A stretch of 64,000 nt of DNA from Escherichia phage vB_Ec-M-J. Shown here one piece after another: positions 1 through 64,000 of the stretch; position 1 is the first letter of the stretch; each line of letters begins with the position of its first letter. The translations under genes and the position numbers were made by a program. Where the stretch lies: the sequence record OQ718158.1, one strand, 5' to 3'. The notes beneath the pieces are model-generated. The model was not told the origin of the DNA and made no database searches. It was given only the letters and a program-made list of their open reading frames with translations.

Positions 1-70
1 AGTAGGCAGAGGAAGTCTGCCGTACTTTGTAGTTTCCAAGCTCCTTTTCCATTTTGCAAATTACATCAAA

Positions 71-98
71 TGTAATCAAAAGTAATCAAAAGTAATCA
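71..98. repeat. tandem ~10-bp direct repeat (A)AGTAATCA(A) x3
   Basis: tgtaatcaaa/agtaatcaaa/agtaatcacg read directly. Confidence 0.6.
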
Positions 99-375
99 CG
101 CAATGATTAGTACTGAATTATTACTTTCACCTTAATTTCAATTACCCCTTTACCCTTCGGGGTAAAATTCCATTACCCCTTGAGGCTCCAGCAAAAAGTT
201 GGTTAGTACTCCATCCTAAATCTCGATCCTAAAAATTTTGGAGTACCTATGAAATAAAAGTTGGATCTTCGAAATTTGAAATTTACGTTGGGACGTTTAT
301 GATTTGTGGGATATAATGATGTTTGTAGTCGGGTAGTTTTCAAGAATATCAGCACTGAATAATGAAAGAAAGCTA

Positions 376-403
376 TTGACATTATGATTCAGTACTGTAT
401 AAT
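376..403 (+). promoter_or_regulatory. sigma70-like promoter in left non-coding region
   Basis: TTGACA-16-TATAAT followed by GTTCTACATAGGG (same downstream box as early promoters). Confidence 0.5.
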
Positions 404-731
404 GTTCTACATAGGGTGATGAGTTGCTGCGAACAATTCATTTACTCTACCTCCTGTCGTGAGACAGTACAGAAAAGATAGTTCCTCCTGTGGTGGTACA
501 TCTTTTTGAACCTCATATGAAAATCGTAATAACAGTACTGATATTAACAGAATGGTGTCAGTACTGATTTTAATCTAAAGCATTATGCCACCAGCACAAG
601 CTGGTGGATTCCCTCTAACAGTATTCAGTACTACATGATGGTCTTCATCCTCCTAGGGTAACATAGTGAGGGCTATGATGGCAGTACTGAATACTCCCTT
701 TCAAAAGATAGATCTATGGTATAGTACTGAC

Positions 732-920
732 GGATTTTGGGCGTAGTTACCCTGGATGGATTTTGGACGTAGATATGTCTAGCCCTCCAGAAGTCTGGAA
801 GTAAAGATGGCTATCCATCTAGACGGCTAAACGGCTAGATTTCTGGATGGCTAGATGGCTAGACGTTTGGACGGCTAAACGGCTAGATGGTTACACGTCT
901 GGAAGTATAGACGGCTAAAT
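732..920. repeat. iteron-like cluster of short direct repeats
   Basis: GGATTTTGG(G/A)CGTAG x2; GTCTGGAAGTA x2; ACGGCTAAACGGCTAGAT x2; GGCTAGATGGCTAGACG. Confidence 0.6.
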
Positions 921-1355
921 CAAAATTTTATTTTGTTTTTCCAATAGTTCCCCTACCGCGTGGGGATAGTTTCCCCGCAGTATCTGGAGTTAGATTTTTC
1001 TGAATCTGGAATCATTATCTTATAAACTGGGGGCAATGTCAACGACCTGGACGGATATTTTTAAAAATTTTTTCAGTACTGAATTTTGGGCGTAACTATG
1101 CACCCGGTGGGCTTGAGTCTTTCTCGACTTGATGGAACTATTATACAGTACTGAAAAAATAAAGCAATACCCTGGAAGCAAAAAAGTTTTAATTAATTTG
1201 CTTGCTATCCTGGGCCGGACTATGGTACTATATTTCAGTACTGAGAAAGTGCGTTTACCTGCTAGGGTGCGGGAGTGTATCCTTTTTTTATATCTTGAAT
1301 TTTGGGCGTAATTCCGCACCCTCTGGGGTTTCCGCTTTCTCGCGTCTATGTAGTA

Positions 1356-1383
1356 ATTATACGCTTTTTCAGGATCAAGTCAA
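1356..1383 (-). promoter_or_regulatory. candidate leftward promoter
   Basis: minus strand TTGACT-16-TATAAT; transcribes toward a GCACCC..GGG box. Confidence 0.35.
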
Positions 1384-1676
1384 TACCTAAAAACAAAATA
1401 ATTGAAAATAATTTAACGCGTTTAAACGGCCCGTAAAGCCCTGGAATGATTGGAATGGTGCAAATGTATAGCTTAGGTGTATTAATGCGTTAGAATGCGT
1501 CTGAGGCCGTTTTACGGGGTATAGGGATGATTTGGTGGATTGATTCAGTACTGAATGATAGTACTACTATATAGAAAGATAGTTCCCCTGGATGGTTGCA
1601 GTACTGAATGATAGTACTGAATAATAGTTCCCCTATATAGAAAGAAAACTATTTTAAAAGTATTTGTAGAAAGTAC

Positions 1677-1734
1677 TTGCAAACTAAGTTTAACGGCGTA
1701 TAATGTTTTACATCGAGAGCGGGAACACTTCCCG
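1677..1734 (+). promoter_or_regulatory. early promoter + 5' stem-loop
   Basis: AAAGTACTTGCAA-16-TATAAT-GTTTTACATC then hairpin GCGGGAAcacTTCCCGC. Confidence 0.65.
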
Positions 1735-1759
1735 CTACATATTACGAGAGATTAAAACG

Positions 1760-2122
1760 ATGGCGACTCAAATCACTAAAATTATTGCTAACCTGGTTAA
1801 CTTTCGCGACGAGATGAAAGATCTTCCGGCAGAAACGGTAAAAATTCACATTTCAGCTTATCGGGAACTTATTGCAATGTTACCGCTTAAGCGTGAACAA
1901 TACGCCGCGACCGTGATGCTTGATGCGATGATCCATAAGATGATCGCCAGTGATTTAACGATGGTTTATCAGTATATGGGCGAAAATTTCGCGGTGTATA
2001 GTAAACCAGTACCAGGAATGGAAAGTACAGAAGTATTACACGGTTTAAATTTAAAACAAGATGCATGGGATAATATGCCTCGTTTCCTGGTATGGGCTGA
2101 CAGTGGCAAGATTTACGAATAA
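1760..2122 (+). CDS. hypothetical early protein (120 aa)
   Basis: ORF in track frame; start moved to ATG after RBS GAGAG; track start 1703 lies in promoter -10. Confidence 0.65.
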   Translation: MATQITKIIANLVNFRDEMKDLPAETVKIHISAYRELIAMLPLKREQYAATVMLDAMIHKMIASDLTMVYQYMGENFAVYSKPVPGMESTEVLHGLNLKQDAWDNMPRFLVWADSGKIYE

Positions 2123-2136
2123 GTTTTAAAAAGTAC

Positions 2137-2196
2137 TTGCAAACTAAGTTTAAAAGCGTATAATGTTTTACATCAGGTGGGGAATAGTTCCCCACT
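2137..2196 (+). promoter_or_regulatory. early promoter + 5' stem-loop
   Basis: TTGCAA-16-TATAAT-GTTTTACATC; hairpin GTGGGGAAtagTTCCCCAC. Confidence 0.65.
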
Positions 2197-2216
2197 ATAA
2201 TTAAGAGATTAATTTC

Positions 2217-2450
2217 ATGAGTACTATTTTAACTGTTTCTCAATCCGTTGCACTGACTGACCTATTAAACGCTTTAAGCCGTTGCACTGAGGTTGGCTTG
2301 TTTGATGTGGTAGACGTTGCACCGGACGTTATTAATCATTTTTGTGATGCGATGGAAGAATGTAAGGAAGATGATAGCCGTATGATGGCGGTCGCCTTTG
2401 AGGAAGTACAACCAGGTGAGATCAAAGGTTTACCAGTACTGAAAAAATAG
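2217..2450 (+). CDS. hypothetical early protein (77 aa)
   Basis: track ORF; own promoter and RBS. Confidence 0.65.
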   Translation: MSTILTVSQSVALTDLLNALSRCTEVGLFDVVDVAPDVINHFCDAMEECKEDDSRMMAVAFEEVQPGEIKGLPVLKK

Positions 2451-2453
2451 TAC

Positions 2454-2512
2454 TTGCAAACTAAGTTTAAAAGCGTATAATACTTTCTATCAGGTGGGGA
2501 ATAGTTCCCCAC
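2454..2512 (+). promoter_or_regulatory. early promoter + 5' stem-loop
   Basis: TTGCAA-16-TATAAT; hairpin GGTGGGGAAtagTTCCCCACT. Confidence 0.65.
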
Positions 2513-2532
2513 TATATAAGAGGATTTAAAAA

Positions 2533-2772
2533 ATGGCTAAATCAAAAATGTTCTTAGGTCACAAAAACAAAACTCATTGGAATGTAAGCCTTTGGATTAA
2601 TAACGATGAGTCATTGTACCGGTTGGCCCAGGACTTTATTAACGATAGCACTAATCGCAATGATGCGGCCCGTCATATGATGTTATTTTTAGAACAGACT
2701 GGACAAGATAAAACACCGGACGGATTCAAATATAGCACTACTGCGATCCGTGCGGCGATGGTTGGAATGTAA
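2533..2772 (+). CDS. hypothetical early protein; paralog of 4636..4875
   Basis: track ORF; shares HKNKTHWNVSLWINN...TPDGFKYSTTAIRAAMVGM with 4636 gene. Confidence 0.7.
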   Translation: MAKSKMFLGHKNKTHWNVSLWINNDESLYRLAQDFINDSTNRNDAARHMMLFLEQTGQDKTPDGFKYSTTAIRAAMVGM

Positions 2773-2798
2773 TAGAATAGAATTTATTTAAAGTACTA

Positions 2799-2823
2799 TT
2801 GCACGGGGATAGTACTTTATAAT
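2799..2823 (+). promoter_or_regulatory. degenerate promoter (short spacer)
   Basis: TTGCAC-13-TATAAT; the homologous element at 15302 has an intact 17-bp spacer. Confidence 0.3.
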
Positions 2824-2860
2824 AGTGTTTTATTCATACACCAACGATAAGGGCAACAGC

Positions 2861-3127
2861 ATGAATATTAAGTATTTTGCGACGCGTGAACAAGCTCGGA
2901 TCGCCGCACGGCAGGACGGGGCAACGTTTAAAGATATGGGCGTACAATCGGAACGTGGTAAACGTTGGGCCATTGTAAAGCGTAGTACCGCCAGATCATT
3001 ACAGTACTGGTTAGCGGCCTTAAAAAGTCCCGATAGTGTATCGCGTCGAGTGGTAGAAATAAAGCTCGACCGAAAGGGCAACCGCGTGACTGTGTACCGT
3101 ACTAAAAAGATTGCAGTACTTGAATAA
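2861..3127 (+). CDS. hypothetical early protein; paralog of 15375..15770
   Basis: start moved to ATG after RBS AAGGG; shares KYFATREQARIAAR...RKGNRVTVY with 15375 gene. Confidence 0.6.
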   Translation: MNIKYFATREQARIAARQDGATFKDMGVQSERGKRWAIVKRSTARSLQYWLAALKSPDSVSRRVVEIKLDRKGNRVTVYRTKKIAVLE

Positions 3128-3134
3128 AAAGTAC

Positions 3135-3193
3135 TTGCAAACTATGTTTAATGGCGTATAATGTTTTACATCGAGAGCGGGAACACTTCCCGC
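3135..3193 (+). promoter_or_regulatory. early promoter + 5' stem-loop
   Basis: TTGCAA-16-TATAAT-GTTTTACATC; hairpin GCGGGAAcacTTCCCGC. Confidence 0.65.
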
Positions 3194-3214
3194 CTATAAC
3201 CTGGAGTAATAAAA

Positions 3215-3445
3215 ATGACTAATATGTATATGACTGAAGTTAAAACCGTAAAAGATACTACCACGAATAAAACTACTTACTTACAGCGGATCTGCGGTGT
3301 ATGGCAACGTATCAGCAAATCAAAGTACTTTAAATTAACATCATATGCAAACCGTTCGGATTCATTCAGTACTGAAATAAAAGGTAATAAAGTACACCAA
3401 TACGGCACTTATTATTATTATAGCCTGGACGCGATTGCAGTCTAA
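3215..3445 (+). CDS. hypothetical early protein (76 aa)
   Basis: track ORF; promoter + RBS GGAG. Confidence 0.6.
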   Translation: MTNMYMTEVKTVKDTTTNKTTYLQRICGVWQRISKSKYFKLTSYANRSDSFSTEIKGNKVHQYGTYYYYSLDAIAV

Positions 3446-3475
3446 GCAGTTTACAAATCTTTACAATTGCCGGTA

Positions 3476-3504
3476 TTGACTTATTTTGTCAGTACTGGCA
3501 TAAT
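3476..3504 (+). promoter_or_regulatory. sigma70-like promoter upstream of conserved box
   Basis: TTGACT-17-CATAAT. Confidence 0.5.
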
Positions 3505-3536
3505 GTATTCATTGGCAGATAAGCCGTAGCCCATAG

Positions 3537-3565
3537 GGTGCGGGAGTGTATCTATAGAAAAATTA
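3537..3565 (+). promoter_or_regulatory. conserved ~29-bp box (TAGCCCAyAGGGTGC..GTGTATCTAT)
   Basis: one of about 10 copies in the window, always 25-50 bp downstream of a promoter. Confidence 0.5.
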
Positions 3566-3567
3566 GT

Positions 3568-3600
3568 TTAGTACAGTTACAATTGTGCACCCGGTGGGTT
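3568..3600 (-). promoter_or_regulatory. inverted copy of conserved box
   Basis: reverse complement of GTGCACCCGGTGGGTTAGC matches the box. Confidence 0.45.
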
Positions 3601-3619
3601 AGCTGTTGTCATGGGGTAT

Positions 3620-3648
3620 ATTATGCCAGTACTTGATAATGCTGTCAA
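3620..3648 (-). promoter_or_regulatory. leftward promoter convergent with 3476 promoter
   Basis: minus strand TTGACA-17-CATAAT. Confidence 0.45.
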
Positions 3649-3693
3649 TACTTTTTTAATATTCAGTACTGAAAACTATTTTTAAAAAGTACT

Positions 3694-3720
3694 TGCAAAC
3701 TATGTTTAAAGGCGTATAAT
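3694..3720 (+). promoter_or_regulatory. early promoter (no immediate hairpin; long leader)
   Basis: TTGCAA-15-TATAAT-GTTTTACATC. Confidence 0.6.
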
Positions 3721-3810
3721 GTTTTACATCAGGACGGGGAACGAAATAAGTAACTTCCCGTTAAGTAGCCCAGGAGTAAGGCACACGAAAAACTCCCCTG
3801 ATAAAATAGT
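3721..3810 (+). promoter_or_regulatory. structured ~90-nt leader, duplicated at 14175..14262
   Basis: CAGGACGGGGAACGAAA.AAGTAAC..CCCGTTAAGTAG.CCAGGAGTAAG...AAAAACTCCCCTGATAAAATAG nearly identical in both copies. Confidence 0.5.
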
Positions 3811-3838
3811 TTGACAATTGTTTTTAAAAGCGTATAAT
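3811..3838 (+). promoter_or_regulatory. second (tandem) promoter before 3871 gene
   Basis: TTGACA-16-TATAAT. Confidence 0.5.
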
Positions 3839-3870
3839 ACTTACATCAACTACTGAATGAGGGTTACAAA

Positions 3871-4545
3871 ATGAAAACTATCACTACTACTACTTTCGTT
3901 ATGGATTTTTCTGAATTGAATGAGGGTTGCAAAGCGAAAACTGTCACTAATACTACTTTCGTTATGGATTTTTCTGAATTGAACGCAGAACAAAAAACGT
4001 CAGCTATCGAACTGGTTCGGGAACGTGAAAAAAACTTAAACGATGATTATTTTTCTGAAAGTGAAATTGAATACTATAAAGAAACAGTACTACCGGAATA
4101 TGGCATTAATGACGCTGAAATACAATTCAGTGGTTTTTGGTCCCAGGGTGACGGTGCATCAATCAGTACTGACCACGTTGACGCAGTGAAGTTTTTACGC
4201 AAGGTAAGAGCATTAACTAAATATCGCTCAATCCGTCACTTGCTGAATGAAGATGATTTGGCGATGAGTGTAAAGCGTTCTCACTCCCACTACTCGCATG
4301 AGAATACTGTAAGCGGGTACATTGAATCGGCTTACACTGATTTAACCGCAAAACAAGAAACGTTAGTTAATGAGCTTGAGGAACTACTCACTGAAACTAT
4401 TCGTGAATTATCCCGCAAGTTGTACCGTGATTTAGAGAATGCATATGAGGATCAATTCACTACTGAAAACATTACGGCACTGATTGAGGGTAACGAATAT
4501 CAATTCAATGTTATTAATGGCGTAGTAGAATCAATCGAATATTAA
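3871..4545 (+). CDS. hypothetical protein (224 aa) with N-terminal tandem duplication
   Basis: track ORF; TTTFVMDFSELN(E/A) repeated twice near N-terminus. Confidence 0.7.
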   Translation: MKTITTTTFVMDFSELNEGCKAKTVTNTTFVMDFSELNAEQKTSAIELVREREKNLNDDYFSESEIEYYKETVLPEYGINDAEIQFSGFWSQGDGASISTDHVDAVKFLRKVRALTKYRSIRHLLNEDDLAMSVKRSHSHYSHENTVSGYIESAYTDLTAKQETLVNELEELLTETIRELSRKLYRDLENAYEDQFTTENITALIEGNEYQFNVINGVVESIEY

Positions 4546-4557
4546 TTTAAAAAGTAC

Positions 4558-4619
4558 TTGCAAACTAAGTTTAAAGGCGTATAATACTTTATATCGAGGC
4601 GGGGAGTGGTTCCCCGCTC
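4558..4619 (+). promoter_or_regulatory. early promoter + 5' stem-loop
   Basis: TTGCAA-16-TATAAT; hairpin GAGGCGGGGAgtggTTCCCCGCTC. Confidence 0.65.
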
Positions 4620-4635
4620 AAACGAGGATTAAAAA

Positions 4636-4875
4636 ATGGCTAGTACTAAAACTTACAACGGGCACAAAAACAAAACTCATTGGAATGTTTCCTTATGGAT
4701 TAATAACGGTGAGTCATTGTATCGGCTTGCTCAAAGTTGCATCGCACAAAGTAGAACTAAAGATATTGCTGCGGAATGTATGTACCGCAGATTAAAAGCC
4801 AACGGTACTACTACAACGCCGGACGGATTCAAGTATAGCACTACGGCGATCCGTGCTGCAATGGTTGGAATGTAA
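4636..4875 (+). CDS. hypothetical early protein; paralog of 2533..2772
   Basis: track ORF; conserved N- and C-terminal blocks with 2533 gene. Confidence 0.7.
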   Translation: MASTKTYNGHKNKTHWNVSLWINNGESLYRLAQSCIAQSRTKDIAAECMYRRLKANGTTTTPDGFKYSTTAIRAAMVGM

Positions 4876-4895
4876 TATTCAGTACTGTAACAATG

Positions 4896-4920
4896 GCGGG
4901 GAATGGTTCCCGCCTTTATT
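4896..4920 (+). terminator. hairpin + T-rich tail (terminator or 5' stabiliser)
   Basis: GGCGGGGAAtggTTCCCGCC then TTTATT. Confidence 0.45.
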
Positions 4921-4933
4921 GAGGGTTTATCTA

Positions 4934-5194
4934 ATGAGTAAAGTAATTAGCTATACAGTACTAAGCAAGTCATTATCTATTAGCCAGTGCACCGATGGTT
5001 ATTGGCTATTTGATGAAACGCGTGGAATGAATTTAGCTATGCGTGCAAAAACTGCTGAGGCGGCGTATCTTGAGGCACTGGAATACTACCAGGAACGTTT
5101 AACGGAAGTAGAAGAAGATTATAAAAGCCTCAAAGCGAAAGTAGATCATTTCGTCGGTCAATTCATCGAGGAAGACGACGACAAACAATATTGA
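4934..5194 (+). CDS. hypothetical early protein (86 aa)
   Basis: start moved to ATG after RBS GAGGG; track start 4853 runs through the hairpin. Confidence 0.55.
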   Translation: MSKVISYTVLSKSLSISQCTDGYWLFDETRGMNLAMRAKTAEAAYLEALEYYQERLTEVEEDYKSLKAKVDHFVGQFIEEDDDKQY

Positions 5195-5203
5195 AAAAGT
5201 ACT

Positions 5204-5261
5204 TGCAATTAGTTTTAAGTACTGTATAATGGTTTACATCAAAGGGAGAAATGGTTCTCCC
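5204..5261 (+). promoter_or_regulatory. early promoter + 5' stem-loop
   Basis: TTGCAA-15-TATAAT; hairpin GGGAGAAatggTTCTCCC. Confidence 0.65.
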
Positions 5262-5280
5262 TGGTAATGAGGAAAATAAA

Positions 5281-5502
5281 ATGGCTAATATCACTACTCT
5301 TTCCCAACTGGAAGCACTGGTTAAATCTATGCGGGAACATGCCGACAAAATCGGCGTACAAGATCCAGCCGTTTGCTTCTGCGACGAATTGAATGATGAT
5401 ACCCTGGTAATAGCAGAAGTCCAGGACGTTTCTAACTATTCCTCGCGTTACACTGGCGGCGTAGCAAATAAAGGTGACTTCTGTTTATACCTTACAAAAT
5501 AA
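5281..5502 (+). CDS. hypothetical early protein (73 aa)
   Basis: start moved to ATG after RBS GAGG; track start 5251 lies in hairpin. Confidence 0.6.
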   Translation: MANITTLSQLEALVKSMREHADKIGVQDPAVCFCDELNDDTLVIAEVQDVSNYSSRYTGGVANKGDFCLYLTK

Positions 5503-5505
5503 CAA

Positions 5506-5537
5506 CGCGGGGAGATAATAACTCCCCGTTACTTTTT
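5506..5537 (+). terminator. rho-independent terminator candidate
   Basis: CGGGGAGataataaCTCCCCG then TTACTTTTT. Confidence 0.5.
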
Positions 5538-5608
5538 CAGTACTGAATCATTTAATAGACGGATCTCGGCACCCGGTGGGTTAGTGACTGTTTCGTCTTG
5601 ATGTAGTA

Positions 5609-5637
5609 ATTATGCCAGTACTGGATGCACTTGTCAA
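5609..5637 (-). promoter_or_regulatory. leftward promoter reading into inverted box copy
   Basis: minus strand TTGACA-17-CATAAT; GCACCCGGTGGGTTAG downstream. Confidence 0.4.
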
Positions 5638-5670
5638 CAATTATTTTTCAAATACTTTTTATTAAAATAC

Positions 5671-5725
5671 TTGCAATTAGTTTTTAAACGCGTATAATGT
5701 TTTGCATAGGGGGAGCGGTTCCCCT
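5671..5725 (+). promoter_or_regulatory. early promoter + 5' stem-loop
   Basis: TTGCAA-16-TATAAT; hairpin GGGGGAGcggTTCCCC. Confidence 0.6.
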
Positions 5726-5745
5726 GGTAACTAAGGAATAAGAAA

Positions 5746-5982
5746 ATGGTCGAACAAATCAAATCAACGTCTTCGAATGTAACGGGAACGGTAGCACACT
5801 TTACTAGTGATGAATCGCGGGGCGTTCCCTATTGTGCTGTACATGTAAACACTGAGGGTAACTACTGGTTTACGGTTTACGGATCATATTCATTTGGACG
5901 GCCAGGGCATCAAAAAATTCTGGATAAAGTACAACCAACGGGTAAAAATATCACTGCCGAAATGTTTTATAAAAAATCATAA
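5746..5982 (+). CDS. hypothetical early protein (78 aa)
   Basis: track ORF; RBS AAGGAA. Confidence 0.6.
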   Translation: MVEQIKSTSSNVTGTVAHFTSDESRGVPYCAVHVNTEGNYWFTVYGSYSFGRPGHQKILDKVQPTGKNITAEMFYKKS

Positions 5983-5987
5983 AGTAC

Positions 5988-6046
5988 TTGCAATTAGTTT
6001 TTAGTACTGTATAATATTTTACATCGCAAGGGGGAGCGGTTCCCCC
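5988..6046 (+). promoter_or_regulatory. early promoter + 5' stem-loop
   Basis: TTGCAA-16-TATAAT; hairpin GGGGGAGcggTTCCCCC. Confidence 0.6.
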
Positions 6047-6066
6047 TGGTAACTAAGGATAATCAA

Positions 6067-6366
6067 ATGAAAATTGCAATCATCGCCCTGGCTTTATCTG
6101 TTTCCTCTTTCGCTGTTAATGCGTCATTAGATGTAAGTAGTGAAAAATTCATTCAGTGCACTGTTGCAATGACCGATGAAAGAACTGGCGAGATTGTATT
6201 AAAGGATTTAGAGATCCAGCCGGAAGCATTTAAAAACGGGCCGTTCCATGAAGAAGACGAAAAAGGTAGCACGACAATTTATTACGATGCCAGTACTAAA
6301 CGCGGTTCGGTCACTGTAATGGATACTGAGAAAGTAACTCATACTGGCGTTATTAATTGCCGTTGA
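6067..6366 (+). CDS. secreted/periplasmic small protein (signal peptide)
   Basis: N-terminus MKIAIIALALSVSSFAVNA-S looks like a Sec signal peptide. Confidence 0.65.
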   Translation: MKIAIIALALSVSSFAVNASLDVSSEKFIQCTVAMTDERTGEIVLKDLEIQPEAFKNGPFHEEDEKGSTTIYYDASTKRGSVTVMDTEKVTHTGVINCR

Positions 6367-6387
6367 TAGATACTACGGGGTAACATC

Positions 6388-6618
6388 ATGACTAAGCGAA
6401 TTGTTTTACTTAACGAAAGCAGTACTACACAACTACTTAACGCCGTGCATTATGATATTGAAACGAGCGTTAATCTTATCAGTACTGTCGTACTGTTGGA
6501 CACTGGAAAGGTCGCCAATGATAAAGCGATTGCAGGTATATTAACGGATCTTGAGCCTGGTAGCAGTGCACCCATAACGTTAAATGGTAAAGTGTTTAAT
6601 ATTTTACTCACTGATTAA
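6388..6618 (+). CDS. hypothetical protein (76 aa)
   Basis: track ORF directly after 6067 gene; RBS GGGG. Confidence 0.55.
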   Translation: MTKRIVLLNESSTTQLLNAVHYDIETSVNLISTVVLLDTGKVANDKAIAGILTDLEPGSSAPITLNGKVFNILLTD

Positions 6619-6624
6619 GTACAT

Positions 6625-6650
6625 AGCCCACCTGGTGGGCTTTTTTTGTT
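6625..6650 (+). terminator. rho-independent terminator
   Basis: AGCCCACctgGTGGGCT then TTTTTTTG. Confidence 0.7.
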
Positions 6651-6701
6651 TTTGTAGTATCGTAGTACTGAGATACTTTGAAAATAGTTTTAAAAAAGTA
6701 G

Positions 6702-6729
6702 TTGACATTACCGCAGAAAAGCGTAGAAT
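6702..6729 (+). promoter_or_regulatory. sigma70-like promoter with long leader
   Basis: TTGACA-16-TAGAAT. Confidence 0.5.
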
Positions 6730-6852
6730 GTATTACATCAAGACGGGGAGCACTAAGTAGACCGCCAGTAAGTCGAACGAAAAACTGGACACGTCGAGAA
6801 AACTTTGATACACTAATAAACGTAAACTAAACTTTAATTGAGGATTTATAAA

Positions 6853-7335
6853 ATGGCTAATGTAAAATCATTCATCAAAGCACTGGTAGCAAATGAAACT
6901 AACGTCGCGGCTGAGATCCTGGCTGAACTGGATAACGATACCATGAAAGCGGTACGCAATAATTTTAACATCGCGTACAGTACTGCGAAAGAACTACAAG
7001 CAAATAAAGCGGCAGAAATTGAAGCGGCAAAGGCTGCCCGTGAAGCAGAACTACAAGCAACAATCGAAAGTATTCAGGCGGCAGTAGTTGGATTGGATCT
7101 GGAAGTAGTTACAGAGATGGCACAAAAAGCCCTGGCGGTTAAGTATGGGGAAGACAAGCCAGAAGTAAAAGCCAAAAAATGGATTCAGGAACGCGTAGCG
7201 GTAGTACTGGATAATGGGGAAGAATATCTGATTCCGGTGCGTGGTAACTGTATTGCGGTAGTACTGGACGCGATTAACGCCAGCGGTATGACTCGCGAGG
7301 AATGGATCGAATCTCATCGCAAAGTTGAAGCATAA
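6853..7335 (+). CDS. hypothetical protein, Ala/Glu/Lys-rich helical N-terminus (160 aa)
   Basis: track ORF; start moved from TTG to ATG after RBS GAGG. Confidence 0.65.
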   Translation: MANVKSFIKALVANETNVAAEILAELDNDTMKAVRNNFNIAYSTAKELQANKAAEIEAAKAAREAELQATIESIQAAVVGLDLEVVTEMAQKALAVKYGEDKPEVKAKKWIQERVAVVLDNGEEYLIPVRGNCIAVVLDAINASGMTREEWIESHRKVEA

Positions 7336-7356
7336 CAATTAAAGTACTGAATCACT

Positions 7357-7386
7357 AGCCCACTGTATAAGTGGGCTTTTTTGTGT
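7357..7386 (+). terminator. rho-independent terminator
   Basis: AGCCCACtgtataaGTGGGCT then TTTTTTG. Confidence 0.7.
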
Positions 7387-7393
7387 TTATCGT

Positions 7394-7500
7394 TTACCAG
7401 GCCACCAGCACCGCCTAGAAACGATTCTAACGTATTAAACTGTTTATCTGATGCATTGCCCTAGCTGGTGGCGTGAAGGTCGTTAGAATGCGATTGAGAG
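7394..7500. repeat. long imperfect inverted repeat
   Basis: CCACCAGC..GCTGGTGG and CGATTCTAACG..CGTTAGAATGCG arms; CGTTAGAATGCG also at ~1486 and ~11794. Confidence 0.45.
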
Positions 7501-7536
7501 CGTTTAAAGTATTTTGCAAAAAGTAATAAAAAGTAC

Positions 7537-7597
7537 TTGCACGATTAAGAGATTAGCGTATAATGTTTTACATCGAGAGGGGGAAACGGTTCTCCTT
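7537..7597 (+). promoter_or_regulatory. early promoter + 5' stem-loop
   Basis: TTGCAC-16-TATAAT-GTTTTACATC; hairpin GGGGGAAacggTTCTCC. Confidence 0.6.
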
Positions 7598-7619
7598 CCA
7601 AATCAAAGGAATCAAAACA

Positions 7620-7847
7620 ATGGCTATCGTAATCACTCGCGTAACTGGTACTACTGGCAATTCTTCTACTGTTGCTGTAATTACTAATAAGAAAGGTGCG
7701 GAATTGCATTTTGCAATGGATAAATGGGCCGTTAATGAGTTCGGTCAGTGGGCAAGTGTAGCATACATTGAAACCTATCAAGTGCCGTCGATTAGTTTAA
7801 CTGATTTGGGCGTTGAGCGTATCCTTTGCCTTGATGAATTAAATTAA
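7620..7847 (+). CDS. hypothetical early protein (75 aa)
   Basis: start moved to ATG after RBS AAGGA; track start 7563 lies in promoter. Confidence 0.65.
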   Translation: MAIVITRVTGTTGNSSTVAVITNKKGAELHFAMDKWAVNEFGQWASVAYIETYQVPSISLTDLGVERILCLDELN

Positions 7848-7853
7848 AAAAGT

Positions 7854-7914
7854 ACTTGCAAAGTAAATCGAATAAAGTATAATACATTACATCAAGGGGA
7901 GAAATGGTTCTCCC
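7854..7914 (+). promoter_or_regulatory. early promoter + 5' stem-loop
   Basis: TTGCAA-18-TATAAT; hairpin GGGGAGAAatggTTCTCCCC. Confidence 0.6.
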
Positions 7915-7932
7915 CACTACAAGGAAACTAAA

Positions 7933-8076
7933 ATGAAAACTTGTCAATGTGGTCAGAAATCTATTACGGGTTTAAAGCGGGGCGTTGCTCTTTGCCAGTA
8001 CCATTATAATTTACAAGTATGGGGTAAAGAATGGGCCGACCAGGTGGAAGCAGCAAAGAAAGCAAAAAGTAAGTAA
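7933..8076 (+). CDS. small Cys/His-containing protein (47 aa), not in ORF track
   Basis: ATG after RBS AAGGAA; CQCG...LCQYH could bind metal. Confidence 0.5.
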   Translation: MKTCQCGQKSITGLKRGVALCQYHYNLQVWGKEWADQVEAAKKAKSK

Positions 8077-8094
8077 AATATTATCACAGTACTA

Positions 8095-8123
8095 TTGACA
8101 TAGTTTGATAGTACTGGCATAAT
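8095..8123 (+). promoter_or_regulatory. class-B early promoter
   Basis: ATTATCACAGTACTATTGACA-17-CATAAT; same cassette at 8389, 11231, 11502, 19423. Confidence 0.6.
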
Positions 8124-8156
8124 AGATTTTATCAAGACAACTAAGAGGAAACAATA

Positions 8157-8369
8157 ATGGCTATCATCACAAAAATCAAAGTTAACAAATCACTGGTTAA
8201 ACTTGAACAAGTGAAAGCAGGTTATAAAGTATCGTGGTGCGGTATGTATCGGATGTTCACCGATATAGACAATGCAATCAAGTACTACACTGACACCGTT
8301 GCCTCATTCGTTCGTGCTGATGTGGTTATGGCAGTGGCAACGCACAAAGCAGCGAAAGAAAGTAAGTAA
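8157..8369 (+). CDS. hypothetical early protein (70 aa)
   Basis: track ORF; RBS AAGAGGAAA. Confidence 0.65.
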   Translation: MAIITKIKVNKSLVKLEQVKAGYKVSWCGMYRMFTDIDNAIKYYTDTVASFVRADVVMAVATHKAAKESK

Positions 8370-8388
8370 AAATATTATCACAGTACTA

Positions 8389-8417
8389 TTGACATAGTTT
8401 GATAGTACTGGCATAAT
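8389..8417 (+). promoter_or_regulatory. class-B early promoter
   Basis: TTGACA-17-CATAAT, near-identical to 8095 copy. Confidence 0.6.
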
Positions 8418-8458
8418 AGATTTTATCAAGACAACATATTAATTTAAGGAATACAAAA

Positions 8459-8782
8459 ATGGCTAAAACTATCATTAACACCGTTTCCCTGGCTGCAATC
8501 CGTGCAATCAATGTTGACGGTAAACGTTGGACTGATTCATATGGCAATACTTATCATTCTTGTCATGTAAGCGTTGAACTGGATAACGGTTTGAATGATC
8601 TGGCGGTTGAATCATTTACTTATGGCTATGAAGATGCATATCAACAAACGGCGTTATCTCTCTTAAAGGAATCAGTAGACGGGCTTAATACTGATGAAAC
8701 CTCCCTTACTCGTGTGTGCAATGATCTTAATATCCCGTTGCATTGTACTGTACAGAATGTTAAACGCAAAAAAGATCTTTAA
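8459..8782 (+). CDS. hypothetical early protein; paralog of 14956..15279
   Basis: track ORF; shares RWTDS(Y/H)GNTYHSC.VS...FTYGY...KRKKD with 14956 gene. Confidence 0.7.
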   Translation: MAKTIINTVSLAAIRAINVDGKRWTDSYGNTYHSCHVSVELDNGLNDLAVESFTYGYEDAYQQTALSLLKESVDGLNTDETSLTRVCNDLNIPLHCTVQNVKRKKDL

Positions 8783-8861
8783 TTAGCTTTACTTTATGCA
8801 GATACTTTGATATAGTGTCTGCATAGGGGAAAGAAATTAAACTACTTAAGAGGATCGTATA

Positions 8862-9131
8862 ATGAAAAATATCAGTACTTTAATCGATGCAGGTACTCAT
8901 GTTCGTCGGTCTATGGTTGCAACCAGTACTACAAAACAAGTAGCGAGCGGTTATCTTGTATTTGTGCACGATGGTAAACTCCTGGAACGTTCAATCAATT
9001 TTGATGTTAAAAACAATTGCCGTTTTATTATCTTTAAGCGTGAGCAATATAAAATTGATTTACCAGCAAAGCCCATTAGTGGGGCGTACAACGTGCAATC
9101 ATTGTTTGAACGTCAACCATACACCTATTAA
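8862..9131 (+). CDS. hypothetical protein (89 aa)
   Basis: track ORF; RBS AAGAGGA. Confidence 0.55.
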   Translation: MKNISTLIDAGTHVRRSMVATSTTKQVASGYLVFVHDGKLLERSINFDVKNNCRFIIFKREQYKIDLPAKPISGAYNVQSLFERQPYTY

Positions 9132-9182
9132 TCAAAACATCGTTAGCGGTCGATTCAGGCCGCTTATATTGGGGATTATACC

Positions 9183-9455
9183 ATGAACGTTAATCAAGTA
9201 CTGAATGAGATCGAAAGCATCATTAAACCGATGAAGCGTACTGATGCTATGTTAACACCGGAAGAATGCCGCCTTTATGAGCGTTACAGCGTCGAACAAG
9301 TCCAGGCAATGGCTATGGCTACCCCAGCCGTTAAACCGCCTGAGAATGCGTTACAGGACGTTACAGGGGATTATATCATCAATCCAGTACTAGGGAAGAT
9401 GGCTGCAATCACCGAAGATCAACAAGACTACTTAAGCCAGTACTTAAAAGGTTAA
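9183..9455 (+). CDS. hypothetical protein (90 aa)
   Basis: track ORF; RBS GGGGA. Confidence 0.55.
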   Translation: MNVNQVLNEIESIIKPMKRTDAMLTPEECRLYERYSVEQVQAMAMATPAVKPPENALQDVTGDYIINPVLGKMAAITEDQQDYLSQYLKG

Positions 9456-9460
9456 TTAAT

Positions 9461-9670
9461 ATGCTTACTGTACAGGATAAGATCGACATCTTAAAGGTTA
9501 ATATGTATGTGATTGATGCAGTACCTGGTAAAGTATTTGCCTACGATGACACCACTGTAAGCGATTTCTACTATAGCCAGGCCGTGGGGGATCTTTCTGT
9601 ACAGTCGGTTATTGAAAACGTAGTTAATGCAGCGTATGAGCATTTACTTTCAAATAGTACTTGCAATTAG
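9461..9670 (+). CDS. hypothetical protein (69 aa)
   Basis: track ORF; 3' end runs into next promoter -35. Confidence 0.5.
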   Translation: MLTVQDKIDILKVNMYVIDAVPGKVFAYDDTTVSDFYYSQAVGDLSVQSVIENVVNAAYEHLLSNSTCN

Positions 9671-9720
9671 TTTTTAAACGCGTATAATGTTTTACATGAA
9701 GGGGAGAAATGATTCTCCCC
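9661..9720 (+). promoter_or_regulatory. early promoter + 5' stem-loop
   Basis: TTGCAA-16-TATAAT; hairpin GGGGAGAAatgaTTCTCCCC. Confidence 0.6.
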
Positions 9721-9739
9721 ACTAATTAAGGAATATGAA

Positions 9740-9886
9740 ATGAAAGCATCAAAAAAGAGTACTAACAAGAAAGCACGTTCAACCTTAGATGGGGTATTCC
9801 CTTTACGTTTCGTTGATGAAGTGGTTTCCTACCCGCCTGGCCTTACTCCTGAGATGGTAGAAAGTTTGCGTAAATCTAAAAAATAG
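9740..9886 (+). CDS. small basic protein (48 aa), not in ORF track
   Basis: ATG after RBS AAGGAA following promoter-hairpin. Confidence 0.5.
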   Translation: MKASKKSTNKKARSTLDGVFPLRFVDEVVSYPPGLTPEMVESLRKSKK

Positions 9887-9889
9887 TAC

Positions 9890-9949
9890 TTGCAATTAGT
9901 TTTTAGTACTGTATAATGTTTTACATGAAGGGGAGAAATGATTCTCCCC
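9890..9949 (+). promoter_or_regulatory. early promoter + 5' stem-loop
   Basis: TTGCAA-16-TATAAT; hairpin GGGGAGAAatgaTTCTCCCC. Confidence 0.6.
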
Positions 9950-9967
9950 AATAACAGGAGAAACAAA

Positions 9968-10120
9968 ATGAAACAATACAACGCTCGGTTTGATGTTACT
10001 ATCGGTAACGGCAAAGGTCAATTCTCTTTCAGTACTCGCAAAAGTTATACAGAAAACTTCCTGCGTAATTGTGCACTGACCGCCGCACAAATTAAACATT
10101 ACTTTCAGGCTAAAAAATGA
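9968..10120 (+). CDS. hypothetical small protein (50 aa)
   Basis: start moved to ATG after RBS AGGAG. Confidence 0.55.
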   Translation: MKQYNARFDVTIGNGKGQFSFSTRKSYTENFLRNCALTAAQIKHYFQAKK

Positions 10121-10206
10121 AATCATTAGCTTACTATAGTTCTGCGGTGATCGGTGCATTGATCGCGGCGTTGTTAGTAACCTATCTATTCTTTATGGTG
10201 ATTTAA
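10117..10206 (+). CDS. small hydrophobic peptide (29 aa, one predicted TM helix)
   Basis: ATGA overlap with upstream stop; MKSLAYYSSAVIGALIAALLVTYLFFMVI. Confidence 0.4.
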   Translation: MKSLAYYSSAVIGALIAALLVTYLFFMVI

Positions 10207-10350
10207 ATGAATCCAACAGGTTTAAACTATAAAAGTTGTTCGGCGTTTACGAAAGCAAATAAAGCGAATGCACGTAAAGCGAAAGTACAGGAATACATCA
10301 AGCAAGGCATGACGCGAAAAGCGGCGATTATAAAAGCTAAAAATAAATGA
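10207..10350 (+). CDS. small Lys/Ala-rich basic protein (47 aa)
   Basis: ATG immediately after upstream TAA. Confidence 0.4.
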   Translation: MNPTGLNYKSCSAFTKANKANARKAKVQEYIKQGMTRKAAIIKAKNK

Positions 10351-10440
10351 AAAAAGTGGTTGACTCCGGTCAGCCATTTTGCTATTATATATTCATTGAG
10401 AGATAGCTCACTAGCCCACAGGGTGCATAAGTGTATCTAT
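10351..10440 (+). promoter_or_regulatory. composite element: terminator-like hairpin overlapping promoter, then conserved box
   Basis: AAAAAGTGGTTGACtccgGTCAGCC; TTGACT-17-TATTAT; TAGCCCACAGGGTGCATAAGTGTATCTAT. Confidence 0.55.
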
Positions 10441-10481
10441 TATATGAGTATTGAGTACTGAAAACTATTTTTAAAAAGTAC

Positions 10482-10541
10482 TTGCAAACTATCTCAATAA
10501 GCGTATAATGTTTTACATCGAGAGGGGGAAACGGTTTCCCC
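10482..10541 (+). promoter_or_regulatory. early promoter + 5' stem-loop
   Basis: TTGCAA-16-TATAAT-GTTTTACATC; hairpin GGGGGAAacggTTTCCCC. Confidence 0.65.
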
Positions 10542-10561
10542 TGGTAATAAGGAAACAAATC

Positions 10562-10903
10562 ATGACTATCTCAATTGCTCAATCTAACTTTGAAAATGAA
10601 ATCATCGCCCAGGCACTGCGTTTAAATGATGGTCGGGCCGAAATTAATTACGGTTTCAATTCAGGCGGTTGCGAAAACTATCAGTACTTTGTAACGGCTG
10701 ATGGCGGTGTCCTGGGTATCAATACAGTTATTGTAAACATCCAAAAAATTAATTTCAATGATCCAGACGATAGCCAGTTTTACATCACTGGCGTAGACGT
10801 GAACTATGAGGATGACTCACTAACTGATGATCACACTGGCGAGCGGTTAGAAAGTGCATACGGTGAAGATGATTATCAGTCCGGTCCAGAAGATTTCGAA
10901 TAA
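10562..10903 (+). CDS. hypothetical acidic protein (113 aa)
   Basis: start moved to ATG after RBS AAGGAA. Confidence 0.65.
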   Translation: MTISIAQSNFENEIIAQALRLNDGRAEINYGFNSGGCENYQYFVTADGGVLGINTVIVNIQKINFNDPDDSQFYITGVDVNYEDDSLTDDHTGERLESAYGEDDYQSGPEDFE

Positions 10904-10916
10904 TATAAAAAATAGT

Positions 10917-10976
10917 TTGACAATAGATTATAGTACTGTATAATTAATTACATCAAGGGGAGAAAAACTTCTCCCC
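10917..10976 (+). promoter_or_regulatory. early promoter + 5' stem-loop
   Basis: TTGACA-16-TATAAT; hairpin GGGGAGAAaaacTTCTCCCC. Confidence 0.65.
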
Positions 10977-10998
10977 ACTAACAGAGAGAGAAAACAAA

Positions 10999-11211
10999 AT
11001 GGCTAATATCCGGTCGAAATTAAAAAATGCAAAACAAGTTTTATTTTCAGATCATGAATACTTTAATAAAGATATTACAGGAGTTACAAGTATCAAGGAA
11101 GTAAAAGAAAAAACCGGCGTTTTGTGTGATGTGCGATTAGTTGGGACATTTGGGAATAACGTGCTATATCGCTGCGGTGATTACAATTTTACACTGACTA
11201 TCATTAACTAA
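10999..11211 (+). CDS. hypothetical early protein (70 aa)
   Basis: track ORF; RBS GAGAGAGA. Confidence 0.6.
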   Translation: MANIRSKLKNAKQVLFSDHEYFNKDITGVTSIKEVKEKTGVLCDVRLVGTFGNNVLYRCGDYNFTLTIIN

Positions 11212-11230
11212 AAATATTATCACAGTACTA

Positions 11231-11259
11231 TTGACATAGTTTGATAGTACTGACATAAT
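11231..11259 (+). promoter_or_regulatory. class-B early promoter
   Basis: TTGACA-17-CATAAT. Confidence 0.55.
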
Positions 11260-11294
11260 AACTTTTATCAACTACACTACTAAGGAATTAAAAA

Positions 11295-11474
11295 ATGGCT
11301 ATCATCGCAAAAACTGAAATCGTTGGTCTGGATTCTATCATCATGACGTTTGAAGATCAAAAAGGTATGTATGTAGTTTCCTATGGTGATTATGTTCGGG
11401 AGTATGAAACGGTAGACGAAGCCTTTGAAAGTTATATTCGCCAGGTGAATAAAGCATACGACGACTACCGCTAA
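11295..11474 (+). CDS. small protein (59 aa), not in ORF track
   Basis: ATG after RBS AAGGAA downstream of class-B promoter. Confidence 0.5.
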   Translation: MAIIAKTEIVGLDSIIMTFEDQKGMYVVSYGDYVREYETVDEAFESYIRQVNKAYDDYR

Positions 11475-11501
11475 AATATATTACCAGTACTATTAAATCT
11501 A

Positions 11502-11529
11502 TTGACAACGTTTGATAGTACTGTATAAT
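11502..11529 (+). promoter_or_regulatory. class-B early promoter
   Basis: TTGACA-16-TATAAT. Confidence 0.55.
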
Positions 11530-11573
11530 AAGTTTTATAAACAGTAGTTAACTTAACCTAAGAGAGAAACAAA

Positions 11574-11717
11574 ATGATCGCACTGGATTCATTCATCGAC
11601 GCAGTACTGGCAAAAACTGGCGAGGATCTGACCGCAGAACAATACGCGATGATCGAGCAATGTCAGCAAAACGGTAAATCGGTGAAAGATACTGTTAAGA
11701 TTATCCGCAAGATGTAA
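11574..11717 (+). CDS. small protein (47 aa), not in ORF track
   Basis: ATG after RBS AAGAGAGAAA. Confidence 0.5.
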   Translation: MIALDSFIDAVLAKTGEDLTAEQYAMIEQCQQNGKSVKDTVKIIRKM

Positions 11718-11723
11718 TATTAT

Positions 11724-11752
11724 AGCCCACTGGTTAACGCTGGTGGGCTTTA
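11724..11752 (+). terminator. terminator-like hairpin
   Basis: AGCCCACtggttaacgctgGTGGGCT then TTTAAT. Confidence 0.45.
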
Positions 11753-11816
11753 ATCATTTACCCTATACAATGCCAGTACTAAACCGTTTATCTCGTTAGA
11801 ATGCGTTACAGGACGT

Positions 11817-12020
11817 TTGACAATGATTAGCATGAAATCAGTACAAAAACAAATAGAAACATTATCAAAAATTAAACGTAAACAATACTCGTTAGAATAT
11901 ACAATCAATGGTAACTATCATCTAATGAAAGAAAATAATTTTATAGTCATTGATGAATCATTGCAAGTTATTAGTATAGTACTGAAAGCATTAATTAATG
12001 ATAGAAAAAAATTAAAATAA
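11817..12020 (+). CDS. hypothetical protein (67 aa), AT-rich
   Basis: track ORF; no clear RBS or promoter. Confidence 0.4.
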   Translation: MTMISMKSVQKQIETLSKIKRKQYSLEYTINGNYHLMKENNFIVIDESLQVISIVLKALINDRKKLK

Positions 12021-12023
12021 TTG

Positions 12024-12052
12024 TTGACATACAATGCCAGTACTGGCATAAT
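12024..12052 (+). promoter_or_regulatory. sigma70-like promoter upstream of box and GATC cluster
   Basis: TTGACA-17-CATAAT. Confidence 0.5.
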
Positions 12053-12077
12053 ACTTACATCAAGACGAGAACGTCAC

Positions 12078-12106
12078 TAACCCATAGGGTGCACAAATGT
12101 AACTAT
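12078..12106 (+). promoter_or_regulatory. conserved box copy
   Basis: TAACCCATAGGGTGCACAAATGTAACTAT. Confidence 0.45.
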
Positions 12107-12110
12107 ATAA

Positions 12111-12190
12111 TATCGATCAATAAATGATCAAAAAAGTACTGGATCAATTTAGCATAAGGAGTATAATTCTGATCAATTCTTGATCAAAGG
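12111..12190. repeat. cluster of five GATCAA repeats
   Basis: cGATCAAtaaatGATCAAaaaagtactgGATCAAttt..ctGATCAAttcttGATCAAagg. Confidence 0.6.
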
Positions 12191-12348
12191 CAATATACGC
12201 AGTTGAATTTATATAGACAGTACAAAGGCGTTACTATCCGTGGTAATGCTGATGGATATGTAGTATCATACGGTTTGAATAAGATAAGCACTAGTAGTAT
12301 TATTGTAGCATTACAGTACTATAGTATTTTTATAATGAGGTTAAAATA

Positions 12349-12606
12349 ATGGCTGTTGGATTCGCGAAGGACGGGGCCGAGCAAGACGAGATTAACGCAG
12401 TTATTCAGGCCGCTGTAAACCACGCTAGAACGCAAATTAACGCACAAATAGAATCACTGATACATTGCCTCGACTGTGGCGATAAAATCCCTGAGAATCG
12501 CCGCCAGGTCGTTAAGGGGTGTAAGTACTGTATCACTTGCCAGGAGGATCATGATAGTACTTTTAAACGTCAACCGCGTAATTGTTGGCATAGATCTATG
12601 AGATAA
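12349..12606 (+). CDS. TraR/DksA-family C4 zinc-finger protein
   Basis: C-x2-C-x15-C-x2-C-x2-C (HCLDCGDKIPENRRQVVKGCKYCITCQ), typical of TraR/DksA zinc fingers. Confidence 0.7.
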   Translation: MAVGFAKDGAEQDEINAVIQAAVNHARTQINAQIESLIHCLDCGDKIPENRRQVVKGCKYCITCQEDHDSTFKRQPRNCWHRSMR

Positions 12607-12612
12607 AAAGTA

Positions 12613-12640
12613 TTGACAGTACTATCCAGTAGTGTATAAT
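12613..12640 (+). promoter_or_regulatory. early promoter
   Basis: TTGACA-16-TATAAT-GTTTTATATC. Confidence 0.55.
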
Positions 12641-12669
12641 GTTTTATATCTTAACTGAGGATAGAAATC

Positions 12670-13026
12670 ATGGGAATACAACATATCACGCGTACTACTG
12701 ACAATGGCGAGATCACTGGCTATCAAGTACAGGGCAAAGTAGCACAATTGCAGTACTGGTTTGTTAAACGTGGAATCATTGCACCGGATCTTGATTATGA
12801 CCGTGTAGCGTTTATTGATTCTCTTTATGTTGATCCTGATAGTCGGGGGAATGGTGAAGGTAACGAATTAATGAATGCCTTTATTGATGCCGCCGATGAT
12901 TCAGATTGTATCATCTTAGAATGCGATACGGGAGAAGATAACGCCTTTAATCTTAAAGAATGGTATGAAGGTTTCGGATTCGAGGTACTGATCGATAGTG
13001 AATATCCTATCATGATTTTATCATAG
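12670..13026 (+). CDS. GNAT-like acetyltransferase (putative)
   Basis: acetyl-CoA motif A-like VDPDSRGNGEGNELMNAF (R-x-x-G-x-G) and C-terminal Y..GFGFE. Confidence 0.5.
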   Translation: MGIQHITRTTDNGEITGYQVQGKVAQLQYWFVKRGIIAPDLDYDRVAFIDSLYVDPDSRGNGEGNELMNAFIDAADDSDCIILECDTGEDNAFNLKEWYEGFGFEVLIDSEYPIMILS

Positions 13027-13028
13027 TA

Positions 13029-13089
13029 CTTGCATTTAGTTTTCAGTACTGTATAATAGTTTACATGAAGGGGAGAATAGTTCTCCCCA
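13029..13089 (+). promoter_or_regulatory. early promoter + 5' stem-loop
   Basis: TTGCAT-17-TATAAT; hairpin GGGGAGAAtagTTCTCCCC. Confidence 0.6.
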
Positions 13090-13105
13090 CTACAAGGAAA
13101 GACAA

Positions 13106-13294
13106 ATGGAAAACTTATCAAGTATTTTAGTACAAGATGATTTCGGTAATCCTGGAAGTGCTATCATTGTTCGGGGTAATAAAGCAACGTTTGTTATTGC
13201 TGGTGGACCCGTACAGCGTAGCATTAAAAATAATGCTGTTACCATTAATAATGTACGCTATCGCTTAGATAAAGAATTAATTCATAAACTGTAA
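13106..13294 (+). CDS. hypothetical early protein (62 aa)
   Basis: track ORF; RBS AAGGAAAGA. Confidence 0.6.
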   Translation: MENLSSILVQDDFGNPGSAIIVRGNKATFVIAGGPVQRSIKNNAVTINNVRYRLDKELIHKL

Positions 13295-13302
13295 AAAAGT
13301 AC

Positions 13303-13363
13303 TGGACAATAGATTATAGTACTGTATAATAAGTTACATGAAGGGGAGAAAATGATTCTCCCC
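13303..13363 (+). promoter_or_regulatory. early promoter + 5' stem-loop
   Basis: TGGACA-16-TATAAT; hairpin GGGGAGAAaatgaTTCTCCCC. Confidence 0.55.
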
Positions 13364-13380
13364 ACTAAGAGGAAAGAAAA

Positions 13381-13593
13381 ATGCAAGGTCAACTAATCGT
13401 TCGTAAATGGTCTGATACTAACGCTAAACCGTGGGATGTACAATACATCGCCCCCAATGGTGAATCCAGATATCAACCAGGTGTAACGCATAGTACTGAG
13501 CAATTCGCCGCCGCTCATCGTGAACGTCTGTTACAATCAATGCAGCAAGGTTTCGGTGAAAAATTCATTCAGGATCATTGGCTGAAAGATTAA
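13381..13593 (+). CDS. hypothetical early protein (70 aa)
   Basis: track ORF; RBS AAGAGGAAAG. Confidence 0.6.
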   Translation: MQGQLIVRKWSDTNAKPWDVQYIAPNGESRYQPGVTHSTEQFAAAHRERLLQSMQQGFGEKFIQDHWLKD

Positions 13594-13600
13594 AAAGTTC

Positions 13601-13660
13601 TTGCACAGTACTGAATAAAGTGTATAATGTTTTATATCGAGAGGGGAATAGTTCCCCTCC
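13601..13660 (+). promoter_or_regulatory. early promoter + 5' stem-loop
   Basis: TTGCAC-16-TATAAT; hairpin GAGGGGAAtagTTCCCCTC. Confidence 0.6.
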
Positions 13661-13679
13661 TAACAAAAAGGAAAGTATA

Positions 13680-13853
13680 ATGATCCAAGTAGAATTATCA
13701 GTACTGAAAGATCTATTTTATCGGTTAGGTACTAATGGCGAGTATCCTAAAAGTGATACCGCAAAACTTTTTGTATCACTCGACTTATGGCAACGCGAAC
13801 AATTAGTAATGTCGTGGCGTAAAGGTAAAGCAGATCGCGAGGTGAAAGCATGA
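13680..13853 (+). CDS. hypothetical early protein (57 aa)
   Basis: start moved to ATG after RBS AAGGAAAG; track start 13578 is a TTG in the promoter. Confidence 0.55.
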   Translation: MIQVELSVLKDLFYRLGTNGEYPKSDTAKLFVSLDLWQREQLVMSWRKGKADREVKA

Positions 13854-13999
13854 AAGAATTCTTATTTGAAGTAGTGTTTCAAGGTGTCGGTAGTAACCAA
13901 CTGATTCGCTCAAGTGGTTACAATGTTAACCAGGCATGGAATAACATTAAACAAATGTACCCGAACGCTATCACATATCGCAACCCGAAAGAAGTTTAA
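13850..13999 (+). CDS. small protein (49 aa), not in ORF track
   Basis: ATGA overlap with upstream stop; coordinates +/-1. Confidence 0.4.
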   Translation: MKEFLFEVVFQGVGSNQLIRSSGYNVNQAWNNIKQMYPNAITYRNPKEV

Positions 14000-14005
14000 A
14001 AATAA

Positions 14006-14092
14006 TTGAAAAAGGGATTGACTCCGGTCAGTCCCTTTGCTATTATATACGCATAGAAACAAATTAGCCCACCGGGTGCATAAATGTATCTA
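14006..14092 (+). promoter_or_regulatory. composite element: hairpin/promoter + conserved box
   Basis: AAAAAGGGATTGACtccgGTCAGTCCC; TTGACT-17-TATTAT; TAGCCCACCGGGTGCATAAATGTATCTAT. Confidence 0.55.
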
Positions 14093-14146
14093 TTGTTTGC
14101 TGGTGGCTAGTACTATCAAGTACTGAAAACTATTTTTAAAAAGTAC

Positions 14147-14174
14147 TTGCAAAGTATCACGATAAGCGTATAAT
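14147..14174 (+). promoter_or_regulatory. early promoter (long leader)
   Basis: TTGCAA-16-TATAAT-GTTTTACATC. Confidence 0.6.
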
Positions 14175-14262
14175 GTTTTACATCAGGACGGGGAACGAAA
14201 CAAGTAACCCCGTTAAGTAGTCCAGGAGTAAGACATACGAAAAACTCCCCTGATAAAATAGT
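14175..14262 (+). promoter_or_regulatory. structured leader, second copy of 3721..3810
   Basis: near-identical sequence to 3721..3810. Confidence 0.5.
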
Positions 14263-14290
14263 TTGACAATAGAAAGTAAACGAGTATAAT
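14263..14290 (+). promoter_or_regulatory. second (tandem) promoter before 14324 gene
   Basis: TTGACA-16-TATAAT. Confidence 0.5.
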
Positions 14291-14323
14291 ACTTACATCA
14301 ACCACTGATAAGGAAACATTAAA

Positions 14324-14599
14324 ATGCGGATTCTACTGACAGCTAACGAAATCGAACAAGTACTGACTACTAACCTGGAAGACTGGAAACGTGAAGCAGA
14401 TATCCAGGCGGTTCAATGGCTTAATGATAAGTTAACGCCGGATGATTTAAGTAAGATTGTAGATCCTCAATTCTACGAAGATATTCACGACACCGCGTTA
14501 AGCGTCGAGGATGTACTTGATAAGCACTACATTGATACTGATTTACATGTTTACGGTCGTAAAAACTTTATCACTATTCACGACATTTACAATACTTAA
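14324..14599 (+). CDS. hypothetical early protein (91 aa)
   Basis: track ORF; RBS AAGGAAA. Confidence 0.65.
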   Translation: MRILLTANEIEQVLTTNLEDWKREADIQAVQWLNDKLTPDDLSKIVDPQFYEDIHDTALSVEDVLDKHYIDTDLHVYGRKNFITIHDIYNT

Positions 14600-14602
14600 G
14601 TA

Positions 14603-14662
14603 TTGACAAAGTATCTTAGTACTGTATAATAGTTTACATCGAGAGGGGAAACGGTTCCCCTC
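14603..14662 (+). promoter_or_regulatory. early promoter + 5' stem-loop
   Basis: TTGACA-16-TATAAT; hairpin GAGGGGAAacggTTCCCCTC. Confidence 0.65.
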
Positions 14663-14685
14663 CTAACAAAGAGAGAGAAATAAAA

Positions 14686-14868
14686 ATGGCTAAGTGCACT
14701 ATCTGCAAGAAAGAAATAGTATTAGTTCCAAGTGCCCGTGAACGTGCCGCTCGGTTTGGTGGCAAAGCGTCAGACTATACAAAAATGTTTACTGCCCATA
14801 CAGCTTGCCAGGTAGCAAAACGTTCACAAGAAAGCGTAGAATTAATGCGTAAACTTTCCAAAAAATAA
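14686..14868 (+). CDS. small basic protein with CxxC..C (60 aa)
   Basis: track ORF; MAKCTICKK...HTACQ. Confidence 0.6.
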   Translation: MAKCTICKKEIVLVPSARERAARFGGKASDYTKMFTAHTACQVAKRSQESVELMRKLSKK

Positions 14869-14871
14869 GTA

Positions 14872-14931
14872 TTGACAAAGTATCTTAGTACTGTATAATA
14901 GTTTACATCAAGCGAGGGGAATGGTTCCCCT
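14872..14931 (+). promoter_or_regulatory. early promoter + 5' stem-loop
   Basis: TTGACA-16-TATAAT; hairpin GAGGGGAAtggTTCCCCTC. Confidence 0.65.
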
Positions 14932-14955
14932 CCTAACAAAGAGAGAGAAATAAAA

Positions 14956-15279
14956 ATGGCTATGATCCTTACCCAGAAAGTAGAACTGAAAATTGTAACC
15001 TCCTTTGACATTAACGTTAATCGGTGGACTGATTCACACGGCAATACTTACCACTCTTGCTACGTGTCTGCGTTAATTGGCGACCGCTGGGAAGACCTGG
15101 GACACGAAACCTTTACATACGGTTACGGTACACAAGGCGAATACACGGGCTTGGAGATCATTAAAGAAACCGTTATAGGTTTCAACCCGAAAGAAAAAGT
15201 TATTCACCGCATCGAGGAAGAGATCAACAAAGAAATAACAGTTCGATACAACGATGTAAAACGTAAGAAAGACATGTAA
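14956..15279 (+). CDS. hypothetical early protein; paralog of 8459..8782
   Basis: track ORF; conserved RWTDSHGNTYHSC block. Confidence 0.7.
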   Translation: MAMILTQKVELKIVTSFDINVNRWTDSHGNTYHSCYVSALIGDRWEDLGHETFTYGYGTQGEYTGLEIIKETVIGFNPKEKVIHRIEEEINKEITVRYNDVKRKKDM

Positions 15280-15301
15280 TAGAATCCATTTAAAGTACTA
15301 T

Positions 15302-15330
15302 TTGACATTGCCCAGATAGTACTTTATAAT
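15302..15330 (+). promoter_or_regulatory. sigma70-like promoter
   Basis: TTGACA-17-TATAAT. Confidence 0.55.
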
Positions 15331-15374
15331 AGACTCTAACTTGTAGTACTAACTCAACTAATAGGATGTATACC

Positions 15375-15770
15375 ATGATTACTAAATTCTACGCTACCCG
15401 TGAAGCTGCCCGTATTGTTGCACGCGAGGAAGGAGCAGCATTTAAAGACATGGGCAAAGATGCACCGAAAGGTCAACGCTGGGCCGTACAGTTCAAAGAA
15501 ATCTCTGATATTGTGAATTCACCTGAGCCAGTACTGACAGCAGCAGAACTAAAACGAGCGGATATGCTGGCGGCAATACTTGACGCACAAGATGAGTTTA
15601 TCGCTGATTCTGATATCAAAGTACAGGTAAACCACACCGCATGGACTCACGCGGATCACCTGGCAAACCTTAAGCGTCCAAGTGAACTGATTCGCAACCA
15701 GAAAGAGATCCGACACGACCGTAAGGGTAATCGTGTAACAGTATACAGTAAACGCCGCCAGGTTATCTAA
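15375..15770 (+). CDS. hypothetical early protein; paralog of 2861..3127
   Basis: start moved to ATG aligning with paralog (MITKFYATRE); track start 15366 is also possible. Confidence 0.6.
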   Translation: MITKFYATREAARIVAREEGAAFKDMGKDAPKGQRWAVQFKEISDIVNSPEPVLTAAELKRADMLAAILDAQDEFIADSDIKVQVNHTAWTHADHLANLKRPSELIRNQKEIRHDRKGNRVTVYSKRRQVI

Positions 15771-15800
15771 TAACTTGCAGTACTAACAACACGGCGGGAT

Positions 15801-15826
15801 CAGTTCCCGCCTTTTTTATAGGACAA
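15801..15826 (+). terminator. rho-independent terminator
   Basis: GGCGGGAtcagtTCCCGCC then TTTTTTAT. Confidence 0.7.
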
Positions 15827-15831
15827 ACAAC

Positions 15832-16086
15832 ATGATTAAGGTTCAACTATCAAACGATAATGTATTACGGGTACACTATAAAGCACCTCAGAGAATCATC
15901 ACAAAGGCCGTACAGCTTGCTAATGAGTTTATTAATGGTAACCTATTACCTAGGAAGTTAAGCAACGGGAAACTGCGTGTAATCGACGTGGACACTAACA
16001 ACAGGATAGTAATCGAGAACACAGGAAAGATAAACCTTTATGAGCATCAACAATACAATAAGAAAATAAAACTAATATCACGTTGA
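15832..16086 (+). CDS. hypothetical protein (84 aa)
   Basis: track ORF; RBS AGGA. Confidence 0.55.
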   Translation: MIKVQLSNDNVLRVHYKAPQRIITKAVQLANEFINGNLLPRKLSNGKLRVIDVDTNNRIVIENTGKINLYEHQQYNKKIKLISR

Positions 16087-16112
16087 CAGTACTCAATTGT
16101 TTTAGTACTATG
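16084..16112 (+). promoter_or_regulatory. promoter (leader duplicated at 16359)
   Basis: TTGACA-17-TACTAT; GTACTCAA.TGTTTTAGTACTAT conserved in both copies. Confidence 0.45.
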
Positions 16113-16139
16113 TACACATACCAACACGGGAGAAACAAA

Positions 16140-16358
16140 ATGAAATTATCTAAAATCGAAAAGAAAACTATTGATGAAGCAGTTAAGCACGGTTATACCT
16201 TTCGTAATGATTCACATTTTACCAATTTTCAACAAGGGTATCGTACTATTAAAAAACTAATTGACAAAGGTTTATTAGTTGAAGTCAATAACGGTAACGG
16301 TATCGAGTATCAACCAACACAGGACGCATTTTATTTTAAGAAATATAATATTATCTAA
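16140..16358 (+). CDS. hypothetical protein (72 aa)
   Basis: start moved to ATG after RBS GGGAGAAA; track start 16083 is the TTG of the -35. Confidence 0.6.
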   Translation: MKLSKIEKKTIDEAVKHGYTFRNDSHFTNFQQGYRTIKKLIDKGLLVEVNNGNGIEYQPTQDAFYFKKYNII

Positions 16359-16387
16359 TTGACAGTACTCAAATGTTTTAGTACTAT
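16359..16387 (+). promoter_or_regulatory. promoter, duplicate of 16084
   Basis: TTGACA-17-TACTAT. Confidence 0.45.
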
Positions 16388-16415
16388 ATGTACATACCAA
16401 CACGGGGGAAACAAA

Positions 16416-16658
16416 ATGATTACTTTAGAAAAACGTATCAAAGAAACTACATCGCTGGTGGAACTGTTAACAGTACTCAAATGTAAAACAACACCATTCA
16501 GCACGCCGGACTTTATTAATATGGTTGATGTTAATGGTCGCTATCGTATCACGGTCGAACAAGGAGCGGCGAAAGTATTCAGTACTAAAAACACTAAGGA
16601 AGTGATCCACGCCGTTAATGTTAAAAAAGTAGTTGCCATTGATAGTAAAGTACTGTAA
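16416..16658 (+). CDS. hypothetical protein (80 aa)
   Basis: start moved to ATG after RBS GGGGGAAA. Confidence 0.6.
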   Translation: MITLEKRIKETTSLVELLTVLKCKTTPFSTPDFINMVDVNGRYRITVEQGAAKVFSTKNTKEVIHAVNVKKVVAIDSKVL

Positions 16659-16689
16659 TATAGTTTCATTAACTCAAGGAGAACATGCA

Positions 16690-17274
16690 ATGCGTAATTA
16701 TACTAAATTCATCCGTACACTGTCAGAAATGGAAACCAACAAAGAGATCCTTTCAGCTTGTCGGTTAGCTGGACTGGAGATCATCGGTGCTGGTTCTTCC
16801 CGTATAGTATTCGCTTTAAATGATCGGTTAGTGATTAAGGTCGCGAATTGTGATGCGGGTGTAGAACAAAATGAAACTGAATGTAAGGTATGGAATTTTT
16901 TAGACTATGACCGCCCTCAGTTGAAACAGTACTTTGCAAAGGTGCATATGCATTTATGCGATCCTGATAATATGTTTATCGTTATGGATCGGTTGAGTAC
17001 TGCAAGTAAAGGCAGTGTGAAGCACGTTAACGCGTGCAATGAATTAAAGTACAATATTAAACGTAATGCAATTGAACGCCAGCACCGCTTTGCTGATGCA
17101 CTACAACACGTCGATGATACATTATCAACACTAACGATAAGAGATATCAGAAAACAGAATATCGGCCAGGATCGTAATGGCCTTATTAAAGTACTTGATT
17201 ACGGTTTAACCTGCAATATCTGGAATCAGTACTATAAAAAGCGTGATGTGGCAGCAAGTAAGGTAACACGATAA
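16690..17274 (+). CDS. putative protein kinase-like protein (Hanks-type motifs)
   Basis: IIGAGSSRIV (G-x-G loop), VIKVA (Lys), IRDIRKQN (catalytic loop), VLDYGL (DFG-like) in canonical order and spacing; RBS AAGGAG. Confidence 0.5.
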   Translation: MRNYTKFIRTLSEMETNKEILSACRLAGLEIIGAGSSRIVFALNDRLVIKVANCDAGVEQNETECKVWNFLDYDRPQLKQYFAKVHMHLCDPDNMFIVMDRLSTASKGSVKHVNACNELKYNIKRNAIERQHRFADALQHVDDTLSTLTIRDIRKQNIGQDRNGLIKVLDYGLTCNIWNQYYKKRDVAASKVTR

Positions 17275-17280
17275 AAAAGA

Positions 17281-17370
17281 TTAAAAAAGGGATTGACTCC
17301 GGTCAGTCCCTTTGCTATTATATATTCATTGAGAGATAACTCACTGACCCATAGGGTGCGGAAGTGTATC
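17281..17370 (+). promoter_or_regulatory. composite element: hairpin/promoter + conserved box
   Basis: AAAAAAGGGATTGACtccgGTCAGTCCC; TTGACT-17-TATTAT; TGACCCATAGGGTGCGGAAGTGTATCTAT. Confidence 0.55.
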
Positions 17371-17416
17371 TATTATATAAGTATTCAGTACTGAAAACTA
17401 TTTTAAAAAAAAGTAC

Positions 17417-17476
17417 TTGCATTGTACTTAGAATCAAGTATAATGTTTTATATCGAGAGGGGGAAATGGTTCTCCC
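17417..17476 (+). promoter_or_regulatory. early promoter + 5' stem-loop
   Basis: TTGCAT-16-TATAAT; hairpin GGGGGAAatggTTCTCCC. Confidence 0.6.
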
Positions 17477-17498
17477 TGGTATATTAAGGAATAAAATC

Positions 17499-17720
17499 AT
17501 GACTACAATGACTTGCATTTACGCTTCCAATCTTCTGAATGATGCGGCCTTTAATGTTGATTCAGAATATCAATGTTATCGGGATGAAAATAAAAAAGTT
17601 TTTGTAGTTGATAATAATGGTTTCCATATTGAATTACAATCCGGCTTCACTGGCGTTGATGGTAAATCAGTATGGGGCGTACAGGATGATAAAGGTACAT
17701 ATCATTTTAAACGTAATTAA
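17499..17720 (+). CDS. hypothetical early protein (73 aa)
   Basis: start moved to ATG after RBS AAGGAATAA. Confidence 0.6.
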   Translation: MTTMTCIYASNLLNDAAFNVDSEYQCYRDENKKVFVVDNNGFHIELQSGFTGVDGKSVWGVQDDKGTYHFKRN

Positions 17721-17723
17721 GTA

Positions 17724-17782
17724 TTGACAAAGTATCTTAGTACTGTATAATAGTTTACATCAAGGGGAGAATAGTTCTCCCC
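17724..17782 (+). promoter_or_regulatory. early promoter + 5' stem-loop
   Basis: TTGACA-16-TATAAT; hairpin GGGGAGAAtagTTCTCCCC. Confidence 0.65.
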
Positions 17783-17803
17783 GATACTAAAAGGAATAAA
17801 ATC

Positions 17804-18211
17804 ATGACTACTACTAATCAAGCTCGGTCCATCGCCAACGATAAAAATCATGCTGAAATGGTCGCTGGTTACATTGAAGCTATGCAATTCAGTACTGTAC
17901 ACAATGAGAACGGCGAATACCTGGAAGATTATGAATTATCAGAGCAAGCCCATCAAGCGGCAGTGATTGCATGTTCACGTTTCCTTGCTGTACATGGTGA
18001 AGATATGGAAACAGTACAAAAACACCATAATCCTGATTATACTTATAGTCATGCGGGTCATGATCTCTTTCTTACTCGCGAAGGTCACGGCACTGGTTTT
18101 TGGGATCGTGATATCGGTCACTATGATGATATATTCACTAAGTACTGCGAAGAAATCAACGTTTGCGATCCCTATGTAGGCGATGATAATCTAATCTATA
18201 TGGGCGAATAA
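17804..18211 (+). CDS. hypothetical early protein, His-rich (135 aa)
   Basis: track ORF; RBS AAGGAATAA. Confidence 0.65.
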   Translation: MTTTNQARSIANDKNHAEMVAGYIEAMQFSTVHNENGEYLEDYELSEQAHQAAVIACSRFLAVHGEDMETVQKHHNPDYTYSHAGHDLFLTREGHGTGFWDRDIGHYDDIFTKYCEEINVCDPYVGDDNLIYMGE

Positions 18212-18217
18212 AAGTAT

Positions 18218-18276
18218 TTGACAAAGTATATCAGTACTGTATAATAGTTTACATCAAGGGGAGAATAGTTCTCCCC
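18218..18276 (+). promoter_or_regulatory. early promoter + 5' stem-loop
   Basis: TTGACA-16-TATAAT; hairpin GGGGAGAAtagTTCTCCCC. Confidence 0.65.
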
Positions 18277-18298
18277 ACCAATAAAAGGAAACAAAATT

Positions 18299-18571
18299 AT
18301 GTCCAGCTACTCCGCTACTATGATCATTAAAGATATGAACGGTAATCCTACTTCTGCTGGTGGATCATTTGGAAACATTAATTTAGATGGTCGGTTATCC
18401 ATGCAATCAGCCATCGATGCAGCGAAAGAAGTTTTTAAGAATGAATGTACTGTAAGTAAGCTGGATTATATGGGATTCGCTATCGAAAAAACTAATCGTT
18501 TTGTGAACTACAAAAATCCACTGATGATCGATACTAACCTGAAAGCAAACGAAGTGGGGTACTTATTATGA
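18299..18571 (+). CDS. hypothetical early protein (90 aa)
   Basis: track ORF; RBS AAGGAAAC. Confidence 0.65.
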   Translation: MSSYSATMIIKDMNGNPTSAGGSFGNINLDGRLSMQSAIDAAKEVFKNECTVSKLDYMGFAIEKTNRFVNYKNPLMIDTNLKANEVGYLL

Positions 18572-18759
18572 CAGTAGAAGAAGTTAAAAAAGTACTGGCA
18601 GTACTACGCTATCATAATCATTGCAAGGTGAAGAATGATCCTGATTATCTCGATTCATCCCTGGAAGAGGATACACTACAAGCAATAAGCCATATGCAAA
18701 AAATGCTTAAGCGTATGACCGAAAAGAATAGGCCGGACTATATCGGAAATAAAATTTAA
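18568..18759 (+). CDS. hypothetical protein (63 aa)
   Basis: track ORF; ATGA overlap with upstream gene. Confidence 0.55.
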   Translation: MTVEEVKKVLAVLRYHNHCKVKNDPDYLDSSLEEDTLQAISHMQKMLKRMTEKNRPDYIGNKI

Positions 18760-18766
18760 AAAGTAC

Positions 18767-18826
18767 TTGCATTGTAGTTAGATTAACGTATAATGTTTTA
18801 TATCGAGAGGGGGAAATGGTTTCCCC
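18767..18826 (+). promoter_or_regulatory. early promoter + 5' stem-loop
   Basis: TTGCAT-16-TATAAT; hairpin GAGGGGGAAatggTTTCCCCTC. Confidence 0.6.
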
Positions 18827-18846
18827 TCAAGTCCAGGAGATACACC

Positions 18847-19110
18847 ATGAACACTATCGAAATCACTATCAATGCACACGTATACGACAACGTAGTACTG
18901 CAAACTACTATGACCGCTAATGATACCAGTACTTTGCGGAATACTGTTATTAGTGCCGTATGTGCTGCAATCGGTGATGTCGCCCTGGAAAATGCAGAAC
19001 ACATCAACAACGGTTTCACTATGTGCAAACGTGATAACGCAAAACATATCATCGTAGAAGGTTACGGCGGTGTAGAATTTAATGTTTATATGAAAAAAGT
19101 ACTTGCATAA
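18847..19110 (+). CDS. hypothetical early protein (87 aa)
   Basis: start moved to ATG after RBS CAGGAGA. Confidence 0.6.
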   Translation: MNTIEITINAHVYDNVVLQTTMTANDTSTLRNTVISAVCAAIGDVALENAEHINNGFTMCKRDNAKHIIVEGYGGVEFNVYMKKVLA

Positions 19111-19159
19111 TAACTAAAACAAAGTATAATGTTTTGCATAGGGGGAGATATCCTCCCCC
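19104..19159 (+). promoter_or_regulatory. early promoter + 5' stem-loop
   Basis: TTGCAT-15-TATAAT; hairpin GGGGGAGAtatcCTCCCCC. Confidence 0.6.
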
Positions 19160-19177
19160 ACTAAAAGGAGTAATAAA

Positions 19178-19402
19178 ATGGCTAACTTTGATGAACTGAT
19201 GCGGGAAGTAGCTAACCTGGCAGAAGAGAAGAAATCATTCGATTCTATCTATAACACCGCTCACCGTGATTCAGTACTGGCATGTAACCAGGATCAAAAA
19301 GATGAACTAATCGCCACCTATCATGAAGCATGGAAGTACTACCGACAATGGGAGAAAGAAGAAAGTGAGTCTACCATCGAAGGTATCAATAATCTAATCT
19401 AA
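19178..19402 (+). CDS. hypothetical early protein (74 aa)
   Basis: track ORF; RBS AAGGAG. Confidence 0.65.
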   Translation: MANFDELMREVANLAEEKKSFDSIYNTAHRDSVLACNQDQKDELIATYHEAWKYYRQWEKEESESTIEGINNLI

Positions 19403-19422
19403 AAGTTTTATTTCAGTACTAT

Positions 19423-19450
19423 TGACATAGCTTGATAGTACTGATGTAAT
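19423..19450 (+). promoter_or_regulatory. class-B early promoter
   Basis: TTGACA-16-TGTAAT. Confidence 0.5.
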
Positions 19451-19478
19451 AACTTTACTAACTACAAGGGGAAACATA

Positions 19479-19736
19479 ATGGATCAATTCACACAATATC
19501 GGGTAAATCCTCAATCTATGGCCTACGTAGAAGACCATAAAACGTTACCAGTACTGCAACCAGTTAAAGGCCGTATCTATCGTGGCCTTGCCTGGGATAC
19601 GGCCCAGGATGGATATAAAACCGTCGCCGTGGGGATGTATTGCGGGAATGGTGAATGGTTTGATCCTAACAATCCGATTGCACTTGACAGTACTGAAAAA
19701 ATGAAATGGGCCGACTACATCGAAGATATTTCATAA
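19479..19736 (+). CDS. hypothetical early protein (85 aa)
   Basis: track ORF; RBS AAGGGGAAA. Confidence 0.6.
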   Translation: MDQFTQYRVNPQSMAYVEDHKTLPVLQPVKGRIYRGLAWDTAQDGYKTVAVGMYCGNGEWFDPNNPIALDSTEKMKWADYIEDIS

Positions 19737-19743
19737 AAACTAT

Positions 19744-19806
19744 TTGACAGTACTAACCAGTAATGTATAATGTTTTACATAGAGCGGGGGAATAGTTCTC
19801 CCGCCA
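19744..19806 (+). promoter_or_regulatory. early promoter + 5' stem-loop
   Basis: TTGACA-16-TATAAT-GTTTTACAT; hairpin GAGCGGGGGAAtagTTCTCCCGCC. Confidence 0.6.
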
Positions 19807-19826
19807 ATAGTTTGGAGTTAAACATT

Positions 19827-20027
19827 ATGTCTATCGCTATCGCCCTGGTTGAAGTACTGAAAGAAGCTAAAGCCAACCTTATCGATGTACAGATTAAGGA
19901 ATTGCAAAACGGCTTAATCGGCTGTACTTGTACCGCTGGTGGAGCGGCAGACTATCGAGAACACGAATCACTCGAATCACTGGTTCGGTATCTTACCATG
20001 ATCGTTGATGATTGGAGAATCATCTAA
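19827..20027 (+). CDS. hypothetical early protein (66 aa)
   Basis: start moved to ATG after RBS GGAG. Confidence 0.6.
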   Translation: MSIAIALVEVLKEAKANLIDVQIKELQNGLIGCTCTAGGAADYREHESLESLVRYLTMIVDDWRII

Positions 20028-20036
20028 CAAAAAAGA

Positions 20037-20126
20037 ATAAAAAAGGGATTGACTCCGGTCAGTCCCTTTGCTATTATATACGCATAGACAAAAACTAGCC
20101 CACAGGGTGCATAAGTGTATCCAAAA
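20037..20126 (+). promoter_or_regulatory. composite element: hairpin/promoter + conserved box
   Basis: AAAAAAGGGATTGACtccgGTCAGTCCC; TTGACT-17-TATTAT; TAGCCCACAGGGTGCATAAGTGTATCC. Confidence 0.55.
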
Positions 20127-20189
20127 TATATAGTTAATAACGGTGAGTAACTATCTGCTGGTGGAGTGAAAACTATTAATAAAAAAGTA

Positions 20190-20218
20190 TTGACAAAGTA
20201 TATCAGTACTGCAATAAT
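20190..20218 (+). promoter_or_regulatory. sigma70-like promoter
   Basis: TTGACA-16-CAATAAT. Confidence 0.45.
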
Positions 20219-20271
20219 GTATCTCGTAGGGCGGCAATGGTGCGACGGCCCACAAAGTTAGGAGCTTCAAA

Positions 20272-20604
20272 ATGACTACTTCAATCGCTATCGTTAAAGC
20301 TTTCATCCGTACTAATGTTTCCTCTGTATTCATCGACGGCCTCGACCGTAACGTAGAATACTCAATCATTATCGCACAAACGGCAAACGGTTCTCGGTAC
20401 ATCCTGAATGATAGTGAAGCAAATCACTACTACTTCACTAAAGCCACTGGCTTTAAACGCATCGATGCTGATGTAGTATACGCTAAGATGAATAAGCTGG
20501 TAGATAAGATTAACGCTAAAGGTACTATAGATTTACAGTACTGGACCGAAACCGATCCAGAATATGGATCTCACCGCTACCTGAATCCAGGTATTAAAAT
20601 GTAA
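20272..20604 (+). CDS. hypothetical protein (110 aa)
   Basis: track ORF; RBS TTAGGAG. Confidence 0.65.
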   Translation: MTTSIAIVKAFIRTNVSSVFIDGLDRNVEYSIIIAQTANGSRYILNDSEANHYYFTKATGFKRIDADVVYAKMNKLVDKINAKGTIDLQYWTETDPEYGSHRYLNPGIKM

Positions 20605-20611
20605 AAAGTAC

Positions 20612-20672
20612 TTGCATAGTACTTAGATTCATGTATAATGTTTTACATAGAGAGGGGGAAATGGTTCTCCCT
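20612..20672 (+). promoter_or_regulatory. early promoter + 5' stem-loop
   Basis: TTGCAT-16-TATAAT-GTTTTACAT; hairpin GAGGGGGAAatggTTCTCCCTC. Confidence 0.6.
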
Positions 20673-20693
20673 CCTAAATTAAGGAGTTTTATC

Positions 20694-21095
20694 ATGACCT
20701 TCTCAATCACTTCCTTCGCTGACGTTTTAGTACTGGCTCGGACTTTTGGTAAAGATGCACTGGAGTACGCTGTAAGTAATGGCACTATCCAACCGGAACA
20801 GTGCCGCATCATTGGAAACTGCAAACGTTGGGCGGTATCCAATACTATTGCACTGGAAAACTTCAACGATGGCAACAATGAATATTCTGTTGATGCAGTA
20901 TTCGAAGCCGTAGACCTGGGCGGTATCTATAACACTAACCTGAATGATGTGCGTATCGTTCGCACGGGGTTCGGTGCTTATGATGTATCTATCCGTGAAG
21001 CTATGGACAATGGATACATTAGCAAGGACTTACTTGCTCACATCATGCAGCTATGGACGGAACGTAACGAAGCACGCACTATCTTAGGGCTGTAA
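20694..21095 (+). CDS. hypothetical protein (133 aa)
   Basis: start moved to ATG after RBS AAGGAG. Confidence 0.65.
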   Translation: MTFSITSFADVLVLARTFGKDALEYAVSNGTIQPEQCRIIGNCKRWAVSNTIALENFNDGNNEYSVDAVFEAVDLGGIYNTNLNDVRIVRTGFGAYDVSIREAMDNGYISKDLLAHIMQLWTERNEARTILGL

Positions 21096-21120
21096 GCGTT
21101 ACACATCACTAAACATCATA

Positions 21121-21140
21121 GGCCGCTCTCTAGCGGCCTT
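21121..21140 (+). terminator. GC hairpin (weak terminator candidate)
   Basis: GGCCGCTctctAGCGGCC, no clean T-run. Confidence 0.3.
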
Positions 21141-21163
21141 AACTATATCAGGAGGGCATACAT

Positions 21164-21373
21164 ATGTTCTATACAGTATATAGCGTTATAGGCACTATTG
21201 CAGGCGTACATGATAACGTCGATAGTGCTATGCGTACAGTACTGCAACAGGTTCCACTTAAGCCTAAGACCATTAAGCAGATGACAGCACGACTAACCAG
21301 GGCGACGGCTGGCGTGGAAGTATGGCAGGACTATGGGGATACACAGATAATCGTAAGCGTAACGAAGGATTAA
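21164..21373 (+). CDS. hypothetical protein (69 aa); last gene before composition shift
   Basis: track ORF; strong RBS AGGAGG. Confidence 0.6.
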   Translation: MFYTVYSVIGTIAGVHDNVDSAMRTVLQQVPLKPKTIKQMTARLTRATAGVEVWQDYGDTQIIVSVTKD

Positions 21374-21565
21374 TGCGTAAAAGGATTTAGTACTGAATCA
21401 TAAAAAAGTCAAGGTATTTTTAAACTTCAGCGTTAAAAAAATGCATAGGTAATCCCTTGACTTTTATGAATAAAAAGGGATTGGACTATGGCAAAATGCG
21501 TAGGGGGCTAAAGGGCGGGTAACCTTTAGCGACTTCGATAAAGGGGTATTACTAATAAAATGTTA

Positions 21566-21594
21566 TTGACTTTTTATATGAATTGTATATTATA
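21566..21594 (+). promoter_or_regulatory. promoter at head of F1 array
   Basis: TTGACT-17-ATTATA. Confidence 0.5.
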
Positions 21595-21623
21595 TGATTG
21601 ATATTATTTTTAATGGAGTCCCT

Positions 21624-21821
21624 ATGCGTATTTTAACTCAAGAAGAGCACAACGACACACTCATATCCAACATGGCATATATCCTACATATGTCACATAT
21701 CCGTGGTATTGCATATAAGCGTGAATTGGTTATGAAACTTTTCATAGGAACTAACTATCAAGAAAAGTATATCGAACTATACTTACAAGAATTACGAAGG
21801 GACATAAAAGGAAGACGATGA
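21624..21821 (+). CDS. F1 paralog (small GTNYQ-motif protein)
   Basis: start moved to ATG after RBS GGAG; C-terminal FIGTNYQEKYIELYL. Confidence 0.55.
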   Translation: MRILTQEEHNDTLISNMAYILHMSHIRGIAYKRELVMKLFIGTNYQEKYIELYLQELRRDIKGRR

Positions 21822-22018
21822 AAATGCGTATTTTAAATAAAGAAGATTATCAAGAACTGTTACGTAAAAACATGGTAAAGATTTATAACACAGACACAAA
21901 CTTAGAACGAATTGAGTTATACCTTTTGATTACATTGGGAACAAGCTATCAGGGAAGATGGGTGATTCAATATATTGATGCATTGAAAAATGAAATATTG
22001 TCCACGAGGAAACAATGA
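21818..22018 (+). CDS. F1 paralog
   Basis: ATGA overlap; LGTSYQGRWVIQYI. Confidence 0.55.
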   Translation: MKMRILNKEDYQELLRKNMVKIYNTDTNLERIELYLLITLGTSYQGRWVIQYIDALKNEILSTRKQ

Positions 22019-22224
22019 AAACTATAACACGAACCCAATCATTCGGTCTTATCTTGAAATACATGGACTTAATGTTTGATATCAGCAAAGACCTTTCTAA
22101 AACTGAAATCCAAGTTGCAAGAGCAGAGATCCGCATGTTGGCTGTACTGAACACAAACCATCAGGAAGAGTATGTTGACGATTGGATTCATTTTTTAATA
22201 GAAGATATTAAGAGTAAACTATGA
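22015..22224 (+). CDS. F1 paralog
   Basis: ATGA overlap; LNTNHQEEYVDDWI. Confidence 0.55.
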   Translation: MKTITRTQSFGLILKYMDLMFDISKDLSKTEIQVARAEIRMLAVLNTNHQEEYVDDWIHFLIEDIKSKL

Positions 22225-22436
22225 TTTTTTTAACACCAGAAGAATATAAGATACGTTTTGTTTCTGTCCAGAATAAAATCTTACTGATATATGCTTCTTT
22301 AAATGTAGACCTTAACTTATCAAGGGCAATGGAGAAGGATTTACTCATGGGTGCATTTTTGGATACAGACTTTCAGGAGTATTATGTAGGGGAATACTTA
22401 ATTGCACTCAAGAATTATATTAAGAGTAAACTATGA
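22221..22436 (+). CDS. F1 paralog
   Basis: ATGA overlap; FLDTDFQEYYVGEY. Confidence 0.55.
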   Translation: MIFLTPEEYKIRFVSVQNKILLIYASLNVDLNLSRAMEKDLLMGAFLDTDFQEYYVGEYLIALKNYIKSKL

Positions 22437-22648
22437 ATATCATTGCAAACTCAAATCAATATACCGAACGCGTCGCTGCCAGACAACTTGAAATTCTCAT
22501 AGTATATGAAGAGACTGATGATTTGAACTTAGCATTAGTATTGGAAAATGATATACTATTGGGTGCATTCCTCGGCACAGACTATCAGGAGCATTTCTTG
22601 AATGAGTATATAATTGCACTCCAGAAATACATTAAGAGCAAACTATGA
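22433..22648 (+). CDS. F1 paralog
   Basis: ATGA overlap; LGTDYQEHFLNEYI. Confidence 0.55.
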   Translation: MNIIANSNQYTERVAARQLEILIVYEETDDLNLALVLENDILLGAFLGTDYQEHFLNEYIIALQKYIKSKL

Positions 22649-22863
22649 AACATTTAAGTAATTCCGAGAAGAATAAAATTATCATTGCTGCAATAAACAA
22701 ATATTTTACACTTCCTCACACAGAAGGTTTATGTGTAAGAGAACACAGGATAAACACCACCGATATACGCATGATGGCTGTACTGGGGACTAACTTTCAG
22801 GAAGAGTATGTTGTTGCACACATAGTTGCCCTCACTGATCTAATAAGGGACAAATGTAAATGA
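22645..22863 (+). CDS. F1 paralog
   Basis: ATGA overlap; LGTNFQEEYVVAHI. Confidence 0.55.
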   Translation: MKHLSNSEKNKIIIAAINKYFTLPHTEGLCVREHRINTTDIRMMAVLGTNFQEEYVVAHIVALTDLIRDKCK

Positions 22864-23117
22864 AACACTTAACACTAGATGAATATGAAACTATAGTCCG
22901 TAAACTAACCCCTATAGCAAGGATAGTCTACGATGACCCCAGCCTTACATGGAACCAAATGCGAGCTAAAGTTAATGAGCTATGGTTGCTGTACTTTATG
23001 GGAACGCAATATCAAGATAAGTTTTGCACAGAATATGTCGAACAATTAATGAATGTTATACAGGATAAACTAGATGATTATTGGCTCACAAAACATGAAG
23101 ACTTTATCAGGAGTTGA
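22860..23117 (+). CDS. F1 paralog
   Basis: ATGA overlap; MGTQYQDKFCTEYV. Confidence 0.55.
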   Translation: MKHLTLDEYETIVRKLTPIARIVYDDPSLTWNQMRAKVNELWLLYFMGTQYQDKFCTEYVEQLMNVIQDKLDDYWLTKHEDFIRS

Positions 23118-23346
23118 GTATCAAACTGCCCTATTCTCTTTAATCCATACCCTTAGAAAAAACAATGCCTTACATGGTGCACCTGAAGTGGATGTTATCA
23201 ACGGTGAACTTTATCTTATGAAATTCATTGGAACAAACTATCAAGATCTGTTCATTCAACGATACCTATCAGCATTAAGAAACCAAATCCAATATAAAAC
23301 CATCAAGGCCAAAAAAGAATGGAATAAACAATGCGACACAGACTAA
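23095..23346 (+). CDS. F1 paralog
   Basis: in-frame ATG chosen (track 23074); FIGTNYQDLFIQRYL. Confidence 0.5.
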   Translation: MKTLSGVEYQTALFSLIHTLRKNNALHGAPEVDVINGELYLMKFIGTNYQDLFIQRYLSALRNQIQYKTIKAKKEWNKQCDTD

Positions 23347-23582
23347 ATCACAAAATGTATTGTAAACTATTACAGACACTGGCACAGAAACACTATGACA
23401 CGGTATCTGAAATATTACCCTATGATATCATGCGTTTACTTCACTGTGAGGCCGAGATGCTTGTACTGATGACAGGCACTGATAAAAAAGCAATTGCCAA
23501 ATCAATAGATATGTTCATCGAAGCACAATGTCAACACATTAGAACCGAGATATGGAGACGAGAGAATGATAACACTAAATGA
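23331..23582 (+). CDS. F1 paralog (divergent, MTGTD)
   Basis: track ORF; LMTGTDKKAIAKSI. Confidence 0.45.
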   Translation: MRHRLNHKMYCKLLQTLAQKHYDTVSEILPYDIMRLLHCEAEMLVLMTGTDKKAIAKSIDMFIEAQCQHIRTEIWRRENDNTK

Positions 23583-23781
23583 GTTTCAGTATCATTGGAG
23601 GTTACAAGCTATAAGAAGGAAAGTTGTTAGTATTTCTTTAGACAAGTCTATTGCACAAGAGGACAAATGTGTTATAATAGCTGAAATGAAGTTGGGTGTA
23701 TTCGTAGGAACAAACTATCAAAACATCTACACTGACGTATTGTTAAGTGCCTTACGTAACAAGGTGATATCAAAAGAATGA
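23566..23781 (+). CDS. F1 paralog
   Basis: track ORF; FVGTNYQNIYTDVLL. Confidence 0.55.
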   Translation: MITLNEFQYHWRLQAIRRKVVSISLDKSIAQEDKCVIIAEMKLGVFVGTNYQNIYTDVLLSALRNKVISKE

Positions 23782-23996
23782 GAAAATTAATAGGTTACGA
23801 ATATGTTAAGCTTCTGAAAACATGTGCCAACAGAAGAGTAAAGATTCAATCTGATAAGAGCATCCCTGCCAACCTAAAACATGCAATGGTAGCTGAACTC
23901 TATGCAGGGGCACTCATAGGGACAAACTATCAACAAATGTATATAGACATGTGGGTTGATGCATTAGTCAAGGAGATCCAAAGTAAATGCAAATGA
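23778..23996 (+). CDS. F1 paralog
   Basis: ATGA overlap; LIGTNYQQMYIDMWV. Confidence 0.55.
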   Translation: MRKLIGYEYVKLLKTCANRRVKIQSDKSIPANLKHAMVAELYAGALIGTNYQQMYIDMWVDALVKEIQSKCK

Positions 23997-24205
23997 TTAA
24001 TTTAAGTAAAGATGAATATTATGTTCGTCTTGCAAAAACTTATCCAGCACGTAACGCCGTTTATAATAGTAACATTATTGAACGCTCAAAGAAGTTGATT
24101 GTAGTAAATGAGATTAAGATGCTTTCAGTCTTAGGAACAAACTATCAAGAGAATGCTGTACTGTTGTTAATTGATGCCCTCAAGAGAGAGATACAAAGTA
24201 AATGA
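23987..24205 (+). CDS. F1 paralog
   Basis: track ORF; LGTNYQENAVLLLI. Confidence 0.55.
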   Translation: MQMINLSKDEYYVRLAKTYPARNAVYNSNIIERSKKLIVVNEIKMLSVLGTNYQENAVLLLIDALKREIQSK

Positions 24206-24441
24206 TTAATTTATCTTTCCATGAATATCAAAAACGTTTAAATGCATCAAGGGATATAAGGATTCAAATCTTCAATAACAAAAAATTGAAACCTGACACC
24301 AGAAGAATCAAAATAATAGAAGCAGAGTTATGCAACTTCCTGGGGACGAACCATCAGGAAGGTAAGATAAAAAACTATCTTAGAGAACTAATGATTTGTA
24401 TCGAAAATAAATGTGATGCTTTGGAGAATAAAAATGATTAA
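24202..24441 (+). CDS. F1 paralog
   Basis: ATGA overlap; LGTNHQEGKIKNYL. Confidence 0.55.
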   Translation: MINLSFHEYQKRLNASRDIRIQIFNNKKLKPDTRRIKIIEAELCNFLGTNHQEGKIKNYLRELMICIENKCDALENKND

Positions 24442-24691
24442 TTTAAGTAAAGATGAATATACCGAGCGTATGACAAAAATTACGCACAAACGTAATACAA
24501 TCTATCACAACCCAGAAATTCAACACAGTAAGAAAATGATTATGATGCGTGAGTTAAAGATGGGTGTATTCTTGGGAACAAACTATCAAGAGCCAGAAGT
24601 AAATCGATTAATTGATGAGTTACTATTGGAAATCAAAGGTAAGCTGTACTTTCATCAAATGACCCAACCACTGAGGTGTACTGATCGATGA
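24434..24691 (+). CDS. F1 paralog
   Basis: start moved to ATG after RBS GGAG (track 24413); LGTNYQEPEVNRLI. Confidence 0.55.
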   Translation: MINLSKDEYTERMTKITHKRNTIYHNPEIQHSKKMIMMRELKMGVFLGTNYQEPEVNRLIDELLLEIKGKLYFHQMTQPLRCTDR

Positions 24692-24939
24692 ATGCGATGA
24701 ATATTGTGAATAACATCAGATTAGCAGAAAGATTTGATAGAATTGGGGAAGCACTGAGAAGATACGATAAAGAATATGGTCATTTGAGCTTTTCTATAGA
24801 AAAGAGATATGAACTTGAAGCAGAGTTTAAAATGCAGAGTCTCTTAGGCACACAGTATCAAAACCAATATATTCAAACTTGGATTGATTGTTTAATCCAG
24901 ACAATTTACGTAAGAAACATTAAATGCAAAATGAAATGA
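24688..24939 (+). CDS. F1 paralog
   Basis: ATGA overlap; LGTQYQNQYIQTWI. Confidence 0.55.
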   Translation: MNAMNIVNNIRLAERFDRIGEALRRYDKEYGHLSFSIEKRYELEAEFKMQSLLGTQYQNQYIQTWIDCLIQTIYVRNIKCKMK

Positions 24940-25184
24940 TATACTTAACCTATAATGAATACGTCGAGAGATTAGTTCGTGCCAAGAGATATACCAATAA
25001 ACGTCCAATTGACCTAAACCAAACCCCAGCAGAAAGGAGTGCAGAAGTATTATTCCAATCACTACCATATCTTCTGGGAACTGATAGACAAGAGGAATAT
25101 GTTGCACGTATGATTAGATATCTTAAAATCACTATTAAGGAAAAAGTAAATGCAAATGCAAATGAAATACTTAACAGACGATGA
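24924..25184 (+). CDS. F1 paralog
   Basis: track ORF; LGTDRQEEYVARMI. Confidence 0.5.
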   Translation: MQNEMIYLTYNEYVERLVRAKRYTNKRPIDLNQTPAERSAEVLFQSLPYLLGTDRQEEYVARMIRYLKITIKEKVNANANEILNRR

Positions 25185-25407
25185 GTTAAAAGAACGATTA
25201 ATTAAATCCAGAAAACTTACAAATCAACTTCCAAACGACACAAACAAGTCACATGCCGAAAGGAGTGCAGAAGTTTTATACATTCAACTCCTGTACTTTC
25301 TTGGAACTGACAGACAAGAGTATTACATTGAAAGTATGCTTCGATATCTTAAATTCTCTATAAAGGAAAAGGTACATGCTCAAGAATTTAAAAATCCTAA
25401 CAGTTAA
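25150..25407 (+). CDS. F1 paralog
   Basis: track ORF; LGTDRQEYYIESML; close paralog of 24924 gene. Confidence 0.5.
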   Translation: MQMQMKYLTDDELKERLIKSRKLTNQLPNDTNKSHAERSAEVLYIQLLYFLGTDRQEYYIESMLRYLKFSIKEKVHAQEFKNPNS

Positions 25408-25618
25408 TGAATATCATAAGATTGTAATGAAAACTAATAGTGCAATTTCTAAAAAATCAAACCCAAAGTACATACTGGAACACACATTTGAAGAACGTCA
25501 ATTAGCTTTAGTTGAAGCAAAACTTCTTGCACTATTAGGAACAAACTATCAGGAAGAATACATCAGAAAACTAATATACCTTTTAACTAAACACATCAGG
25601 AAAAGAAAAAAAGCATGA
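25376..25618 (+). CDS. F1 paralog
   Basis: track ORF; LGTNYQEEYIRKLI. Confidence 0.5.
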   Translation: MLKNLKILTVNEYHKIVMKTNSAISKKSNPKYILEHTFEERQLALVEAKLLALLGTNYQEEYIRKLIYLLTKHIRKRKKA

Positions 25619-25845
25619 AGCACTTGACAGATGATGAACATGGGCTTATAGTAATGGATGTAATCAACATCGAATACAAAAAGTTGATACGCTACCGTTG
25701 TTATGAAGATAAGCAACTCGTTCTAGCAGAACAGAAGTTGTTTCGACTCTTAAACACAAACTTCCAAGCACAATACGAAGAATCGTATATGTACCTTTTG
25801 GCGAGGAAAGCAAAAAGAGATTATGAAAATTTTAAGCCACAGTGA
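25615..25845 (+). CDS. F1 paralog
   Basis: ATGA overlap; LNTNFQAQYEESYM. Confidence 0.5.
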   Translation: MKHLTDDEHGLIVMDVINIEYKKLIRYRCYEDKQLVLAEQKLFRLLNTNFQAQYEESYMYLLARKAKRDYENFKPQ

Positions 25846-26038
25846 ACAAACAGAATTGTTAATCTTTAATACAAGTAAATTCTTAAACATAACATTGTCT
25901 GATATAGATGATGATGAAAAAGAGTTACTTAGAGCAGATTTAAGAGTTCTTTTATATATTGGAACTAACTTCCAAGAGCAATTCGTTGAGGACTACATCG
26001 ATGAACTTAAAGAATCTGTACTGAGAACATGCAAATGA
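25823..26038 (+). CDS. F1 paralog
   Basis: track ORF; IGTNFQEQFVEDYI. Confidence 0.5.
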   Translation: MKILSHSEQTELLIFNTSKFLNITLSDIDDDEKELLRADLRVLLYIGTNFQEQFVEDYIDELKESVLRTCK

Positions 26039-26262
26039 AAATCCTTTCACCAAGTGAATACCACGAACTATTAAGTAGTTTAATTCTAAAATTGTATATA
26101 GCAAAGACCACAGATTTACCTGATGAAGAAAAAAATATTCTAATGAGTGAAATCTATGTTAATTCTACCCTAGGGACTAACTATCAAGAATGCAATATTA
26201 ATGATTACATCAATGAACTAAAAAGGTTTATCCAATGCAAATGCGAATCATTACCGAAGTAG
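26029..26262 (+). CDS. F1 paralog
   Basis: track ORF; LGTNYQECNINDYI. Confidence 0.5.
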   Translation: MQMKILSPSEYHELLSSLILKLYIAKTTDLPDEEKNILMSEIYVNSTLGTNYQECNINDYINELKRFIQCKCESLPK

Positions 26263-26477
26263 AATACCTAACAATCATAAATGGACTGTTTTCGAAGTTA
26301 TTTGCCATTAACACATCAAAACTTCCAGATACTGATAAAATTATTAAGTTAAATGAAATCTACGTTCAAGCTACTCTAGGAACAAACTATCAAGAAGCCA
26401 ATGTGTATAATTACATTAATACACTCAAAAGGGTAATACAATTAAAATGCACAGACAGCACACACACAAACCCCTAG
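26235..26477 (+). CDS. F1 paralog
   Basis: track ORF; LGTNYQEANVYNYI; close paralog of 26029 gene. Confidence 0.5.
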   Translation: MQMRIITEVEYLTIINGLFSKLFAINTSKLPDTDKIIKLNEIYVQATLGTNYQEANVYNYINTLKRVIQLKCTDSTHTNP

Positions 26478-26677
26478 GAACAGCAGAATACATTGAACTA
26501 ATGGCTGCAAACTTCTCATCCTTTAAGAAACTGATGCAAGAATCAAATAATGATTTAGAATATCATATCAAAAGTTCAGATTTAAGATTGCTACTCACTC
26601 TAGGAACAGACAGTCAGTACAAATTCGTACAGGAGCATATTAGAGCACTTTTAAATGGCATCAGGGATAAACTATGA
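26447..26677 (+). CDS. F1 paralog
   Basis: track ORF; LGTDSQYKFVQEHI. Confidence 0.5.
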   Translation: MHRQHTHKPLGTAEYIELMAANFSSFKKLMQESNNDLEYHIKSSDLRLLLTLGTDSQYKFVQEHIRALLNGIRDKL

Positions 26678-26889
26678 AGGAAATATCAAATCAAGAGTAC
26701 TTGGCACTGTTCAGAAAAAATAGTCAAGAATTTCTGAATATTGATACAAGGACTGATATAAGTGAACTTCAGAAAAATCTTTTGCGTTCAGAGATGATAG
26801 TACTGACACTCTTAGGAACACAGCATCAAGAGAGAACTGTTAATTCACACATAGGTATTCTTATACAGATAGTACAGGAAAAGATATGA
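26674..26889 (+). CDS. F1 paralog
   Basis: ATGA overlap; LGTQHQERTVNSHI. Confidence 0.5.
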   Translation: MKEISNQEYLALFRKNSQEFLNIDTRTDISELQKNLLRSEMIVLTLLGTQHQERTVNSHIGILIQIVQEKI

Positions 26890-27107
26890 GAATCATAACA
26901 CAAAAAGATATTTTTAAGTACGCAAGGGTTCATGCATCTGAAATGAATGCTATATTATCAAAAAGTTACAATGACCCTTATACACAAGATGTACTGTATC
27001 AGGAATTATGGTTGAATATACTTATAGGTACTAACTACCAAGATGAGTGCGTTCAGAGGTATTTGACAGCTTTACGTGATGCTACAGCTAATGGAGTACG
27101 TGTTTAA
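26886..27107 (+). CDS. F1 paralog
   Basis: ATGA overlap; IGTNYQDECVQRYL. Confidence 0.5.
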   Translation: MRIITQKDIFKYARVHASEMNAILSKSYNDPYTQDVLYQELWLNILIGTNYQDECVQRYLTALRDATANGVRV

Positions 27108-27108
27108 T

Positions 27109-27360
27109 ATGAAAGTACTGAGTGAATTAGAAATGCATAATAGATTATACAAGTACTACCATTTACTTAAACCTATACAGAGGATTAAGTGTCCCTTTGA
27201 AGTGAAACAGGTTTTGATTTATGAGCATAAGTTCTTTGTATCATTAGGTACTAATCATCAAGAGTACTTTTTGAAGTTGTACTTGATTACATTAATAGAT
27301 TTAATTCACTATAAAACCACACAATCTAAACAAGCTAATAAAGAGAAATATGAAAACTAA
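27109..27360 (+). CDS. F1 paralog
   Basis: ATG 1 nt after upstream stop (track 27076); LGTNHQEYFLKLYL. Confidence 0.5.
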   Translation: MKVLSELEMHNRLYKYYHLLKPIQRIKCPFEVKQVLIYEHKFFVSLGTNHQEYFLKLYLITLIDLIHYKTTQSKQANKEKYEN

Positions 27361-27688
27361 TATAAAACTCAAGGTATATAAATCATTTGCAAGTACATAC
27401 ATCAAATGCCATACATGTAACTCTGTAATGGACTACAAAGGTAAGCCATTTGCACTTACTTACGATAATACAAGAGGTTTTTATATATCTTTTGCTGATT
27501 ACAAATATAACATATACGAACACATTGACATTGAAGATTTAAGTACTTTATCTGAAGAGGAATACTTTCAAGAATCATTAGTATGGGATTTGGAGTTTCC
27601 TATGTCATTGGTACATAAGATGATAGTACTAATAAAAGAAACTAAGCCTGTACCTAATGGTTATGAAGATCACATTATTGAGTATTAA
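27350..27688 (+). CDS. F2 paralog (EExxFQ-S motif protein)
   Basis: track ORF; SEEEYFQESL; N-terminal C-x-x-C. Confidence 0.6.
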   Translation: MKTNIKLKVYKSFASTYIKCHTCNSVMDYKGKPFALTYDNTRGFYISFADYKYNIYEHIDIEDLSTLSEEEYFQESLVWDLEFPMSLVHKMIVLIKETKPVPNGYEDHIIEY

Positions 27689-27702
27689 TATATAAGGTAA
27701 CT

Positions 27703-28044
27703 ATGAAAACTAATATACAACTCAATGTATACAGTTCAGAAGAACATACATATATCAAATGCAGTCTATGTAAAGATGTAATGGACTACAAAGGTAAGCC
27801 ATTCACAATTACCTATGATTCTGATGTTAATGATTTATATATATCATTTCTTAATTACGAAAATAAAATATACAAGCACGTTGATATTAAAGATTTAAGT
27901 ACTTTATCAGCAGAGGAATACTTTCAGGAATCATTAGTATGGGATTTAGAGTTTCCTATGCCATTAGTACATAAGATGGTAGTACTAATGAAAGAAGCTA
28001 AACCAGAGTTTAACGGTTATGAAGAACACACAATTGAGTATTAA
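27703..28044 (+). CDS. F2 paralog
   Basis: track ORF; SAEEYFQESL; close paralog of 27350 gene. Confidence 0.6.
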   Translation: MKTNIQLNVYSSEEHTYIKCSLCKDVMDYKGKPFTITYDSDVNDLYISFLNYENKIYKHVDIKDLSTLSAEEYFQESLVWDLEFPMPLVHKMVVLMKEAKPEFNGYEEHTIEY

Positions 28045-28260
28045 ATGAAAAGATTATCATACAAAGATTACACCAATCTTATCAGGACTTTACAACCAGA
28101 AATTAAAAGAATTAATTCTCTTCCTATATCTCCTACAGATTGTGCAGTACTGAAAGATGAGTTAATCTTAAAACACACAGTAGGAACAAACTATCAAGCT
28201 GATAGTGTTCGATATTTAATTTGGGGGTTGATGTGTCAAATAAAGTCCAAATGCAAATGA
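28045..28260 (+). CDS. F1 paralog
   Basis: ATG adjacent to upstream stop; VGTNYQADSVRYLI. Confidence 0.55.
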   Translation: MKRLSYKDYTNLIRTLQPEIKRINSLPISPTDCAVLKDELILKHTVGTNYQADSVRYLIWGLMCQIKSKCK

Positions 28261-28266
28261 CAGTAC

Positions 28267-28295
28267 TTGACAGTACTTTTCATTACTGATATAGT
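28267..28295 (+). promoter_or_regulatory. internal array promoter
   Basis: TTGACA-17-TATAGT. Confidence 0.45.
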
Positions 28296-28326
28296 ACCTG
28301 TACGTTAATCATTAGGGTAGAAAATT

Positions 28327-28572
28327 ATGTTGAATTTTTTAAATTTCCTTATCGTCTTGTGTATTGTTCTTGGGATTGCACCATTTGTATTGTATTTCAT
28401 GGAGTCCGATGAAATGCAAAAGATGAATTGCACAAGGACAGGACAGAGTAGAGAAGAGACGATTCTTATGCCTGTTACGGTTATTGTTAATAATATGCCC
28501 ATTACAAACATGGTCCCTACCCTAACGACAACGTACCAGTACTCTTGTACAGACGGAGAGAGGTGGAGATGA
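28327..28572 (+). CDS. small membrane protein (N-terminal TM helix)
   Basis: track ORF; MLNFLNFLIVLCIVLGIAPFVLYF hydrophobic. Confidence 0.5.
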   Translation: MLNFLNFLIVLCIVLGIAPFVLYFMESDEMQKMNCTRTGQSREETILMPVTVIVNNMPITNMVPTLTTTYQYSCTDGERWR

Positions 28573-28895
28573 CACGTAAATTCAATTGTATTGTACGTAA
28601 GAATTCATGTTACATTGTAGTAGCTGATTTTAATACAGGTGCTGGGTTGAAGATATTTGAGTACAGAAAATGCAATAATTCTTTTCATTGGAAATTGGGT
28701 GCAAGAAAAGCAAAAACAATTTCAGTACCGAATTTATGTTCTATCTCTGAAGAAGAAGAGTTTCAGTACTTGTTAGTACATGATGATTCTTTAGGATTTA
28801 CATTCGAAGACATGAAGGAAGTACAAAAGCAGATGATTGCACATTGTCATCTTCCAAAGAATTTTGTTCAACGCGTATGTGAATTCTACATATAA
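28569..28895 (+). CDS. F2 paralog
   Basis: ATGA overlap after RBS GGAGGTGGAG (track 28545); SEEEEFQYLL. Confidence 0.55.
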   Translation: MTRKFNCIVRKNSCYIVVADFNTGAGLKIFEYRKCNNSFHWKLGARKAKTISVPNLCSISEEEEFQYLLVHDDSLGFTFEDMKEVQKQMIAHCHLPKNFVQRVCEFYI

Positions 28896-28904
28896 GAGAA
28901 GAAT

Positions 28905-29216
28905 ATGAAATTTAATATAGCAAAAACATCGAGTATATGTATTTTTGGTTATGCCGAAGAGTTGGGTGATATTGACATTCTTTTGTACAAAAAGGATGGT
29001 GTTATGCATTTCAAGTACCAGGATGAAGAGGCAGACAATTATCTTTTACCTAATTTAGTACAAATGCAGGAAGAGGAATTATTCCAGTACAGCTTAATAT
29101 ACGACATTGATATTTGCACGATGCCAGTATTAATTAATATACAAAAAGTTATGCTCGATATGTATGATAAGCTAATACAAGGTATGTCAGGGAGGATCAT
29201 TGAAATCGATATATAA
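28905..29216 (+). CDS. F2 paralog
   Basis: track ORF; QEEELFQYSL. Confidence 0.55.
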   Translation: MKFNIAKTSSICIFGYAEELGDIDILLYKKDGVMHFKYQDEEADNYLLPNLVQMQEEELFQYSLIYDIDICTMPVLINIQKVMLDMYDKLIQGMSGRIIEIDI

Positions 29217-29412
29217 GAATTTACCTAATGAATATATGTTGAAGTACAAAGAGTTTATTAAAGATGTATATGTAGATCCTTTCAATATCAAATTTGCAGA
29301 GTTCGAAGTATCATTTTATCTAGGGACAATAGTACAGGACCAATACGTTGATAATCTAATAAGGTGTTTGAAAAAGGAGATACAATGCAGACCCAAAGGT
29401 ATAAAAAGGTAG
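29200..29412 (+). CDS. F1-like paralog
   Basis: track ORF; FYLGTIVQDQYVDNLI. Confidence 0.45.
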   Translation: MKSIYKNLPNEYMLKYKEFIKDVYVDPFNIKFAEFEVSFYLGTIVQDQYVDNLIRCLKKEIQCRPKGIKR

Positions 29413-29657
29413 ATTCTTTATTGTACGCTTCAAAGTACAGGGATTTTTGTTTACGCGGTTCTGGAGGGGGAGAGGAAGATTTCGCTCTGAGATTATCAGA
29501 ATTCAATATGTTATTTTATCTTGGTACAAAAGAACAAGAAGATACAGTACAGAAATTTATCAATCACCTTGTACAAAAAATTAATATGCAAATTTTGATG
29601 CTTGAGTTACAGAATGAGATAAATGAATATGAATCCAGAAATAGTTCAGGATCTTAA
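29385..29657 (+). CDS. F1-like paralog
   Basis: start moved to ATG after RBS AAGGAG (track 29364); FYLGTKEQEDTVQKFI. Confidence 0.45.
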   Translation: MQTQRYKKVDSLLYASKYRDFCLRGSGGGEEDFALRLSEFNMLFYLGTKEQEDTVQKFINHLVQKINMQILMLELQNEINEYESRNSSGS

Positions 29658-30033
29658 AAAAGTAATATTTCTTTTGAATACAAGAAGTTCTTTATATAAG
29701 GAGTTCAAGGATATTAAAACATCGTGTAATATAGATTTTTTTGAAACCATACATGCGGAGTTTCGTGATTTAATTATAGATGTATTGTTTGAATTTTCCG
29801 AGAAATATCAAGGTACAGTCTTCGGTGTTAAGAATGTTCTTCGTCCAAGTACAGGTACAAGGAAGATTGAGTTATCACATTTTACAATTGGTAACAACGA
29901 TTTATTCAGTTATAACCCCAGTACATCTTTATATTTTATTCCTAAAGGAGAAAAGAATAGTCCTATTCATTACGGATGGATTATATCTTATACAATAAAT
30001 GGAACGGAGTATCCTATCAAATGGCACGATTAG
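29623..30033 (+). CDS. hypothetical protein (136 aa)
   Basis: track ORF; no family motif. Confidence 0.5.
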   Translation: MNMNPEIVQDLKKVIFLLNTRSSLYKEFKDIKTSCNIDFFETIHAEFRDLIIDVLFEFSEKYQGTVFGVKNVLRPSTGTRKIELSHFTIGNNDLFSYNPSTSLYFIPKGEKNSPIHYGWIISYTINGTEYPIKWHD

Positions 30034-30173
30034 GGTGTGAAGATTATAATATGAATATATTATTAAGAAATATTAATGCAGATTATTGTGTATGGGTTAA
30101 GAATAGAGATATGATGTATTATGATTTTTATTTAGATTGTGCCATTAAGCGTTTTTTAAGAGAAGAACATTAA
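29976..30173 (+). CDS. hypothetical small protein (start uncertain)
   Basis: track ORF overlapping upstream gene end. Confidence 0.3.
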   Translation: MDYILYNKWNGVSYQMARLGCEDYNMNILLRNINADYCVWVKNRDMMYYDFYLDCAIKRFLREEH

Positions 30174-30355
30174 TGAAAACCGTTAATACAAAAGCAATAA
30201 ATGATTTAAATGATTCTTTATTAGTAAGTATCAAGATGTATTACAATATACATTTAAAGGGTGGTATAGATAATTACAATTATTATCTTTCATTAGTTAC
30301 AATAGAACATTTAAATTATATAGATCAGTTATTACATCCAAATCCACCAAATTAA
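30173..30355 (+). CDS. hypothetical small protein (60 aa)
   Basis: track ORF; start overlaps upstream stop. Confidence 0.35.
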   Translation: MKTVNTKAINDLNDSLLVSIKMYYNIHLKGGIDNYNYYLSLVTIEHLNYIDQLLHPNPPN

Positions 30356-30366
30356 GGAATACCAAT

Positions 30367-30927
30367 ATGAATGATATTGAGTTATTGGTACATAAGATTT
30401 GCACAATATCGTTAGTGCTGAACAATGCGAATACAGTACAGAGTTCCCTTTTAAGAATTAATAAAGTTGGGAGTAGTTTATATTTGGAAGTAAAAGCTGG
30501 TTTTGCAGGACAGTACAATGATAAAATCAAAGAAGAAGTTAAGGGAAATGAAGATGCTTTCATTGAGGTTTGTGCAACAGTTGGTTCAAATCCAATTTCA
30601 GTATCACCTTTAATGCGAAATGAAAATTCAGAATTTGATTCCAGTTTTGAAGGTTATTTGTGGTACAATGCTGGTGATGATTATTTTATATATCAGAATT
30701 CCAAAACGGATTATAGTGAAGAAGGTATAAAATTCATTGATCCTTACAATGAAGCAGAAGTATTTCAGACATCCCTAATATACAATGCAAATCAAATGAA
30801 GTATCTTATGTTGTTTAGTACAATGCATTTGAATCCATTGAAAGATAATTTAAAATTTTTCATTCGTTTAGAATTAGTTGATATTGCTTATGATCTTTTA
30901 ATGCAAGGATACAGTTATGAAGTATAA
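30367..30927 (+). CDS. F2 paralog (LLMQGYSYEV C-terminus)
   Basis: track ORF; EAEVFQTSL; C-terminal 60 aa near-identical to 31004 gene. Confidence 0.6.
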   Translation: MNDIELLVHKICTISLVLNNANTVQSSLLRINKVGSSLYLEVKAGFAGQYNDKIKEEVKGNEDAFIEVCATVGSNPISVSPLMRNENSEFDSSFEGYLWYNAGDDYFIYQNSKTDYSEEGIKFIDPYNEAEVFQTSLIYNANQMKYLMLFSTMHLNPLKDNLKFFIRLELVDIAYDLLMQGYSYEV

Positions 30928-30928
30928 A

Positions 30929-30997
30929 ATGCTGTATACAAAAGATATGATTTATGTTGAATTAGAAGTCAATGACGATGTATCCATCAATAGGTAA
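30929..30997 (+). pseudogene. 22-codon remnant of an MLYT-type F2 gene
   Basis: MLYTKDMIYVELEVNDD matches N-termini of 31512 and 31844 genes, then stops. Confidence 0.5.
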
Positions 30998-31003
30998 TAA
31001 TAT

Positions 31004-31510
31004 ATGAATGAGATAGAATTATTAGCACACAAGATTAGTACAGTAATGCTTATGCTCAAGAATAATCATTCTATGCATAAGTACATTTTTATAGGTGATT
31101 TACGCATAGAAGATAGATATGATAAATTATCGTTTATGTTTAAAGATGAAAGTAATGCAAAAGTTTGTTTTGCAGCATTTGCCCAAGGCAATCCAGAACA
31201 AGCATCTCCTGTTATATACGAAAATAGTGAAGGGTATTTGTGGGTCAACACAAACGATTATTTCTTTTATGTTTTGAAACAAGATGATGAAGTAGAAGCA
31301 CGAATTGATTTAATTGATATTAGTTCAGATTGTAGTGCTGAATTATTTCAGAAATCGTTATTATACAGTCCTCGTCAAATACATTATCTAAAGTTATTCA
31401 GTTCATTGTACGCGAATCCTTTAATTAAGGGTTTTAAATTTTATATCAAAATTCCGCACCTTTCAAACGTTTATGATTTATTAATGCAAGGATATAGTTA
31501 TGAAGTATAA
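31004..31510 (+). CDS. F2 paralog (LLMQGYSYEV C-terminus)
   Basis: track ORF; SAELFQKSL. Confidence 0.6.
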   Translation: MNEIELLAHKISTVMLMLKNNHSMHKYIFIGDLRIEDRYDKLSFMFKDESNAKVCFAAFAQGNPEQASPVIYENSEGYLWVNTNDYFFYVLKQDDEVEARIDLIDISSDCSAELFQKSLLYSPRQIHYLKLFSSLYANPLIKGFKFYIKIPHLSNVYDLLMQGYSYEV

Positions 31511-31511
31511 A

Positions 31512-31811
31512 ATGCTGTATACATTAACATTAATATATGTAGAATTAGAATCCGATTCAGATGCATGGAATTTGGTTAAAGAGGTCGATACCAATCAATG
31601 GTACATGGCAAATTTAGACGCACAGGTTGTTACGGATTATTTTATAGATTTTAATACATTATCTGAAGAAGAATTTTTCCAAATGCAATTGGTGGTTGAC
31701 ATGTACGGACATGACATGGTAACATTAAGAAATATACAGAAAGCCGTTAATGAATTCCAAAGCAAGAAAGATTATGAGGTAGGAGCGTATTATGACATCG
31801 ACGTACAGTGA
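31512..31811 (+). CDS. F2 paralog (MLYT type)
   Basis: ATG 1 nt after upstream stop (track 31500 in frame); SEEEFFQMQL. Confidence 0.55.
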   Translation: MLYTLTLIYVELESDSDAWNLVKEVDTNQWYMANLDAQVVTDYFIDFNTLSEEEFFQMQLVVDMYGHDMVTLRNIQKAVNEFQSKKDYEVGAYYDIDVQ

Positions 31812-31843
31812 AAGCAATGAGTACAATAGTTATGAAGTATAAA

Positions 31844-32149
31844 ATGCTTTATACATTATCAGGGATATATGTAGAATTAGAACCCGATTATCCAGATGGA
31901 TGGAATTTTATCAAACGCTCCGAAAGAAATACATGGTACATGGCACATTTGGATAATGACGTAATATTAGACAATTTTGTGGATTTTAATACATTATCAG
32001 AAGAAGAATTCTTCCAAATGCAATGTGTGCTTGACACAAAAGGATTTGATGTGCTATTATTAAAGAATATACAGAAAGCTGTTAACGAATTAATATCCAA
32101 TGACGAGTTAGGCAAAGTGAGGCTGTTCCATGATCTCGAAGTACAATGA
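31844..32149 (+). CDS. F2 paralog (MLYT type)
   Basis: start at MLYT ATG (track 31808 is GTG); preceded by fossil ...agttatgaagtataaa; SEEEFFQMQC. Confidence 0.5.
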   Translation: MLYTLSGIYVELEPDYPDGWNFIKRSERNTWYMAHLDNDVILDNFVDFNTLSEEEFFQMQCVLDTKGFDVLLLKNIQKAVNELISNDELGKVRLFHDLEVQ

Positions 32150-32705
32150 AAGCAATGAGTACAATGAAATTCAGTACACCTACGCTAATGCAATCCTTAT
32201 GGGACAAAAGTTAGCTTGTATTGTTGCAGCCTTATATAATGCACAGAAAGATTACAAGCGTCACATCCACAAATGTATTGGTATTATTCCATCGAAGTAC
32301 AATACATATATTGCGTGCACGAGACATTTTGATAAACGATTCAATACACCTGATACCCCAAATGCCCATAGTGTTATTGGTCTTTTGGATTTTGCCCCTG
32401 GTGCTGTTATTGGAAAGAATGATTTAGAGTACGCATGGTATAATAAAAATGCCCCGTTAGTAATGGTAAAATATGATACAGAAACGAACAAAGCAATAGA
32501 GTACAATACATATAAATCAGAGGAAGAATTTTTCCAAGGTTCATTGCTTGTGCCAGTGCGTTTGTTATTTTATAATGTCATAATGAGTACAGTACACGAT
32601 AGTCCATTACACAAGAATCACAAAATTAATTTCAATTTTTGTGCTTATGCGATTGATGGTGTTTATGAGTGCTTAATGGAGGTATTGAGTTATGAAGCTG
32701 AATAA
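32130..32705 (+). CDS. F2 paralog
   Basis: track ORF (start uncertain); SEEEFFQGSL. Confidence 0.5.
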   Translation: MISKYNESNEYNEIQYTYANAILMGQKLACIVAALYNAQKDYKRHIHKCIGIIPSKYNTYIACTRHFDKRFNTPDTPNAHSVIGLLDFAPGAVIGKNDLEYAWYNKNAPLVMVKYDTETNKAIEYNTYKSEEEFFQGSLLVPVRLLFYNVIMSTVHDSPLHKNHKINFNFCAYAIDGVYECLMEVLSYEAE

Positions 32706-33033
32706 TACATTTGATATTAAGAAGTTAAGAGAATGGTTTAATAGTATTGAAATTGACGCCATTCCTTATCATACATATGAACAAAGTGATTTACAAAGTA
32801 TTGATATCAGTGAGTTGTACAAATATTATCAGAGTGCATTAGAGATGCATAAGTTATTTTTGAGTACAAATTTCATTCTAAATTACAATTTTGAGGAATT
32901 TAATAATTATAATTTAGTACAGAAATATGTAGTAGCAAAGTACATGTACAATCAAGGAATTAAAGATTGCCTCGAATTCAATACCGTTCTTATTTTAGTT
33001 GAGGTAATTTTATGCACCGCATGTCTGATTTAG
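32692..33033 (+). CDS. hypothetical protein (113 aa)
   Basis: track ORF; no clear family motif. Confidence 0.4.
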   Translation: MKLNNTFDIKKLREWFNSIEIDAIPYHTYEQSDLQSIDISELYKYYQSALEMHKLFLSTNFILNYNFEEFNNYNLVQKYVVAKYMYNQGIKDCLEFNTVLILVEVILCTACLI

Positions 33034-33509
33034 AGTTCAGTTTAGATGCAGCCTTTAAATTTGTTCACAAAATAGAAACAATATATCGTACATTATGTGC
33101 AATAACATCAGTATCAAAAGAGTTTGATGTTGGTGAAAGGTATCAGGTGTGGAATAATTCATTTTATAATAAAGAACATTCTGCGACGGCATTTTATATT
33201 TTAGCATTTAATCCCAGCAATTGTTACCCAGAGAAGCATGAACGTTATCCAAATGACGACATGTGGTTTGAGTACAAAGAAGATGCTGATATGTCGTCAA
33301 TTGTAGTTCCTGATGATTTTAATGCACAAGATTTAACAGAAGAGTGGTGGTTCCAGCAGAATTTAGTACATGATGATATTGATTTATTTTTCTATATTGC
33401 ATTTAAAATGCTTTATCACAACAATATAGTTAAAGAAAGTTTATCGTTTTCATGTCTATATATTGATGATTTGTACAATGAAATTCAAATAAACATGCCT
33501 GTATCGTAA
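33012..33509 (+). CDS. F2 paralog
   Basis: track ORF; TEEWWFQQNL. Confidence 0.55.
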   Translation: MHRMSDLEFSLDAAFKFVHKIETIYRTLCAITSVSKEFDVGERYQVWNNSFYNKEHSATAFYILAFNPSNCYPEKHERYPNDDMWFEYKEDADMSSIVVPDDFNAQDLTEEWWFQQNLVHDDIDLFFYIAFKMLYHNNIVKESLSFSCLYIDDLYNEIQINMPVS

Positions 33510-33527
33510 GATATGGGCTTTTTTTGT

Positions 33528-33556
33528 TTGACACGAGTACAAATGCATGGTACAAT
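33528..33556 (+). promoter_or_regulatory. internal array promoter
   Basis: TTGACA-17-TACAAT, preceded by T-run. Confidence 0.5.
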
Positions 33557-33581
33557 GTGTAATCATTTTAAGGAGATACCT

Positions 33582-34157
33582 ATGGAAAATTTTAAAATAC
33601 CAGATGATTTCAATTCAGTACAAGAGATTGTACACAAGGTTCATTATATTTTTAATGAATTAATTATTGCCAATTCATCCGGTATGCAAATTGAGTTAAA
33701 GGATATTGATAGAGAAGAAGTTTTTTTGGGTTCCCCAAATTCAATCATTCCTTTTTATGGTCAGGACCGTTTATGGTTCATGAGAGATACCCCAATTGAC
33801 AAATACAAAATACAAACAAAATCAGAGTTTTATTCTATTTTTGAATATCTTAATATTACATTACAAACACAAGATATAAATGCAATAAGTGCCATGAGTG
33901 CTGAGGAATATTTTCAGTACAGTACATTGCATAGTCCAGAAGAAATCTTTGTTGTTATGCTCGTTGCAAAATTGAGTACAGTTGATTTTGGGACGTACCC
34001 AAATAAATCATTCAAGATTATTATTCCTGCATTCGTTGATCTTTATGATTTCATTGTGCACAAGAAAGAAAGTACAGTGTACGATATGTATCGTTCAAAT
34101 ATCAGTTTATTTGCATCAAGTGCAGTAAATGCAGTGATTACAGGGGAATTAAAATGA
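33582..34157 (+). CDS. F2 paralog
   Basis: start moved to ATG after RBS AAGGAG (track 33513 overlaps promoter); SAEEYFQYST. Confidence 0.6.
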   Translation: MENFKIPDDFNSVQEIVHKVHYIFNELIIANSSGMQIELKDIDREEVFLGSPNSIIPFYGQDRLWFMRDTPIDKYKIQTKSEFYSIFEYLNITLQTQDINAISAMSAEEYFQYSTLHSPEEIFVVMLVAKLSTVDFGTYPNKSFKIIIPAFVDLYDFIVHKKESTVYDMYRSNISLFASSAVNAVITGELK

Positions 34158-34762
34158 ACATAGATCAATTAATGAAGTACAGTACAAATACAATTCCAGT
34201 GCTAAGTAAAGCATTAGATGCATTCAATGCTAAGTACCCTGAAGGTTCAGAGTTAAATATTCCTTTTACCACAGAAGGGATTGTTGATACGTACATTGTA
34301 AACATCAGTAGTACAGGTATTGTTTTGAAGCAAAAGTACGGCGAAAGTGAATATTATGGATTGAAGCTGGATAATATTTCAGGAGAGAAGACACCTTATG
34401 AGTTTTGGGTTCCGAATAACATTGAGTCATGGAAAACAAATATTAATAAGAGAGACGAAAGAAATTTACCTCTTGTACAAAATAATGAAAAAAGAATTGA
34501 TGTATTTTATTATTACAGTACAGCCCAGTTTCCAGAAGAGATTTATTTAAATTCAGAGGTGCATGAAGATATTGAATCATTTTTCTTTCAGTTATCATTG
34601 GTACAGGATATCATGCCTGTGCAAATGTTCAGGGATGAAATAAATTTAGCGAAAGAGATTTCGGATATGTTACCTGAATTTAGTGTTCTTTATGGTAGTA
34701 GAGCTTTACCTGAAAATGTTTACAAAGAATTTATTTCCATTGTTAAAGGGTTGAATATATAA
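34154..34762 (+). CDS. F2 paralog
   Basis: ATGA overlap; ESFFFQLSL. Confidence 0.55.
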   Translation: MNIDQLMKYSTNTIPVLSKALDAFNAKYPEGSELNIPFTTEGIVDTYIVNISSTGIVLKQKYGESEYYGLKLDNISGEKTPYEFWVPNNIESWKTNINKRDERNLPLVQNNEKRIDVFYYYSTAQFPEEIYLNSEVHEDIESFFFQLSLVQDIMPVQMFRDEINLAKEISDMLPEFSVLYGSRALPENVYKEFISIVKGLNI

Positions 34763-34763
34763 T

Positions 34764-34958
34764 ATGACCGCCTATGATATCAAACAAAGGCATACGAAGT
34801 TTGATTTGTTCACATACCAATTCCACAATGATATAGTGAATTTTAACATCAATGCGTCCTTGCATCCTACATCACAAGATGATTTTGACAACAGAGTGCT
34901 TAACATCGTGGTGCTTTTGTGTTATAATCATTTCAGTGAATATTTTAACGCCAAATGA
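34764..34958 (+). CDS. hypothetical small protein (64 aa)
   Basis: track ORF; no family motif. Confidence 0.35.
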   Translation: MTAYDIKQRHTKFDLFTYQFHNDIVNFNINASLHPTSQDDFDNRVLNIVVLLCYNHFSEYFNAK

Positions 34959-34965
34959 GGCACAC

Positions 34966-35484
34966 ATGTATCAGGCCAAGTACAATACATCATATGCATT
35001 TGCACACAACATTTTGAAGATCATCAAAGCGTTAGAGGGTGGATTGCTTAGTCATAAGTACACCAAAGTAGGTGACAATTGGTTCAGAAATGATGATGAG
35101 TTCAGAAGTCATAAGATTGTTTACAGCAATAATTACAGTGCCAATTACCTTCAGGATGTTGCTATGTGCTTCGAATACGTGTTACAGTTCAGGGGTTCCA
35201 TCAGTCCTGATCTAAGAGAACACATGTACATTCGATACCTACCAATGCTTAAGGATGAGAAATCAATATTCAATTCAGTACACCACAGAGTACGAGAGAG
35301 AACATTCAGGGATATTTTAGAAGATGAAGCTGCATATTTCCAGCAATCATTGATTGATGCTCCTGATGTGTTACAGATGCAGAATTTGTATAATGTATTA
35401 GATGCGAACATCGATACGGATATCTTTTTTTCCTTAAGTGATTATGAAACATTTTTGGAAGATTTAAAGGAAATAGGATTATGA
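34966..35484 (+). CDS. F2 paralog
   Basis: start moved to ATG after RBS TGAGG (track 34852); DEAAYFQQSL. Confidence 0.55.
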   Translation: MYQAKYNTSYAFAHNILKIIKALEGGLLSHKYTKVGDNWFRNDDEFRSHKIVYSNNYSANYLQDVAMCFEYVLQFRGSISPDLREHMYIRYLPMLKDEKSIFNSVHHRVRERTFRDILEDEAAYFQQSLIDAPDVLQMQNLYNVLDANIDTDIFFSLSDYETFLEDLKEIGL

Positions 35485-35825
35485 GTAGATTTTCAGTTTA
35501 TATAGTAAACGTCAGTAAAGATGGTAGTTTAATTGAATTTGATGTAGTTGATAACAATGATAATTCATATGGTATTAAGGTACAGGACAATGATGTACAG
35601 TTCAGTACAAGGACAAATTTTGAGAATCCAGTCCAAGTTCCGAATTTCATAGAAGATGAAGCTGCACGATTCCAACACGAAACGGCCTTTGATAATTTAG
35701 CGATGCATATTATTATGCAACAGAGTTTAGTTCAATTGCTTCAGGTATTCAGACAAAATATATATGTACATGAAGTGTCGATTAATGGCATTCAAAGTTC
35801 CGTTTTGTTCGGTACAAATATGTAA
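35481..35825 (+). CDS. F2 paralog
   Basis: ATGA overlap; DEAARFQHET. Confidence 0.5.
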   Translation: MSRFSVYIVNVSKDGSLIEFDVVDNNDNSYGIKVQDNDVQFSTRTNFENPVQVPNFIEDEAARFQHETAFDNLAMHIIMQQSLVQLLQVFRQNIYVHEVSINGIQSSVLFGTNM

Positions 35826-35835
35826 GGAAAGTACA

Positions 35836-36390
35836 ATGAGTTCAATGAGTTTATTAGATACATTAGAAAAAGACAGAAGTGCCATTAAGAGATTAAAAAA
35901 TCTTGTCCAGAGCATTGCGAACAACGCTGAGAAGTTCAGTGACAATCTTAGTATAGGTGATATAACCAGTACAGGAATAAAAACCCTGAAGTCAGATTTA
36001 TTAATTCATAAGGAAGATAAATTATTATTTGTATTGAGTTCAGATTTAATGGTTGCAAGTAATGGTTTCAATTCGATATCAACACAAGATGGTAGCACAG
36101 GATTATATCTATCACAGGGTGTCCAGACGAACGAACAAAAGTGTTTTAGTTCAGGAGTACAGAATCCCTTTAAGTTCAGTACAGAACAAGCTACAGAGCT
36201 TTTAGATGCTTCAGAAGAGATGTTATTTCAGTACAAAACGGTTCATACAGATTTTGAATTACGATGCATGTACGCTGTTAAGCATTATGTTCAGGAGTTC
36301 GAGAATTTAAGTTATCTTTTAGTTCGAACGAATACAAAGAACATTGGTGCATTAGAAGATTACATTTCAAAAGTTGTTAAAGGGTGCTAA
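35836..36390 (+). CDS. F2 paralog
   Basis: start moved to ATG after RBS AAGGA (track 35764); EEMLFQYKT. Confidence 0.55.
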   Translation: MSSMSLLDTLEKDRSAIKRLKNLVQSIANNAEKFSDNLSIGDITSTGIKTLKSDLLIHKEDKLLFVLSSDLMVASNGFNSISTQDGSTGLYLSQGVQTNEQKCFSSGVQNPFKFSTEQATELLDASEEMLFQYKTVHTDFELRCMYAVKHYVQEFENLSYLLVRTNTKNIGALEDYISKVVKGC

Positions 36391-36553
36391 AGGGTGCTGA
36401 TGAAAGAGTTATTTGAAGAACAGTTCGATACATATGTGGATAATATTCTTTATTCTAGTCGTGCTAGTCAACGAGGAAATCGTGCTTACAACATAGATTA
36501 CCTATTAACGGTGCTGAGTTCACAGTACACCTACGCTGTGCAGAGGACATATT

Positions 36554-36757
36554 ATGGATAATTTTAGAGATGTTGCAAAGGAGAAGTTCAAGTGCAGTTT
36601 AGATTACGGTTTAAATGATTTTCTTACATGCACAATGTACAGGAATGATGATTATGAGCAATCCGTAATTTCGTTGCACAGATATTTCGAAATAATTTAC
36701 GCAAGATATCTTAGAAGGTTAGATGGGACAGGGGATTGGAATTATGATTACGTTTGA
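36554..36757 (+). CDS. hypothetical small protein (67 aa)
   Basis: track ORF. Confidence 0.35.
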   Translation: MDNFRDVAKEKFKCSLDYGLNDFLTCTMYRNDDYEQSVISLHRYFEIIYARYLRRLDGTGDWNYDYV

Positions 36758-36968
36758 AGAGCCGGAAGTGGTATATTGCTTTAGTGTGAAAGGTTTTGAA
36801 TACATGATGGATTCGATTTTGAAGGATACATATTTGGTTCAGATTGAAGTTACAGATAATACAGATAATGCATTACAGCGAGTATTGAATATATACGAGA
36901 GGACGAGTCGAAGGCTTTGTGCGATGAAAAGGATTGAAGAAATCAAGCTTTCTAGGCTGAATAAATAG
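36744..36968 (+). CDS. hypothetical small protein
   Basis: in-frame ATG after RBS GGGGA (track 36723). Confidence 0.35.
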   Translation: MITFEEPEVVYCFSVKGFEYMMDSILKDTYLVQIEVTDNTDNALQRVLNIYERTSRRLCAMKRIEEIKLSRLNK

Positions 36969-37174
36969 AGACGTTTCATTTTCACAGGCCGCAGGAGGGG
37001 GGGTCAAAAAAATTTTCGCTGAAAAACATGTTAAGGTATATGTTTAATATAAAGTTTTAAAATGTGTTCACAGAGTACAGTTCATGTTTCCTTAAACAAA
37101 AAAATACCCAGCCGCCGAACGTGCTCCTTATATTGGAGTTTACCTTATTAATTACAGTAGAGATTACAATTGAA

Positions 37175-37558
37175 ATGAAGATGCAAATAAAATATAATGA
37201 ATTTTGTGCAAGGACATTCATGTACACTGGTGAATTAGTTACGCACTGTAACTTATACAAGGGTGATTTAAACTACACAAGGGACAAGCTTATAAAATAC
37301 GAAAATGCTGACTTTTATTTGATGGATTTTAGTACTGGGTTTCATGGGATATCTATCGAGATGCCGGACTATACCGTACTTGATGATGCTGCACTGTTTC
37401 AGGAGGCATTAGTATTTGATAAGAAGTACATCTGTACATTAGAAGAGATAGTTGAAATCCAGCGTAGAATTAAATGTATTCACAGGGAATGTATAGATAT
37501 CTGGTGCAGGACTGGTGAGGCTGATTTCTGGAAATTTTTTAATCTAGGGGAAGAGTGA
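37175..37558 (+). CDS. F2 paralog (CNL.KGD subfamily)
   Basis: start chosen by alignment with 37555 and 37911 paralogs (track 37064); DAALFQEAL. Confidence 0.5.
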   Translation: MKMQIKYNEFCARTFMYTGELVTHCNLYKGDLNYTRDKLIKYENADFYLMDFSTGFHGISIEMPDYTVLDDAALFQEALVFDKKYICTLEEIVEIQRRIKCIHRECIDIWCRTGEADFWKFFNLGEE

Positions 37559-37914
37559 TGGAATTTGATTTTGTAATATCAGTACATTCTTTTAAGAACA
37601 GTTTTCAGTACTTTTGTAATTTAAACAAAGGTGATTTAATGCACAGTGCAAATGAGTATATTCATTACACTCAGGGTAAATTTACATTCATTGATTACAA
37701 TTCATTACAGTATCCACATCAAGATATGCCGGACTATACAGTAATGGATGCCGCTGAACTATTTCAGGAGTCATTAGTATTTGATAAGAAGTACTTGTGT
37801 ACATTTGAAGAAGTAATTGCAATACAAAATGAAATGAAAGAGTATGACTCTTTGAATAAAGGCAATGTCAGTATTAATCAAGAATACAAATTCAATATAG
37901 GAATTCCAGAATGA
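37555..37914 (+). CDS. F2 paralog (CNL.KGD subfamily)
   Basis: ATGA overlap; AAELFQESLVFDKKYLCT. Confidence 0.6.
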   Translation: MMEFDFVISVHSFKNSFQYFCNLNKGDLMHSANEYIHYTQGKFTFIDYNSLQYPHQDMPDYTVMDAAELFQESLVFDKKYLCTFEEVIAIQNEMKEYDSLNKGNVSINQEYKFNIGIPE

Positions 37915-38255
37915 CATTTGATTTTTCTATGTTTATACCTAAGATTAGTACTTCACTGGAAGTGTATTGCAATCTTAACAAAGGTGATTATGAACACAAA
38001 ATGGATCAGTACATTAAATTTAATGGTTCTTACTTTAGCTTCATTGATTATCAGGCCAAAGGAACAGTTGTAGAAAATATGAAAGACTATGCAACTGTAC
38101 ATGGTGAGGCTGAAATATTTCAAGAGTCATTAATATTTGACAAGAAGTACTTGTGTACACTAGAGGAAGTTATTGAACTCCAACAGAAGATGAAAGAATA
38201 TAGAAGAATCTGCATAGAGACTGATTCCAAAGATAGGTATTGTTTTAAGCTATGA
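37911..38255 (+). CDS. F2 paralog (CNL.KGD subfamily)
   Basis: ATGA overlap; EAEIFQESLIFDKKYLCT. Confidence 0.6.
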   Translation: MTFDFSMFIPKISTSLEVYCNLNKGDYEHKMDQYIKFNGSYFSFIDYQAKGTVVENMKDYATVHGEAEIFQESLIFDKKYLCTLEEVIELQQKMKEYRRICIETDSKDRYCFKL

Positions 38256-38437
38256 ATAAAAAAGAACAAATGGAATCATTCATGAATACAATACTTCGAC
38301 GATTCGTAATTGATATTAGACATAACAACAGCATTAGGAATGATATGTACTTCGGTACATATGATATTAGTGAATTGTATATAGCTAATATTCACATGGT
38401 GTACCGAGATTATATCAAGACACAACACAGGAGTTGA
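38252..38437 (+). CDS. F1-like divergent paralog
   Basis: ATGA overlap; YFGTYDISELYIANI. Confidence 0.4.
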   Translation: MNKKEQMESFMNTILRRFVIDIRHNNSIRNDMYFGTYDISELYIANIHMVYRDYIKTQHRS

Positions 38438-38438
38438 T

Positions 38439-38909
38439 ATGAGTTTTTCAAGAGCATTAGAAATTGCTAAGTTAATTGATTTATGTAAAAAGGAAATAGT
38501 ACTCAATCGTCTCAATGGGTATCTATTCAAGGAAGGTAAAGCTTATTGTCGAATGATATACGATGACAGTAGTGAGTACATTCACATGTACGAAGAAAAC
38601 TTAGATTCTTCTGAAACAACACTCACTGGGTGTGATGTTAATCTGGAAGATAATTACATGTACTTCTGTCGTGATGCTGATATTTTAATACAATATACTG
38701 ACATTATAACTGGTGCAGCAGAAAAACATCTTCCGTATTCAGTACTGGATAATGACTGGGGAAGTGAAGAGTTCTACTTCCAGCAGAATACTATCTACGA
38801 GGAATATGTGCTTGACAAGCTTGTCATTCTGTGGTACTTTAATAATACCGATTGTCCTAGCTTCTATCTGGACTTGGATCTACTACGAGTTATTAAAGAG
38901 GATATATGA
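38439..38909 (+). CDS. F2 paralog (WG.EE.YFQ / WYF subfamily)
   Basis: track ORF; DNDWGSEEFYFQQNT...VILWYF. Confidence 0.6.
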   Translation: MSFSRALEIAKLIDLCKKEIVLNRLNGYLFKEGKAYCRMIYDDSSEYIHMYEENLDSSETTLTGCDVNLEDNYMYFCRDADILIQYTDIITGAAEKHLPYSVLDNDWGSEEFYFQQNTIYEEYVLDKLVILWYFNNTDCPSFYLDLDLLRVIKEDI

Positions 38910-39346
38910 GTTTAGCAAGTGCACTTAAACTGGCACACAAAATACATCACTTCCACGATAACATAAAAAGTGGTTTCTATGGTGATAAAGTAAGTGCATT
39001 TGGTAATGAGTATTATCTATCAGGTATAAAGACATACTCTGATGATATTTTACTTATGGGCCATGATAAAGACAATACTATACAGTACTCTTCATGTAGT
39101 CAATATACTAGTTTTTTTGTATATATTCCAGGTACTAAGATTACTTTTGACACATCAAATACACCTGTTGACTTCGGGATACTTGATGGGCCGTGGGGTA
39201 CTGAAGAGTATTACTTCCAACAGAGTCTTATTTTTAACCAAGAAATGCTTGATTCCTTGGTTGTTTTGTGGTACTTTAAGGAATTGAATTTTGAACCCTT
39301 CTTCCTTGACTGGGGAGCATGTGAATATTTAAGTACAGGGGATTAG
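38906..39346 (+). CDS. F2 paralog (WYF subfamily)
   Basis: ATGA overlap; GPWGTEEYYFQQSL. Confidence 0.6.
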   Translation: MSLASALKLAHKIHHFHDNIKSGFYGDKVSAFGNEYYLSGIKTYSDDILLMGHDKDNTIQYSSCSQYTSFFVYIPGTKITFDTSNTPVDFGILDGPWGTEEYYFQQSLIFNQEMLDSLVVLWYFKELNFEPFFLDWGACEYLSTGD

Positions 39347-39348
39347 TA

Positions 39349-39837
39349 ATGTCATTACAAAGTGCATTGAAAGAAGCAAAGAAGATTCATGAGTACATGA
39401 TTATGGTACAAGAAGGTTCAGTGCCTGGTGTGTATAAAACATCTGATACTGAATTTTTTGTAAAAGACCGCGACGATTATGATGAGTCAGAGATACATGC
39501 AGAAACGTTAGTACTACACACTGATACGGGTGATACTGATGACTGTGAATATCATATGTACAATCAATACATTAGTTATTGTAGAGATGAAGATATTATA
39601 ATTTACAGCCCTGATTACGATGATTATGACACAATCATTCCGTATTCAGTACTGGAAGGTCCGTGGGACAGTGAGGAATATTACTTCCAGAACAGTACTG
39701 TGTACAATGAAGAAGAATTAGATGTTATTGTAATTATGTGGTACTTTAAAAGTATTGGTTCTGGTAGTTTCTATTTCGATTATGAATACGTAGAGAATAC
39801 TGTAGGGGAAGATAATGTCATTACGAAGTGCTCTTGA
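39349..39837 (+). CDS. F2 paralog (WYF subfamily)
   Basis: track ORF; GPWDSEEYYFQNST. Confidence 0.6.
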   Translation: MSLQSALKEAKKIHEYMIMVQEGSVPGVYKTSDTEFFVKDRDDYDESEIHAETLVLHTDTGDTDDCEYHMYNQYISYCRDEDIIIYSPDYDDYDTIIPYSVLEGPWDSEEYYFQNSTVYNEEELDVIVIMWYFKSIGSGSFYFDYEYVENTVGEDNVITKCS

Positions 39838-40258
39838 TAAAGCAAAAGAACTACAGGCATATATTGAAGATATTAAGGCTGGGAAGTTCGAAGAAGTATA
39901 CAAAGCCGAGAATGGTAACTACTACAAGGATTGTGATTTTGCTACAACTACAGTTATTCTTGGGTTGAATTCCAAAAGTCCCGCAGATTTTTCACAATAC
40001 AATCCAGATGCAGAATTTATCAGTTATGCTTATGGTGGTGAAATCCGTTTTTATAATCGCAGCAGACCTTTAAAATTGAACTTTGAAGTACTGAAAGGTC
40101 CGTGGGATAGTGAAGAGTATTACTTTCAGAATAGTACTTTGTATGATGATGAAGTACTAGATACTTTAGTTATTATGTGGTACTTTAAAAGTATTGATAG
40201 CACAAGATTTTATTTGGATTATGAATATGTACGTGCAGCACATAAGGGTAAACGATGA
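39815..40258 (+). CDS. F2 paralog (WYF subfamily)
   Basis: track ORF; GPWDSEEYYFQNST. Confidence 0.6.
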   Translation: MSLRSALDKAKELQAYIEDIKAGKFEEVYKAENGNYYKDCDFATTTVILGLNSKSPADFSQYNPDAEFISYAYGGEIRFYNRSRPLKLNFEVLKGPWDSEEYYFQNSTLYDDEVLDTLVIMWYFKSIDSTRFYLDYEYVRAAHKGKR

Positions 40259-40569
40259 AATTCTTATACAGTATTCAGTACATTCCAGGTACAATTAGTT
40301 TAATGTATTTCTTCGATCATGATAATTTCCAGCACCTTGCCGTTAGAAGATGTAATGAATCTTTAATGATTGAATATCTTCACGATTGTGATTATATTCC
40401 CGACTTTCTTGAATGTGATTACAGAGATGATCATGAAACATTTCTTTTTCAGGAATCACTTATATGGGATAAGAGAATTAATTTTCATGCCTTAATTGAG
40501 ATACAAAAACAAGTGAAGTACTACTGGGATTACTTAATTACCCAAGAATATATAGAGATTGAAATATAA
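40255..40569 (+). CDS. F2 paralog
   Basis: ATGA overlap; HETFLFQESL. Confidence 0.55.
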   Translation: MKFLYSIQYIPGTISLMYFFDHDNFQHLAVRRCNESLMIEYLHDCDYIPDFLECDYRDDHETFLFQESLIWDKRINFHALIEIQKQVKYYWDYLITQEYIEIEI

Positions 40570-41012
40570 TGTACGAAAGTGATCTTAAGCACGCTGAAGA
40601 ATTAGTTAATATAGTAAAGTTCTTTCAAAATAATATAAAGTACTTAGACTATAAAGGGGCATATATTAGTACTATAAGTGTTGGTACTGATATTCTAGGA
40701 TTAGGTAATGAATATAAGTACGAGTCACATGATTATGATTTGGAATTCAAGTACTTCGTATGGGATTCTGGAACTTTCTATTATATAGAGGAAGGTGGAA
40801 AATATTTTGAATTCACAGAAGAAGAAGTACTATTTTTAAATTCAGAAGATGCTTACTTCCAGTACAGTACTATATACCCAAATGGGGCGTTAAGAGCTTT
40901 AGTAGTTTTTAATGCATTCCTGAAAGAGAACTTTAATAATTCTATATTCATTGATTTAGATTATGTATATGAACTAAATCAGGTGATATATATGGAGTCC
41001 AGAGAAAAATGA
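40569..41012 (+). CDS. F2 paralog
   Basis: track ORF; EDAYFQYST. Confidence 0.55.
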   Translation: MYESDLKHAEELVNIVKFFQNNIKYLDYKGAYISTISVGTDILGLGNEYKYESHDYDLEFKYFVWDSGTFYYIEEGGKYFEFTEEEVLFLNSEDAYFQYSTIYPNGALRALVVFNAFLKENFNNSIFIDLDYVYELNQVIYMESREK

Positions 41013-41455
41013 GTTATGAAAGTGCACTAAAAAAGGCTAATGATATTCTACGCGTTGTTCAGTTCTTAAAGGACTATCCTGATTATGTAGATGATGAACG
41101 AAGAGAAGTTTCTAATGGCACGAAGATTACAATTGATTCTTTATTTGACACTAGCAACGACAACTGTAGTACTATTGAATTAGCATACGATTATATTTCA
41201 TTGAACAGAAAATATGATGAAGTTACGATAGAGCGTCATGAGAATGAAGAATCTTTTAAAATTTCTGATATTTTATCTCTGAGTACAGAAGAAGGGTACT
41301 TCCAGGGAAGTACTGTTTATAATGAAGGAACACTTGACAATCTATGTACATTTAGTGTACTATATCAGAAGTCAGTACTGGATATATTTTATCTAGACAC
41401 TGAAAAACTTGATAGGTTAGTTGATTTCGTTACTATAGAAGAGGCATCCTTTTGA
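41009..41455 (+). CDS. F2 paralog
   Basis: ATGA overlap; TEEGYFQGST. Confidence 0.55.
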   Translation: MSYESALKKANDILRVVQFLKDYPDYVDDERREVSNGTKITIDSLFDTSNDNCSTIELAYDYISLNRKYDEVTIERHENEESFKISDILSLSTEEGYFQGSTVYNEGTLDNLCTFSVLYQKSVLDIFYLDTEKLDRLVDFVTIEEASF

Positions 41456-41985
41456 GAAAAATTAACATTAATGATTATGATGCATTACAAGATTTATCAA
41501 AAAAGATTCGCACTATCGTACCAGTACTGAAAAAATGCAGTACTGGATTAATTGATCCTAGTACAGTTATTAGTGAGAAGTACGATTTCCATAAACTGTT
41601 ACAAGGGAATGGTGCATTCCAGAAGTGTGAGATACGTGAGAAACACGTCATTGATACATCATTGCTTTCAATTGGTTCAGCCGTTCATAAGAATGTTGTA
41701 TACCTTGAATCCAGATCTGAAACTATTCGACAGATGACTTTTAAGAAAAAGTGTACTGAAATTGACGTGTACACTATGATATGGGGTTATCCAGAGTTAT
41801 ATCGTACTATTAATATTCCTAAGTACAATTACAATTCATTTGAAGAACAGTGCTTTCAACTATCTTGTACTGATCCTGACTATGCTATTATTCAGTTCTA
41901 TATGGAATTACAGATGGCATTTAACAGTAATTTAAATATCAATTTATTAAAGGTTGATTTCGATGAAGTATTCAAAAACATTTAA
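41452..41985 (+). CDS. F2 paralog
   Basis: ATGA overlap; FEEQCFQLSC. Confidence 0.5.
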   Translation: MRKININDYDALQDLSKKIRTIVPVLKKCSTGLIDPSTVISEKYDFHKLLQGNGAFQKCEIREKHVIDTSLLSIGSAVHKNVVYLESRSETIRQMTFKKKCTEIDVYTMIWGYPELYRTINIPKYNYNSFEEQCFQLSCTDPDYAIIQFYMELQMAFNSNLNINLLKVDFDEVFKNI

Positions 41986-42181
41986 TCGAATTGAATACAT
42001 GAGAACTGTGAGTGCAGTGTGGGACATATGGTTCACTACTAAACCAAAAATGGATTACCATGACTTTAAGCTATTGTTCTTCGTTGGCTCTAACAAACAG
42101 GATGTTGCAATGAAGGGTTATATTCAGCACTTACAGGAACTAATCCAGAAGAGAATATATGAAAATAATAGACCAAGATGA
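41954..42181 (+). CDS. F1 paralog (embedded in F2 array)
   Basis: track ORF; FVGSNKQDVAMKGYI. Confidence 0.45.
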   Translation: MISMKYSKTFNRIEYMRTVSAVWDIWFTTKPKMDYHDFKLLFFVGSNKQDVAMKGYIQHLQELIQKRIYENNRPR

Positions 42182-42350
42182 TATTGCTAAACTATTCAAT
42201 ATATATTCTTCTAAAATGATGCAAACCGACTCATATAGTACTGAATTCAAAGAATTAAAAGTACTGATGTATTTGGGCACACAGTATCAGGAACAAGTTG
42301 TTAAAGAATATATTGATTCTTTACAGAAGGATATCCGTTATGTACAATGA
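42159..42350 (+). CDS. F1 paralog (embedded in F2 array)
   Basis: track ORF; LGTQYQEQVVKEYI. Confidence 0.5.
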   Translation: MKIIDQDDIAKLFNIYSSKMMQTDSYSTEFKELKVLMYLGTQYQEQVVKEYIDSLQKDIRYVQ

Positions 42351-42894
42351 ACTTGACTTAGCATTTGAGCGTGTAAAAATCTTCATTGAAACTTATCTTA
42401 TGCATGAAACTATACTGAAAACAAAAGGAATATGGTTCACTGATAAATTTCTTACTATGGCTATGAGAGGTGGAATGAAACATCTGTACTGCACAGATAA
42501 TGCAAGAATTTCAGTACTGAATTATGATGAAAGTGTAGCATCCAGTACCAGTTTAATTTCTACATACAATGATAATGTTATTAGTATTATGTGCAATATG
42601 AATGTCCCATCTATTTCTGTATATAAAAACTGTGATAGTTCATTGGAGTACAAGATTGAGCAGTACTTATATCCTAACACAGAAGAAAACATCTTTCAAA
42701 ATAGTCTTATGTGGGATGATACATCTACTAAGTGCATATATCTTTATAATAAATTAAAAGAGTACATTGTTGATAGTTCAATTAGTACTGCTGTATTCAG
42801 TGTTACTGTTTTTAATGATAATCGTGAAGATATGAGTTATTACAGAGACATTGTAAGAATACATGCAATGTATAAGGATCTACTATGTTATTAA
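42340..42894 (+). CDS. F2 paralog
   Basis: start moved to ATG after RBS GAAGG (track 42298); EENIFQNSL. Confidence 0.5.
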   Translation: MYNELDLAFERVKIFIETYLMHETILKTKGIWFTDKFLTMAMRGGMKHLYCTDNARISVLNYDESVASSTSLISTYNDNVISIMCNMNVPSISVYKNCDSSLEYKIEQYLYPNTEENIFQNSLMWDDTSTKCIYLYNKLKEYIVDSSISTAVFSVTVFNDNREDMSYYRDIVRIHAMYKDLLCY

Positions 42895-43487
42895 ATGCAA
42901 ATAAATGTTGTAGTACTGAGGTTCATTTGTATTTTAAGAAATTAGTAAATGATATTATCTATATGCAAGAAATCATTTATCACAAAAGAATGGACTTAGA
43001 AAAAGCATTAGTTCAGTTCTCTTTTAATCTCGATGGTGATATATCGTTAGATGGTGATGGATTGCGTATAGCATTTGACGGTAATACAAATAGGGTTTTC
43101 TTTTGGATAGATAATAAATTATGTTCATCAATATGTCGTACTTTTTATAACCCTATTTCGGACTTATATCAATTGGTGTATTCTAAAGGTGCAGTTGAAG
43201 CATCATACGGTGATAGCTTTGCACTAGGGAAGAGTATCCCATATATGCAATCATTTGATATTGAATTAGTCAGTACTGATGAAGATGCAATGTTCACAAA
43301 TGATATAACAATGCAGCGTGAATCTGCAATGAGATATATTACAAATTCTATGCATACATTCTTCGAAAGAGCAGAATTTGATAATGTGTACATAGCAAAT
43401 GTAAATATTTTTACTGACCTTTGTCAGTTCTTGAGAAGTATTTTTGATTTCGATGAAAGCTATTGTAAGCTTTATACTGAGGTTTAA
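42885..43487 (+). CDS. hypothetical protein (200 aa), weak F2-like
   Basis: track ORF; motif degenerate (DEDAMFTND). Confidence 0.45.
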   Translation: MLLNANKCCSTEVHLYFKKLVNDIIYMQEIIYHKRMDLEKALVQFSFNLDGDISLDGDGLRIAFDGNTNRVFFWIDNKLCSSICRTFYNPISDLYQLVYSKGAVEASYGDSFALGKSIPYMQSFDIELVSTDEDAMFTNDITMQRESAMRYITNSMHTFFERAEFDNVYIANVNIFTDLCQFLRSIFDFDESYCKLYTEV

Positions 43488-43492
43488 ATGCC

Positions 43493-43852
43493 ATGAATAC
43501 CATTAGTATTACGTACTACACAACGAAAAAATACGTTTGTTGTTTACTTTCATTAAAGACAAATGATGATATGTTTGAAATGGCGGCATATACATTAGGA
43601 TTATCCGAGGATGGTTTTCAATGTCATGAAGCGTACTCAAATACACGTGAAGATACAATTGATACTACTTTAATGCAAGAAGATGAGTTGTTTCAAGAAA
43701 GTTTAGTATGGGATAAAAAATACTATTGTGATTTTGATTTTCTTTGTTTAATCCAGAAAGAAATGAAAAGGATCTTCGACAATTATCCGGTGAAGAGATT
43801 GAGTACTAAGCCGGAGCAGTACAGGAGAATTTTATTCCGTTATGAAGACTGA
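43493..43852 (+). CDS. F2 paralog
   Basis: track ORF; EDELFQESLVWDKKYYC. Confidence 0.55.
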   Translation: MNTISITYYTTKKYVCCLLSLKTNDDMFEMAAYTLGLSEDGFQCHEAYSNTREDTIDTTLMQEDELFQESLVWDKKYYCDFDFLCLIQKEMKRIFDNYPVKRLSTKPEQYRRILFRYED

Positions 43853-44180
43853 ATTAGTAAAAATAATGTACGCAACTCACACCAAGTTATTATTGGTTAA
43901 AATGGATTACAACAGAAAACATAATGAATTCTGTACATTAATCCGAAATGAGGAATCATTTACATTGCGTACAAATGATAAGCCAATGCTAACTATAAAT
44001 GATTTTTCAGGTTTAGATACAGGTGAATTGTTTCAGGAGTCATTAGTACTGGATAGTAGTATACATTTGGAAATTGAAGTACTACAACAGTACCAGATAC
44101 TTTTGAATCGTATTATGGAAAATTATCCATGTGAAGTTGGTGGACCAATGCAATTCAAATCAAAGATGTATGAACTATGA
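43842..44180 (+). CDS. F2 paralog
   Basis: track ORF; TGELFQESL. Confidence 0.55.
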   Translation: MKTELVKIMYATHTKLLLVKMDYNRKHNEFCTLIRNEESFTLRTNDKPMLTINDFSGLDTGELFQESLVLDSSIHLEIEVLQQYQILLNRIMENYPCEVGGPMQFKSKMYEL

Positions 44181-44187
44181 GGTTAGT

Positions 44188-44721
44188 ATGTTAGATAAAA
44201 TAAAGAACGAGGGAACTCTATACAATCATCTTAAGTTGGATACGTTCGAGGCAGCAATCAGTACTGCACAAGATATAATTGATATTATCAAGTACATTAA
44301 AGAAAATAAGTTAAAATGTGTGAAAACGCCAGAACGTACAATGTACAAAGATGACGACCTTCACGTATCAGTTGTTAAGCCAAAAGATAAGGATGGTAAT
44401 AGAGATTTCTATAATAACAGTGCACAGTATGAATGTGAATATGATCCCGAATTTAGAGGTGGATTCATGTGCTTCAGTAAAACAGATACTTCACATGTTG
44501 AGATACGTACATTAAAAGGTCTAGGTAGATTTGAGTTCATGGATATAGAACTAAATGAAGAAAACTACTTCCAACAATCATTACTTAATACTGAATACAA
44601 TTTAGGTGTACTATTCATGTACAAGTACTTATATGAGCACTTAAATGAAGACTTCTATCTGGACTTAGAAGATTACCATTTAGTATGGAAAGAAATGGTA
44701 GAACTTCGTGAGAACTCTTGA
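44188..44721 (+). CDS. F2 paralog
   Basis: start moved to ATG after RBS GAGG (track 44131); EENYFQQSL. Confidence 0.55.
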   Translation: MLDKIKNEGTLYNHLKLDTFEAAISTAQDIIDIIKYIKENKLKCVKTPERTMYKDDDLHVSVVKPKDKDGNRDFYNNSAQYECEYDPEFRGGFMCFSKTDTSHVEIRTLKGLGRFEFMDIELNEENYFQQSLLNTEYNLGVLFMYKYLYEHLNEDFYLDLEDYHLVWKEMVELRENS

Positions 44722-44747
44722 CACCCTCCAAATCTTTGTGATATAAT
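44718..44747 (+). promoter_or_regulatory. internal array promoter
   Basis: TTGACA-18-TATAAT with TG extended -10. Confidence 0.5.
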
Positions 44748-44780
44748 CTCTTTATATTAATTGTAAAGGGTTATATCACA

Positions 44781-45263
44781 ATGTCCAAAGACCTATCATT
44801 TAGCAATGCACAAAAAATCGCACAAAATATCATTAAACTTCATAAGTTCCTTTTAACAGTTAAAGAGAATATAATTCTCCCACGATGCACACTTTATGCG
44901 TACAAAAATTATTTGTCAATGAATAGCAATTTGTTGCATACTACAGATGAGAATTTCTGTGGTATTCGTGTACTTGACGATGCACCAACAGGGGATTTTA
45001 TCTCATATTGTTTCCATACATCTGATAGTTTTAAGTACTATCATCCTAGATTTAATGATGATGAATATGAATATGACACATTTAATGTTAGATCAGAAGA
45101 AGAATTCTTCCAGTACAGTACTTTGTACAATGAGAGAATCGTGTTTAGTTCTACAATTTTTACAGTACTTAAAGATGAACTCAATGACGCAGATGATAGA
45201 TTCTATATGGATTTAAACTTCGTAGATGAAATCATTGAGTACATGGAGAAAAATGGTCTATGA
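44781..45263 (+). CDS. F2 paralog
   Basis: track ORF; SEEEFFQYST. Confidence 0.6.
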   Translation: MSKDLSFSNAQKIAQNIIKLHKFLLTVKENIILPRCTLYAYKNYLSMNSNLLHTTDENFCGIRVLDDAPTGDFISYCFHTSDSFKYYHPRFNDDEYEYDTFNVRSEEEFFQYSTLYNERIVFSSTIFTVLKDELNDADDRFYMDLNFVDEIIEYMEKNGL

Positions 45264-45742
45264 TTACAACAGAATATGATTACGATGGTGTTTTAGAATT
45301 TGCATCTAACATTCATCGCATTGCAAAGGAGTTCAGAAGTCCCCAACCTTTCGGTGGAATGCCTTTTGGTGGAATGTTCCAATATGACCAATTCAGTTCA
45401 ACCAAAGGAAGACTTGCCTTTAAAAATAATAAGGGCAATCAAGTATATGCTGAGTTCTTTGACGATAATGACTTTCACTACAGAGCTGAATATATTTCAT
45501 ATTGCCAAGGGTCTGATTTGAAGATTAACATTGATACATTTAGAGATTCAGTGTTTATCCCTTATAGTGAGTTAGTTTTCATGACAGAAGAAATGTACTT
45601 CCAAGGGTCTTGTATTCATGATGCAAAAGTACTTAATGCTATATTACTTTATGGTGCACTACTTCATCATTACAAATACAAACAACGATTCTTTATAGAT
45701 TTAGTTGTATACCATCAATGCGTGGATTATTTGAATGCATAA
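45260..45742 (+). CDS. F2 paralog
   Basis: ATGA overlap; TEEMYFQGSC. Confidence 0.6.
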   Translation: MITTEYDYDGVLEFASNIHRIAKEFRSPQPFGGMPFGGMFQYDQFSSTKGRLAFKNNKGNQVYAEFFDDNDFHYRAEYISYCQGSDLKINIDTFRDSVFIPYSELVFMTEEMYFQGSCIHDAKVLNAILLYGALLHHYKYKQRFFIDLVVYHQCVDYLNA

Positions 45743-46097
45743 TACAACAACAATTCAGTACATGACGGATGGCAATGATTGCTTTGCTTCAAGATATGAA
45801 TTCATCAAGAACCATTTTGTAACCTATATCCCTGAATATAATCAGTTTTATCTACAGATTTACCAAAATGATTCATATATGAATGAGATATATTCTGAAA
45901 TAAAAATCCCTGATTATAGTACTTTATCAGAAGAGGAATTGTTTCAGGAGAGCACTGTCAATACTGAAGATGTGTACGAACTAATGGAATACCAGAAGGT
46001 ACTTAAATATTTCCATGAAGTTCAGGATATACAAATGGATAGTGTTAAAACGTGGAATTATAACACATACGAGGTAAATTATGTTCGAAATGATTAA
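45735..46097 (+). CDS. F2 paralog
   Basis: track ORF; SEEELFQEST. Confidence 0.55.
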   Translation: MHNTTTIQYMTDGNDCFASRYEFIKNHFVTYIPEYNQFYLQIYQNDSYMNEIYSEIKIPDYSTLSEEELFQESTVNTEDVYELMEYQKVLKYFHEVQDIQMDSVKTWNYNTYEVNYVRND

Positions 46098-46494
46098 AAT
46101 TATGCAACGATGCATTGTTGACCAACATGGAATATATGGATATAGTTTAAGTGCAGCTATTGACAAAAACAAAACAACCTATGTAAGCTATAATTCAGTA
46201 CTTGGATTTGATATATTCATTGATGCCAACAATAAAATCAAACAAGCCAAGGATGTATCTATAATGACCCCTGATGAGCTATTTCAGTACAGCTTAGTTC
46301 TGCCCACCTGTATTGATTTACAACGCCTAGGAGCTATACAGAAGGTTTTACGCGAACATAAAGTACAACCAAATAAAATTACACACATTCCAGAAACATT
46401 CTACAAACCCATAGAAGTAGAAACACCTGATTATATGTTAAGTGATGATGAGTTCTACAAGAAACACTTCCCTGGTAAAGTTTGGAGAGATTAA
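46081..46494 (+). CDS. F2 paralog
   Basis: track ORF; PDELFQYSL. Confidence 0.55.
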   Translation: MFEMIKIMQRCIVDQHGIYGYSLSAAIDKNKTTYVSYNSVLGFDIFIDANNKIKQAKDVSIMTPDELFQYSLVLPTCIDLQRLGAIQKVLREHKVQPNKITHIPETFYKPIEVETPDYMLSDDEFYKKHFPGKVWRD

Positions 46495-46976
46495 TGAACC
46501 GAAAGTACAGAGAAACTATGAAGTTCGCTAAGGAGTGTTTAGAGACAGTTGATTTCATTTTCGATAACAAAGACTCATTGGGTCGCCACTTCGTAATTAC
46601 AAAGAAAGAAGATAAGAGATACAAATGTCAACGATTAGGATACAGTATTGAGTTCTCCTTAATGATTGATGGCATGATAAACTCCTTATATGAATGTGGT
46701 AAGACTGATTACATTTCATTTAGATCTTGGAGTGAACGTGTCATGTTCTTGACTCCAAATGGAGTTGTATATCCTTTTCTTGATGATTTATCAGAAGAAA
46801 GTTACTTTCAAAATAGTTTAATTTACACAGAAAAAGAACTCAAAATGCTATTCATTATGTCGTACTTTAAAAAGTACTGCAATTTTAAATCATTATCTTT
46901 TGAGATCTCTGCAATGAAAGTATTCATTAAAAATGTAAAAGAATTAAAGAGGATTTACGATGTACATAGAAAATGA
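46482..46976 (+). CDS. F2 paralog
   Basis: track ORF; SEESYFQNSL. Confidence 0.55.
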   Translation: MERLMNRKYRETMKFAKECLETVDFIFDNKDSLGRHFVITKKEDKRYKCQRLGYSIEFSLMIDGMINSLYECGKTDYISFRSWSERVMFLTPNGVVYPFLDDLSEESYFQNSLIYTEKELKMLFIMSYFKKYCNFKSLSFEISAMKVFIKNVKELKRIYDVHRK

Positions 46977-47502
46977 TAATGTAAAATGCATTGCCGACAT
47001 TTGTATAAAATTAATGAAAATTTTCATTAACCCAAAATACAAGACTCGTTCTTTACGTCATAATATTGATGATCATTGTGTAATTACTATTCTAGGTAGT
47101 ATGCTTGATGTAAAGTACGATGGTAAATTGTTATTCGGTGTCCGAGAAGAGAAGATAGATGATGTCTTCTTTTCTCCTAAAGATAAGTTTGAACCTTCTG
47201 ATTATAAAGTAATTATTCGTGATGATAGTATCTACATTAGTAGTGACTATTCAAATTACGTCGAACAGATATACACTGAAAATGTTGACTACAACCATGA
47301 ACTACTAGATTTACCAACATCAGACATAGATATGGAGAGAATCAAATTTTCATTATCAAATAATGAGTACTTAGGTATACAAACATATTATGCACTTCAG
47401 GGAAAGATTCCACCTGCGATGTATATAAGAATTGAGATTGGTAATGTATTCAGTGATACGGTTATATCAATTGCTGATAAAATATTGAAGGTACAATTAT
47501 GA
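46960..47502 (+). CDS. hypothetical protein (180 aa)
   Basis: track ORF; no clear family motif. Confidence 0.45.
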   Translation: MYIENDNVKCIADICIKLMKIFINPKYKTRSLRHNIDDHCVITILGSMLDVKYDGKLLFGVREEKIDDVFFSPKDKFEPSDYKVIIRDDSIYISSDYSNYVEQIYTENVDYNHELLDLPTSDIDMERIKFSLSNNEYLGIQTYYALQGKIPPAMYIRIEIGNVFSDTVISIADKILKVQL

Positions 47503-48056
47503 ATTTTACTAATTATAATTTACATAGACTTGAATTACGTCATTGTATTGCATTTGCAAAAACATTAATGTGCATCATTGATACACTATCATCTAAAACT
47601 TTTCGAAAGGATAATGATTTATGCCTTAAAAAAGGTAAAGTACAAAAATACGATTATACAGATGAAACGTATTTTGATATCTTTTTGGGAACAAATGATA
47701 GTACAAGAGTAGGATGTTTGGGAACAGTTGGAACACATTGCTTTACATGGAATCCAAATTCAAGTAAAGTACGAATTGACACCAACGATACATGTTATGC
47801 TGACCTTAGTACTGAATCTGATTTAGAATCAGTTATGTTCCAACACATGTTAATTCATAAACCAAATGAAATTCTTTATCTTGTTGCTTTTAGTTATCTC
47901 TTACAAAATTATAAATCAGGTTTTACTATTGAAACTGATATCGATGAGATTATGGATGAGATTCCTAGTTTAAAAGATATTCTTGAAGAAAAAGATTTCT
48001 ATCAGGACTTTAGAGATTTATACAACATGCACAGGGAGTTATCTGATAATGAATAA
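47499..48056 (+). CDS. F2 paralog
   Basis: ATGA overlap; ESVMFQHML. Confidence 0.5.
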   Translation: MNFTNYNLHRLELRHCIAFAKTLMCIIDTLSSKTFRKDNDLCLKKGKVQKYDYTDETYFDIFLGTNDSTRVGCLGTVGTHCFTWNPNSSKVRIDTNDTCYADLSTESDLESVMFQHMLIHKPNEILYLVAFSYLLQNYKSGFTIETDIDEIMDEIPSLKDILEEKDFYQDFRDLYNMHRELSDNE

Positions 48057-48567
48057 AGATGATATTCTAATCAGACTAATCAACAGTCTGTTAAAATTCG
48101 TGAATAGTGATAGTGATACACACAATGTAGGTGACATTGAATTCAAATCATTTGGAATGTACGGTGAGGACAAAACATATTATGCATCAATGAAATTCCA
48201 AGATTATTATGAAATGTTAATTGCGTTAACATACGAAGATGTGGACCCAAGATGGAGTTCCAGTATTTCTCTGTCGAGAATGGTAATTCGTAGTAAACAT
48301 CGTTACATTTCGTCAAAGAATACTCCTAATTTGTTTGATATTGTTTTGAATGAAAATACCAACCCCCCATCTAAACATGATATCGTACCTTTAACTGATG
48401 AAGTACAGTTTCAATTGAGTACCATTTGTGATGAAGATGTGATATCATGTATGAAAATTTACGAGAAGATTGGTAGTGATATCCCTAAGAACTATTACAT
48501 AACAATAGATGGAACGTACCTCCGAGATGAGGCTCTAGCGTACATTGACAGCGTTTTACCAAAATAA
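48049..48567 (+). CDS. F2 paralog
   Basis: start moved to ATG after RBS AGGGAG (track 47983); DEVQFQLST. Confidence 0.5.
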   Translation: MNKDDILIRLINSLLKFVNSDSDTHNVGDIEFKSFGMYGEDKTYYASMKFQDYYEMLIALTYEDVDPRWSSSISLSRMVIRSKHRYISSKNTPNLFDIVLNENTNPPSKHDIVPLTDEVQFQLSTICDEDVISCMKIYEKIGSDIPKNYYITIDGTYLRDEALAYIDSVLPK

Positions 48568-48590
48568 AGACCCTTATGGGTCTTTTTGTG
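48568..48590 (+). terminator. rho-independent terminator
   Basis: AGACCCttatGGGTCT then TTTTTG. Confidence 0.7.
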
Positions 48591-48598
48591 TTTAGTGC

Positions 48599-48627
48599 TT
48601 TACATGAGCATTCAGGTGTGTTATAAT
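48599..48627 (+). promoter_or_regulatory. internal array promoter
   Basis: TTTACA-17-TATAAT. Confidence 0.5.
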
Positions 48628-48654
48628 CGCTTTTAACAGAGTACAGGAGAAGAT

Positions 48655-49218
48655 ATGAGTACTGAATTAATTAAAGAAATCACATTGTTGGTAAAGCATT
48701 GTTTTAAGTTCATTGATGATAATGGTTCACGCCAGTACATTAAAGTTAATGAGAAATATAACATTAACGTCCTAAAGAATGAAACCGTTAACAGTTATGC
48801 AAACATTGAGTTAGATGTTGAGGACAAATACACAGCATTACACATCATTTCGTCCGGCGATAGAAAACAAGATTATCGTTCTACATTTTATGATGATAGT
48901 GTTACTGTTGGTTATAAATTTCATAAAAATAAAATTGCCTATAAGAATACATACACACATGAAGTAATTGAAGAGTACAATTATAAAATTAAAAAAGACG
49001 AGTACGATGTACTTTTATTCAATGCGAACCTCATACACAACGCTGGTACTGTTCGCAATCTTATGTTAGCATATGAAATTCCAAAGATTATAGAAAGAAA
49101 TGAATTGATAATCTTTAAAACTATATTAAAATTCAGTACAGAAGAATTAGAAGATCTAGTACTGGCTCTTAAGACGTTCATCAATGAACATGTACCTGTT
49201 AAATTAGAGGACTTATAA
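48655..49218 (+). CDS. hypothetical protein (187 aa)
   Basis: track ORF; RBS CAGGAGAAG; motif absent. Confidence 0.5.
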   Translation: MSTELIKEITLLVKHCFKFIDDNGSRQYIKVNEKYNINVLKNETVNSYANIELDVEDKYTALHIISSGDRKQDYRSTFYDDSVTVGYKFHKNKIAYKNTYTHEVIEEYNYKIKKDEYDVLLFNANLIHNAGTVRNLMLAYEIPKIIERNELIIFKTILKFSTEELEDLVLALKTFINEHVPVKLEDL

Positions 49219-49802
49219 TGCAAGCTGAACACATTCAAATTATGAAATTGATGCATGACATTGCAGAACTATCTGAAAAGCACAACATTACTGAACATGA
49301 GCCTATTGGAAATTATCGTCTTAAAGTTGAATGCAAATCACCATATCGTTTTGGTTCAGTAGTACTGGAGTCTTATAAAGTTTACGATTATGGAACGACG
49401 AAAAAAGGTTCATGGGATACTATGGCAATGTATATCCGAACATCAAGGCATAGTGAGCAAATCGGTTCCATTACTCCAAACATGATATTTGTCAATGCTT
49501 TACACGAAGATATTAATCGAATTGTTGAATCTAATTTTGATGACGTAGAGAATGATACATATTTGGAAATTCCACCAGAACTAGATCAAAGTGAAGACAT
49601 TCGTGAAGCATACATTTTCCAGAGATCAGTACTTGACAACTTCAAGGAGTTTGAGTACATGATGCTTTGCTATGAAACTGCAAAAGCTATTGACACTGGT
49701 GAATTGGTAATGTATAGTAAGTTCATTAACTGTGAATCCGATACATTAAAAGAGCTACACACGGCAATCAAAAACATCAAGGATACATATGAACGCTTAT
49801 AG
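49218..49802 (+). CDS. F2 paralog
   Basis: track ORF; REAYIFQRSV. Confidence 0.5.
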   Translation: MQAEHIQIMKLMHDIAELSEKHNITEHEPIGNYRLKVECKSPYRFGSVVLESYKVYDYGTTKKGSWDTMAMYIRTSRHSEQIGSITPNMIFVNALHEDINRIVESNFDDVENDTYLEIPPELDQSEDIREAYIFQRSVLDNFKEFEYMMLCYETAKAIDTGELVMYSKFINCESDTLKELHTAIKNIKDTYERL

Positions 49803-50367
49803 TTATATGACAGCCCGACACCAACAGCTATATGATATCAGTACAAAGATGCTACACATTGTTGGTAGTGCCAAAGAAATTAACAAACATTACCTCATTC
49901 GTGATGTGTCATTTTCATCTAAATGTATGTCCAAAGAATATTACGATCACGGTATTCTTACTATTTCTGGTGCCAGGAATATTTGTATTGTAAAAAATAA
50001 TAGTAAAAGTAATGAAGAGTGCGAGATTAGATCCGATATCCAAATTAATGATGATGGAAGTTTTTCACACCATCCATTTCATATTAGTACTGTTGGTGTT
50101 TTATATAATATTAAAGTACTATTCGGTGATAAAGAGTATGAGTTAAAAGCTATCAATCCAGAATCAAGTACAGTTGATGAAGAACTGTTTCAGATGAGCA
50201 CCGTTATACCTGAAGAGGTTCTTAGTACTGTTATTTTTTGTAGTTTAATTTATCACACATACAAAAAGTTCCAGTTCGATTTCCACATTTTAGGAACGTA
50301 CATCTTCAATACTTTGAATGTTGATCGTTTAAAAGCATTAAATGCAGCAATGGATAAGGTGCTATAA
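49789..50367 (+). CDS. F2 paralog
   Basis: track ORF (start could be 49807); DEELFQMST. Confidence 0.5.
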   Translation: MNAYSYMTARHQQLYDISTKMLHIVGSAKEINKHYLIRDVSFSSKCMSKEYYDHGILTISGARNICIVKNNSKSNEECEIRSDIQINDDGSFSHHPFHISTVGVLYNIKVLFGDKEYELKAINPESSTVDEELFQMSTVIPEEVLSTVIFCSLIYHTYKKFQFDFHILGTYIFNTLNVDRLKALNAAMDKVL

Positions 50368-50795
50368 TGACAAGAGATGAATGCTTATACATATGGGATA
50401 TAATTGAAACTACACTTTCAAATCCAGAAAATTATAAAACAAAAAAAAGACAACGACACAAAATATGGATAGATTTGTTCGTTGAGGGCATACACGCAGT
50501 GACTATTTGGGATTCACCGAGGGCATCATCATCTACTCTGTTGGACAATGAATGCATTGATTGCATTAATTCCAATTTTCATCTCCACGGTACTACATAT
50601 TTCGGCACATTTCTGGATATTGAAAGTAAAGATGATATTGATTCACTTGCGTTACAATACCAAGTACTGTATGATACTAAATTAATTTACGATTTAGTAC
50701 TAGCTTCTTATGTGTATAAATTAATGATGAAATATAATCATATTTCAGTTTCAGTTTATACTAAGGATATTCTTTCATTAAGAGACAAAACATGA
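50367..50795 (+). CDS. hypothetical protein (142 aa)
   Basis: track ORF; motif degenerate. Confidence 0.45.
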   Translation: MTRDECLYIWDIIETTLSNPENYKTKKRQRHKIWIDLFVEGIHAVTIWDSPRASSSTLLDNECIDCINSNFHLHGTTYFGTFLDIESKDDIDSLALQYQVLYDTKLIYDLVLASYVYKLMMKYNHISVSVYTKDILSLRDKT

Positions 50796-51298
50796 GTTTA
50801 TTAAATGCACGAGAATTAGTTGAGATGTATGAGATCTTATCTTCATATAAAAATTCCCCAAAAGATGTAATTCTCAACAAAAAGTTCCATGTCAATGTTG
50901 ATCATATGAAAAATATAGATATGATTTCTTTAGTGGAAAGTCGTAAATCGGGTCTTGAGCGTGATATCATGCGTTTGATTTATATTAACAAACCATCATA
51001 TACTAATGATAGTTCAATTAGTAATGAGACGTTTTTGTACACTCCTTATACTGATTGTACTTTAGTTTCAATGTCTAATCAGAAACAAGATACTATCCAA
51101 TTCATCAATACCAGTACTGATAACATTGAAGAAAATGAATTCCAAAACAATACATTAAGTTCATGTAGTAGTGTTATAACCTTTATGTCATATCTGTGGT
51201 CAATCAAATCAAATGCAATTGTATATAGTTCTAATTACACACAAGATAGTATTGTTGAATCATTTAAAGTTCTAAAGGAATACTATGAAAATAACTAA
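50792..51298 (+). CDS. F2 paralog
   Basis: ATGA overlap; EENEFQNNT. Confidence 0.5.
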   Translation: MSLLNARELVEMYEILSSYKNSPKDVILNKKFHVNVDHMKNIDMISLVESRKSGLERDIMRLIYINKPSYTNDSSISNETFLYTPYTDCTLVSMSNQKQDTIQFINTSTDNIEENEFQNNTLSSCSSVITFMSYLWSIKSNAIVYSSNYTQDSIVESFKVLKEYYENN

Positions 51299-51866
51299 TG
51301 ATTTTATTAGAAGCTTAGTGCACCCTATGCTTGGTGTTATGAAAAAACTACAGACTCTACCTGAAGACAACGATTACAAGTTTAATCGTTTTGATTCGGA
51401 TGTGTTTTGTATTGAAATGGAAATTAATAACAATCGTTATTTTCATTTAAAATTCAAAGAATCGTCGAGTTCGCACTACAACTTTGACATGAATTTTAAA
51501 ATAAGCAATGATATTGAAGAAAACGCAATATCAAATCATATTAGCAGAAATGGTTTCATGCATAGAACTAATATGTTCAATAATAAAAACAGTATTATAT
51601 CTAAATGGAATCATCAATTCACTAAAATTTGTGATATTGATTGCAGTACATTTGGTGAAGAACAATACTTTCAGTTAAGTACAATACATGAACTTCCACC
51701 ATATGATTGTGTAAAAACATGGTTTGATATTCATAATATAATTGATGATGCAATCGTACTTCCATTTGGGTTGTCAATATCATATACTGCACCTAAAACG
51801 TTTGTTTTTACTGAAGATATGATTATGAAAAAGATATGGGCGATGATGCCACTTATGCTTGATTAA
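51285..51866 (+). CDS. F2 paralog
   Basis: track ORF; GEEQYFQLSTIHEL. Confidence 0.55.
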   Translation: MKITNDFIRSLVHPMLGVMKKLQTLPEDNDYKFNRFDSDVFCIEMEINNNRYFHLKFKESSSSHYNFDMNFKISNDIEENAISNHISRNGFMHRTNMFNNKNSIISKWNHQFTKICDIDCSTFGEEQYFQLSTIHELPPYDCVKTWFDIHNIIDDAIVLPFGLSISYTAPKTFVFTEDMIMKKIWAMMPLMLD

Positions 51867-51877
51867 CGGAGAACTAC

Positions 51878-52429
51878 ATGAATCAAAGTCATGATCTTTT
51901 TAAATTATGTGCATCCAAAGATGTGGAAGGATGGGCAGATAAAATCAATACAATTATTAACCGTTATCTTGGCTTCTGTGCACGATCACGAAGTGAAGGT
52001 TCAATGCGTTTCCAAATAACCATGACAATCGATGGTGTTACGATTTATGTCAACGAAGAACGTCTTGGTATTAATCTCTATGATAGTTGTGTCTTTGCTA
52101 TTCACCAGAAAATGGGGGCAGGTTGGGGTTGTAATAATATGAACACCAATGCATTTTTCTGGGTAGGTCATAGCAACACAGTACTTGATCCTTCAAAGAA
52201 ATCAAACCTTTTAGATGATAATTTGGTATATGATTTAGCTTACTCTGAAGAACAACATTTCCAGTTAAGTACAATACATAGCTTAGTTCAATATGACGAT
52301 TGTATCAAAGCATTAGAATTATGCCATTCACTTGAACTTAAAGAAAAATTGATACAAATTTACCCATTGTTCTTCCATGAAGAAGTACAATGCACACTAG
52401 ATCATATTTTATATGGGTACGACAAATGA
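51878..52429 (+). CDS. F2 paralog
   Basis: track ORF; SEEQHFQLSTIHSL; paralog of 51285 gene. Confidence 0.55.
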   Translation: MNQSHDLFKLCASKDVEGWADKINTIINRYLGFCARSRSEGSMRFQITMTIDGVTIYVNEERLGINLYDSCVFAIHQKMGAGWGCNNMNTNAFFWVGHSNTVLDPSKKSNLLDDNLVYDLAYSEEQHFQLSTIHSLVQYDDCIKALELCHSLELKEKLIQIYPLFFHEEVQCTLDHILYGYDK

Positions 52430-53028
52430 GAAAAAGTTATCAAGAAGCTATTGACCTAATTCGAGAAGTTATTAAGGCGGCTCCAGGTGCGATAGCATTC
52501 AAGAAGTCCCTATATAAAAAGTATGGTCCCATGTCAAGTATGTGCTGTCAAAAGAAACGTAGTAAATTTACTACGCAGTACTGGCATGATTCTATTATCC
52601 TGAGTAATGAACATCAGCGTATTTTAACAATCGAATCAGTAGATAATCAATATGGTGAAGGAATGATTTGTGTTCCTGACTATGATGAAATTAATTTCAA
52701 TTGTGGAGATTATGAGACAACATTATTATTACACGAGGGTTACCCTGAAGGTGATGTAATGGCAGAGTATAATCCAAAAACCAAAATACTGAAACGTGGT
52801 ATGCAGTTCAAAATCAATAACAAAGATGATGTGGAAGCAGCACTAATGCAACTTAGTACTAGTGAACCTATCACTATTGATGTAGAAGAGTTATGGGGCA
52901 TCATTTCAGTACTTAATGAGTGTTATAAAATTAAATCATTACATAAGTACTCTATCATTTTACATACTAATTGTGCAATGATAAAATGCAAGAACATACA
53001 AGAGATGGTGGTTCCAGATGAACTTTAA
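52426..53028 (+). CDS. F2-like paralog
   Basis: ATGA overlap (track 52390); variant motif EAALMQLST. Confidence 0.45.
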   Translation: MRKSYQEAIDLIREVIKAAPGAIAFKKSLYKKYGPMSSMCCQKKRSKFTTQYWHDSIILSNEHQRILTIESVDNQYGEGMICVPDYDEINFNCGDYETTLLLHEGYPEGDVMAEYNPKTKILKRGMQFKINNKDDVEAALMQLSTSEPITIDVEELWGIISVLNECYKIKSLHKYSIILHTNCAMIKCKNIQEMVVPDEL

Positions 53029-53602
53029 AGAAATAGAAAGTAAAATTAAGTACTTCAAAGATATTAAAAAACTTTGGGAAAAGTATAAAATTGATTATCA
53101 GTTCCAAGATGATGATACTGTTCAAAACATTGATATTAATATTCGTGTGAAGTTCAAGAATGGTAGTTATGGTGAAGTTAAATTGAATGCTATTGGTGTA
53201 TTCCTTAAAGATTATGATGGTTCTTCACTTGCTCAATTCGATTTCACACCTGATCCTGATGATATGTTACTGAGTGAAATCAATGCATATGACCTTGAGA
53301 TGTTTAGTGGGAAGCCTTTACTATTCCGCTTATCAGATGAATGGGATGAGGTTTACTACACATACAAAGATGGAGTGATTCGAGACGTGAATGATGAAGT
53401 AGTAAATGATATGGAAGAACGTCTATTTCAAGAATCATGTGTGTCATCGGAGTCATATACATATCAATATCTTCTTGACATGTTCGATTTGTATAGTAAA
53501 ATAGATTCAGAAATGAGTACTTTAAGTATTCAATACCTTACAATCAACGACTATGCACAACTTGAAACAGTAGTGAAAGCTCTGGTCAAAGTACTGAAAT
53601 AG
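53018..53602 (+). CDS. F2 paralog
   Basis: track ORF; EERLFQESC. Confidence 0.5.
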   Translation: MNFKEIESKIKYFKDIKKLWEKYKIDYQFQDDDTVQNIDINIRVKFKNGSYGEVKLNAIGVFLKDYDGSSLAQFDFTPDPDDMLLSEINAYDLEMFSGKPLLFRLSDEWDEVYYTYKDGVIRDVNDEVVNDMEERLFQESCVSSESYTYQYLLDMFDLYSKIDSEMSTLSIQYLTINDYAQLETVVKALVKVLK

Positions 53603-53611
53603 GAATGAATT

Positions 53612-54025
53612 ATGAAACTGTATCATGCGAGTACTGTAAAAATTGATAACTTTTATATCCCGTATGGTGGCCTTCATATGGGAGGCAAACACAGTGCTCT
53701 AGAAGCTGCATTACGCAAGCTGAGAAGCCCACTAAACGTCGTTGACGCTGATACAGTATACTTGCATACCTTAGAAGTTGATGTTGATAACGTGCTTCTA
53801 TGGGAAGATTTAGGTAGTGATGATGAGTGGCGTGGGCTGATTGAACATTGTAATTCTAAAGGTTACGATGCTGTTCAGTACACAAATGAATACGAGCCGG
53901 ATAATGTTCCTAGTTATATGATTTGGGATACATCTAAAATTCGTATTATTGAAGTTGATGCGATGCATATGGATGATGCAGAAATGATCATCGAAGATTT
54001 CCTTGATGAATATGAAGGTGTATAA
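53612..54025 (+). CDS. hypothetical acidic protein (137 aa)
   Basis: track ORF; RBS AGGAATGAA; no family motif. Confidence 0.5.
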   Translation: MKLYHASTVKIDNFYIPYGGLHMGGKHSALEAALRKLRSPLNVVDADTVYLHTLEVDVDNVLLWEDLGSDDEWRGLIEHCNSKGYDAVQYTNEYEPDNVPSYMIWDTSKIRIIEVDAMHMDDAEMIIEDFLDEYEGV

Positions 54026-54543
54026 TGATTGAACCTATGACAGTACTAGCACGTACTAAACTATTATTGAAGATTGCTGAGATATTCACTGTTCTTATGT
54101 ACAAAAATAAAGACATAACTGACTTAGGTATTAAGCAACCTTGGTCTGTGTCAAGGTTCTCTGCATTCTACAGATTATCATATAATGGTGAAACTGTTCT
54201 TGATTTTAATCCAAAAGCCAAGTTTATGAATTACGCTGCATTATATGAATGTAATGGTGGATTAACAAATGACTTCACTGAAATAAAAGTACAATCAGAA
54301 TCATTAGAATTTAATGACTTACTATATCCAGAATTTAAGTTAACTGAAGAAATACTTTTCCAGTACTCTCTGATTCTCAAAGATACCAAAAGTCTTGAGT
54401 ACTACAAAGAGTTAGTAGATATTTTTAAGAATACTCGATTTACAAAAGATATTGTGATATTCTGGTATGCAGAGCATGTTACTGAGGAATTGCTTGAAGA
54501 ATTTCTTCTAAATATGACAGCAATCAAGGAGAAGTTATGTTAG
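54025..54543 (+). CDS. F2 paralog
   Basis: track ORF; TEEILFQYSL. Confidence 0.55.
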   Translation: MIEPMTVLARTKLLLKIAEIFTVLMYKNKDITDLGIKQPWSVSRFSAFYRLSYNGETVLDFNPKAKFMNYAALYECNGGLTNDFTEIKVQSESLEFNDLLYPEFKLTEEILFQYSLILKDTKSLEYYKELVDIFKNTRFTKDIVIFWYAEHVTEELLEEFLLNMTAIKEKLC

Positions 54544-55010
54544 ACATTTTAGGAAACATCGATACAGCAAATTATTTTATTCAAGATGCACTGTTCAATA
54601 CAGTACAGAAAGGGTTGGATGTACGATGTAATATCCATCAGGGAGATGGGTATTTTGTTGATATCACTGAAACACGCAAGAACGTGTTCAATTTAAACAT
54701 TACCACATTGACACGTCAGAACATTGCACGTATTTTGGTCAATAAAGATGAAGTAGTTCTTCGTTATAATTCCAAATTCCTGTTCACATACAAGAAGAAG
54801 ACTGACATGTTCAGTACTAATTTGTTTGATGAACCCTTCAATCTGGAAGACTTAGAAGCAACATTCTTTACACAGAATACTATGCTGAAATTCAATGATG
54901 TTGAATTTTCATCAGAAGTAATGTCTGAAACACTACAAATGGTTAAGGTAGTATTCTATGCTTTTCAACAGTTTAACGAAGAACGAAACAAGGTTAACAA
55001 CAACAGATGA
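54537..55010 (+). CDS. F2-like paralog
   Basis: track ORF; variant EATFFTQNT. Confidence 0.45.
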   Translation: MLDILGNIDTANYFIQDALFNTVQKGLDVRCNIHQGDGYFVDITETRKNVFNLNITTLTRQNIARILVNKDEVVLRYNSKFLFTYKKKTDMFSTNLFDEPFNLEDLEATFFTQNTMLKFNDVEFSSEVMSETLQMVKVVFYAFQQFNEERNKVNNNR

Positions 55011-55023
55011 ACTAATCGCGGCG

Positions 55024-55371
55024 ATGGGAGCCAATGAGAAATACTTCAATGGGATTCATTTTTTTAAAACGTATCTTAGTGAAAGTAAAGTACTATATGT
55101 ATACGGTTCCCAGTACTGCATTGTCGCAAAGCACCCAGATTCGATTTCACTAAAATTTAACACTTATTCAAAAAACTTCTTGACGATTAATAAAAGCAAT
55201 GTTACTATGTCTGGTATAGGGAATCAGGTTGTTGAGATTCCTTTGGACTCAATTGATTCTATTGAGTTCTTTCAATACGAGTGCTTAGGTGTTGATTTTG
55301 GTACTGTCAGTACTGAATCTATGCGAACATTAATTAATTTACTTAAAGGTAAAGTTCATGCTTTTAACTAA
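55024..55371 (+). CDS. F2-like paralog
   Basis: first in-frame ATG after upstream stop (track 54958); IEFFQYEC. Confidence 0.45.
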   Translation: MGANEKYFNGIHFFKTYLSESKVLYVYGSQYCIVAKHPDSISLKFNTYSKNFLTINKSNVTMSGIGNQVVEIPLDSIDSIEFFQYECLGVDFGTVSTESMRTLINLLKGKVHAFN

Positions 55372-55858
55372 TTCGATGAAGAATTCATTTAAAATTATCA
55401 AAGAAATACTAAATGGGTCTAAAACTTCTAGTGGGTCTTCCTTTACTAGTGACCAGATCCAACACAGTACAAAGGATTGTACTGTAATCTTTGGGTTACA
55501 TAGTCTGCGTTTGACAATAGTAAATAATATTGATAACACAGCAATTGTAATCACCCCATGTCATATTCAGAATGAAACAGGTGCATACTTACACCACATG
55601 GGGACTGTATTCTACATCTTCAATACTGAAGAAAACATTGTTAAAGAATACAACACACTCAATGTTGATGCAGGTGAGTTATTCCAATTGAGTACTGTCA
55701 ATGATTGTAACTTCAGTGACAATGCAGAAGTACTTCCATTGTTTCTAAGTCTTCTCAATAACATGGAAAAACTAACCACTGCATACAACAAAAGTGACGT
55801 ACCGCAAGCAGTATTGAATATCACCGAAGCAATGGAGAAATACAAAGCTGTGACCTAA
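55358..55858 (+). CDS. F2 paralog
   Basis: track ORF; AGELFQLST. Confidence 0.5.
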   Translation: MLLTNSMKNSFKIIKEILNGSKTSSGSSFTSDQIQHSTKDCTVIFGLHSLRLTIVNNIDNTAIVITPCHIQNETGAYLHHMGTVFYIFNTEENIVKEYNTLNVDAGELFQLSTVNDCNFSDNAEVLPLFLSLLNNMEKLTTAYNKSDVPQAVLNITEAMEKYKAVT

Positions 55859-55900
55859 TATATGTGCACATGGAGTGCCTTTGAAGATCAAGGATAGATC

Positions 55901-56374
55901 ATGGAGATTAAAACTGTTGAGAATGGAAAGATAGATGACATTTTAGAGTTGGACGCATTCAAAGTTCATGATATAATGTTCAATGTAAAGGACATAATTC
56001 AGTGCTTGTTTTTATGCAGTAAAACTATGCACGACTTCTTTCACAATCCAAATACTAATGTTTTCATACTAACAATCAGTACTAGCAATTCGTTTATCAT
56101 GGGTATGCCTATGAGTACAAATGACGAGTACATTGATTGTGTTATTCGTAACAATGATAATATTACCCCACAATCTGAAGTACGTAAGAAAAAGAATACA
56201 TACACTATCAAAGATGATAAAATCATGATGTGTTGTAGTAAAGGGTTTATTTTGGATAATTTTAAAGTGAAAGATAGTTATCATGATTTTAAAGTATCAG
56301 AGACACAAACTAATGTAGTTCTTTACGCAAGTGATATTGAAAGCCTAACAGTTAAAGATCCCGATTTGGAGTAA
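55901..56374 (+). CDS. hypothetical protein (157 aa)
   Basis: track ORF. Confidence 0.5.
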   Translation: MEIKTVENGKIDDILELDAFKVHDIMFNVKDIIQCLFLCSKTMHDFFHNPNTNVFILTISTSNSFIMGMPMSTNDEYIDCVIRNNDNITPQSEVRKKKNTYTIKDDKIMMCCSKGFILDNFKVKDSYHDFKVSETQTNVVLYASDIESLTVKDPDLE

Positions 56375-56376
56375 GT

Positions 56377-56508
56377 ATGGCTAAAAATGTAAACAACTTT
56401 GTACAAAAGCATATGAATGAGTTTAATAAACCTCAAACACATGTGGACCGTAAAAAAGCAATGAAGAATGGTAAAGTAAAACACAAGTCGAGATTTATTC
56501 TCGACTAA
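56377..56508 (+). CDS. small Lys-rich basic protein (43 aa), not in ORF track
   Basis: ATG 2 nt after upstream stop; MAKNVNNFVQKHMNEFNKPQTHVDRKKAMKNGKVKHK. Confidence 0.35.
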   Translation: MAKNVNNFVQKHMNEFNKPQTHVDRKKAMKNGKVKHKSRFILD

Positions 56509-56541
56509 TTTTTTATCCGAAATTTAGGAGATTGTATTACT

Positions 56542-57390
56542 ATGGATACAACAGATTTTCGTAATTTCAAAAAGTATTCAGTACTTGAACATATCAACGA
56601 ATTTCTGAATTCCCCAACACCATTTGGTATCAGTACATCAGATACATACGATGGATATAGAATCTTCCCATGCAATGACTTTCAAATTTCTGTCAAAAAA
56701 GGTACTTCAAAAGAAGTTGCAATTCGTGATGTAGTACTGTATAGCGATTCTTCTATTTCTTACTGTCATGATGTGAACAATTTTGAATCTCTTTCAACAC
56801 CTAATTGTTCATACTACAAATCCAATGACACAATGATGTACAAAGAAGAACACATCAATGGGGTTTCGTTTTATAAAACCGCCAGCGATAAATCATATAC
56901 ATCTAGAGATGATTTTGGAAAATATACATGCACTATGTATACGGATGATGAAAAATCAAATCGTATTCATTCATTCGAATCCAAATTCAAAGAGAGTGAA
57001 GTTTCAAATATCACTATACAAGAAAAGGTTACCGAAGATGGTGTTGTGTATCGTAGTACTGCATTCTTCCGAATGAAAGATATTGCAACTGGTCGCCCAA
57101 TGATGTATAATATTGACATATTCATGAAAGGTGAATCATCGGAAGTGGTGATTAGTACTGGTTATCGTGCCAACTACACATTTACAATGGAATCACCTGA
57201 TGCATCGTTGGTACATCTATTCAACAATTTATATACTTTCCAATTCGAACTTGGTTTCGAAACAAATGAATATCAAATATTTGAGATATTAAAAAGTAAT
57301 ATTATTAATAAATTGGAATATTACTTCAAGTTAGGCGGGAAGATGAACATAGTTAATACTATGTTACGCAACATAAAAGAAACAATGTAA
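56542..57390 (+). CDS. hypothetical protein (282 aa)
   Basis: track ORF; RBS AGGAG. Confidence 0.65.
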   Translation: MDTTDFRNFKKYSVLEHINEFLNSPTPFGISTSDTYDGYRIFPCNDFQISVKKGTSKEVAIRDVVLYSDSSISYCHDVNNFESLSTPNCSYYKSNDTMMYKEEHINGVSFYKTASDKSYTSRDDFGKYTCTMYTDDEKSNRIHSFESKFKESEVSNITIQEKVTEDGVVYRSTAFFRMKDIATGRPMMYNIDIFMKGESSEVVISTGYRANYTFTMESPDASLVHLFNNLYTFQFELGFETNEYQIFEILKSNIINKLEYYFKLGGKMNIVNTMLRNIKETM

Positions 57391-57406
57391 TTATGGAGGA
57401 TTTGGT

Positions 57407-57700
57407 ATGGATACTAAATTCAAACTTATGTTCAAAACAGAGCCGTATATCCCTTATACTGGTGAACGTTTTATTCCACCTGGTGCAGTGGAGATTGAGC
57501 ATCCTGATGGAACAAAATTGTATCTCAGCCCATGTTCGTATGAACGTGCAGTTGAAATGCTAATTATGAATAGTAAACATTGTAGTAATAAGTACATTAG
57601 CTACTTATACAATGAACATATTCTAGAATTTAATGATGAGAATATGTTCATGCTGGCTATTAACGATTTCAATAACTGGCACGAAAGTTTGACTATTTGA
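57407..57700 (+). CDS. hypothetical protein (97 aa)
   Basis: track ORF; RBS GGAGGA. Confidence 0.6.
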   Translation: MDTKFKLMFKTEPYIPYTGERFIPPGAVEIEHPDGTKLYLSPCSYERAVEMLIMNSKHCSNKYISYLYNEHILEFNDENMFMLAINDFNNWHESLTI

Positions 57701-57707
57701 TAAAATA

Positions 57708-57738
57708 TTGTGGACATGACAATTCCTTGTGATATAAT
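57708..57738 (+). promoter_or_regulatory. extended -10 promoter
   Basis: TTGTGG ... TGTGATATAAT (TGn-TATAAT). Confidence 0.45.
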
Positions 57739-57771
57739 GTTCACATCTTTTTTTGATAAATGGAGATATAG

Positions 57772-58158
57772 ATGAATACAAGTTCTGTTCTAAAAGCTAT
57801 TGGTGGTGTACTTCTGATTGAAGTCCAGGGTGAACCTAAGCTATGTTGCTTAGAAGACATGAAGAATACTAAACACTTCAGTACTGGACAGATTTTCAAT
57901 GCTATTCGTGTTCTTAACGACAAATCAGTACAAGACTATGGAAAGGTATGGCCTTCGTATGTAAATCCTGAAGGTGAAATTAGTGCTGATTGGAAAACAA
58001 TTGAAGCAGTACGTGTGAGTTGTGAGAGCGATTGGGATTTCATCGTTGAAGTATGTGACCAACTGCAAGAAGATGTGCCAGAGATTGTCGAACGTAAAGA
58101 AGTTCTAGCACAACTTGATAAATTCCGTCACGGTACTCTACCGTATGACGTAATCTAA
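57772..58158 (+). CDS. hypothetical protein (128 aa)
   Basis: track ORF; RBS TGGAGA. Confidence 0.6.
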   Translation: MNTSSVLKAIGGVLLIEVQGEPKLCCLEDMKNTKHFSTGQIFNAIRVLNDKSVQDYGKVWPSYVNPEGEISADWKTIEAVRVSCESDWDFIVEVCDQLQEDVPEIVERKEVLAQLDKFRHGTLPYDVI

Positions 58159-58209
58159 TCTGATTTATTAAAAACTATCTAACTAACATTATATAAAAAG
58201 GAATTTAAA

Positions 58210-58515
58210 ATGGAAGACAACGGAATGAAATTTGATATGTTTGAAGGTGTACCAGAGTTCGATTTCAATAAACTTGAAAATGGTGAAGAATCAGAACTAG
58301 TAAGTGTTACACTAAAATCAGATACCAAAAAGAAATATTCCCCATCAGTTCGTGCTCGTTCTCAAGAAGAATATGAAACCTTCATTGAGAGTATTCATTA
58401 CGAAACGTTCCATCATGCAGATGGTACTCCGTATGAAGTTCGTGTTACAGTACTGAAGCCTGAAGTAAACCCAATGGAAAATCTACGTCCTGTTTACTGC
58501 TGGGCAAGCCACTAA
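58210..58515 (+). CDS. hypothetical protein (101 aa)
   Basis: track ORF; RBS AAAGGAA. Confidence 0.6.
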   Translation: MEDNGMKFDMFEGVPEFDFNKLENGEESELVSVTLKSDTKKKYSPSVRARSQEEYETFIESIHYETFHHADGTPYEVRVTVLKPEVNPMENLRPVYCWASH

Positions 58516-58524
58516 TAAACCAAA

Positions 58525-58555
58525 GGACGGGATATAATATCTCGTCCTTTTTTTG
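58525..58555 (+). terminator. rho-independent terminator
   Basis: GGACGGGATataatATCTCGTCC then TTTTTTTG. Confidence 0.7.
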
Positions 58556-58566
58556 TCGGGAGATAT

Positions 58567-59415
58567 ATGAAACTTTATCTAATCGTTGACTACAGTAAGG
58601 GTTATTATGACTACGCAGAAGAATCTGAAGGGTATTGCTCGTCTACTAATGTCAATGTACGCACAAGTAATACACATGAGCATGAATCTATTACAAGCCT
58701 AAAAGATTTCATCGCATATCGAGCATTTGAAAAGAATTTCTGTCGTAGTAGATATTCGAAGTTTGAGTACCCGTTAATTGATGTTCCTGATGAATTGATG
58801 TTCCAGTTAATGCTCACTGGAGTACAAGATTATGATTACATCGCGTACAATCACATTACTAAGAAAATTTATATCGGTACGTCAACACATGACATTTCTA
58901 TGTATGCATCATGCCCCGATGATCGAATGAATGATAGAAAATCATACTATAGTGGATCAGTTGGTTCAAATGATTCATTAAATGAAAATTTATTCTTTGA
59001 GTACGAGTTTGATAATCATCGAGGGAATAAAGACCGAGAAGATTATTGTACTGAAATTGATAGTACCAATGGATATGAAGAAGTGAAAGAAGCGTTAATG
59101 CCATATATCCTTGACAAGTACTACAAAGATTTTCAGTACTGTAGTAATTTTCTAATCAGAAATTCTATCATAATAGGTCGTCAAAGTACTGCATTCTCTA
59201 AGTACTACAATGATTCCCCTGTTGCTGAAAATGAAAACTGTAATGTTCTCTCAATCCCACGTGAAGATATGGTATTCATGTTCACATCTTTCATTGAAGA
59301 TGATGAGTTGTATGTAAAAAACAAGCACAGGTTCATGCCAAGTAAGATTGAGGTTATGAGAAGCTTAAGTGCAGATATCTTAACGAATTTCACTGAAAAA
59401 ACAGAATACAACTGA
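58567..59415 (+). CDS. hypothetical protein (282 aa)
   Basis: track ORF; RBS GGGAGA. Confidence 0.65.
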   Translation: MKLYLIVDYSKGYYDYAEESEGYCSSTNVNVRTSNTHEHESITSLKDFIAYRAFEKNFCRSRYSKFEYPLIDVPDELMFQLMLTGVQDYDYIAYNHITKKIYIGTSTHDISMYASCPDDRMNDRKSYYSGSVGSNDSLNENLFFEYEFDNHRGNKDREDYCTEIDSTNGYEEVKEALMPYILDKYYKDFQYCSNFLIRNSIIIGRQSTAFSKYYNDSPVAENENCNVLSIPREDMVFMFTSFIEDDELYVKNKHRFMPSKIEVMRSLSADILTNFTEKTEYN

Positions 59416-59445
59416 GACATACCATAAGTTTATGATATAATGTAA

Positions 59446-59477
59446 GGTGACAGCAGAATATGTTGTCACCTTTTTTT
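59446..59477 (+). terminator. rho-independent terminator
   Basis: GGTGACAgcagaatatgtTGTCACC then TTTTTTT. Confidence 0.7.
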
Positions 59478-59479
59478 AA

Positions 59480-60005
59480 TCCTGAAAGGTTCCATATGGA
59501 AATGATTGAAGCCTAATCCACTCGAAAAGTAGAGGGTAGATGAGTAGTCCTTTCAGTACGAACAGCAAATGAAACCCGTTAGATGATGGCATAGTTTGAA
59601 CCACTCACGGCAATGCGGCTGTATAAAGAACTCCAATAGGATAAAGAGAGTTCCTCGATAGACATATAAGGATCGCACCTTACCAATTATCTAAGGGAGA
59701 TTTCATGAGAAATTTGCGGTCGTAATTTATACAAAATAGTTGCGTCCAAAATTCGTGAAATCAAATACAAGTACTGGTCATATGGTATTTGTATTATGTG
59801 TCGGGATGTTTAAGACCGACGACCGTTGCTACAAGAACCGCGATAGAGAGAAACAGAGCAACCCGCTTTCGCCTCGTAAGAGAATTCGTGATATGAACTA
59901 TGTGAAGGCCACCAGCGTCAAACTTTTTTTGTTCTTTCCCCTGCGGGGGGATGAAATATGCTCAAGCAAACCCCGTCAATATTAATTAAAACAAATCATA
60001 GTACT
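59480..60005. other. ~520-bp GC-richer non-coding island (candidate structured RNA or degraded gene)
   Basis: no RBS-supported ORF; composition differs from flanks; ends with CCCCtgcGGGG hairpin. Confidence 0.3.
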
Positions 60006-60009
60006 TTCG

Positions 60010-60038
60010 TTGAATTAGACATGCGAAGCGTGTATAAT
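60010..60038 (+). promoter_or_regulatory. sigma70-like promoter
   Basis: TTGAAT-17-TATAAT. Confidence 0.5.
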
Positions 60039-60096
60039 TCGACTGGTGTTGATGAAGTCAACGCCATGTACAGTCATTGATGTTTCCATAGGAATA

Positions 60097-60642
60097 ATGA
60101 TGTCATTTATTAAAAAATCTAAAAGCGTCACTTATAAAACACTAGAATTTGTTGATTCAGACAATCAGAACCAAGACCAGGAGAATTTTACTGGTTTTGT
60201 TGTGATTAAAGAAAAGGGATGTATTTCGTACATCAAAGAGTTGCAGTGCGGTTTTGAATTAACTTCCATTAAGTTATTCCCAACCAAGAAGCCTACAATT
60301 CTTAAAGCTCGTTATGGGAACTACTACGAAGAGCGTTATAGTAATAATCTAATCAGTGCGAAAGCACATATCGTCAATGGTGAACTAGAAGGAGAATATA
60401 GAAAATTCAACCCACAAGGAAAATGTGTTTGGGTTAAATACTTCAATTCAGGAAATGATGTAACATCAGAAATTATTGAGTTTTTAGGTTTAACATGTAC
60501 CCTTGAAACTCTTCATGATTACAAATTTAATACTGAAGAAGAGTTTAATCTGATGATGCGTTATGGATCACATTTTAAATTTTTATATGAATACAACATT
60601 GACAGTAGTACTTTTGATGACATAGTACTTAACTGTCTATAA
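60097..60642 (+). CDS. hypothetical protein (start uncertain: 60049, 60097 or 60100)
   Basis: track ORF 60046 (GTG) begins at predicted TSS; RBS-like AGGA before ATGATG. Confidence 0.5.
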   Translation: MMSFIKKSKSVTYKTLEFVDSDNQNQDQENFTGFVVIKEKGCISYIKELQCGFELTSIKLFPTKKPTILKARYGNYYEERYSNNLISAKAHIVNGELEGEYRKFNPQGKCVWVKYFNSGNDVTSEIIEFLGLTCTLETLHDYKFNTEEEFNLMMRYGSHFKFLYEYNIDSSTFDDIVLNCL

Positions 60643-60658
60643 TCAAAGGAAATTATGT

Positions 60659-61183
60659 ATGTCGAAGAAGGATGCTTCGAAGAAAAAACAATCAGTACAT
60701 TTCAGTACTGGAAAAGATAACTGGACTACTCCAAAGGATTTCTTTGAAGATTTGGATGAACTCTGGGAATTTACACTAGATGCAGCGTGTGTCAAAGAAA
60801 CTGCATTGTGTGATAAGTTCTTTACACCAGAAGACAATTCACTTGAACAGGACTGGGGAAACAATATCGTGTGGCTCAACCCACCGTACAGTGATTTGAA
60901 AACGTGGTTATCTAAGGCAGTTGATGCATATAATAACGGGGCAACTGTAGTTATTCTTGTACCCTCAAGAACCGATACAATTGCTTTTCAGGATTATGCT
61001 GCTAAAATATGTGATTGTATTTGTTTTATAAAAGGTCGCTTAAAGTTCGGCATTCCTGAAGAACCAGATAAAAAGACGGACAGTGCACCATTCCCTAGTT
61101 GTTTAATAGTACTTGATAAGTATTTGACTCCAGCTAAAATCAACTATCTTAAATCTCTTGGTCAGGTGATGAAGAACATATGA
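60659..61183 (+). CDS. DNA N6-adenine methyltransferase (phage Dam-like family)
   Basis: WTTPKDFFEDLDELWEFTLDAAC ... IVWLNPPYS: NPPY catalytic motif in the arrangement of small phage Dam-type MTases. Confidence 0.7.
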   Translation: MSKKDASKKKQSVHFSTGKDNWTTPKDFFEDLDELWEFTLDAACVKETALCDKFFTPEDNSLEQDWGNNIVWLNPPYSDLKTWLSKAVDAYNNGATVVILVPSRTDTIAFQDYAAKICDCICFIKGRLKFGIPEEPDKKTDSAPFPSCLIVLDKYLTPAKINYLKSLGQVMKNI

Positions 61184-61713
61184 AAGAAACATGTATATTA
61201 TCATTTATGCGATGTAACCCAATACATCACGGACATGGTTTAGTGTTTGAAAAAGCTCAAGCACTACAAGAACAGTACAATGCGGATTTGAAAATATTCC
61301 TTAGTACCAGTACTGATGCCGTCAAAAACCCATTACCTCCTGAACTGAAAATGTACTATACAGAAGGATTTTACCCATCTGTACAAGAAAATATCTATAC
61401 AGAAGATAATCTGTTTGATATAATGAGAGAACTGGATGGAAAGTACTTAGATGTTCTTTTCATATGTGGTTCAGATAGACTTGAACCATTCCAAAAAACA
61501 CTTGACACGTACAATGGGAAGTTATATAATTTTTGTTCAATCAAGGCAGTTCAAGCTGGAATTGACCGAAATGTAAGTCGCTACAGTTCCACACAGATGC
61601 GTGAGTTTGCCAAGAATGAAGATTTTAATAGCTTCAGTACTTTTCTACCTGGTAATGATGATGCACTGAAAATTAAACTATTTGAAGATGTAATAAAATA
61701 CATGAGGAAATAA
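61180..61713 (+). CDS. HxGH-motif nucleotidyltransferase (NMN/NaMN adenylyltransferase-like)
   Basis: FMRCNPIHHGH near N-terminus and SSTQMR near C-terminus (ISSTxxR-like); ATGA overlap with MTase gene. Confidence 0.55.
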   Translation: MKETCILSFMRCNPIHHGHGLVFEKAQALQEQYNADLKIFLSTSTDAVKNPLPPELKMYYTEGFYPSVQENIYTEDNLFDIMRELDGKYLDVLFICGSDRLEPFQKTLDTYNGKLYNFCSIKAVQAGIDRNVSRYSSTQMREFAKNEDFNSFSTFLPGNDDALKIKLFEDVIKYMRK

Positions 61714-61715
61714 CT

Positions 61716-62009
61716 ATGTCAGTACTGTTTAAAACTAACCCAGTACTTTGGGATCAGAATGAGGATTCGGGTTTCCGTTCAATCCATGTTGAATTCAAAG
61801 GTAATACGGTGGTTGCAATCATTGCAAACAAAACTTTAGGAAACTGGACTGCACAAGTTGTTCCTATGGGATATTCTTATACATCTGATGAAGTTGCGTT
61901 TCTGGCTGAATTATATAGTCAAACACCATTCATCATCAATGTTCTAGAGCGTAGTGATAAGTTAACACATGACGAAGTAATTGACTTCCTGGCGAACTTA
62001 CATGTCTGA
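61716..62009 (+). CDS. hypothetical protein (97 aa)
   Basis: track ORF; start 2 nt after upstream stop. Confidence 0.55.
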   Translation: MSVLFKTNPVLWDQNEDSGFRSIHVEFKGNTVVAIIANKTLGNWTAQVVPMGYSYTSDEVAFLAELYSQTPFIINVLERSDKLTHDEVIDFLANLHV

Positions 62010-62289
62010 TGATTCGAATCTAACAGGTTATTTTTTGCAAGAATCAATGATCAAATTCAGTGAACATTTTCCAGTACTAGATGGTGTGGAGATGTGGCAT
62101 GTAAAACCACTCTTCCACACTTTCAGTAAAGAGCACAAAATGTTATTGACTGAGGCTTGTAAATCGAATAAAATATGCCAAATCAAGATTGGTGTAAATG
62201 TCTACAAAGGATTAGTCATCTTTTTTGACAACAACAGCAACTACTTTTATATTGTTAAGGAGCATTACGTTGACAAATACAAATACTAA
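61981..62289 (+). CDS. hypothetical protein (102 aa)
   Basis: track ORF. Confidence 0.5.
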   Translation: MTSWRTYMSDDSNLTGYFLQESMIKFSEHFPVLDGVEMWHVKPLFHTFSKEHKMLLTEACKSNKICQIKIGVNVYKGLVIFFDNNSNYFYIVKEHYVDKYKY

Positions 62290-62887
62290 TACATACTTTC
62301 GTTATCTTCGCCTAGGGCTTTCCCTACGCCCAATCCGTGGTAAGTGTGATTCACTTGCTGATTTGGATTATGCATATGCATTACATTGTGATGGTGTTCA
62401 ATATGTATTAGGTGACTATGGCACATTCGAAGAATCCAATGACAGTTCAGAAATTATTGCTGGTGTTGCTAACCTTAACAACATTGCCAATAGTTCTCGT
62501 CATGAAATCGTTCTTGAAATTCAGAACTTCATTGAGAAAAATACTGGCAAGCGTACATGGTCATATGTCGGTACTGATGCACAAATGTCAATCGCATTTG
62601 GTAACGAAGATGGTTATGTAGCACAACTTATTATGGATTTCGAATCAGAAGAGAAGTTCCTAGAATACAAGGAAAAAATCATCCAATCCTTGTTGCAAAT
62701 GGGTATTCCTGAAGATCGTATGCCTGAAATTCAAAGCATTGATGAGTTTGTTCTTATCCCATCTGATGAAAAATATGATGCGATGTTTACAGCACTGAAC
62801 ATTCCTGGTGTAGTTGTTGAGTACTTCGATGATGGTGATGCTGACATTTACCTAGATCTCGACGACGATGATGACGATGATGAATAA
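62270..62887 (+). CDS. hypothetical protein with poly-Asp C-terminal tail
   Basis: in-frame TTG after RBS AAGGAG (track 62225 is also TTG); ends DLDDDDDDDE. Confidence 0.5.
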   Translation: MTNTNTNTYFRYLRLGLSLRPIRGKCDSLADLDYAYALHCDGVQYVLGDYGTFEESNDSSEIIAGVANLNNIANSSRHEIVLEIQNFIEKNTGKRTWSYVGTDAQMSIAFGNEDGYVAQLIMDFESEEKFLEYKEKIIQSLLQMGIPEDRMPEIQSIDEFVLIPSDEKYDAMFTALNIPGVVVEYFDDGDADIYLDLDDDDDDDE

Positions 62888-62894
62888 TACATAT

Positions 62895-62923
62895 AGCCCG
62901 ACATAAGTTCGGGCTATTTTTTT
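62895..62923 (+). terminator. rho-independent terminator
   Basis: AGCCCGacataagttCGGGCT then ATTTTTTT. Confidence 0.7.
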
Positions 62924-62933
62924 AAGGGGAAAT

Positions 62934-63203
62934 ATGAATTACAAACATATACAATTCACTTATATGGAATTATTTAAATTACACCATAATCACAGAAGTA
63001 CTAACACAATTAATAAAAATGCGTTTACTCATAAATTATGGTCAAATTACCTAGAAGAATTACGTGAGTATTTTATTGATACTGAAATTTTCATTAATGG
63101 AAAAAAACGAAAGATACTTAGAGTCGATAGTTTTGGTGGTAGATTAGTACTTTCATATAAATTTGATAACGACTTATTCTCTGTTGATTTGGTGAATATA
63201 TGA
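62934..63203 (+). CDS. F3 paralog (MNYK..QFTY family)
   Basis: track ORF; N-terminus MNYKHIQFTYMELF. Confidence 0.55.
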   Translation: MNYKHIQFTYMELFKLHHNHRSTNTINKNAFTHKLWSNYLEELREYFIDTEIFINGKKRKILRVDSFGGRLVLSYKFDNDLFSVDLVNI

Positions 63204-63460
63204 ATTATAAAGATTTCCAATTAACATTCAAGTGCATTCGTGACCTAGCAAATAAAAATAATAGTATATTTTTAGAAGATACATGTATTGAAATGATTAA
63301 TATTGTGCGTGAGAGGATTAAAGAAAAATTCAGTACTGTAATTATCAACAACGATCATGCAGAATTTTCAGATATAATCATTAAGCTCGATGGTAAAGTA
63401 GAGGTACAGTTCTACACTGATTTTGGATTTACGAGTGTTCCTCTGGAGATATTCCCTTGA
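63200..63460 (+). CDS. F3 paralog
   Basis: ATGA overlap; MNYKDFQLTFKCI. Confidence 0.55.
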   Translation: MNYKDFQLTFKCIRDLANKNNSIFLEDTCIEMINIVRERIKEKFSTVIINNDHAEFSDIIIKLDGKVEVQFYTDFGFTSVPLEIFP

Positions 63461-63768
63461 AATTAAATTTGAATGATGTTCAATTCACGTATAAAAATAT
63501 ATATGGTTTGTATGACATGTATCTTTTTAGTGGGAAGATTGGTGAACATGTCGAATCAAAAGAATCACCATTTATTAATAATTACTATGATTACTTAGAT
63601 TCTATTGCTGAATATATAAAAAAGAATTACAGTACTTACACTGATGGAGATGACATATTTGAATATTCAGGTGTAAAATCTTATCAAGGTATTATCCATG
63701 TAGAATTTCTTGAAAAAACTGATAGGGAATTTATGGAGATTAAAGTTATGAAGTTAACGGACCTATAA
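63457..63768 (+). CDS. F3 paralog
   Basis: ATGA overlap; MKLNLNDVQFTYKNIYGLY. Confidence 0.55.
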   Translation: MKLNLNDVQFTYKNIYGLYDMYLFSGKIGEHVESKESPFINNYYDYLDSIAEYIKKNYSTYTDGDDIFEYSGVKSYQGIIHVEFLEKTDREFMEIKVMKLTDL

Positions 63769-63778
63769 GAGTTGACAT

Positions 63779-64000
63779 ATGAATATTAATGATATACAAT
63801 TCACATACAAATTTTTGTATATCCAATACGCTACGGTTGATGCTGGAGAATATCTCTACGGTGAAATCTATCGTTCGGTATGGATAAAGTTTTTGGATGA
63901 ATTACATGAATATTACCATGATTTGTGTATAGTTCGTGATAATAAAATATACAAATTCCGCGATATTGTTAGTCATAGCGGTAAGCTACGATTGGAATTA
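63779..64000 (+). CDS. F3 paralog (3'-truncated by window end)
   Basis: ATG after RBS AAGAG; MNINDIQFTYKFLYIQY; no stop before window end. Confidence 0.5.
   Translation, partial: MNINDIQFTYKFLYIQYATVDAGEYLYGEIYRSVWIKFLDELHEYYHDLCIVRDNKIYKFRDIVSHSGKLRLEL

Follow-up and report, generated by a model that had tools for sequence, protein, structure and literature searches.

The left end of phage T7 carries a terminal repeat, short repeat arrays, and then the strong Escherichia coli promoters A1-A3 before the first gene. The terminal redundancy of SPO1 is a host-takeover module: a long terminal repeat (DTR) with many small early genes, each with a strong host-type promoter. In the leader RNAs of lambda nut boxB and HK022 put, a short hairpin whose loop is GNRA-like and rich in purines lies a few nucleotides past a strong early promoter. 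Natural operators of the MetJ repressor consist of 2-5 boxes and adjoin met genes. Among jumbo coliphages, long DTRs have been described for fEgEco12 (20,993 bp, with the ends confirmed by PhageTerm and restriction digests), Sharanji (20,668 bp, PhageTerm), and G17 (~20 kb, estimated from coverage).

We analyzed a stretch of 64,000 nucleotides from Escherichia phage vB_Ec-M-J (OQ718158.1), called the window hereafter, and focused on positions 1-1650. We give a probability of about 0.6 to the reading that this region is the non-coding leader of an Asteriusvirus DTR of about 21.5 kb and acts as a composite cis-acting control region with four layers: terminal elements, host-polymerase promoters, an 8-bp array, and CAGTACTG palindromes. 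The functions of these parts are what we infer. The position of the region is already published, its contents are not. Literature searches turned up nothing that describes it, the AGTACT motif, or met boxes at the ends of phage genomes.

Judged by homology to experimentally defined termini, window base 1 is the physical left terminus of the virion DNA of Asteriusvirus (PBECO4/121Q-like jumbo coliphages). Among 41 phage records matching at 90-98% identity, five GenBank records begin at this base: fEgEco12, whose end is confirmed, and four others. The sequence-only reading was thus correct in proposing a genome end rather than coding sequence. It had also suggested checking if 1-1650 is repeated at the other genome end, and this is the case in fEgEco12, where record comparison placed the region in direct orientation at the other end (window 1-2212 aligns to positions 353,741 onward, and also to 1-1667); the window itself stops short of the other genome end. 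By alignment to fEgEco12, the window DTR spans 1 to about 21,525. By the same homology, base 1 is the left DTR boundary in the replicating concatemer and the site of the packaging-nuclease cut.

The terminus starts with a terminal box (1-21), formed by the hairpin GGCAGA-ggaag-TCTGCC (5-21) with GAAGTC at nucleotides 12-17. RAAGTC is found 12-17 nucleotides from the end in four genera (the window, Muenster, CBB, and Serratia BF), and the remaining sequence is diverged. The context of the cut, with GATATNCCACTA before it and AGTAGGCAG after it, is conserved within the genus except for EJP2, which has no recognisable first ~190 nucleotides, so the terminal box is not universal. GTAATCA repeats follow on the plus strand (65-110). 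Three tandem copies of AAGTAATCA had been proposed at 71-98; we found two exact copies plus TGTAATCA, as part of a 10-bp tandem repeat with 3.4 copies (65-98), and an inverted TGATTAG (104-110). The window presents three GTAATCA copies vs. two in relatives, and the unique DNA of fEgEco12 has two further copies that precede the cut by ~140-160 nucleotides. The terminal box (RAAGTC plus hairpin) and the GTAATCA copies flanking the cut probably mark the terminase cut site, and a role in packaging or cutting would be compatible with the conservation of the box. At the right DTR boundary (21,500-21,537), the last base of fEgEco12 aligns with window position 21,525, and the break after this position separates GGGCGGGTAACCT from TTAGCGACTTCG. 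CBB has the same junction of CTAAAGGnCnGTAACnn and TTAGC where its DTR is annotated to end, and Muenster has a looser version of it.

Other blocks of the leader are also shared among genera or strains. The block at 194-260 (AAAAATTTTGGAGTACC) contains the inverted repeat GTACTCCA/TGGAGTAC around two ATCCTAAA copies; it is nearly invariant in the A1 alignment and present in CBB, BF, and GAP32. Close to the first early promoter, the (C)AGTACTGAAT repeat cluster (1545-1632) lies upstream of it and varies in copy number among strains. The block at 1413-1520 is near-invariant in relatives. An inverted repeat had been reported there (~1425-1520), and it is weak: only CCCGTAAA/TTTACGGG and GGCC can pair, and it falls outside the 25 longest inverted repeats.

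Regarding the direction of entry, plus-strand ORFs by themselves cover 81% of the window. Because nearly all genes point away from the left end, this end probably leads at infection, with host RNA polymerase engaging there first, by analogy with the T7 left end. The DTR puts the same sequence at both genome ends, which was counted against a left-end-first reading.

The 1413-1520 block also bears on a different reading, by analogy with T5, in which the functional copy of the region would be the one at the inner edge of the right DTR. The right DTR would enter first (a 21.5-kb first-step transfer with ~56 small pre-early genes), and the transfer would then pause in this non-coding stretch with its many repeats, as it is proposed to do at T5 Repeat Region 3. 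In the block, GGTGCAAATGTATAGC (1457-1472) resembles T5 direct repeat D, and GCGTTAGAATGCG..CGTTTTA (1487-1514), which recurs at window 7482 and 11795, matches T5 at ~9270-9305 with a 13/13 core plus flank; GGTGCAAAT and GAATCATTATC are further motifs shared with Repeat Region 3. As in T5, an untranslated and repeat-rich region lies across the boundary of a long DTR: the non-coding zone extends ~300 bp across it, and T5 Repeat Region 3 overruns its own by 270 bp. Moreover, the many small genes that fill the DTR each come with a strong promoter, and in the T5-like Vibrio phage Pontus the 8-bp array is located between a LexA-/DnaA-box segment and DRD-type repeats. However, the T5 matches are short, with E about 0.07, and they are not arranged in a mirrored order and orientation with respect to the genes. 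Instead of paired DnaA boxes in an IRD'-spacer-IRC' arrangement and multiple DRD, the region has no DnaA boxes and one GGTGCAAAT copy. Consensus scans for LexA, Fur, and DnaA sites returned none in window 1-1760, whereas they gave matches in T5, Pontus, Muenster, and CBB. This clade has no reported case of two-step transfer, and the T5 injection-stop site itself is unmapped. Altogether, we regard this reading as distinctly unlikely. Direct similarity to T5 Repeat Region 3 goes no further than motifs of at most 13 nucleotides, and we do not propose that the two regions are homologous throughout.

At the coding level, the sequence-only reading had found no RBS-supported ORF in the 1.65 kb, and our results agree. 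Six ORFs of 44-99 aa have no Pfam or PHROGs match. In close relatives, stops or frameshifts interrupt four of them (59, 99, 60, and 45 aa), and a fifth is of variable length. The idea that small protein genes were overlooked here draws on some automatic GenBank annotations, which put CDSs (4-6 hypothetical proteins) under the match, and on ORF 1302-1436, the sole one that is intact in good-quality relatives (8/9 sequences). Against it, besides the broken frames and the lack of family matches, the ORFs use TTG or GTG starts without Shine-Dalgarno, and a fEgEco12 ORF is annotated in one DTR copy and not in the identical other copy. ORF 1302-1436 itself has a TTG start without Shine-Dalgarno and lies within near-invariant DNA. 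The annotations of 121Q, PBECO4, A4, and BF17 leave ~1.95 kb without CDS, and G17 marks only a terminator there. Overlooked genes are, in our opinion, extremely improbable. For structured RNAs of known families, Rfam 15 covariance models gave no match in 1-1700 at E <= 1 and, over 1-24,000, only two sub-threshold chance matches, both outside the region; ARAGORN detected no tRNA or tmRNA.

Promoters on both strands, another early observation, were recovered with high scores: 12/12 at 376-403 (plus), and 11/12 at 1383-1356 and 1042-1014 (both minus). The total number of promoter-like sites is 10, which is not above shuffles (7.5 +/- 2.8). Promoter P1 (376-403, plus) presents TTGACA, a 16-nt spacer, and TATAAT, a 12/12 sigma-70 consensus with CAGTACTG flush against the -10 hexamer, and is conserved in 9/9 Asteriusvirus sequences. 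Downstream lies a candidate non-coding P1 RNA (410-609, plus), strongly folding, of 165-200 nt with five hairpins. Two CAGTACTG copies form the hairpin at 533-566, AUUUUAAUCU comes after it, and a terminator-like site was scored in this RNA; a second hairpin (590-609) has a loop that is flipped (ACAA/TTGT) among strains. CCTCCT occurs inside this RNA at 450 and 484, and a third copy lies just downstream, at 649. The minimum free energy is -64.9 kcal/mol vs. -46.3 +/- 4.6 for shuffles (z = -4.07), and the consensus fold is retained in A4 and EJP2, with compensatory changes in 5/53 pairs.

On the minus strand, the leftward promoter at 1009-1042 (TTGACA, 17-nt spacer, GATAAT) overlaps the invariant GGAATCATTATC, a Fur-box-like half site that also matches T5 direct repeat C. 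Next to it there is a convergent trio of hairpin units. Unit B1 (1070-1167, minus) combines a promoter (1167-1140, with CAGTACTG abutting TATAAT), the hairpin AGTC-GAGAAA-GACT, CCCACCGGGTGC, and TACGCCCAAAAT; its counterparts in the Klebsiella phages RaK2, K64-1, and Muenster are 67-71% identical. Unit A1 (1199-1289, plus) has a promoter with TTGCTT, a 17-nt spacer, and TATGGT, then the hairpin GTACT-GAGAA-AGTGC and CCTGCTAGGGTGC, and ends in a terminator-like stem (1264-1283) before a run of 7 T. Unit B2 (1290-1383, minus) converges on A1, with its promoter at 1383-1356 (11/12), the hairpin CGC-GAGAAA-GCG, CCCCAGAGGGTGC, and TACGCCCAAAAT; a U-tract terminator is absent from B1 and B2. The unit family has 11 copies, located only in the DTR, and is conserved across RaK2-like genera. 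Orthologous convergent pairs are located at a distance of ~1 kb from the left ends of CBB, GAP32, BF, pEa12, fHe-Yen9-03, and Muenster.

Across the family, the purine-rich loop stays the same and is closed by at least 10 different stems (a covarying GAGAAA-loop hairpin). With our own scoring script, a hairpin of at least 4 bp was found in 15/21 units, whereas shuffles averaged 6.8 such units and never exceeded 11. Because the MAFFT alignment of the family misplaced hairpin 1, RNAalifold returned nothing more than a weak GGGUG hairpin. The predicted strong sigma-70 promoters (P1 rightward and three leftward) and the weaker rightward A1 promoter do not lead directly into any ORF. The P1 RNA and units B1, A1, and B2 (CCCnnnGGGUGC core) are most likely early non-coding RNAs or leader elements: their structure is supported, and they are presumably expressed. 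The first early-gene promoter follows at 1677-1760 (plus), with AGTAC directly before TTGCAA, a 16-nt spacer, TATAAT, and a 5' hairpin; the first gene starts with ATG at 1760, and the promoter is duplicated at 2137.

For the palindrome TCAGTACTGA, about twelve copies had been claimed. The abundance holds and the count depends on the stringency: 4 copies are exact, 11 have at most one mismatch, and 15 at most two. The core CAGTACTG is the top 8-mer of the window, with 9 copies in 1-1650 vs. ~0.65 expected across the whole 64 kb, and its sites are conserved where the flanks diverge. It is built into ~45 DTR promoters, flush with the -35 or -10 hexamer. Within genes, AGTACT occurs 163 times vs. 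48.6 +/- 5.5 in synonymous-codon shuffles, and in all three frames. The palindromes of 1-1650 are a local peak of a motif that is selected genome-wide and is part of the early promoters.

The CAGTACTG palindromes may be sites for a putative dimeric DNA-binding protein, and we considered two host proteins as readers. The SlmA-binding sequence GTRAGYRCTYAC requires G1, T2, A4, and G5 (PMC3020112). SlmA was rejected on flank composition: of the 258 AGTACT sites, 111 are preceded by C and only 14 by G, and no GTRAGYRCTYAC site with up to one mismatch occurs in the 64 kb. LexA was rejected as well, with the half-sites in inverted order and no pair at the 18-nt spacing of a TACTG-N10-CAGTA box.

The dense GGCTAGA block reported at 780-900 is real and corresponds to an 8-bp-periodic array at 773-916, with 18 in-phase boxes, 14 of them consecutive (805-916), and the met-box-like consensus AGACGGCT. 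Immediately before it, at 732-772 (plus), there are two copies of GGATTTTGG(G/A)CGTAG starting at 732 and 758, a duplication that was also seen beforehand. ATTTTGGGCGTA is found again at 1083 and 1299 and nowhere else in the 64 kb, and GAATTTTGGGTGTA precedes the array in CBB, BF, GAP32, and pEa12. On the other side, the sole IHF consensus match of the region, AATCAAAATTTTA, lies in an AT-rich tract (918-965) with a short CCCC...GGGG hairpin (950-965), and TTCCCCTACCGCGT is conserved across genera.

These repeats had been described as iteron-like and the region as a possible origin, and neither description was supported. As a replication origin, the 8-bp repeats would act as iterons beside an AT-rich, IHF-bound unwinding region. 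The IHF consensus site and the AT-rich tract do follow the array, and nearby promoters could prime replication via an R-loop. An iteron origin is expected to combine ~17-22-bp iterons with DnaA boxes, an unwinding element rich in AT, and an initiator gene next to them; in 1-1650 we found only the AT-rich tract and one IHF consensus. Iterons do not resemble a unit of 8 bp repeated contiguously 14-18 times, an adjacent initiator gene is lacking, the scan of 1-1760 returned no DnaA boxes (TTWTNCACA), and cumulative GC skew rises monotonically without a turn. The same type of array is also present at the termini of T7-like and T5-like phages, and T5 origins are reported near the genome centre. An origin is therefore very unlikely.

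By sequence, the array resembles MetJ operators. Published scoring (PMC3228920) asks for two or more contiguous 8-bp boxes, each with at least a quarter of the consensus score and a total of at least the consensus score. The 14 contiguous boxes in a single phase total 105 bits vs. a 12.6-bit threshold, which places the array among MetJ operators by score. Only 0.09% of all 8-mers reach its mean box score, the longest run elsewhere in the 64 kb is 2 boxes, and 200 simulations gave runs of at most 3. Array indels in relatives are multiples of 8, and most boxes have G rather than the consensus T at position 6. However, methionine operators lie in the promoter region of a regulon gene, and here the flanks of the array contain no gene; thus, the array is MetJ-site-like DNA only, not a regulon operator.

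Similar arrays are found in PGT2, NNA-G4 (where the array sits at base 1 of the repeat), Pontus, CBB, GAP32, BF, and fHe-Yen9, including DTR boundaries of unrelated Autographiviridae (T7-like) and Demerecviridae (T5-like) phages. MetJ is confined to five gamma-proteobacterial orders, Enterobacteriales included, and the hosts of the array-bearing phage groups belong to MetJ-carrying orders, except for XbC2 (a Xanthomonas host is listed, from an order without MetJ). The array of 14-18 single-phase boxes may be a binding platform for a host factor, for which the MetJ repressor would be the leading candidate, although we make this assignment tentatively and at somewhat less than even odds. Separately, 23 stretches were obtained when IMG/VR was scanned for five degenerate met boxes. 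Four of them were inspected, and each proved to be a perfect microsatellite with an 8-bp unit (GGATGGCT, GAATGGTT, or AAATGTTT), uninformative on MetJ; three of these four lie within ~200 nucleotides of a contig end.

If host repressors are involved, the array could be a decoy that titrates MetJ as phage DNA accumulates and derepresses methionine/SAM synthesis, with its terminal position incidental. In addition to the fit to MetJ operator scoring, Muenster has Fur-box-like repeats at the same position instead (7 observed vs. 0.18 expected), and so does T5 Repeat Region 3 (4 vs. 0.07), which suggests interchangeable arrays of host-operator sites. However, several phage groups that are not related to each other have their arrays at a DTR boundary or no more than ~1 kb away from it, which argues for a role linked to the end, and a decoy with an incidental position seems unlikely. 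A broader proposal is possible but doubtful: the array would be a genuine MetJ super-operator, and DTR phages (T5-like, T7-like, and RaK2-like jumbo) would place interchangeable operator arrays of host global repressors at their chromosome ends, either to titrate host proteins or to draw them to the end that is entering or packaged, with the CAGTACTG palindrome marking genome and early promoters in parallel and being read by a protein. Under this proposal, MetJ boxes would be the type used here, by Vibrio T5-like phages, and by Drulisvirus and Ermolevavirus. Fur-like boxes would be that of T5 and of Klebsiella phage Muenster, and T5 and Pontus have a near-perfect LexA box together with DnaA boxes.

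Binding of MetJ to the array would represent a new way for phages to use host regulators; if MetJ does not bind, the region is an ordinary, though unusually well-furnished, non-coding genome end. As a composite leader, it supplies testable elements on the cutting and duplication of long DTRs, the entry of a 370-kb chromosome, and the first minutes of transcription. These are the four-genus terminal box, the right-boundary sequence, the promoters, the candidate early non-coding RNAs, and the array common to T5-like and T7-like phages. The host group of these elements is widespread coliphages now under development for therapy.

Compared to known systems, the array shares with MetJ operators (AGACGTCT consensus) the 8-bp period, the contiguous single-phase boxes, and CTAG at box junctions, and differs in having 14-18 boxes instead of the natural 2-5, G at position 6, and no met gene beside it. 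T5 Repeat Region 3, a putative injection stop signal, has short motifs in common with the region, and T5-like Vibrio phages carry the same 8-bp array. However, the window lacks paired DnaA boxes and the LexA-type palindrome D, has one DRD-like copy, and holds its region at the gene-upstream edge of the repeat, whereas that of T5 is at the downstream edge.

For lambda nut boxB and HK022 put, the likeness is an analogy only: the window units are short purine-loop hairpins just 3' of promoters. Unlike those systems, the window DTR has no boxA, no N-like protein was identified, the units are bidirectional, and several have no following gene. An rrn-type boxA, GCTCTTTAACAA, does follow the first early promoter in BF, CBB, GAP32, and fHe-Yen9. 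As in the SPO1 module, a long DTR holds small early genes with their own strong host-type promoters, although this likeness covers the whole DTR rather than the 1.65-kb leader, and there is no sequence relationship.

Finally, the T7 left end differs in the length of its repeat (160 bp vs. 21.5 kb here) and in its repeat unit (CCTAAAG vs. the 8-bp AGACGGCT), and the window has leftward promoters and small hairpin units and no phage RNA polymerase promoters. What both ends share is a gene-free leader at a fixed end, short tandem repeats by the repeat boundary, inward consensus host promoters, and genes pointing away; and two other members of the Autographiviridae, PGT2 and NNA-G4, have this very 8-bp array within the terminal repeat.

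Bases 1-1700 of the window match 41 phage records at 90-98% identity (megablast), all of them jumbo myoviruses of ~350-385 kb from the PBECO4/121Q group, genus Asteriusvirus. Window base 1 is the first base of five records (BF17, CRJP21, BAU.Micro_ELP-22, fEgEco12, and E9.1) and maps to the inner edge of the 20,668-bp terminal copy of G17, a record in the opposite orientation. Direct terminal repeats (DTRs) of 20,993 bp were reported for fEgEco12 by PhageTerm, with restriction digests in agreement (PMC13070987); the terminal repeat is 20,668 bp in Sharanji (PhageTerm) and ~20 kb in G17 (coverage). When the window was aligned to the right end of fEgEco12, a second copy of 1-2212 ran from record position 353,741 on, and window 21,525 aligned with the final base of the record. 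Thus, the virion chromosome has its physical left end at window base 1, and the left DTR copy takes up the first ~21.5 kb of the window. The DTR and the 2 kb after it have a G+C of ~0.38-0.40, which falls near 23000-25000 to ~0.30-0.33 over the following ~35 kb.

The sequence-only reading had taken 1-1650 for a genome end rather than coding sequence and proposed checking whether it is repeated at the other end. The fEgEco12 alignment shows that it is; with termini published for relatives and its ORFs unsupported, that reading is borne out. The six ORFs of 44-99 aa in 1-1650 had no match in Pfam or PHROGs, four of them carry frameshifts or stops in close relatives, and several annotations of relatives leave ~1.95 kb without genes: 1-1650 is non-coding. 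In fEgEco12 the gene-free zone begins ~300 bp ahead of the DTR boundary, so the non-coding zone straddles the cut site; its pre-boundary part has GTAATCA and TTCAGTACTG motifs, as in the window leader (1-1650). All features previously listed in the leader were present, two with qualifications: the inverted repeat at 1425-1520 exists but is weak, and the "about twelve" palindromes are 11 at one mismatch or fewer, with just four exact copies. Earlier publications on the genus Asteriusvirus already report where the terminus lies and that there is a DTR; in the literature searched, we found no description of the anatomy of the 1.65-kb leader.

An origin of replication had also been considered. All that resembles an origin is an AT-rich tract and a single IHF consensus site, which follow the tandem repeat block at 773-916 (the 8-bp array). 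We found no DnaA boxes in the leader and no turn in cumulative GC skew, there is no initiator gene, and the repeat unit is unlike iterons. An origin in the leader is thus unlikely.

The left cut context, GATATNCCACTA/AGTAGGCAGAGGAAGTCTGCC (slash, cut), is kept in all but EJP2 in an alignment of nine Asteriusvirus sequences, among which the DNA immediately upstream is variable. RAAGTC at nt 12-17 from the left end also occurs in Klebsiella phage Muenster (DTR predicted by PhageTerm), Pectobacterium phage CBB, and Serratia phage BF, whose left ends have otherwise diverged. The right DTR boundary lies after 21525 (GGGCGGGTAACCT/TTAGCGACTTCG), and its sequence, ..CTAAAGGnCnGTAACnn/TTAGC.., is kept in CBB (CCAGTAACGC/TTAGCGAGG) and more loosely in Muenster (GGTATTAGGC/TTAGCACTT). 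Conservation at a fixed offset at both boundaries is the pattern that would be expected of nuclease recognition sites, and we infer that the conserved boundary sequences are putative terminase sites. GACTTC, 6-11 nt outside the right cut, is the inverse of the left-end GAAGTC, and AATGCATAGGTAATCCCTT, ~75 nt upstream of the right boundary (window 21400-21540), is conserved in CBB.

The dense GGCTAGA block noticed earlier is real and forms a strictly 8-bp-periodic array. In the phase AGACGGCT, its unit is similar to the met box AGACGTCT, 8 bp that MetJ, the host methionine repressor, binds in tandem copies. Scored with a published weight matrix and thresholds (PMC3228920), one phase gave 18 consecutive boxes, 14 of them (805-916) above the per-box threshold and together worth 105 bits, where 12.6 would suffice for a site; the remaining phases scored strongly negative. 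The longest box run was at most 2 in the rest of the 64 kb and at most 3 in 200 Markov simulations, and the array mean box score is reached by 0.09% of all 8-mers.

Among strains, array length varies by multiples of 8. Arrays of this unit lie ~0.7-0.9 kb from the left end in CBB, BF, and Erwinia jumbo phages, and GAP32 has one too. Others occur in unrelated DTR phages, namely in T7-like coliphage PGT2 (nt 38-109), in Klebsiella phage NNA-G4 (from 2 bases before the terminal repeat through its first ~45 bases), and in T5-like Vibrio phage Pontus (15 units between a LexA/DnaA-box segment and DRD-type repeats, the equivalent of T5 Repeat Region 3). MetJ is present in five orders, which include the hosts of all array-bearing phages except one Xanthomonas-labelled record. 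That unrelated phages share the array would be better explained by a host factor, in the simplest case MetJ, than by a phage-specific terminase or initiator. The caveats are real: most units have G instead of T at box position 6, and the array is far longer than any known MetJ operator and, unlike those, adjoins no met gene. We regard it as a MetJ-like candidate site. Perfect tandem arrays of GGATGGCT, which is also one unit of the window array, are found with at least 10 copies at or near the ends of uncultivated viral contigs from IMG/VR (L040 1-80, L028 8196-8300).

Muenster has Fur-box-like repeats where the window has met-box-like ones (left end, L016 787-900, 1073-1100, and 1306), with seven sites at no more than 5 mismatches against 0.18 expected. 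In T5, the segment of direct repeat C and palindromes E-I holds four Fur-box-like sites against 0.07 expected; in both phages the repeats, at 3-5 mismatches of 19, far exceed what shuffles give. The LexA box is matched at 19/20 positions by T5 palindrome D, and Pontus and CBB have similar sites. The T5 LexA- and Fur-box-like sites lie at 231-250 and 475-540 of L007 (T5 9100-10700); we found no mention of them in the T5 preprint, which notes DnaA boxes alone. As a lead, this suggests that the terminal non-coding DNA of DTR phages may accumulate sites resembling operators of global regulators of the host. Three copies of the motif GTTAGAATGCG-N4-AG-N2-3-CGTTT lie in the DTR (1487-1514, 7482-7510, 11795-11822); at 7420-7495 the motif is paired with an inverted CGATTCTAACG. 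T5 has a single copy, immediately to the left of palindrome D (L007 171-205).

Promoter P1 (376-403, rightward) has perfect TTGACA/TATAAT hexamers and is kept across the genus. The 216 nt 3' of it fold far better than shuffles (z = -4.07), and divergent strains A4 and EJP2 retain the fold, five of its pairs being compensatory. Within it, two CAGTACTG copies pair into a 14-bp hairpin with a short U-rich run after it, possibly a terminator. In another hairpin, CCACCAGC-ACAA-GCTGGTGG at 590-609, the loop reads as its reverse complement (TTGT) in fEgEco12, G17, UE-S1, and 121Q, which implies inversion between the arms; G17 has the hairpin annotated as a terminator, yet no U-tract follows it. The anti-Shine-Dalgarno-like motif CCTCCT has nine plus-strand copies in the 64 kb, of which three (450-455, 484-489, 649-654) fall in a 205-nt stretch downstream of P1; the candidate P1 RNA contains two of these three.

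Three short units lie in region 1070-1383, one pointing rightward and the other two leftward. In each, a sigma-70 promoter is followed within a few nt by a hairpin whose loop is of the GAGAAA type, and then by an CCCnnnGGGTGC core (1111-, 1259+, 1327-). The family has 11 copies in the window, confined to the DTR and each behind a strong sigma-70 promoter; the eight further cores are at 3530+, 3598-, 5580-, 10415+, 12081+, 14068+, 17348+, and 20099+. The loop is GAGAAA/AGATAA, and CCCnnnGGGTGC precedes ..TGTATC. The hairpin covaries, with stems that differ around one loop (GCCA/TGGC, GGAG/CTCC, AGTC/GACT, ACAAA/TTTGT, TCCA/TGGA, and others), and stems reach 4 bp or more in 15 of 21 units (500 shuffles: mean 6.8, maximum 11). 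A convergent unit pair lies ~1 kb from the left end in CBB, GAP32, BF, pEa12, fHe-Yen9-03, and Muenster, and its conservation explains why 1140-1362 is the sole part still matching RaK2-type Klebsiella phages by blastn. Of the ATTTTGGGCGTA repeats noticed earlier, two are orphans ahead of the 8-bp array and the others form the 3' portions of leftward units. The unit family is kept in five other RaK2-like genomes, and no match to it was found in Rfam. We read the units as early non-coding RNAs or leader elements, their expression being putative.

Nearly all small DTR genes (1677-21000) are preceded by a consensus promoter of their own, after which come ACATC and a GC-rich 5' hairpin (for example, at 1704-1737 and 2164-2197); such promoters number ~45 in 21 kb. 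In BF, fHe-Yen9-03, CBB, and GAP32, an rrn-type boxA (GCTCTTTAACAA or GCTCTTTAAAAA) lies ~1.4-1.5 kb from the left end, after the first AGTACTTGCAA early promoter and a small hairpin, which suggests that early transcripts of these relatives may undergo Nus-dependent antitermination. We looked for boxA in the window's DTR and found none.

Across the whole window, AGTACT is the most over-represented hexamer (258 sites against ~22 expected) and CAGTACTG the most over-represented octamer (57 against 0.65). Palindrome density per kb is 5.5 in 1-1650, 1.4 in the remaining DTR, and 0.5 in unique DNA. Genes contain 163 AGTACT sites, spread over all three frames, ~3x the 48.6 +/- 5.5 given by synonymous-codon shuffles; the motif is thus selected at the DNA level. 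The palindrome sites stay fixed amid diverging flanks in the Asteriusvirus alignment, and AGTACT is also abundant at the left ends of the other genera compared. AGTAC abuts the -35 hexamer in 24 DTR promoters, and CAGTACTG abuts the -10 hexamer in 19. The flanking bases rule out SlmA, which recognizes a site built around AGTACT; next to the core, a preceding G and a following C are under-represented. As reader of the motif, our best guess is a dimeric phage protein that works on early promoters.

Three features merit experiments: the MetJ-like array, which several phage families share; the promoter-driven hairpin units found throughout the DTR; and the CAGTACTG signal that extends across the genome. 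Altogether, the 1.65-kb leader is best regarded as a variation on the terminal control regions known from T7 and T5.

Follow-up and report, generated by a model that had tools for sequence, protein, structure and literature searches.

Background

Short exact words that are spread over a whole genome are known from the DNA uptake sequences, the USS of Pasteurellaceae and the DUS of Neisseria, which occur at ca. 1/kb or more, in all frames of genes as well as in intergenic DNA, bias the peptide content, are under selection for number rather than position and mark self DNA. The palindrome AGTACT, analysed here in a 64-kb stretch of phage DNA (hereafter the window), resembles them in these respects, including a possible marking of self DNA. 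USS and DUS are, however, asymmetric 9-12-mers of competent bacteria that are read by the uptake machinery, whereas AGTACT is a palindrome of 6-8 bp in the genomes of phages whose hosts are not naturally competent, and its reader is putative. Chi (GCTGGTGG, RecBCD) and KOPS are also oligomers over-represented in both coding and non-coding DNA, and they mark the DNA for a translocating machine, but they are asymmetric, oriented with replication and enriched a few-fold, in contrast to the palindromic AGTACT with its 9-15-fold enrichment; a polarity of their kind was found only for the AGTACA(G) variant in one block of the window (block II, see below). Dispersed multiple sites with a dimeric protein as reader make up the arrays of SlmA, Noc and MatP. 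SlmA sites (GTGAGTACTCAC) have a core identical to the phage word and are dispersed in enterobacterial hosts, although they number ca. 50 per 4.6 Mb in the host, compared to ca. 900 AGTACT per 0.35 Mb in the phage.

AGTACT is also a classical type II recognition sequence (ScaI/Eco255I-type target). With regard to restriction-site avoidance, its excess is opposite in sign, whereas a phi92-like coliphage of similar GC shows the expected depletion (2 sites vs 44.9 expected). In SPO1 (TF1, hmU-DNA) and T4 (Alc, hmC-DNA), the DNA of the phage is recognised by phage proteins that switch off early or host transcription, and these may provide a functional analogy for the AGTACT array, the points of likeness being a long terminal repeat, small early genes each with a strong promoter, and a self-recognition that would act at early promoters. 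SPO1 and T4 differ in that self-recognition goes through a modified base. Ten restriction enzymes cut Asteriusvirus DNA normally (PMC13070987), so that self-recognition would here have to rest on a sequence word; no TF1-like reader was identified in this analysis. As for accessory elements of sigma70 promoters (UP element, extended -10 TGn), the site in phage early promoters sits at the proximal UP subsite or at the extended -10, where AGTACTGGCATAAT provides the TG. On the other hand, the TG of AGTACTGTATAAT is shifted by one base from the canonical register, and most AGTACT copies are not close to a promoter. No earlier account of AGTACT enrichment was found in the literature.

Enrichment in the window and over the genome

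The window covers the left end of the genome of an E. coli phage of the genus Asteriusvirus (a jumbo myovirus of the PBECO4/121Q/G17 type). An earlier note on this DNA had claimed that AGTACT is enriched in promoters and intergenic regions at positions 1-21400. The enrichment is confirmed and is far larger than stated there: 258 copies were counted in the window, compared to 16.6 +/- 4.1 expected from dinucleotide shuffles (shuffle maximum 27), and 142 vs 6.4 at 1-21400. AGTACT ranks first among the hexamers of the window (z = 58) and is its only palindrome enriched more than 2.4-fold, while the 8-mer CAGTACTG is present in 57 copies vs 0.55 expected. Synonymous-codon shuffling also leaves a large excess, with 58 copies vs 11.1 in the coding DNA of 1-21.4 kb and 91 vs 20.9 at 37.3-64 kb, so that the objection which the earlier note had raised against itself, a ratio of observed to expected near 1 after correction for composition and codon effects, does not apply. 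The motif forms that it quoted (AGTACTGTATAAT, AGTACTGGCATAAT and TCAGTACTGA) are all present, but the limits that it set, 1-21400 and intergenic DNA, proved too narrow.

As many as 162 of the 258 sites are located fully within ORFs, in all frames, and the density is 4.1/kb in the coding DNA of 1-21.4 kb and 3.8/kb at 37.3-64 kb, which is nearly all coding. The closest complete relative carries 919 AGTACT in 352 kb, compared to ca. 100 expected (ca. 10-fold), and all its full 5-kb bins exceed expectation. In the 240-kb genome body, coding and intergenic DNA have the same density (2.1/kb), which goes against AGTACT being specifically a promoter or intergenic element; the sites are evenly spread along genes and in all three frames, and no peak upstream of genes was seen in this body, outside the early region. 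The sites are spaced a little more evenly than by chance (gap CV of 0.86), the largest gap outside blocks II and III being 2.1 kb, and no phasing of the sites at 10-11 bp was found. The word also bends codon-pair and dipeptide usage, since Ser-Thr is encoded as AGT-ACT in 259 of 478 cases (77.5 expected) and the dipeptides Ser-Thr and Val-Leu are over-represented as such. Within the terminal repeat all 58 coding contexts are distinct, and the 84 intergenic sites reduce to 49 distinct contexts (6.9/kb) once duplicated cassettes are collapsed. The earlier assertion that phages normally deplete such palindromes holds here as well, at least ten other hexamer palindromes having 0 copies in the 352-kb relative with 16-30 expected of each. 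For comparison with the phage densities (ca. 2/kb in the genome body, 6.6/kb in the terminal repeat), a 50-kb sample of E. coli K-12 contained 3 AGTACT (ca. 0.06/kb).

Early promoters and blocks of sites

The direct terminal repeat (DTR, 1..21525) is the densest block, with 142 sites and a density 2.8 times as high in intergenic DNA (11.4/kb) as in coding DNA. In an alignment with the window, the right terminus of fEgEco12, which has been verified by experiment, reaches position ca. 21,525, and a DTR length of 20,993 bp has been reported (PMC13070987). Sites occur throughout the left non-coding region (1..1702; 16 in 1.7 kb, many as TCAGTACTGA) and in most intergenic regions of the early block, where 40 of the 46 gaps contain at least one and 21 at least two, both as described in the earlier note. 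A 34-nt inverted repeat is located at 533-566, both of its arms being CAGTACTG.

Association with the promoters of the early block was also borne out, and it takes the form of fixed registers: in 33 of the 46 strong promoters of sigma70 type in the DTR, AGTACT overlaps the -35 or abuts the -10. The register AGTAC/TTGCAA, in which the first T of the -35 is shared, was found 19 times among these 46 promoters, AGTACTG/TATAAT 13 times and AGTACTGG/CATAAT 6 times. Class A is represented by the promoter AGTAC/TTGCAA-N16-TATAAT at 4553..4585 (+ strand), where the last T of the AGTACT at 4553-4558 is the first of the -35. The class B promoter at 8088..8123 (+ strand; AGTACT-A-TTGACA-N9-AGTACTGG-CATAAT) has two sites, one just upstream of the -35 and the other giving the TG of the extended -10, and in the class C promoter at 14603..14630 (+ strand; TTGACA-N9-AGTACTG-TATAAT) the site abuts the -10. 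A variant, TTGAC/AGTACT, in which the last A of the -35 is shared, is present at 12613..12640 (+ strand) and also at 16083, 16359 and 19744. The registers are also kept in RaK2 and other jumbo contigs (11/16, 12/16 and 18/25), and duplicated cassettes of common descent may account for part of this conservation.

The first genes of the unique region (block III, 21526..26695) are small, Asteriusvirus-specific ORFs of ca. 70-90 aa and contain zero AGTACT, this being the second-longest AGTACT-free gap across the whole genome of the relative. The top 7-mer of this block is CTGTACT (AGTACAG on the minus strand), with 7 copies vs 0.2 expected. Some block III sites are at paralogous positions. A short block with normal enrichment of the palindrome (26696..28770; 14 AGTACT vs 1.0 expected) is followed by block II (28771..37330, + strand), 8.6 kb of Asteriusvirus-specific genes with no assigned function, in which AGTACT is absent and GTACT nearly so, and which corresponds to the longest AGTACT-free gap of the relative. 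AGTACA is found here 48 times vs 4.0 expected and AGTACAG 19 times vs 0.8; the former is confined to the sense strand and occurs in every frame as well as between genes. Beyond block II, AGTACA weakly tracks gene orientation (211 sense vs 144 antisense). Over the rest of the window (37331..64000) the coding DNA is tightly packed, and ORFs contain 92 of its 102 AGTACT, in all three frames.

Selection on the word and its presence in other phages

The substitution rate is 0.042 within sites vs 0.088 in their flanks, and 87% of the sites are conserved vs 57% expected; in the comparison with G17 the rates are 0.015 and 0.055, respectively. AGTACT sites are thus shown to be under purifying selection, and their enrichment to be independent of coding, codon, repeat and composition effects. 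The functional role proposed in the earlier note therefore stands in the sense of selection on the sites, and not as that of a specifically promoter or intergenic element. Orthologous coding DNA of RaK2 and the jumbo coliphage has 2.3 and 1.9 sites/kb, with only 15 sites, of 89 and 73, in the same alignment column, which shows that density is kept between genera while individual sites turn over.

The extended word is 5'-(T)TnC-AGTACT-GnA(A)-3', T-rich and with G excluded adjoining the core: among the 258 window sites, C is found at -1 in 111 and G at +6 in 120, compared to G at -1 in 14 and C at +6 in 10. The same extended word is enriched in RaK2, GAP32, CBB and three further contig groups as well as in unrelated lambdoid prophages of Leclercia and Yersinia, showing that unrelated phages of Enterobacterales carry it. 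Structural genes of RaK2, GAP32, CBB and the lambdoid prophage are equally enriched, the prophage ones with one promoter-like match only, which argues against a promoter-specific role. In PA5oct, a related Pseudomonas phage, no AGTACT enrichment was found (1 vs 7.7 expected), and in DCP80 the word is absent or depleted. Since the phi92-like coliphage purges AGTACT in the same host species, a benefit provided by the host, if any, would not be general.

Discussion

That no selection acts on the word, its excess resulting from composition, codon usage, amplification of cassettes or paralogues, or biased repair of the very-short-patch type, is hardly credible. The genome is AT-rich and often uses the codons AGT, ACT and GTA, and the DTR does contain duplicated promoter cassettes, but the excess persists in both kinds of shuffles, the coding contexts are all distinct, substitutions are fewer in the sites than in the flanks, unrelated lineages have reached the same extended word, and a phage of the same host and of similar GC has almost none. 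Single-mismatch neighbours of AGTACT are not depleted (O/E of 1.2-2.1, except for AGGACT/AGTCCT at 0.59), and biased repair is rejected together with codon usage and repeats. It is also improbable that AGTACT is wholly a promoter element, or the operator of an early regulator, with an abundance due to the many early promoters. The fixed registers, their retention in other jumbo phages, the sites in most intergenic gaps and the higher intergenic density of the DTR would fit such a role; as the sole explanation, however, it is contradicted by the sites inside ORFs in all frames, the synonymous shuffles, the equal densities and the missing upstream peak in the genome body, the bent Ser-Thr and Val-Leu codon pairs, and the equal enrichment of structural genes in other phages. 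The word is a feature of the whole genome, and any role in promoters or regulation can only be a local use of it.

The sites might instead recruit or titrate host SlmA, so that replicating phage DNA would activate it and block cell division. The AGTACT core of the SlmA consensus (PMC3020112), the filamentation caused by the close relative Sharanji, whose DNA fills the cell (PMC11895373), and the distribution of the trait, which phages of Enterobacterales have and the Pseudomonas relative lacks, are in line with this, yet it is very unlikely. SlmA requires G1, T2, a purine at position 3, A4 and G5 (PMC3020112), whereas position 3 of the phage sites is C in 46% and G in only 8%, full sites (GTRAGTACTYAC) number 0 in 352 kb, GTR half-flanks fall short of expectation (10 and 9 vs 23.6), and anti-SlmA flanks are found in every AGTACT-rich lineage; SlmA was rejected, the flanks that it requires being absent and even avoided. 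It is conceivable, though doubtful, that AGTACT is the target of an enzyme of DNA transactions. This could be a methyltransferase of phage or host, providing an epigenetic self-mark or a timing device, a nicking or cleaving enzyme that seeds recombination-dependent replication or concatemers between the terminal repeats, or a primase reading 5'-AGTAC on one strand; for a primase or nickase, the palindrome would simply present the site on both strands. Palindromes of 6-8 bp with symmetric flank rules are typical for type II-like enzymes, and this is what was found here. Strand-specific reading would account for block II (AGTAC on the + strand only) and block III (the complement), the density peaks in the DTR, where the repeats have to recombine with one another, and the slightly regular spacing points the same way. 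Methyltransferases are encoded in the genomes (motif scan; PMC11895373; PMC3622015), but the scan of the jumbo genome gave two candidates only, a C5 'PCQ' and a small Dam-type 'NPPY', and AGTACT, without CpG and not GATC, is unlike the Dam/Dcm/CpG-type sites to which RaK2 methylation has been ascribed (PMC3622015). In the sampled prophage DNA neither a methyltransferase nor a shared nuclease was found, the SegE-type GIY-YIG endonuclease of the prophage having no counterpart in the jumbo phage. Moreover, cutting or nicking of both strands at 900 sites would break up the genome, known primases recognise trinucleotides, the orientation bias of AGTACA is weak outside block II, and some block III sites are paralogous.

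The reading that we prefer, tentatively and with rather less than even confidence, is that AGTACT forms a dense array of sites for a putative reader of duplex DNA with two-fold symmetry. Such a reader is suggested because both the core and the flank preferences are symmetric and function is tied to the number of sites, not to their exact position. The extended form would be a recognition word under positive selection, maintained at high density throughout the genome of the phage and read on duplex DNA by a dimer, either a sequence-specific DNA-binding protein or an enzyme. Neither the strictly strand-specific enrichment of AGTACA(G) in block II nor the lack of the palindrome in blocks II and III is accounted for by a symmetric dimer. 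Pairwise sequence searches, which would miss a fast-evolving reader gene, found no phage protein shared between the jumbo phages and the AGTACT-rich prophages in the prophage parts sampled (21.5 kb of a 33-kb genome and overlapping IMG/VR pieces), where a small shared gene could be missed. As the Pseudomonas relative also lacks the trait, the putative reader would be either an enterobacterial host factor or a small, fast-evolving phage protein. Although E. coli K-12 has been studied in great depth, we know of no K-12 protein of this specificity besides SlmA, whose flank needs are unmet here.

The array may serve as a sequence-based mark, or as a loading platform, that distinguishes phage from host DNA. 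The terminal repeat is the first part to enter and bears the early genes, most of whose promoters have sites that overlap the -35 or lie next to the -10. Occupancy of the sites in the terminal repeat would also modulate early transcription, in the simplest case by shutting it off as the reader accumulates.

AGTACT in the terminal repeat and along the genome

The hexamer AGTACT occurs 258 times in the window, where shuffles that preserve dinucleotides give 16.6 ± 4.1. No other hexamer is as over-represented as AGTACT (z = 58), which is also the sole palindrome strongly enriched there; its extended 8-mer form, CAGTACTG, is found 57 times, 0.55 being expected. The observed/expected (O/E) ratio of AGTACT is 14.9 in the window and 9.1 over the whole genome of the closest relative. 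The first 8 kb of the window match about 160 phage records, headed by Escherichia phage ECO103 4-12-1 (96.5% identity) and followed by PBECO4, 121Q-type phages, G17, Sharanji and other members of Asteriusvirus, a genus of jumbo myoviruses whose genomes measure about 350 kb; all substantial ORFs of the window lie on the + strand. Asteriusvirus genomes have direct terminal repeats (DTR) of about 21 kb, as described for fEgEco12, and ten restriction enzymes digest the DNA of this phage normally (PMC13070987). Its right terminus, which is verified experimentally, can be aligned to the window as far as ~21,525, so that the early block placed by the earlier note at 1-21400 corresponds to the DTR, after which the unique region starts. 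Enrichment of AGTACT had been claimed for this block, and its presence in most of the intergenic regions as well. Both observations are confirmed and can be much extended: the DTR holds 142 sites (6.4 expected), 40 of its 46 intergenic gaps contain at least one, and collapsing duplicated cassettes leaves 49 distinct intergenic contexts.

As many as 162 of the 258 sites in the window lie wholly within ORFs, in all three frames, and the density in coding DNA is 4.1 per kb in the DTR and 3.8 per kb at 37.3-64 kb. Shuffling of synonymous codons within each block, which retains a codon usage that is itself already inflated, renders 11.1 and 20.9 sites in these two regions, whereas 58 and 91 are observed; the excess thus persists once composition and codon effects are taken into account. 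Genome-wide counts were obtained from the complete assembled genome of the closest relative (OR844650.1, 352 kb), which carries 919 AGTACT sites, with all full 5 kb bins above expectation, including those of the structural-gene regions. In the 240 kb body of this genome coding and intergenic DNA have the same density, 2.1 per kb, which is even along genes, and the sites are spaced a little more regularly than at random (gap CV 0.86), with a largest gap of 2.1 kb. The spectrum of inter-site distances shows only the 3-nt codon period and none of 10-11 bp, and a cooperative array of helically phased operators is ruled out by the absence of that spacing.

Selection, turnover and symmetry of the sites

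Ser-Thr dipeptides are written AGT-ACT in 259 of 478 cases, 77.5 being expected, and Ser-Thr and Val-Leu dipeptides exceed both their reversed orders and the amino-acid expectation. This excess of dipeptides and codon pairs indicates that selection for AGTACT acts on the DNA itself and is strong enough to alter protein sequence. Sites are also conserved. Compared with ECO103 4-12-1, the mismatch rate is 0.042 within sites and 0.088 in their flanks, and 87% of the sites are intact when 57% would be expected from the flank rate; for G17, the mismatch rate is 0.015 within sites and 0.055 in flanks. Far smaller conservation effects were seen for control hexamers. At a larger distance, an alignment of 38 kb of orthologous coding DNA between Klebsiella phage RaK2 and the coliphage (63% amino-acid identity) contains 2.3 and 1.9 sites per kb, respectively, of which only 15 are matched by column. 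A similar density with so few common columns shows that selection keeps the number of sites while individual sites turn over.

An origin of the excess without selection is excluded on these grounds, and we regard it as having practically no chance of being right: codon usage, composition and repeat artefacts are ruled out by the shuffles, the dipeptide excess and the distinct contexts. Biased repair of the very-short-patch type is ruled out as well, since no neighbour is depleted as a precursor word would be; the words at a single mismatch from AGTACT have O/E ratios of 1.2-2.1, except AGGACT/AGTCCT (0.59).

The bases surrounding the hexamer are constrained too. The base immediately 5' of AGTACT is C in 46% of the sites and G in only 8%, T is favoured at positions -3 and -4, and the preference next to the hexamer is mirrored on the 3' side. 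Such symmetric flanks argue for recognition of duplex DNA by a two-fold-symmetric factor, a putative reader of the extended word.

AGTACT at promoters of the terminal repeat

On its + strand the DTR carries 46 strong sigma70-type promoters, 33 of which have AGTACT in a fixed register. Relative to the -35 hexamer the site is found at offset -5 in 19 cases (AGTAC/TTGCAA, the first T of the -35 being shared with the site) and at -7 in 4 (AGTACT-A-TTGACA); relative to the -10 it is found at -7 in 13 cases (AGTACTG/TATAAT) and at -8 in 6 (AGTACTGG/CATAAT, in which the site gives the TG of an extended -10). In a further DTR arrangement, TTGAC/AGTACT, the last A of the -35 is shared. Matching registers are present at 11 of 16 promoter-like sites in early-type regions of RaK2, and at 12 of 16 and 18 of 25 in two further jumbo contigs. 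This recurrence makes a local, conserved role of AGTACT at early promoters plausible from the sequence.

The interpretation offered by the earlier note, namely a regulator site or promoter element, is therefore supported in part. Fixed spacing to the -35 and -10 hexamers, as would be expected of a promoter element or an operator, is indeed found in those 33 DTR promoters, but AGTACT is neither confined to promoter regions nor strongly concentrated in them, given the 162 sites inside ORFs.

Other features of the DTR were observed in the course of this analysis. A conserved G/C-rich stem-loop (GGGGAGAAnnnnTTCTCCCC or similar) lies within about 10 nt past the -10 of most DTR promoters (for instance at 9925-9944, 10951-10970, 13065-13084, 17759-17778 and 18253-18272), that is, at the extreme 5' end of the predicted transcripts, and could be an mRNA-stabilising or processing hairpin. 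A hairpin with a 12-bp stem, AAAGGGATTGACTCCGGTCAGTCCCTTT, followed by GCTATTAT, is present in four copies (10353-10388, 14011-14046, 17286-17321 and ~20042-20077), with a -35-like TTGACT within the stem, a -10-like TATTAT directly after it and conserved downstream sequence containing agcccacagggtgc; these elements could act as terminator-promoter units or belong to a family of small RNA genes. At 533-566, two copies of CAGTACTG form the arms of an inverted repeat of 14 pairs that is followed by a T-rich tract and has a terminator-like score in a consensus scan. Short degenerate tandem repeats (GGCTAGAT, GGACGGCTAAAC, TCTGGA…) cluster at ~780-960 in the left non-coding region; they are iteron-like and could have a packaging, origin or terminus-related role. 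The small protein encoded at 12349-12606, annotated in relatives as a C4-type, DksA/TraR-like zinc-finger protein, is a candidate early modulator of the host RNA polymerase.

Two blocks devoid of AGTACT

The two longest AGTACT-free stretches of the genome, of 5.0-5.3 kb and 8.3-8.6 kb, directly follow the DTR; the third reaches only 2.1 kb. The larger of them, block II (28771-37330), has no AGTACT or TGTACT and almost no GTACT, and instead contains AGTACA 48 times (4.0 expected), on the sense strand only, in all frames and in intergenic DNA, its top 7-mer being AGTACAG (19 occurrences, 0.8 expected). G at -1 is tolerated by these AGTACA sites, in contrast to AGTACT, and their conservation in the closest relative is moderate (73%, 39% expected). 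In block III (21526-26695) the block II word appears as its reverse complement, CTGTACT, which is the top 7-mer there (7 occurrences, 0.2 expected), with few sites, some of them at paralogous positions. This block is made up of about 20 small, tightly overlapping and apparently paralogous ORFs (66-91 aa), and uses GCT-GTA-CTG (Ala-Val-Leu) where GCA would yield AGTACT. Outside block II, AGTACA has a mild gene-orientation bias (211 sense, 144 antisense). By tblastn the genes of both blocks are specific to Asteriusvirus, and searches of Pfam and PHROGs assigned them only to families of unknown function. None of the explanations considered here accounts for the two blocks, which may have been acquired recently from genomes that avoid palindromes, may have to evade the reader, or may bear a separate strand-specific signal.

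Palindrome avoidance and distribution among phages

Palindromes of the restriction type are expected to be lost from phage genomes. The earlier note had relied on this tendency, and the closest relative bears it out: at least 10 hexamer palindromes, each expected 16-30 times, have no copy in the whole of OR844650.1, among them AGCGCT, CGTACG, CTCGAG, GCTAGC, TCCGGA, GAGCTC, AGGCCT, GTCGAC, GGATCC and TGCGCA. The genome is hence under strong restriction-avoidance pressure, with AGTACT as its one exception. Although AGTACT has the form of a restriction target, the selection acting on it is opposite in sign; its count is not below compositional expectation, as type II target avoidance would have it, but 9.1-14.9 times that expectation.

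High AGTACT content is also found in RaK2 (119 sites in 50 kb, 12 expected) and, per 25 kb, in the Cronobacter phage GAP32 (53) and the Pectobacterium phage CBB (57), about 6 being expected. The Pseudomonas relative PA5oct has 1 site (7.7 expected), and a phi92-like coliphage record of 146 kb has 2 (44.9 expected), its GTAC count being exactly as expected. Sampled over 50 kb, E. coli K-12 has 3 sites, so that the phage DNA is 40-100 times denser in AGTACT than this host sample. The phi92-like type (Justusliebigvirus) is represented by MG065645.1, labelled Campylobacter phage A145, in which both AGTACT sites fall in one 5 kb bin (45-50 kb); the same bin holds about 80 bp (47299-47378) that are ~82% identical to a cassette of class A, one of the classes of DTR early promoters told apart by AGTACT register, and promoter cassettes could have been exchanged between these phage groups.

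A scan of IMG/VR for two CAGTACTG at most 35 bp apart rendered many contigs in which AGTACT is enriched 10-25-fold. One recurrent group consists of lambda-like siphoviruses of about 33 kb and 42-43% GC, recognised by a lambda-family portal, a gpA terminase and a tail-tip J protein, which reside as prophages in Leclercia and have a relative in Yersinia pekkanenii; per 21.5 kb, AGTACT is found 102 and 107 times in Leclercia and 42 times in Yersinia. In these prophages and in three further contig groups, C is favoured and G excluded at -1, T is favoured at -3/-4, and other palindromes are likewise purged. Escherichia phage DCP80, which is cultured and distantly related to two of the groups, is not enriched in AGTACT, which indicates that the trait is patchy, with at least two unrelated lineages. 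Its record (PQ671644.1) is apparently chimeric, the first ~26 kb being a structural module of siphovirus type with gpA-type terminase, capsid and J-like tail protein, and T4-like genes coming thereafter (motA, ndd, and rIIA duplicated in both orientations); DCP80 was accordingly rejected as a cultured AGTACT-rich relative. All AGTACT-rich lineages with an identifiable host infect Enterobacterales, with one recognition specificity throughout.

Candidate proteins

When all ORFs of 29 AGTACT-rich loci and of the sampled part of the Leclercia prophage were compared by blastp and phmmer with the jumbo phage proteome, the only protein in common was a GH24 lysozyme (47-48% identity between small AGTACT-rich siphoviruses and the jumbo phage), which indicates a common gene pool. 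These searches yielded no candidate reader, and a phage gene common to both groups was rejected in that role. It is encoded at 13610-14071 and 2572-3018 in two of the siphovirus loci (L029 and L031, respectively), and in OR844650.1 as a free protein of 162 aa (140653-141141); in the adjacent gene (137953-140616) it makes up the C-terminal domain of an 887-aa product. Among 40 prophage proteins, Pfam searches detected structural proteins and a SegE-type GIY-YIG endonuclease, and no DNA-binding or methylating domain; the jumbo phage has no counterpart of this endonuclease. Scanned for methyltransferase motifs, the jumbo phage showed just two candidates, a C5 enzyme (PCQ) and a small protein of Dam type (NPPY). 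Neither the papers on RaK2, CBB, Sharanji and fEgEco12 nor full-text searches of a literature in which subscription journals are covered in part revealed any mention of an enrichment of AGTACT or CAGTACTG.

Possible explanations of the enrichment

The AGTACT feature is real, strongly selected and common to unrelated enterobacterial phages, and no known system among those tested explains it. The best-supported explanation, which we put forward tentatively, is that sites for a symmetric reader of duplex DNA are arrayed densely over the whole genome; this array would mark phage DNA by its sequence and would double as an operator-like element at early promoters. The data show the enrichment, the selection, the symmetry, the dependence on density and the convergence of lineages, whereas binding, the nature of the reader and its effect are inferred. 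A further and somewhat more doubtful proposal concerns convergence: virulent jumbo myoviruses and temperate lambdoid siphoviruses of Enterobacterales would both load their genomes with TnC-AGTACT-GnA, and a reader, either cellular or viral, would sense the density of the word and so tell phage from host DNA. Such a sequence-encoded self-mark, in place of base modification, could serve in protection from nucleases or silencers, in genome organisation or in the timing of early promoters. A functional parallel might be the recognition of phage DNA by SPO1 TF1 or T4 Alc, with a sequence word replacing the modified base. Statistically, the closest systems are DNA uptake sequences and Chi, exact words that run through genes with their density under selection; AGTACT resembles uptake sequences (USS/DUS) in its genome-wide excess, in its presence in all frames and in non-coding DNA, and in a density kept through site turnover, but differs in being palindromic, phage-borne and without a known reader. 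Chi and KOPS are asymmetric, polar words, whereas AGTACT is perfectly palindromic and its flanks are symmetric; strand specificity is limited to the AGTACA(G) variant of block II.

That AGTACT is instead the target of an enzyme that methylates, nicks or primes DNA is rather unlikely, although it would better fit the strand-specific blocks: a candidate enzyme is lacking, and the methylation reported for RaK2 is of the Dam/Dcm/CpG type (PMC3622015). Only as part of this enzymatic alternative do we retain a replication origin or primase to account for the change of strand from block III to block II, against which stand the few and partly paralogous sites of block III and the fact that AGTACA elsewhere follows gene orientation, not position. 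A promoter element alone is improbable, being contradicted by the coding and genome-wide data. Recruitment of the host protein SlmA is attractive because Sharanji causes filamentation (PMC11895373), and the SlmA site has the AGTACT core in common with the phage word. This site is a 12-bp palindrome of the half-site G1-T2-R3-A4-G5-Y6, in which G1, T2 and a purine as third base are required (PMC3020112). These defining flanks are missing in the phage: neither GTRAGTACTYAC nor GTRAGYRCTYAC occurs in the window or in the 352 kb genome, GTR flanks are under-represented (10 and 9, against 23.6 expected), and the base at position 3 is C in 46% of the sites but G in just 8%. SlmA sites are ruled out on these flank requirements, and recruitment of SlmA is very improbable; a phmmer search with an E. 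coli SlmA sequence, a weak test, found no similar phage-encoded protein.

Significance

A genome that purges many palindromes keeps AGTACT at 9-15 times expectation, at the price of distorted codon pairs and dipeptides, and the same flank rules in unrelated phages of the same host order point to a strong, unrecognised sequence-specific interaction in well-studied hosts. AGTACT provides a simple computational marker of this biology for metagenomes. It is also predicted that restriction of the ScaI type would be devastating to these phages, which are candidates for therapy, unless the sites are protected. Discovery of the reader could reveal a new means of telling unmodified phage DNA apart from that of the host, a new regulator that shuts off early genes of jumbo phages, or a new host factor that phages exploit or evade.
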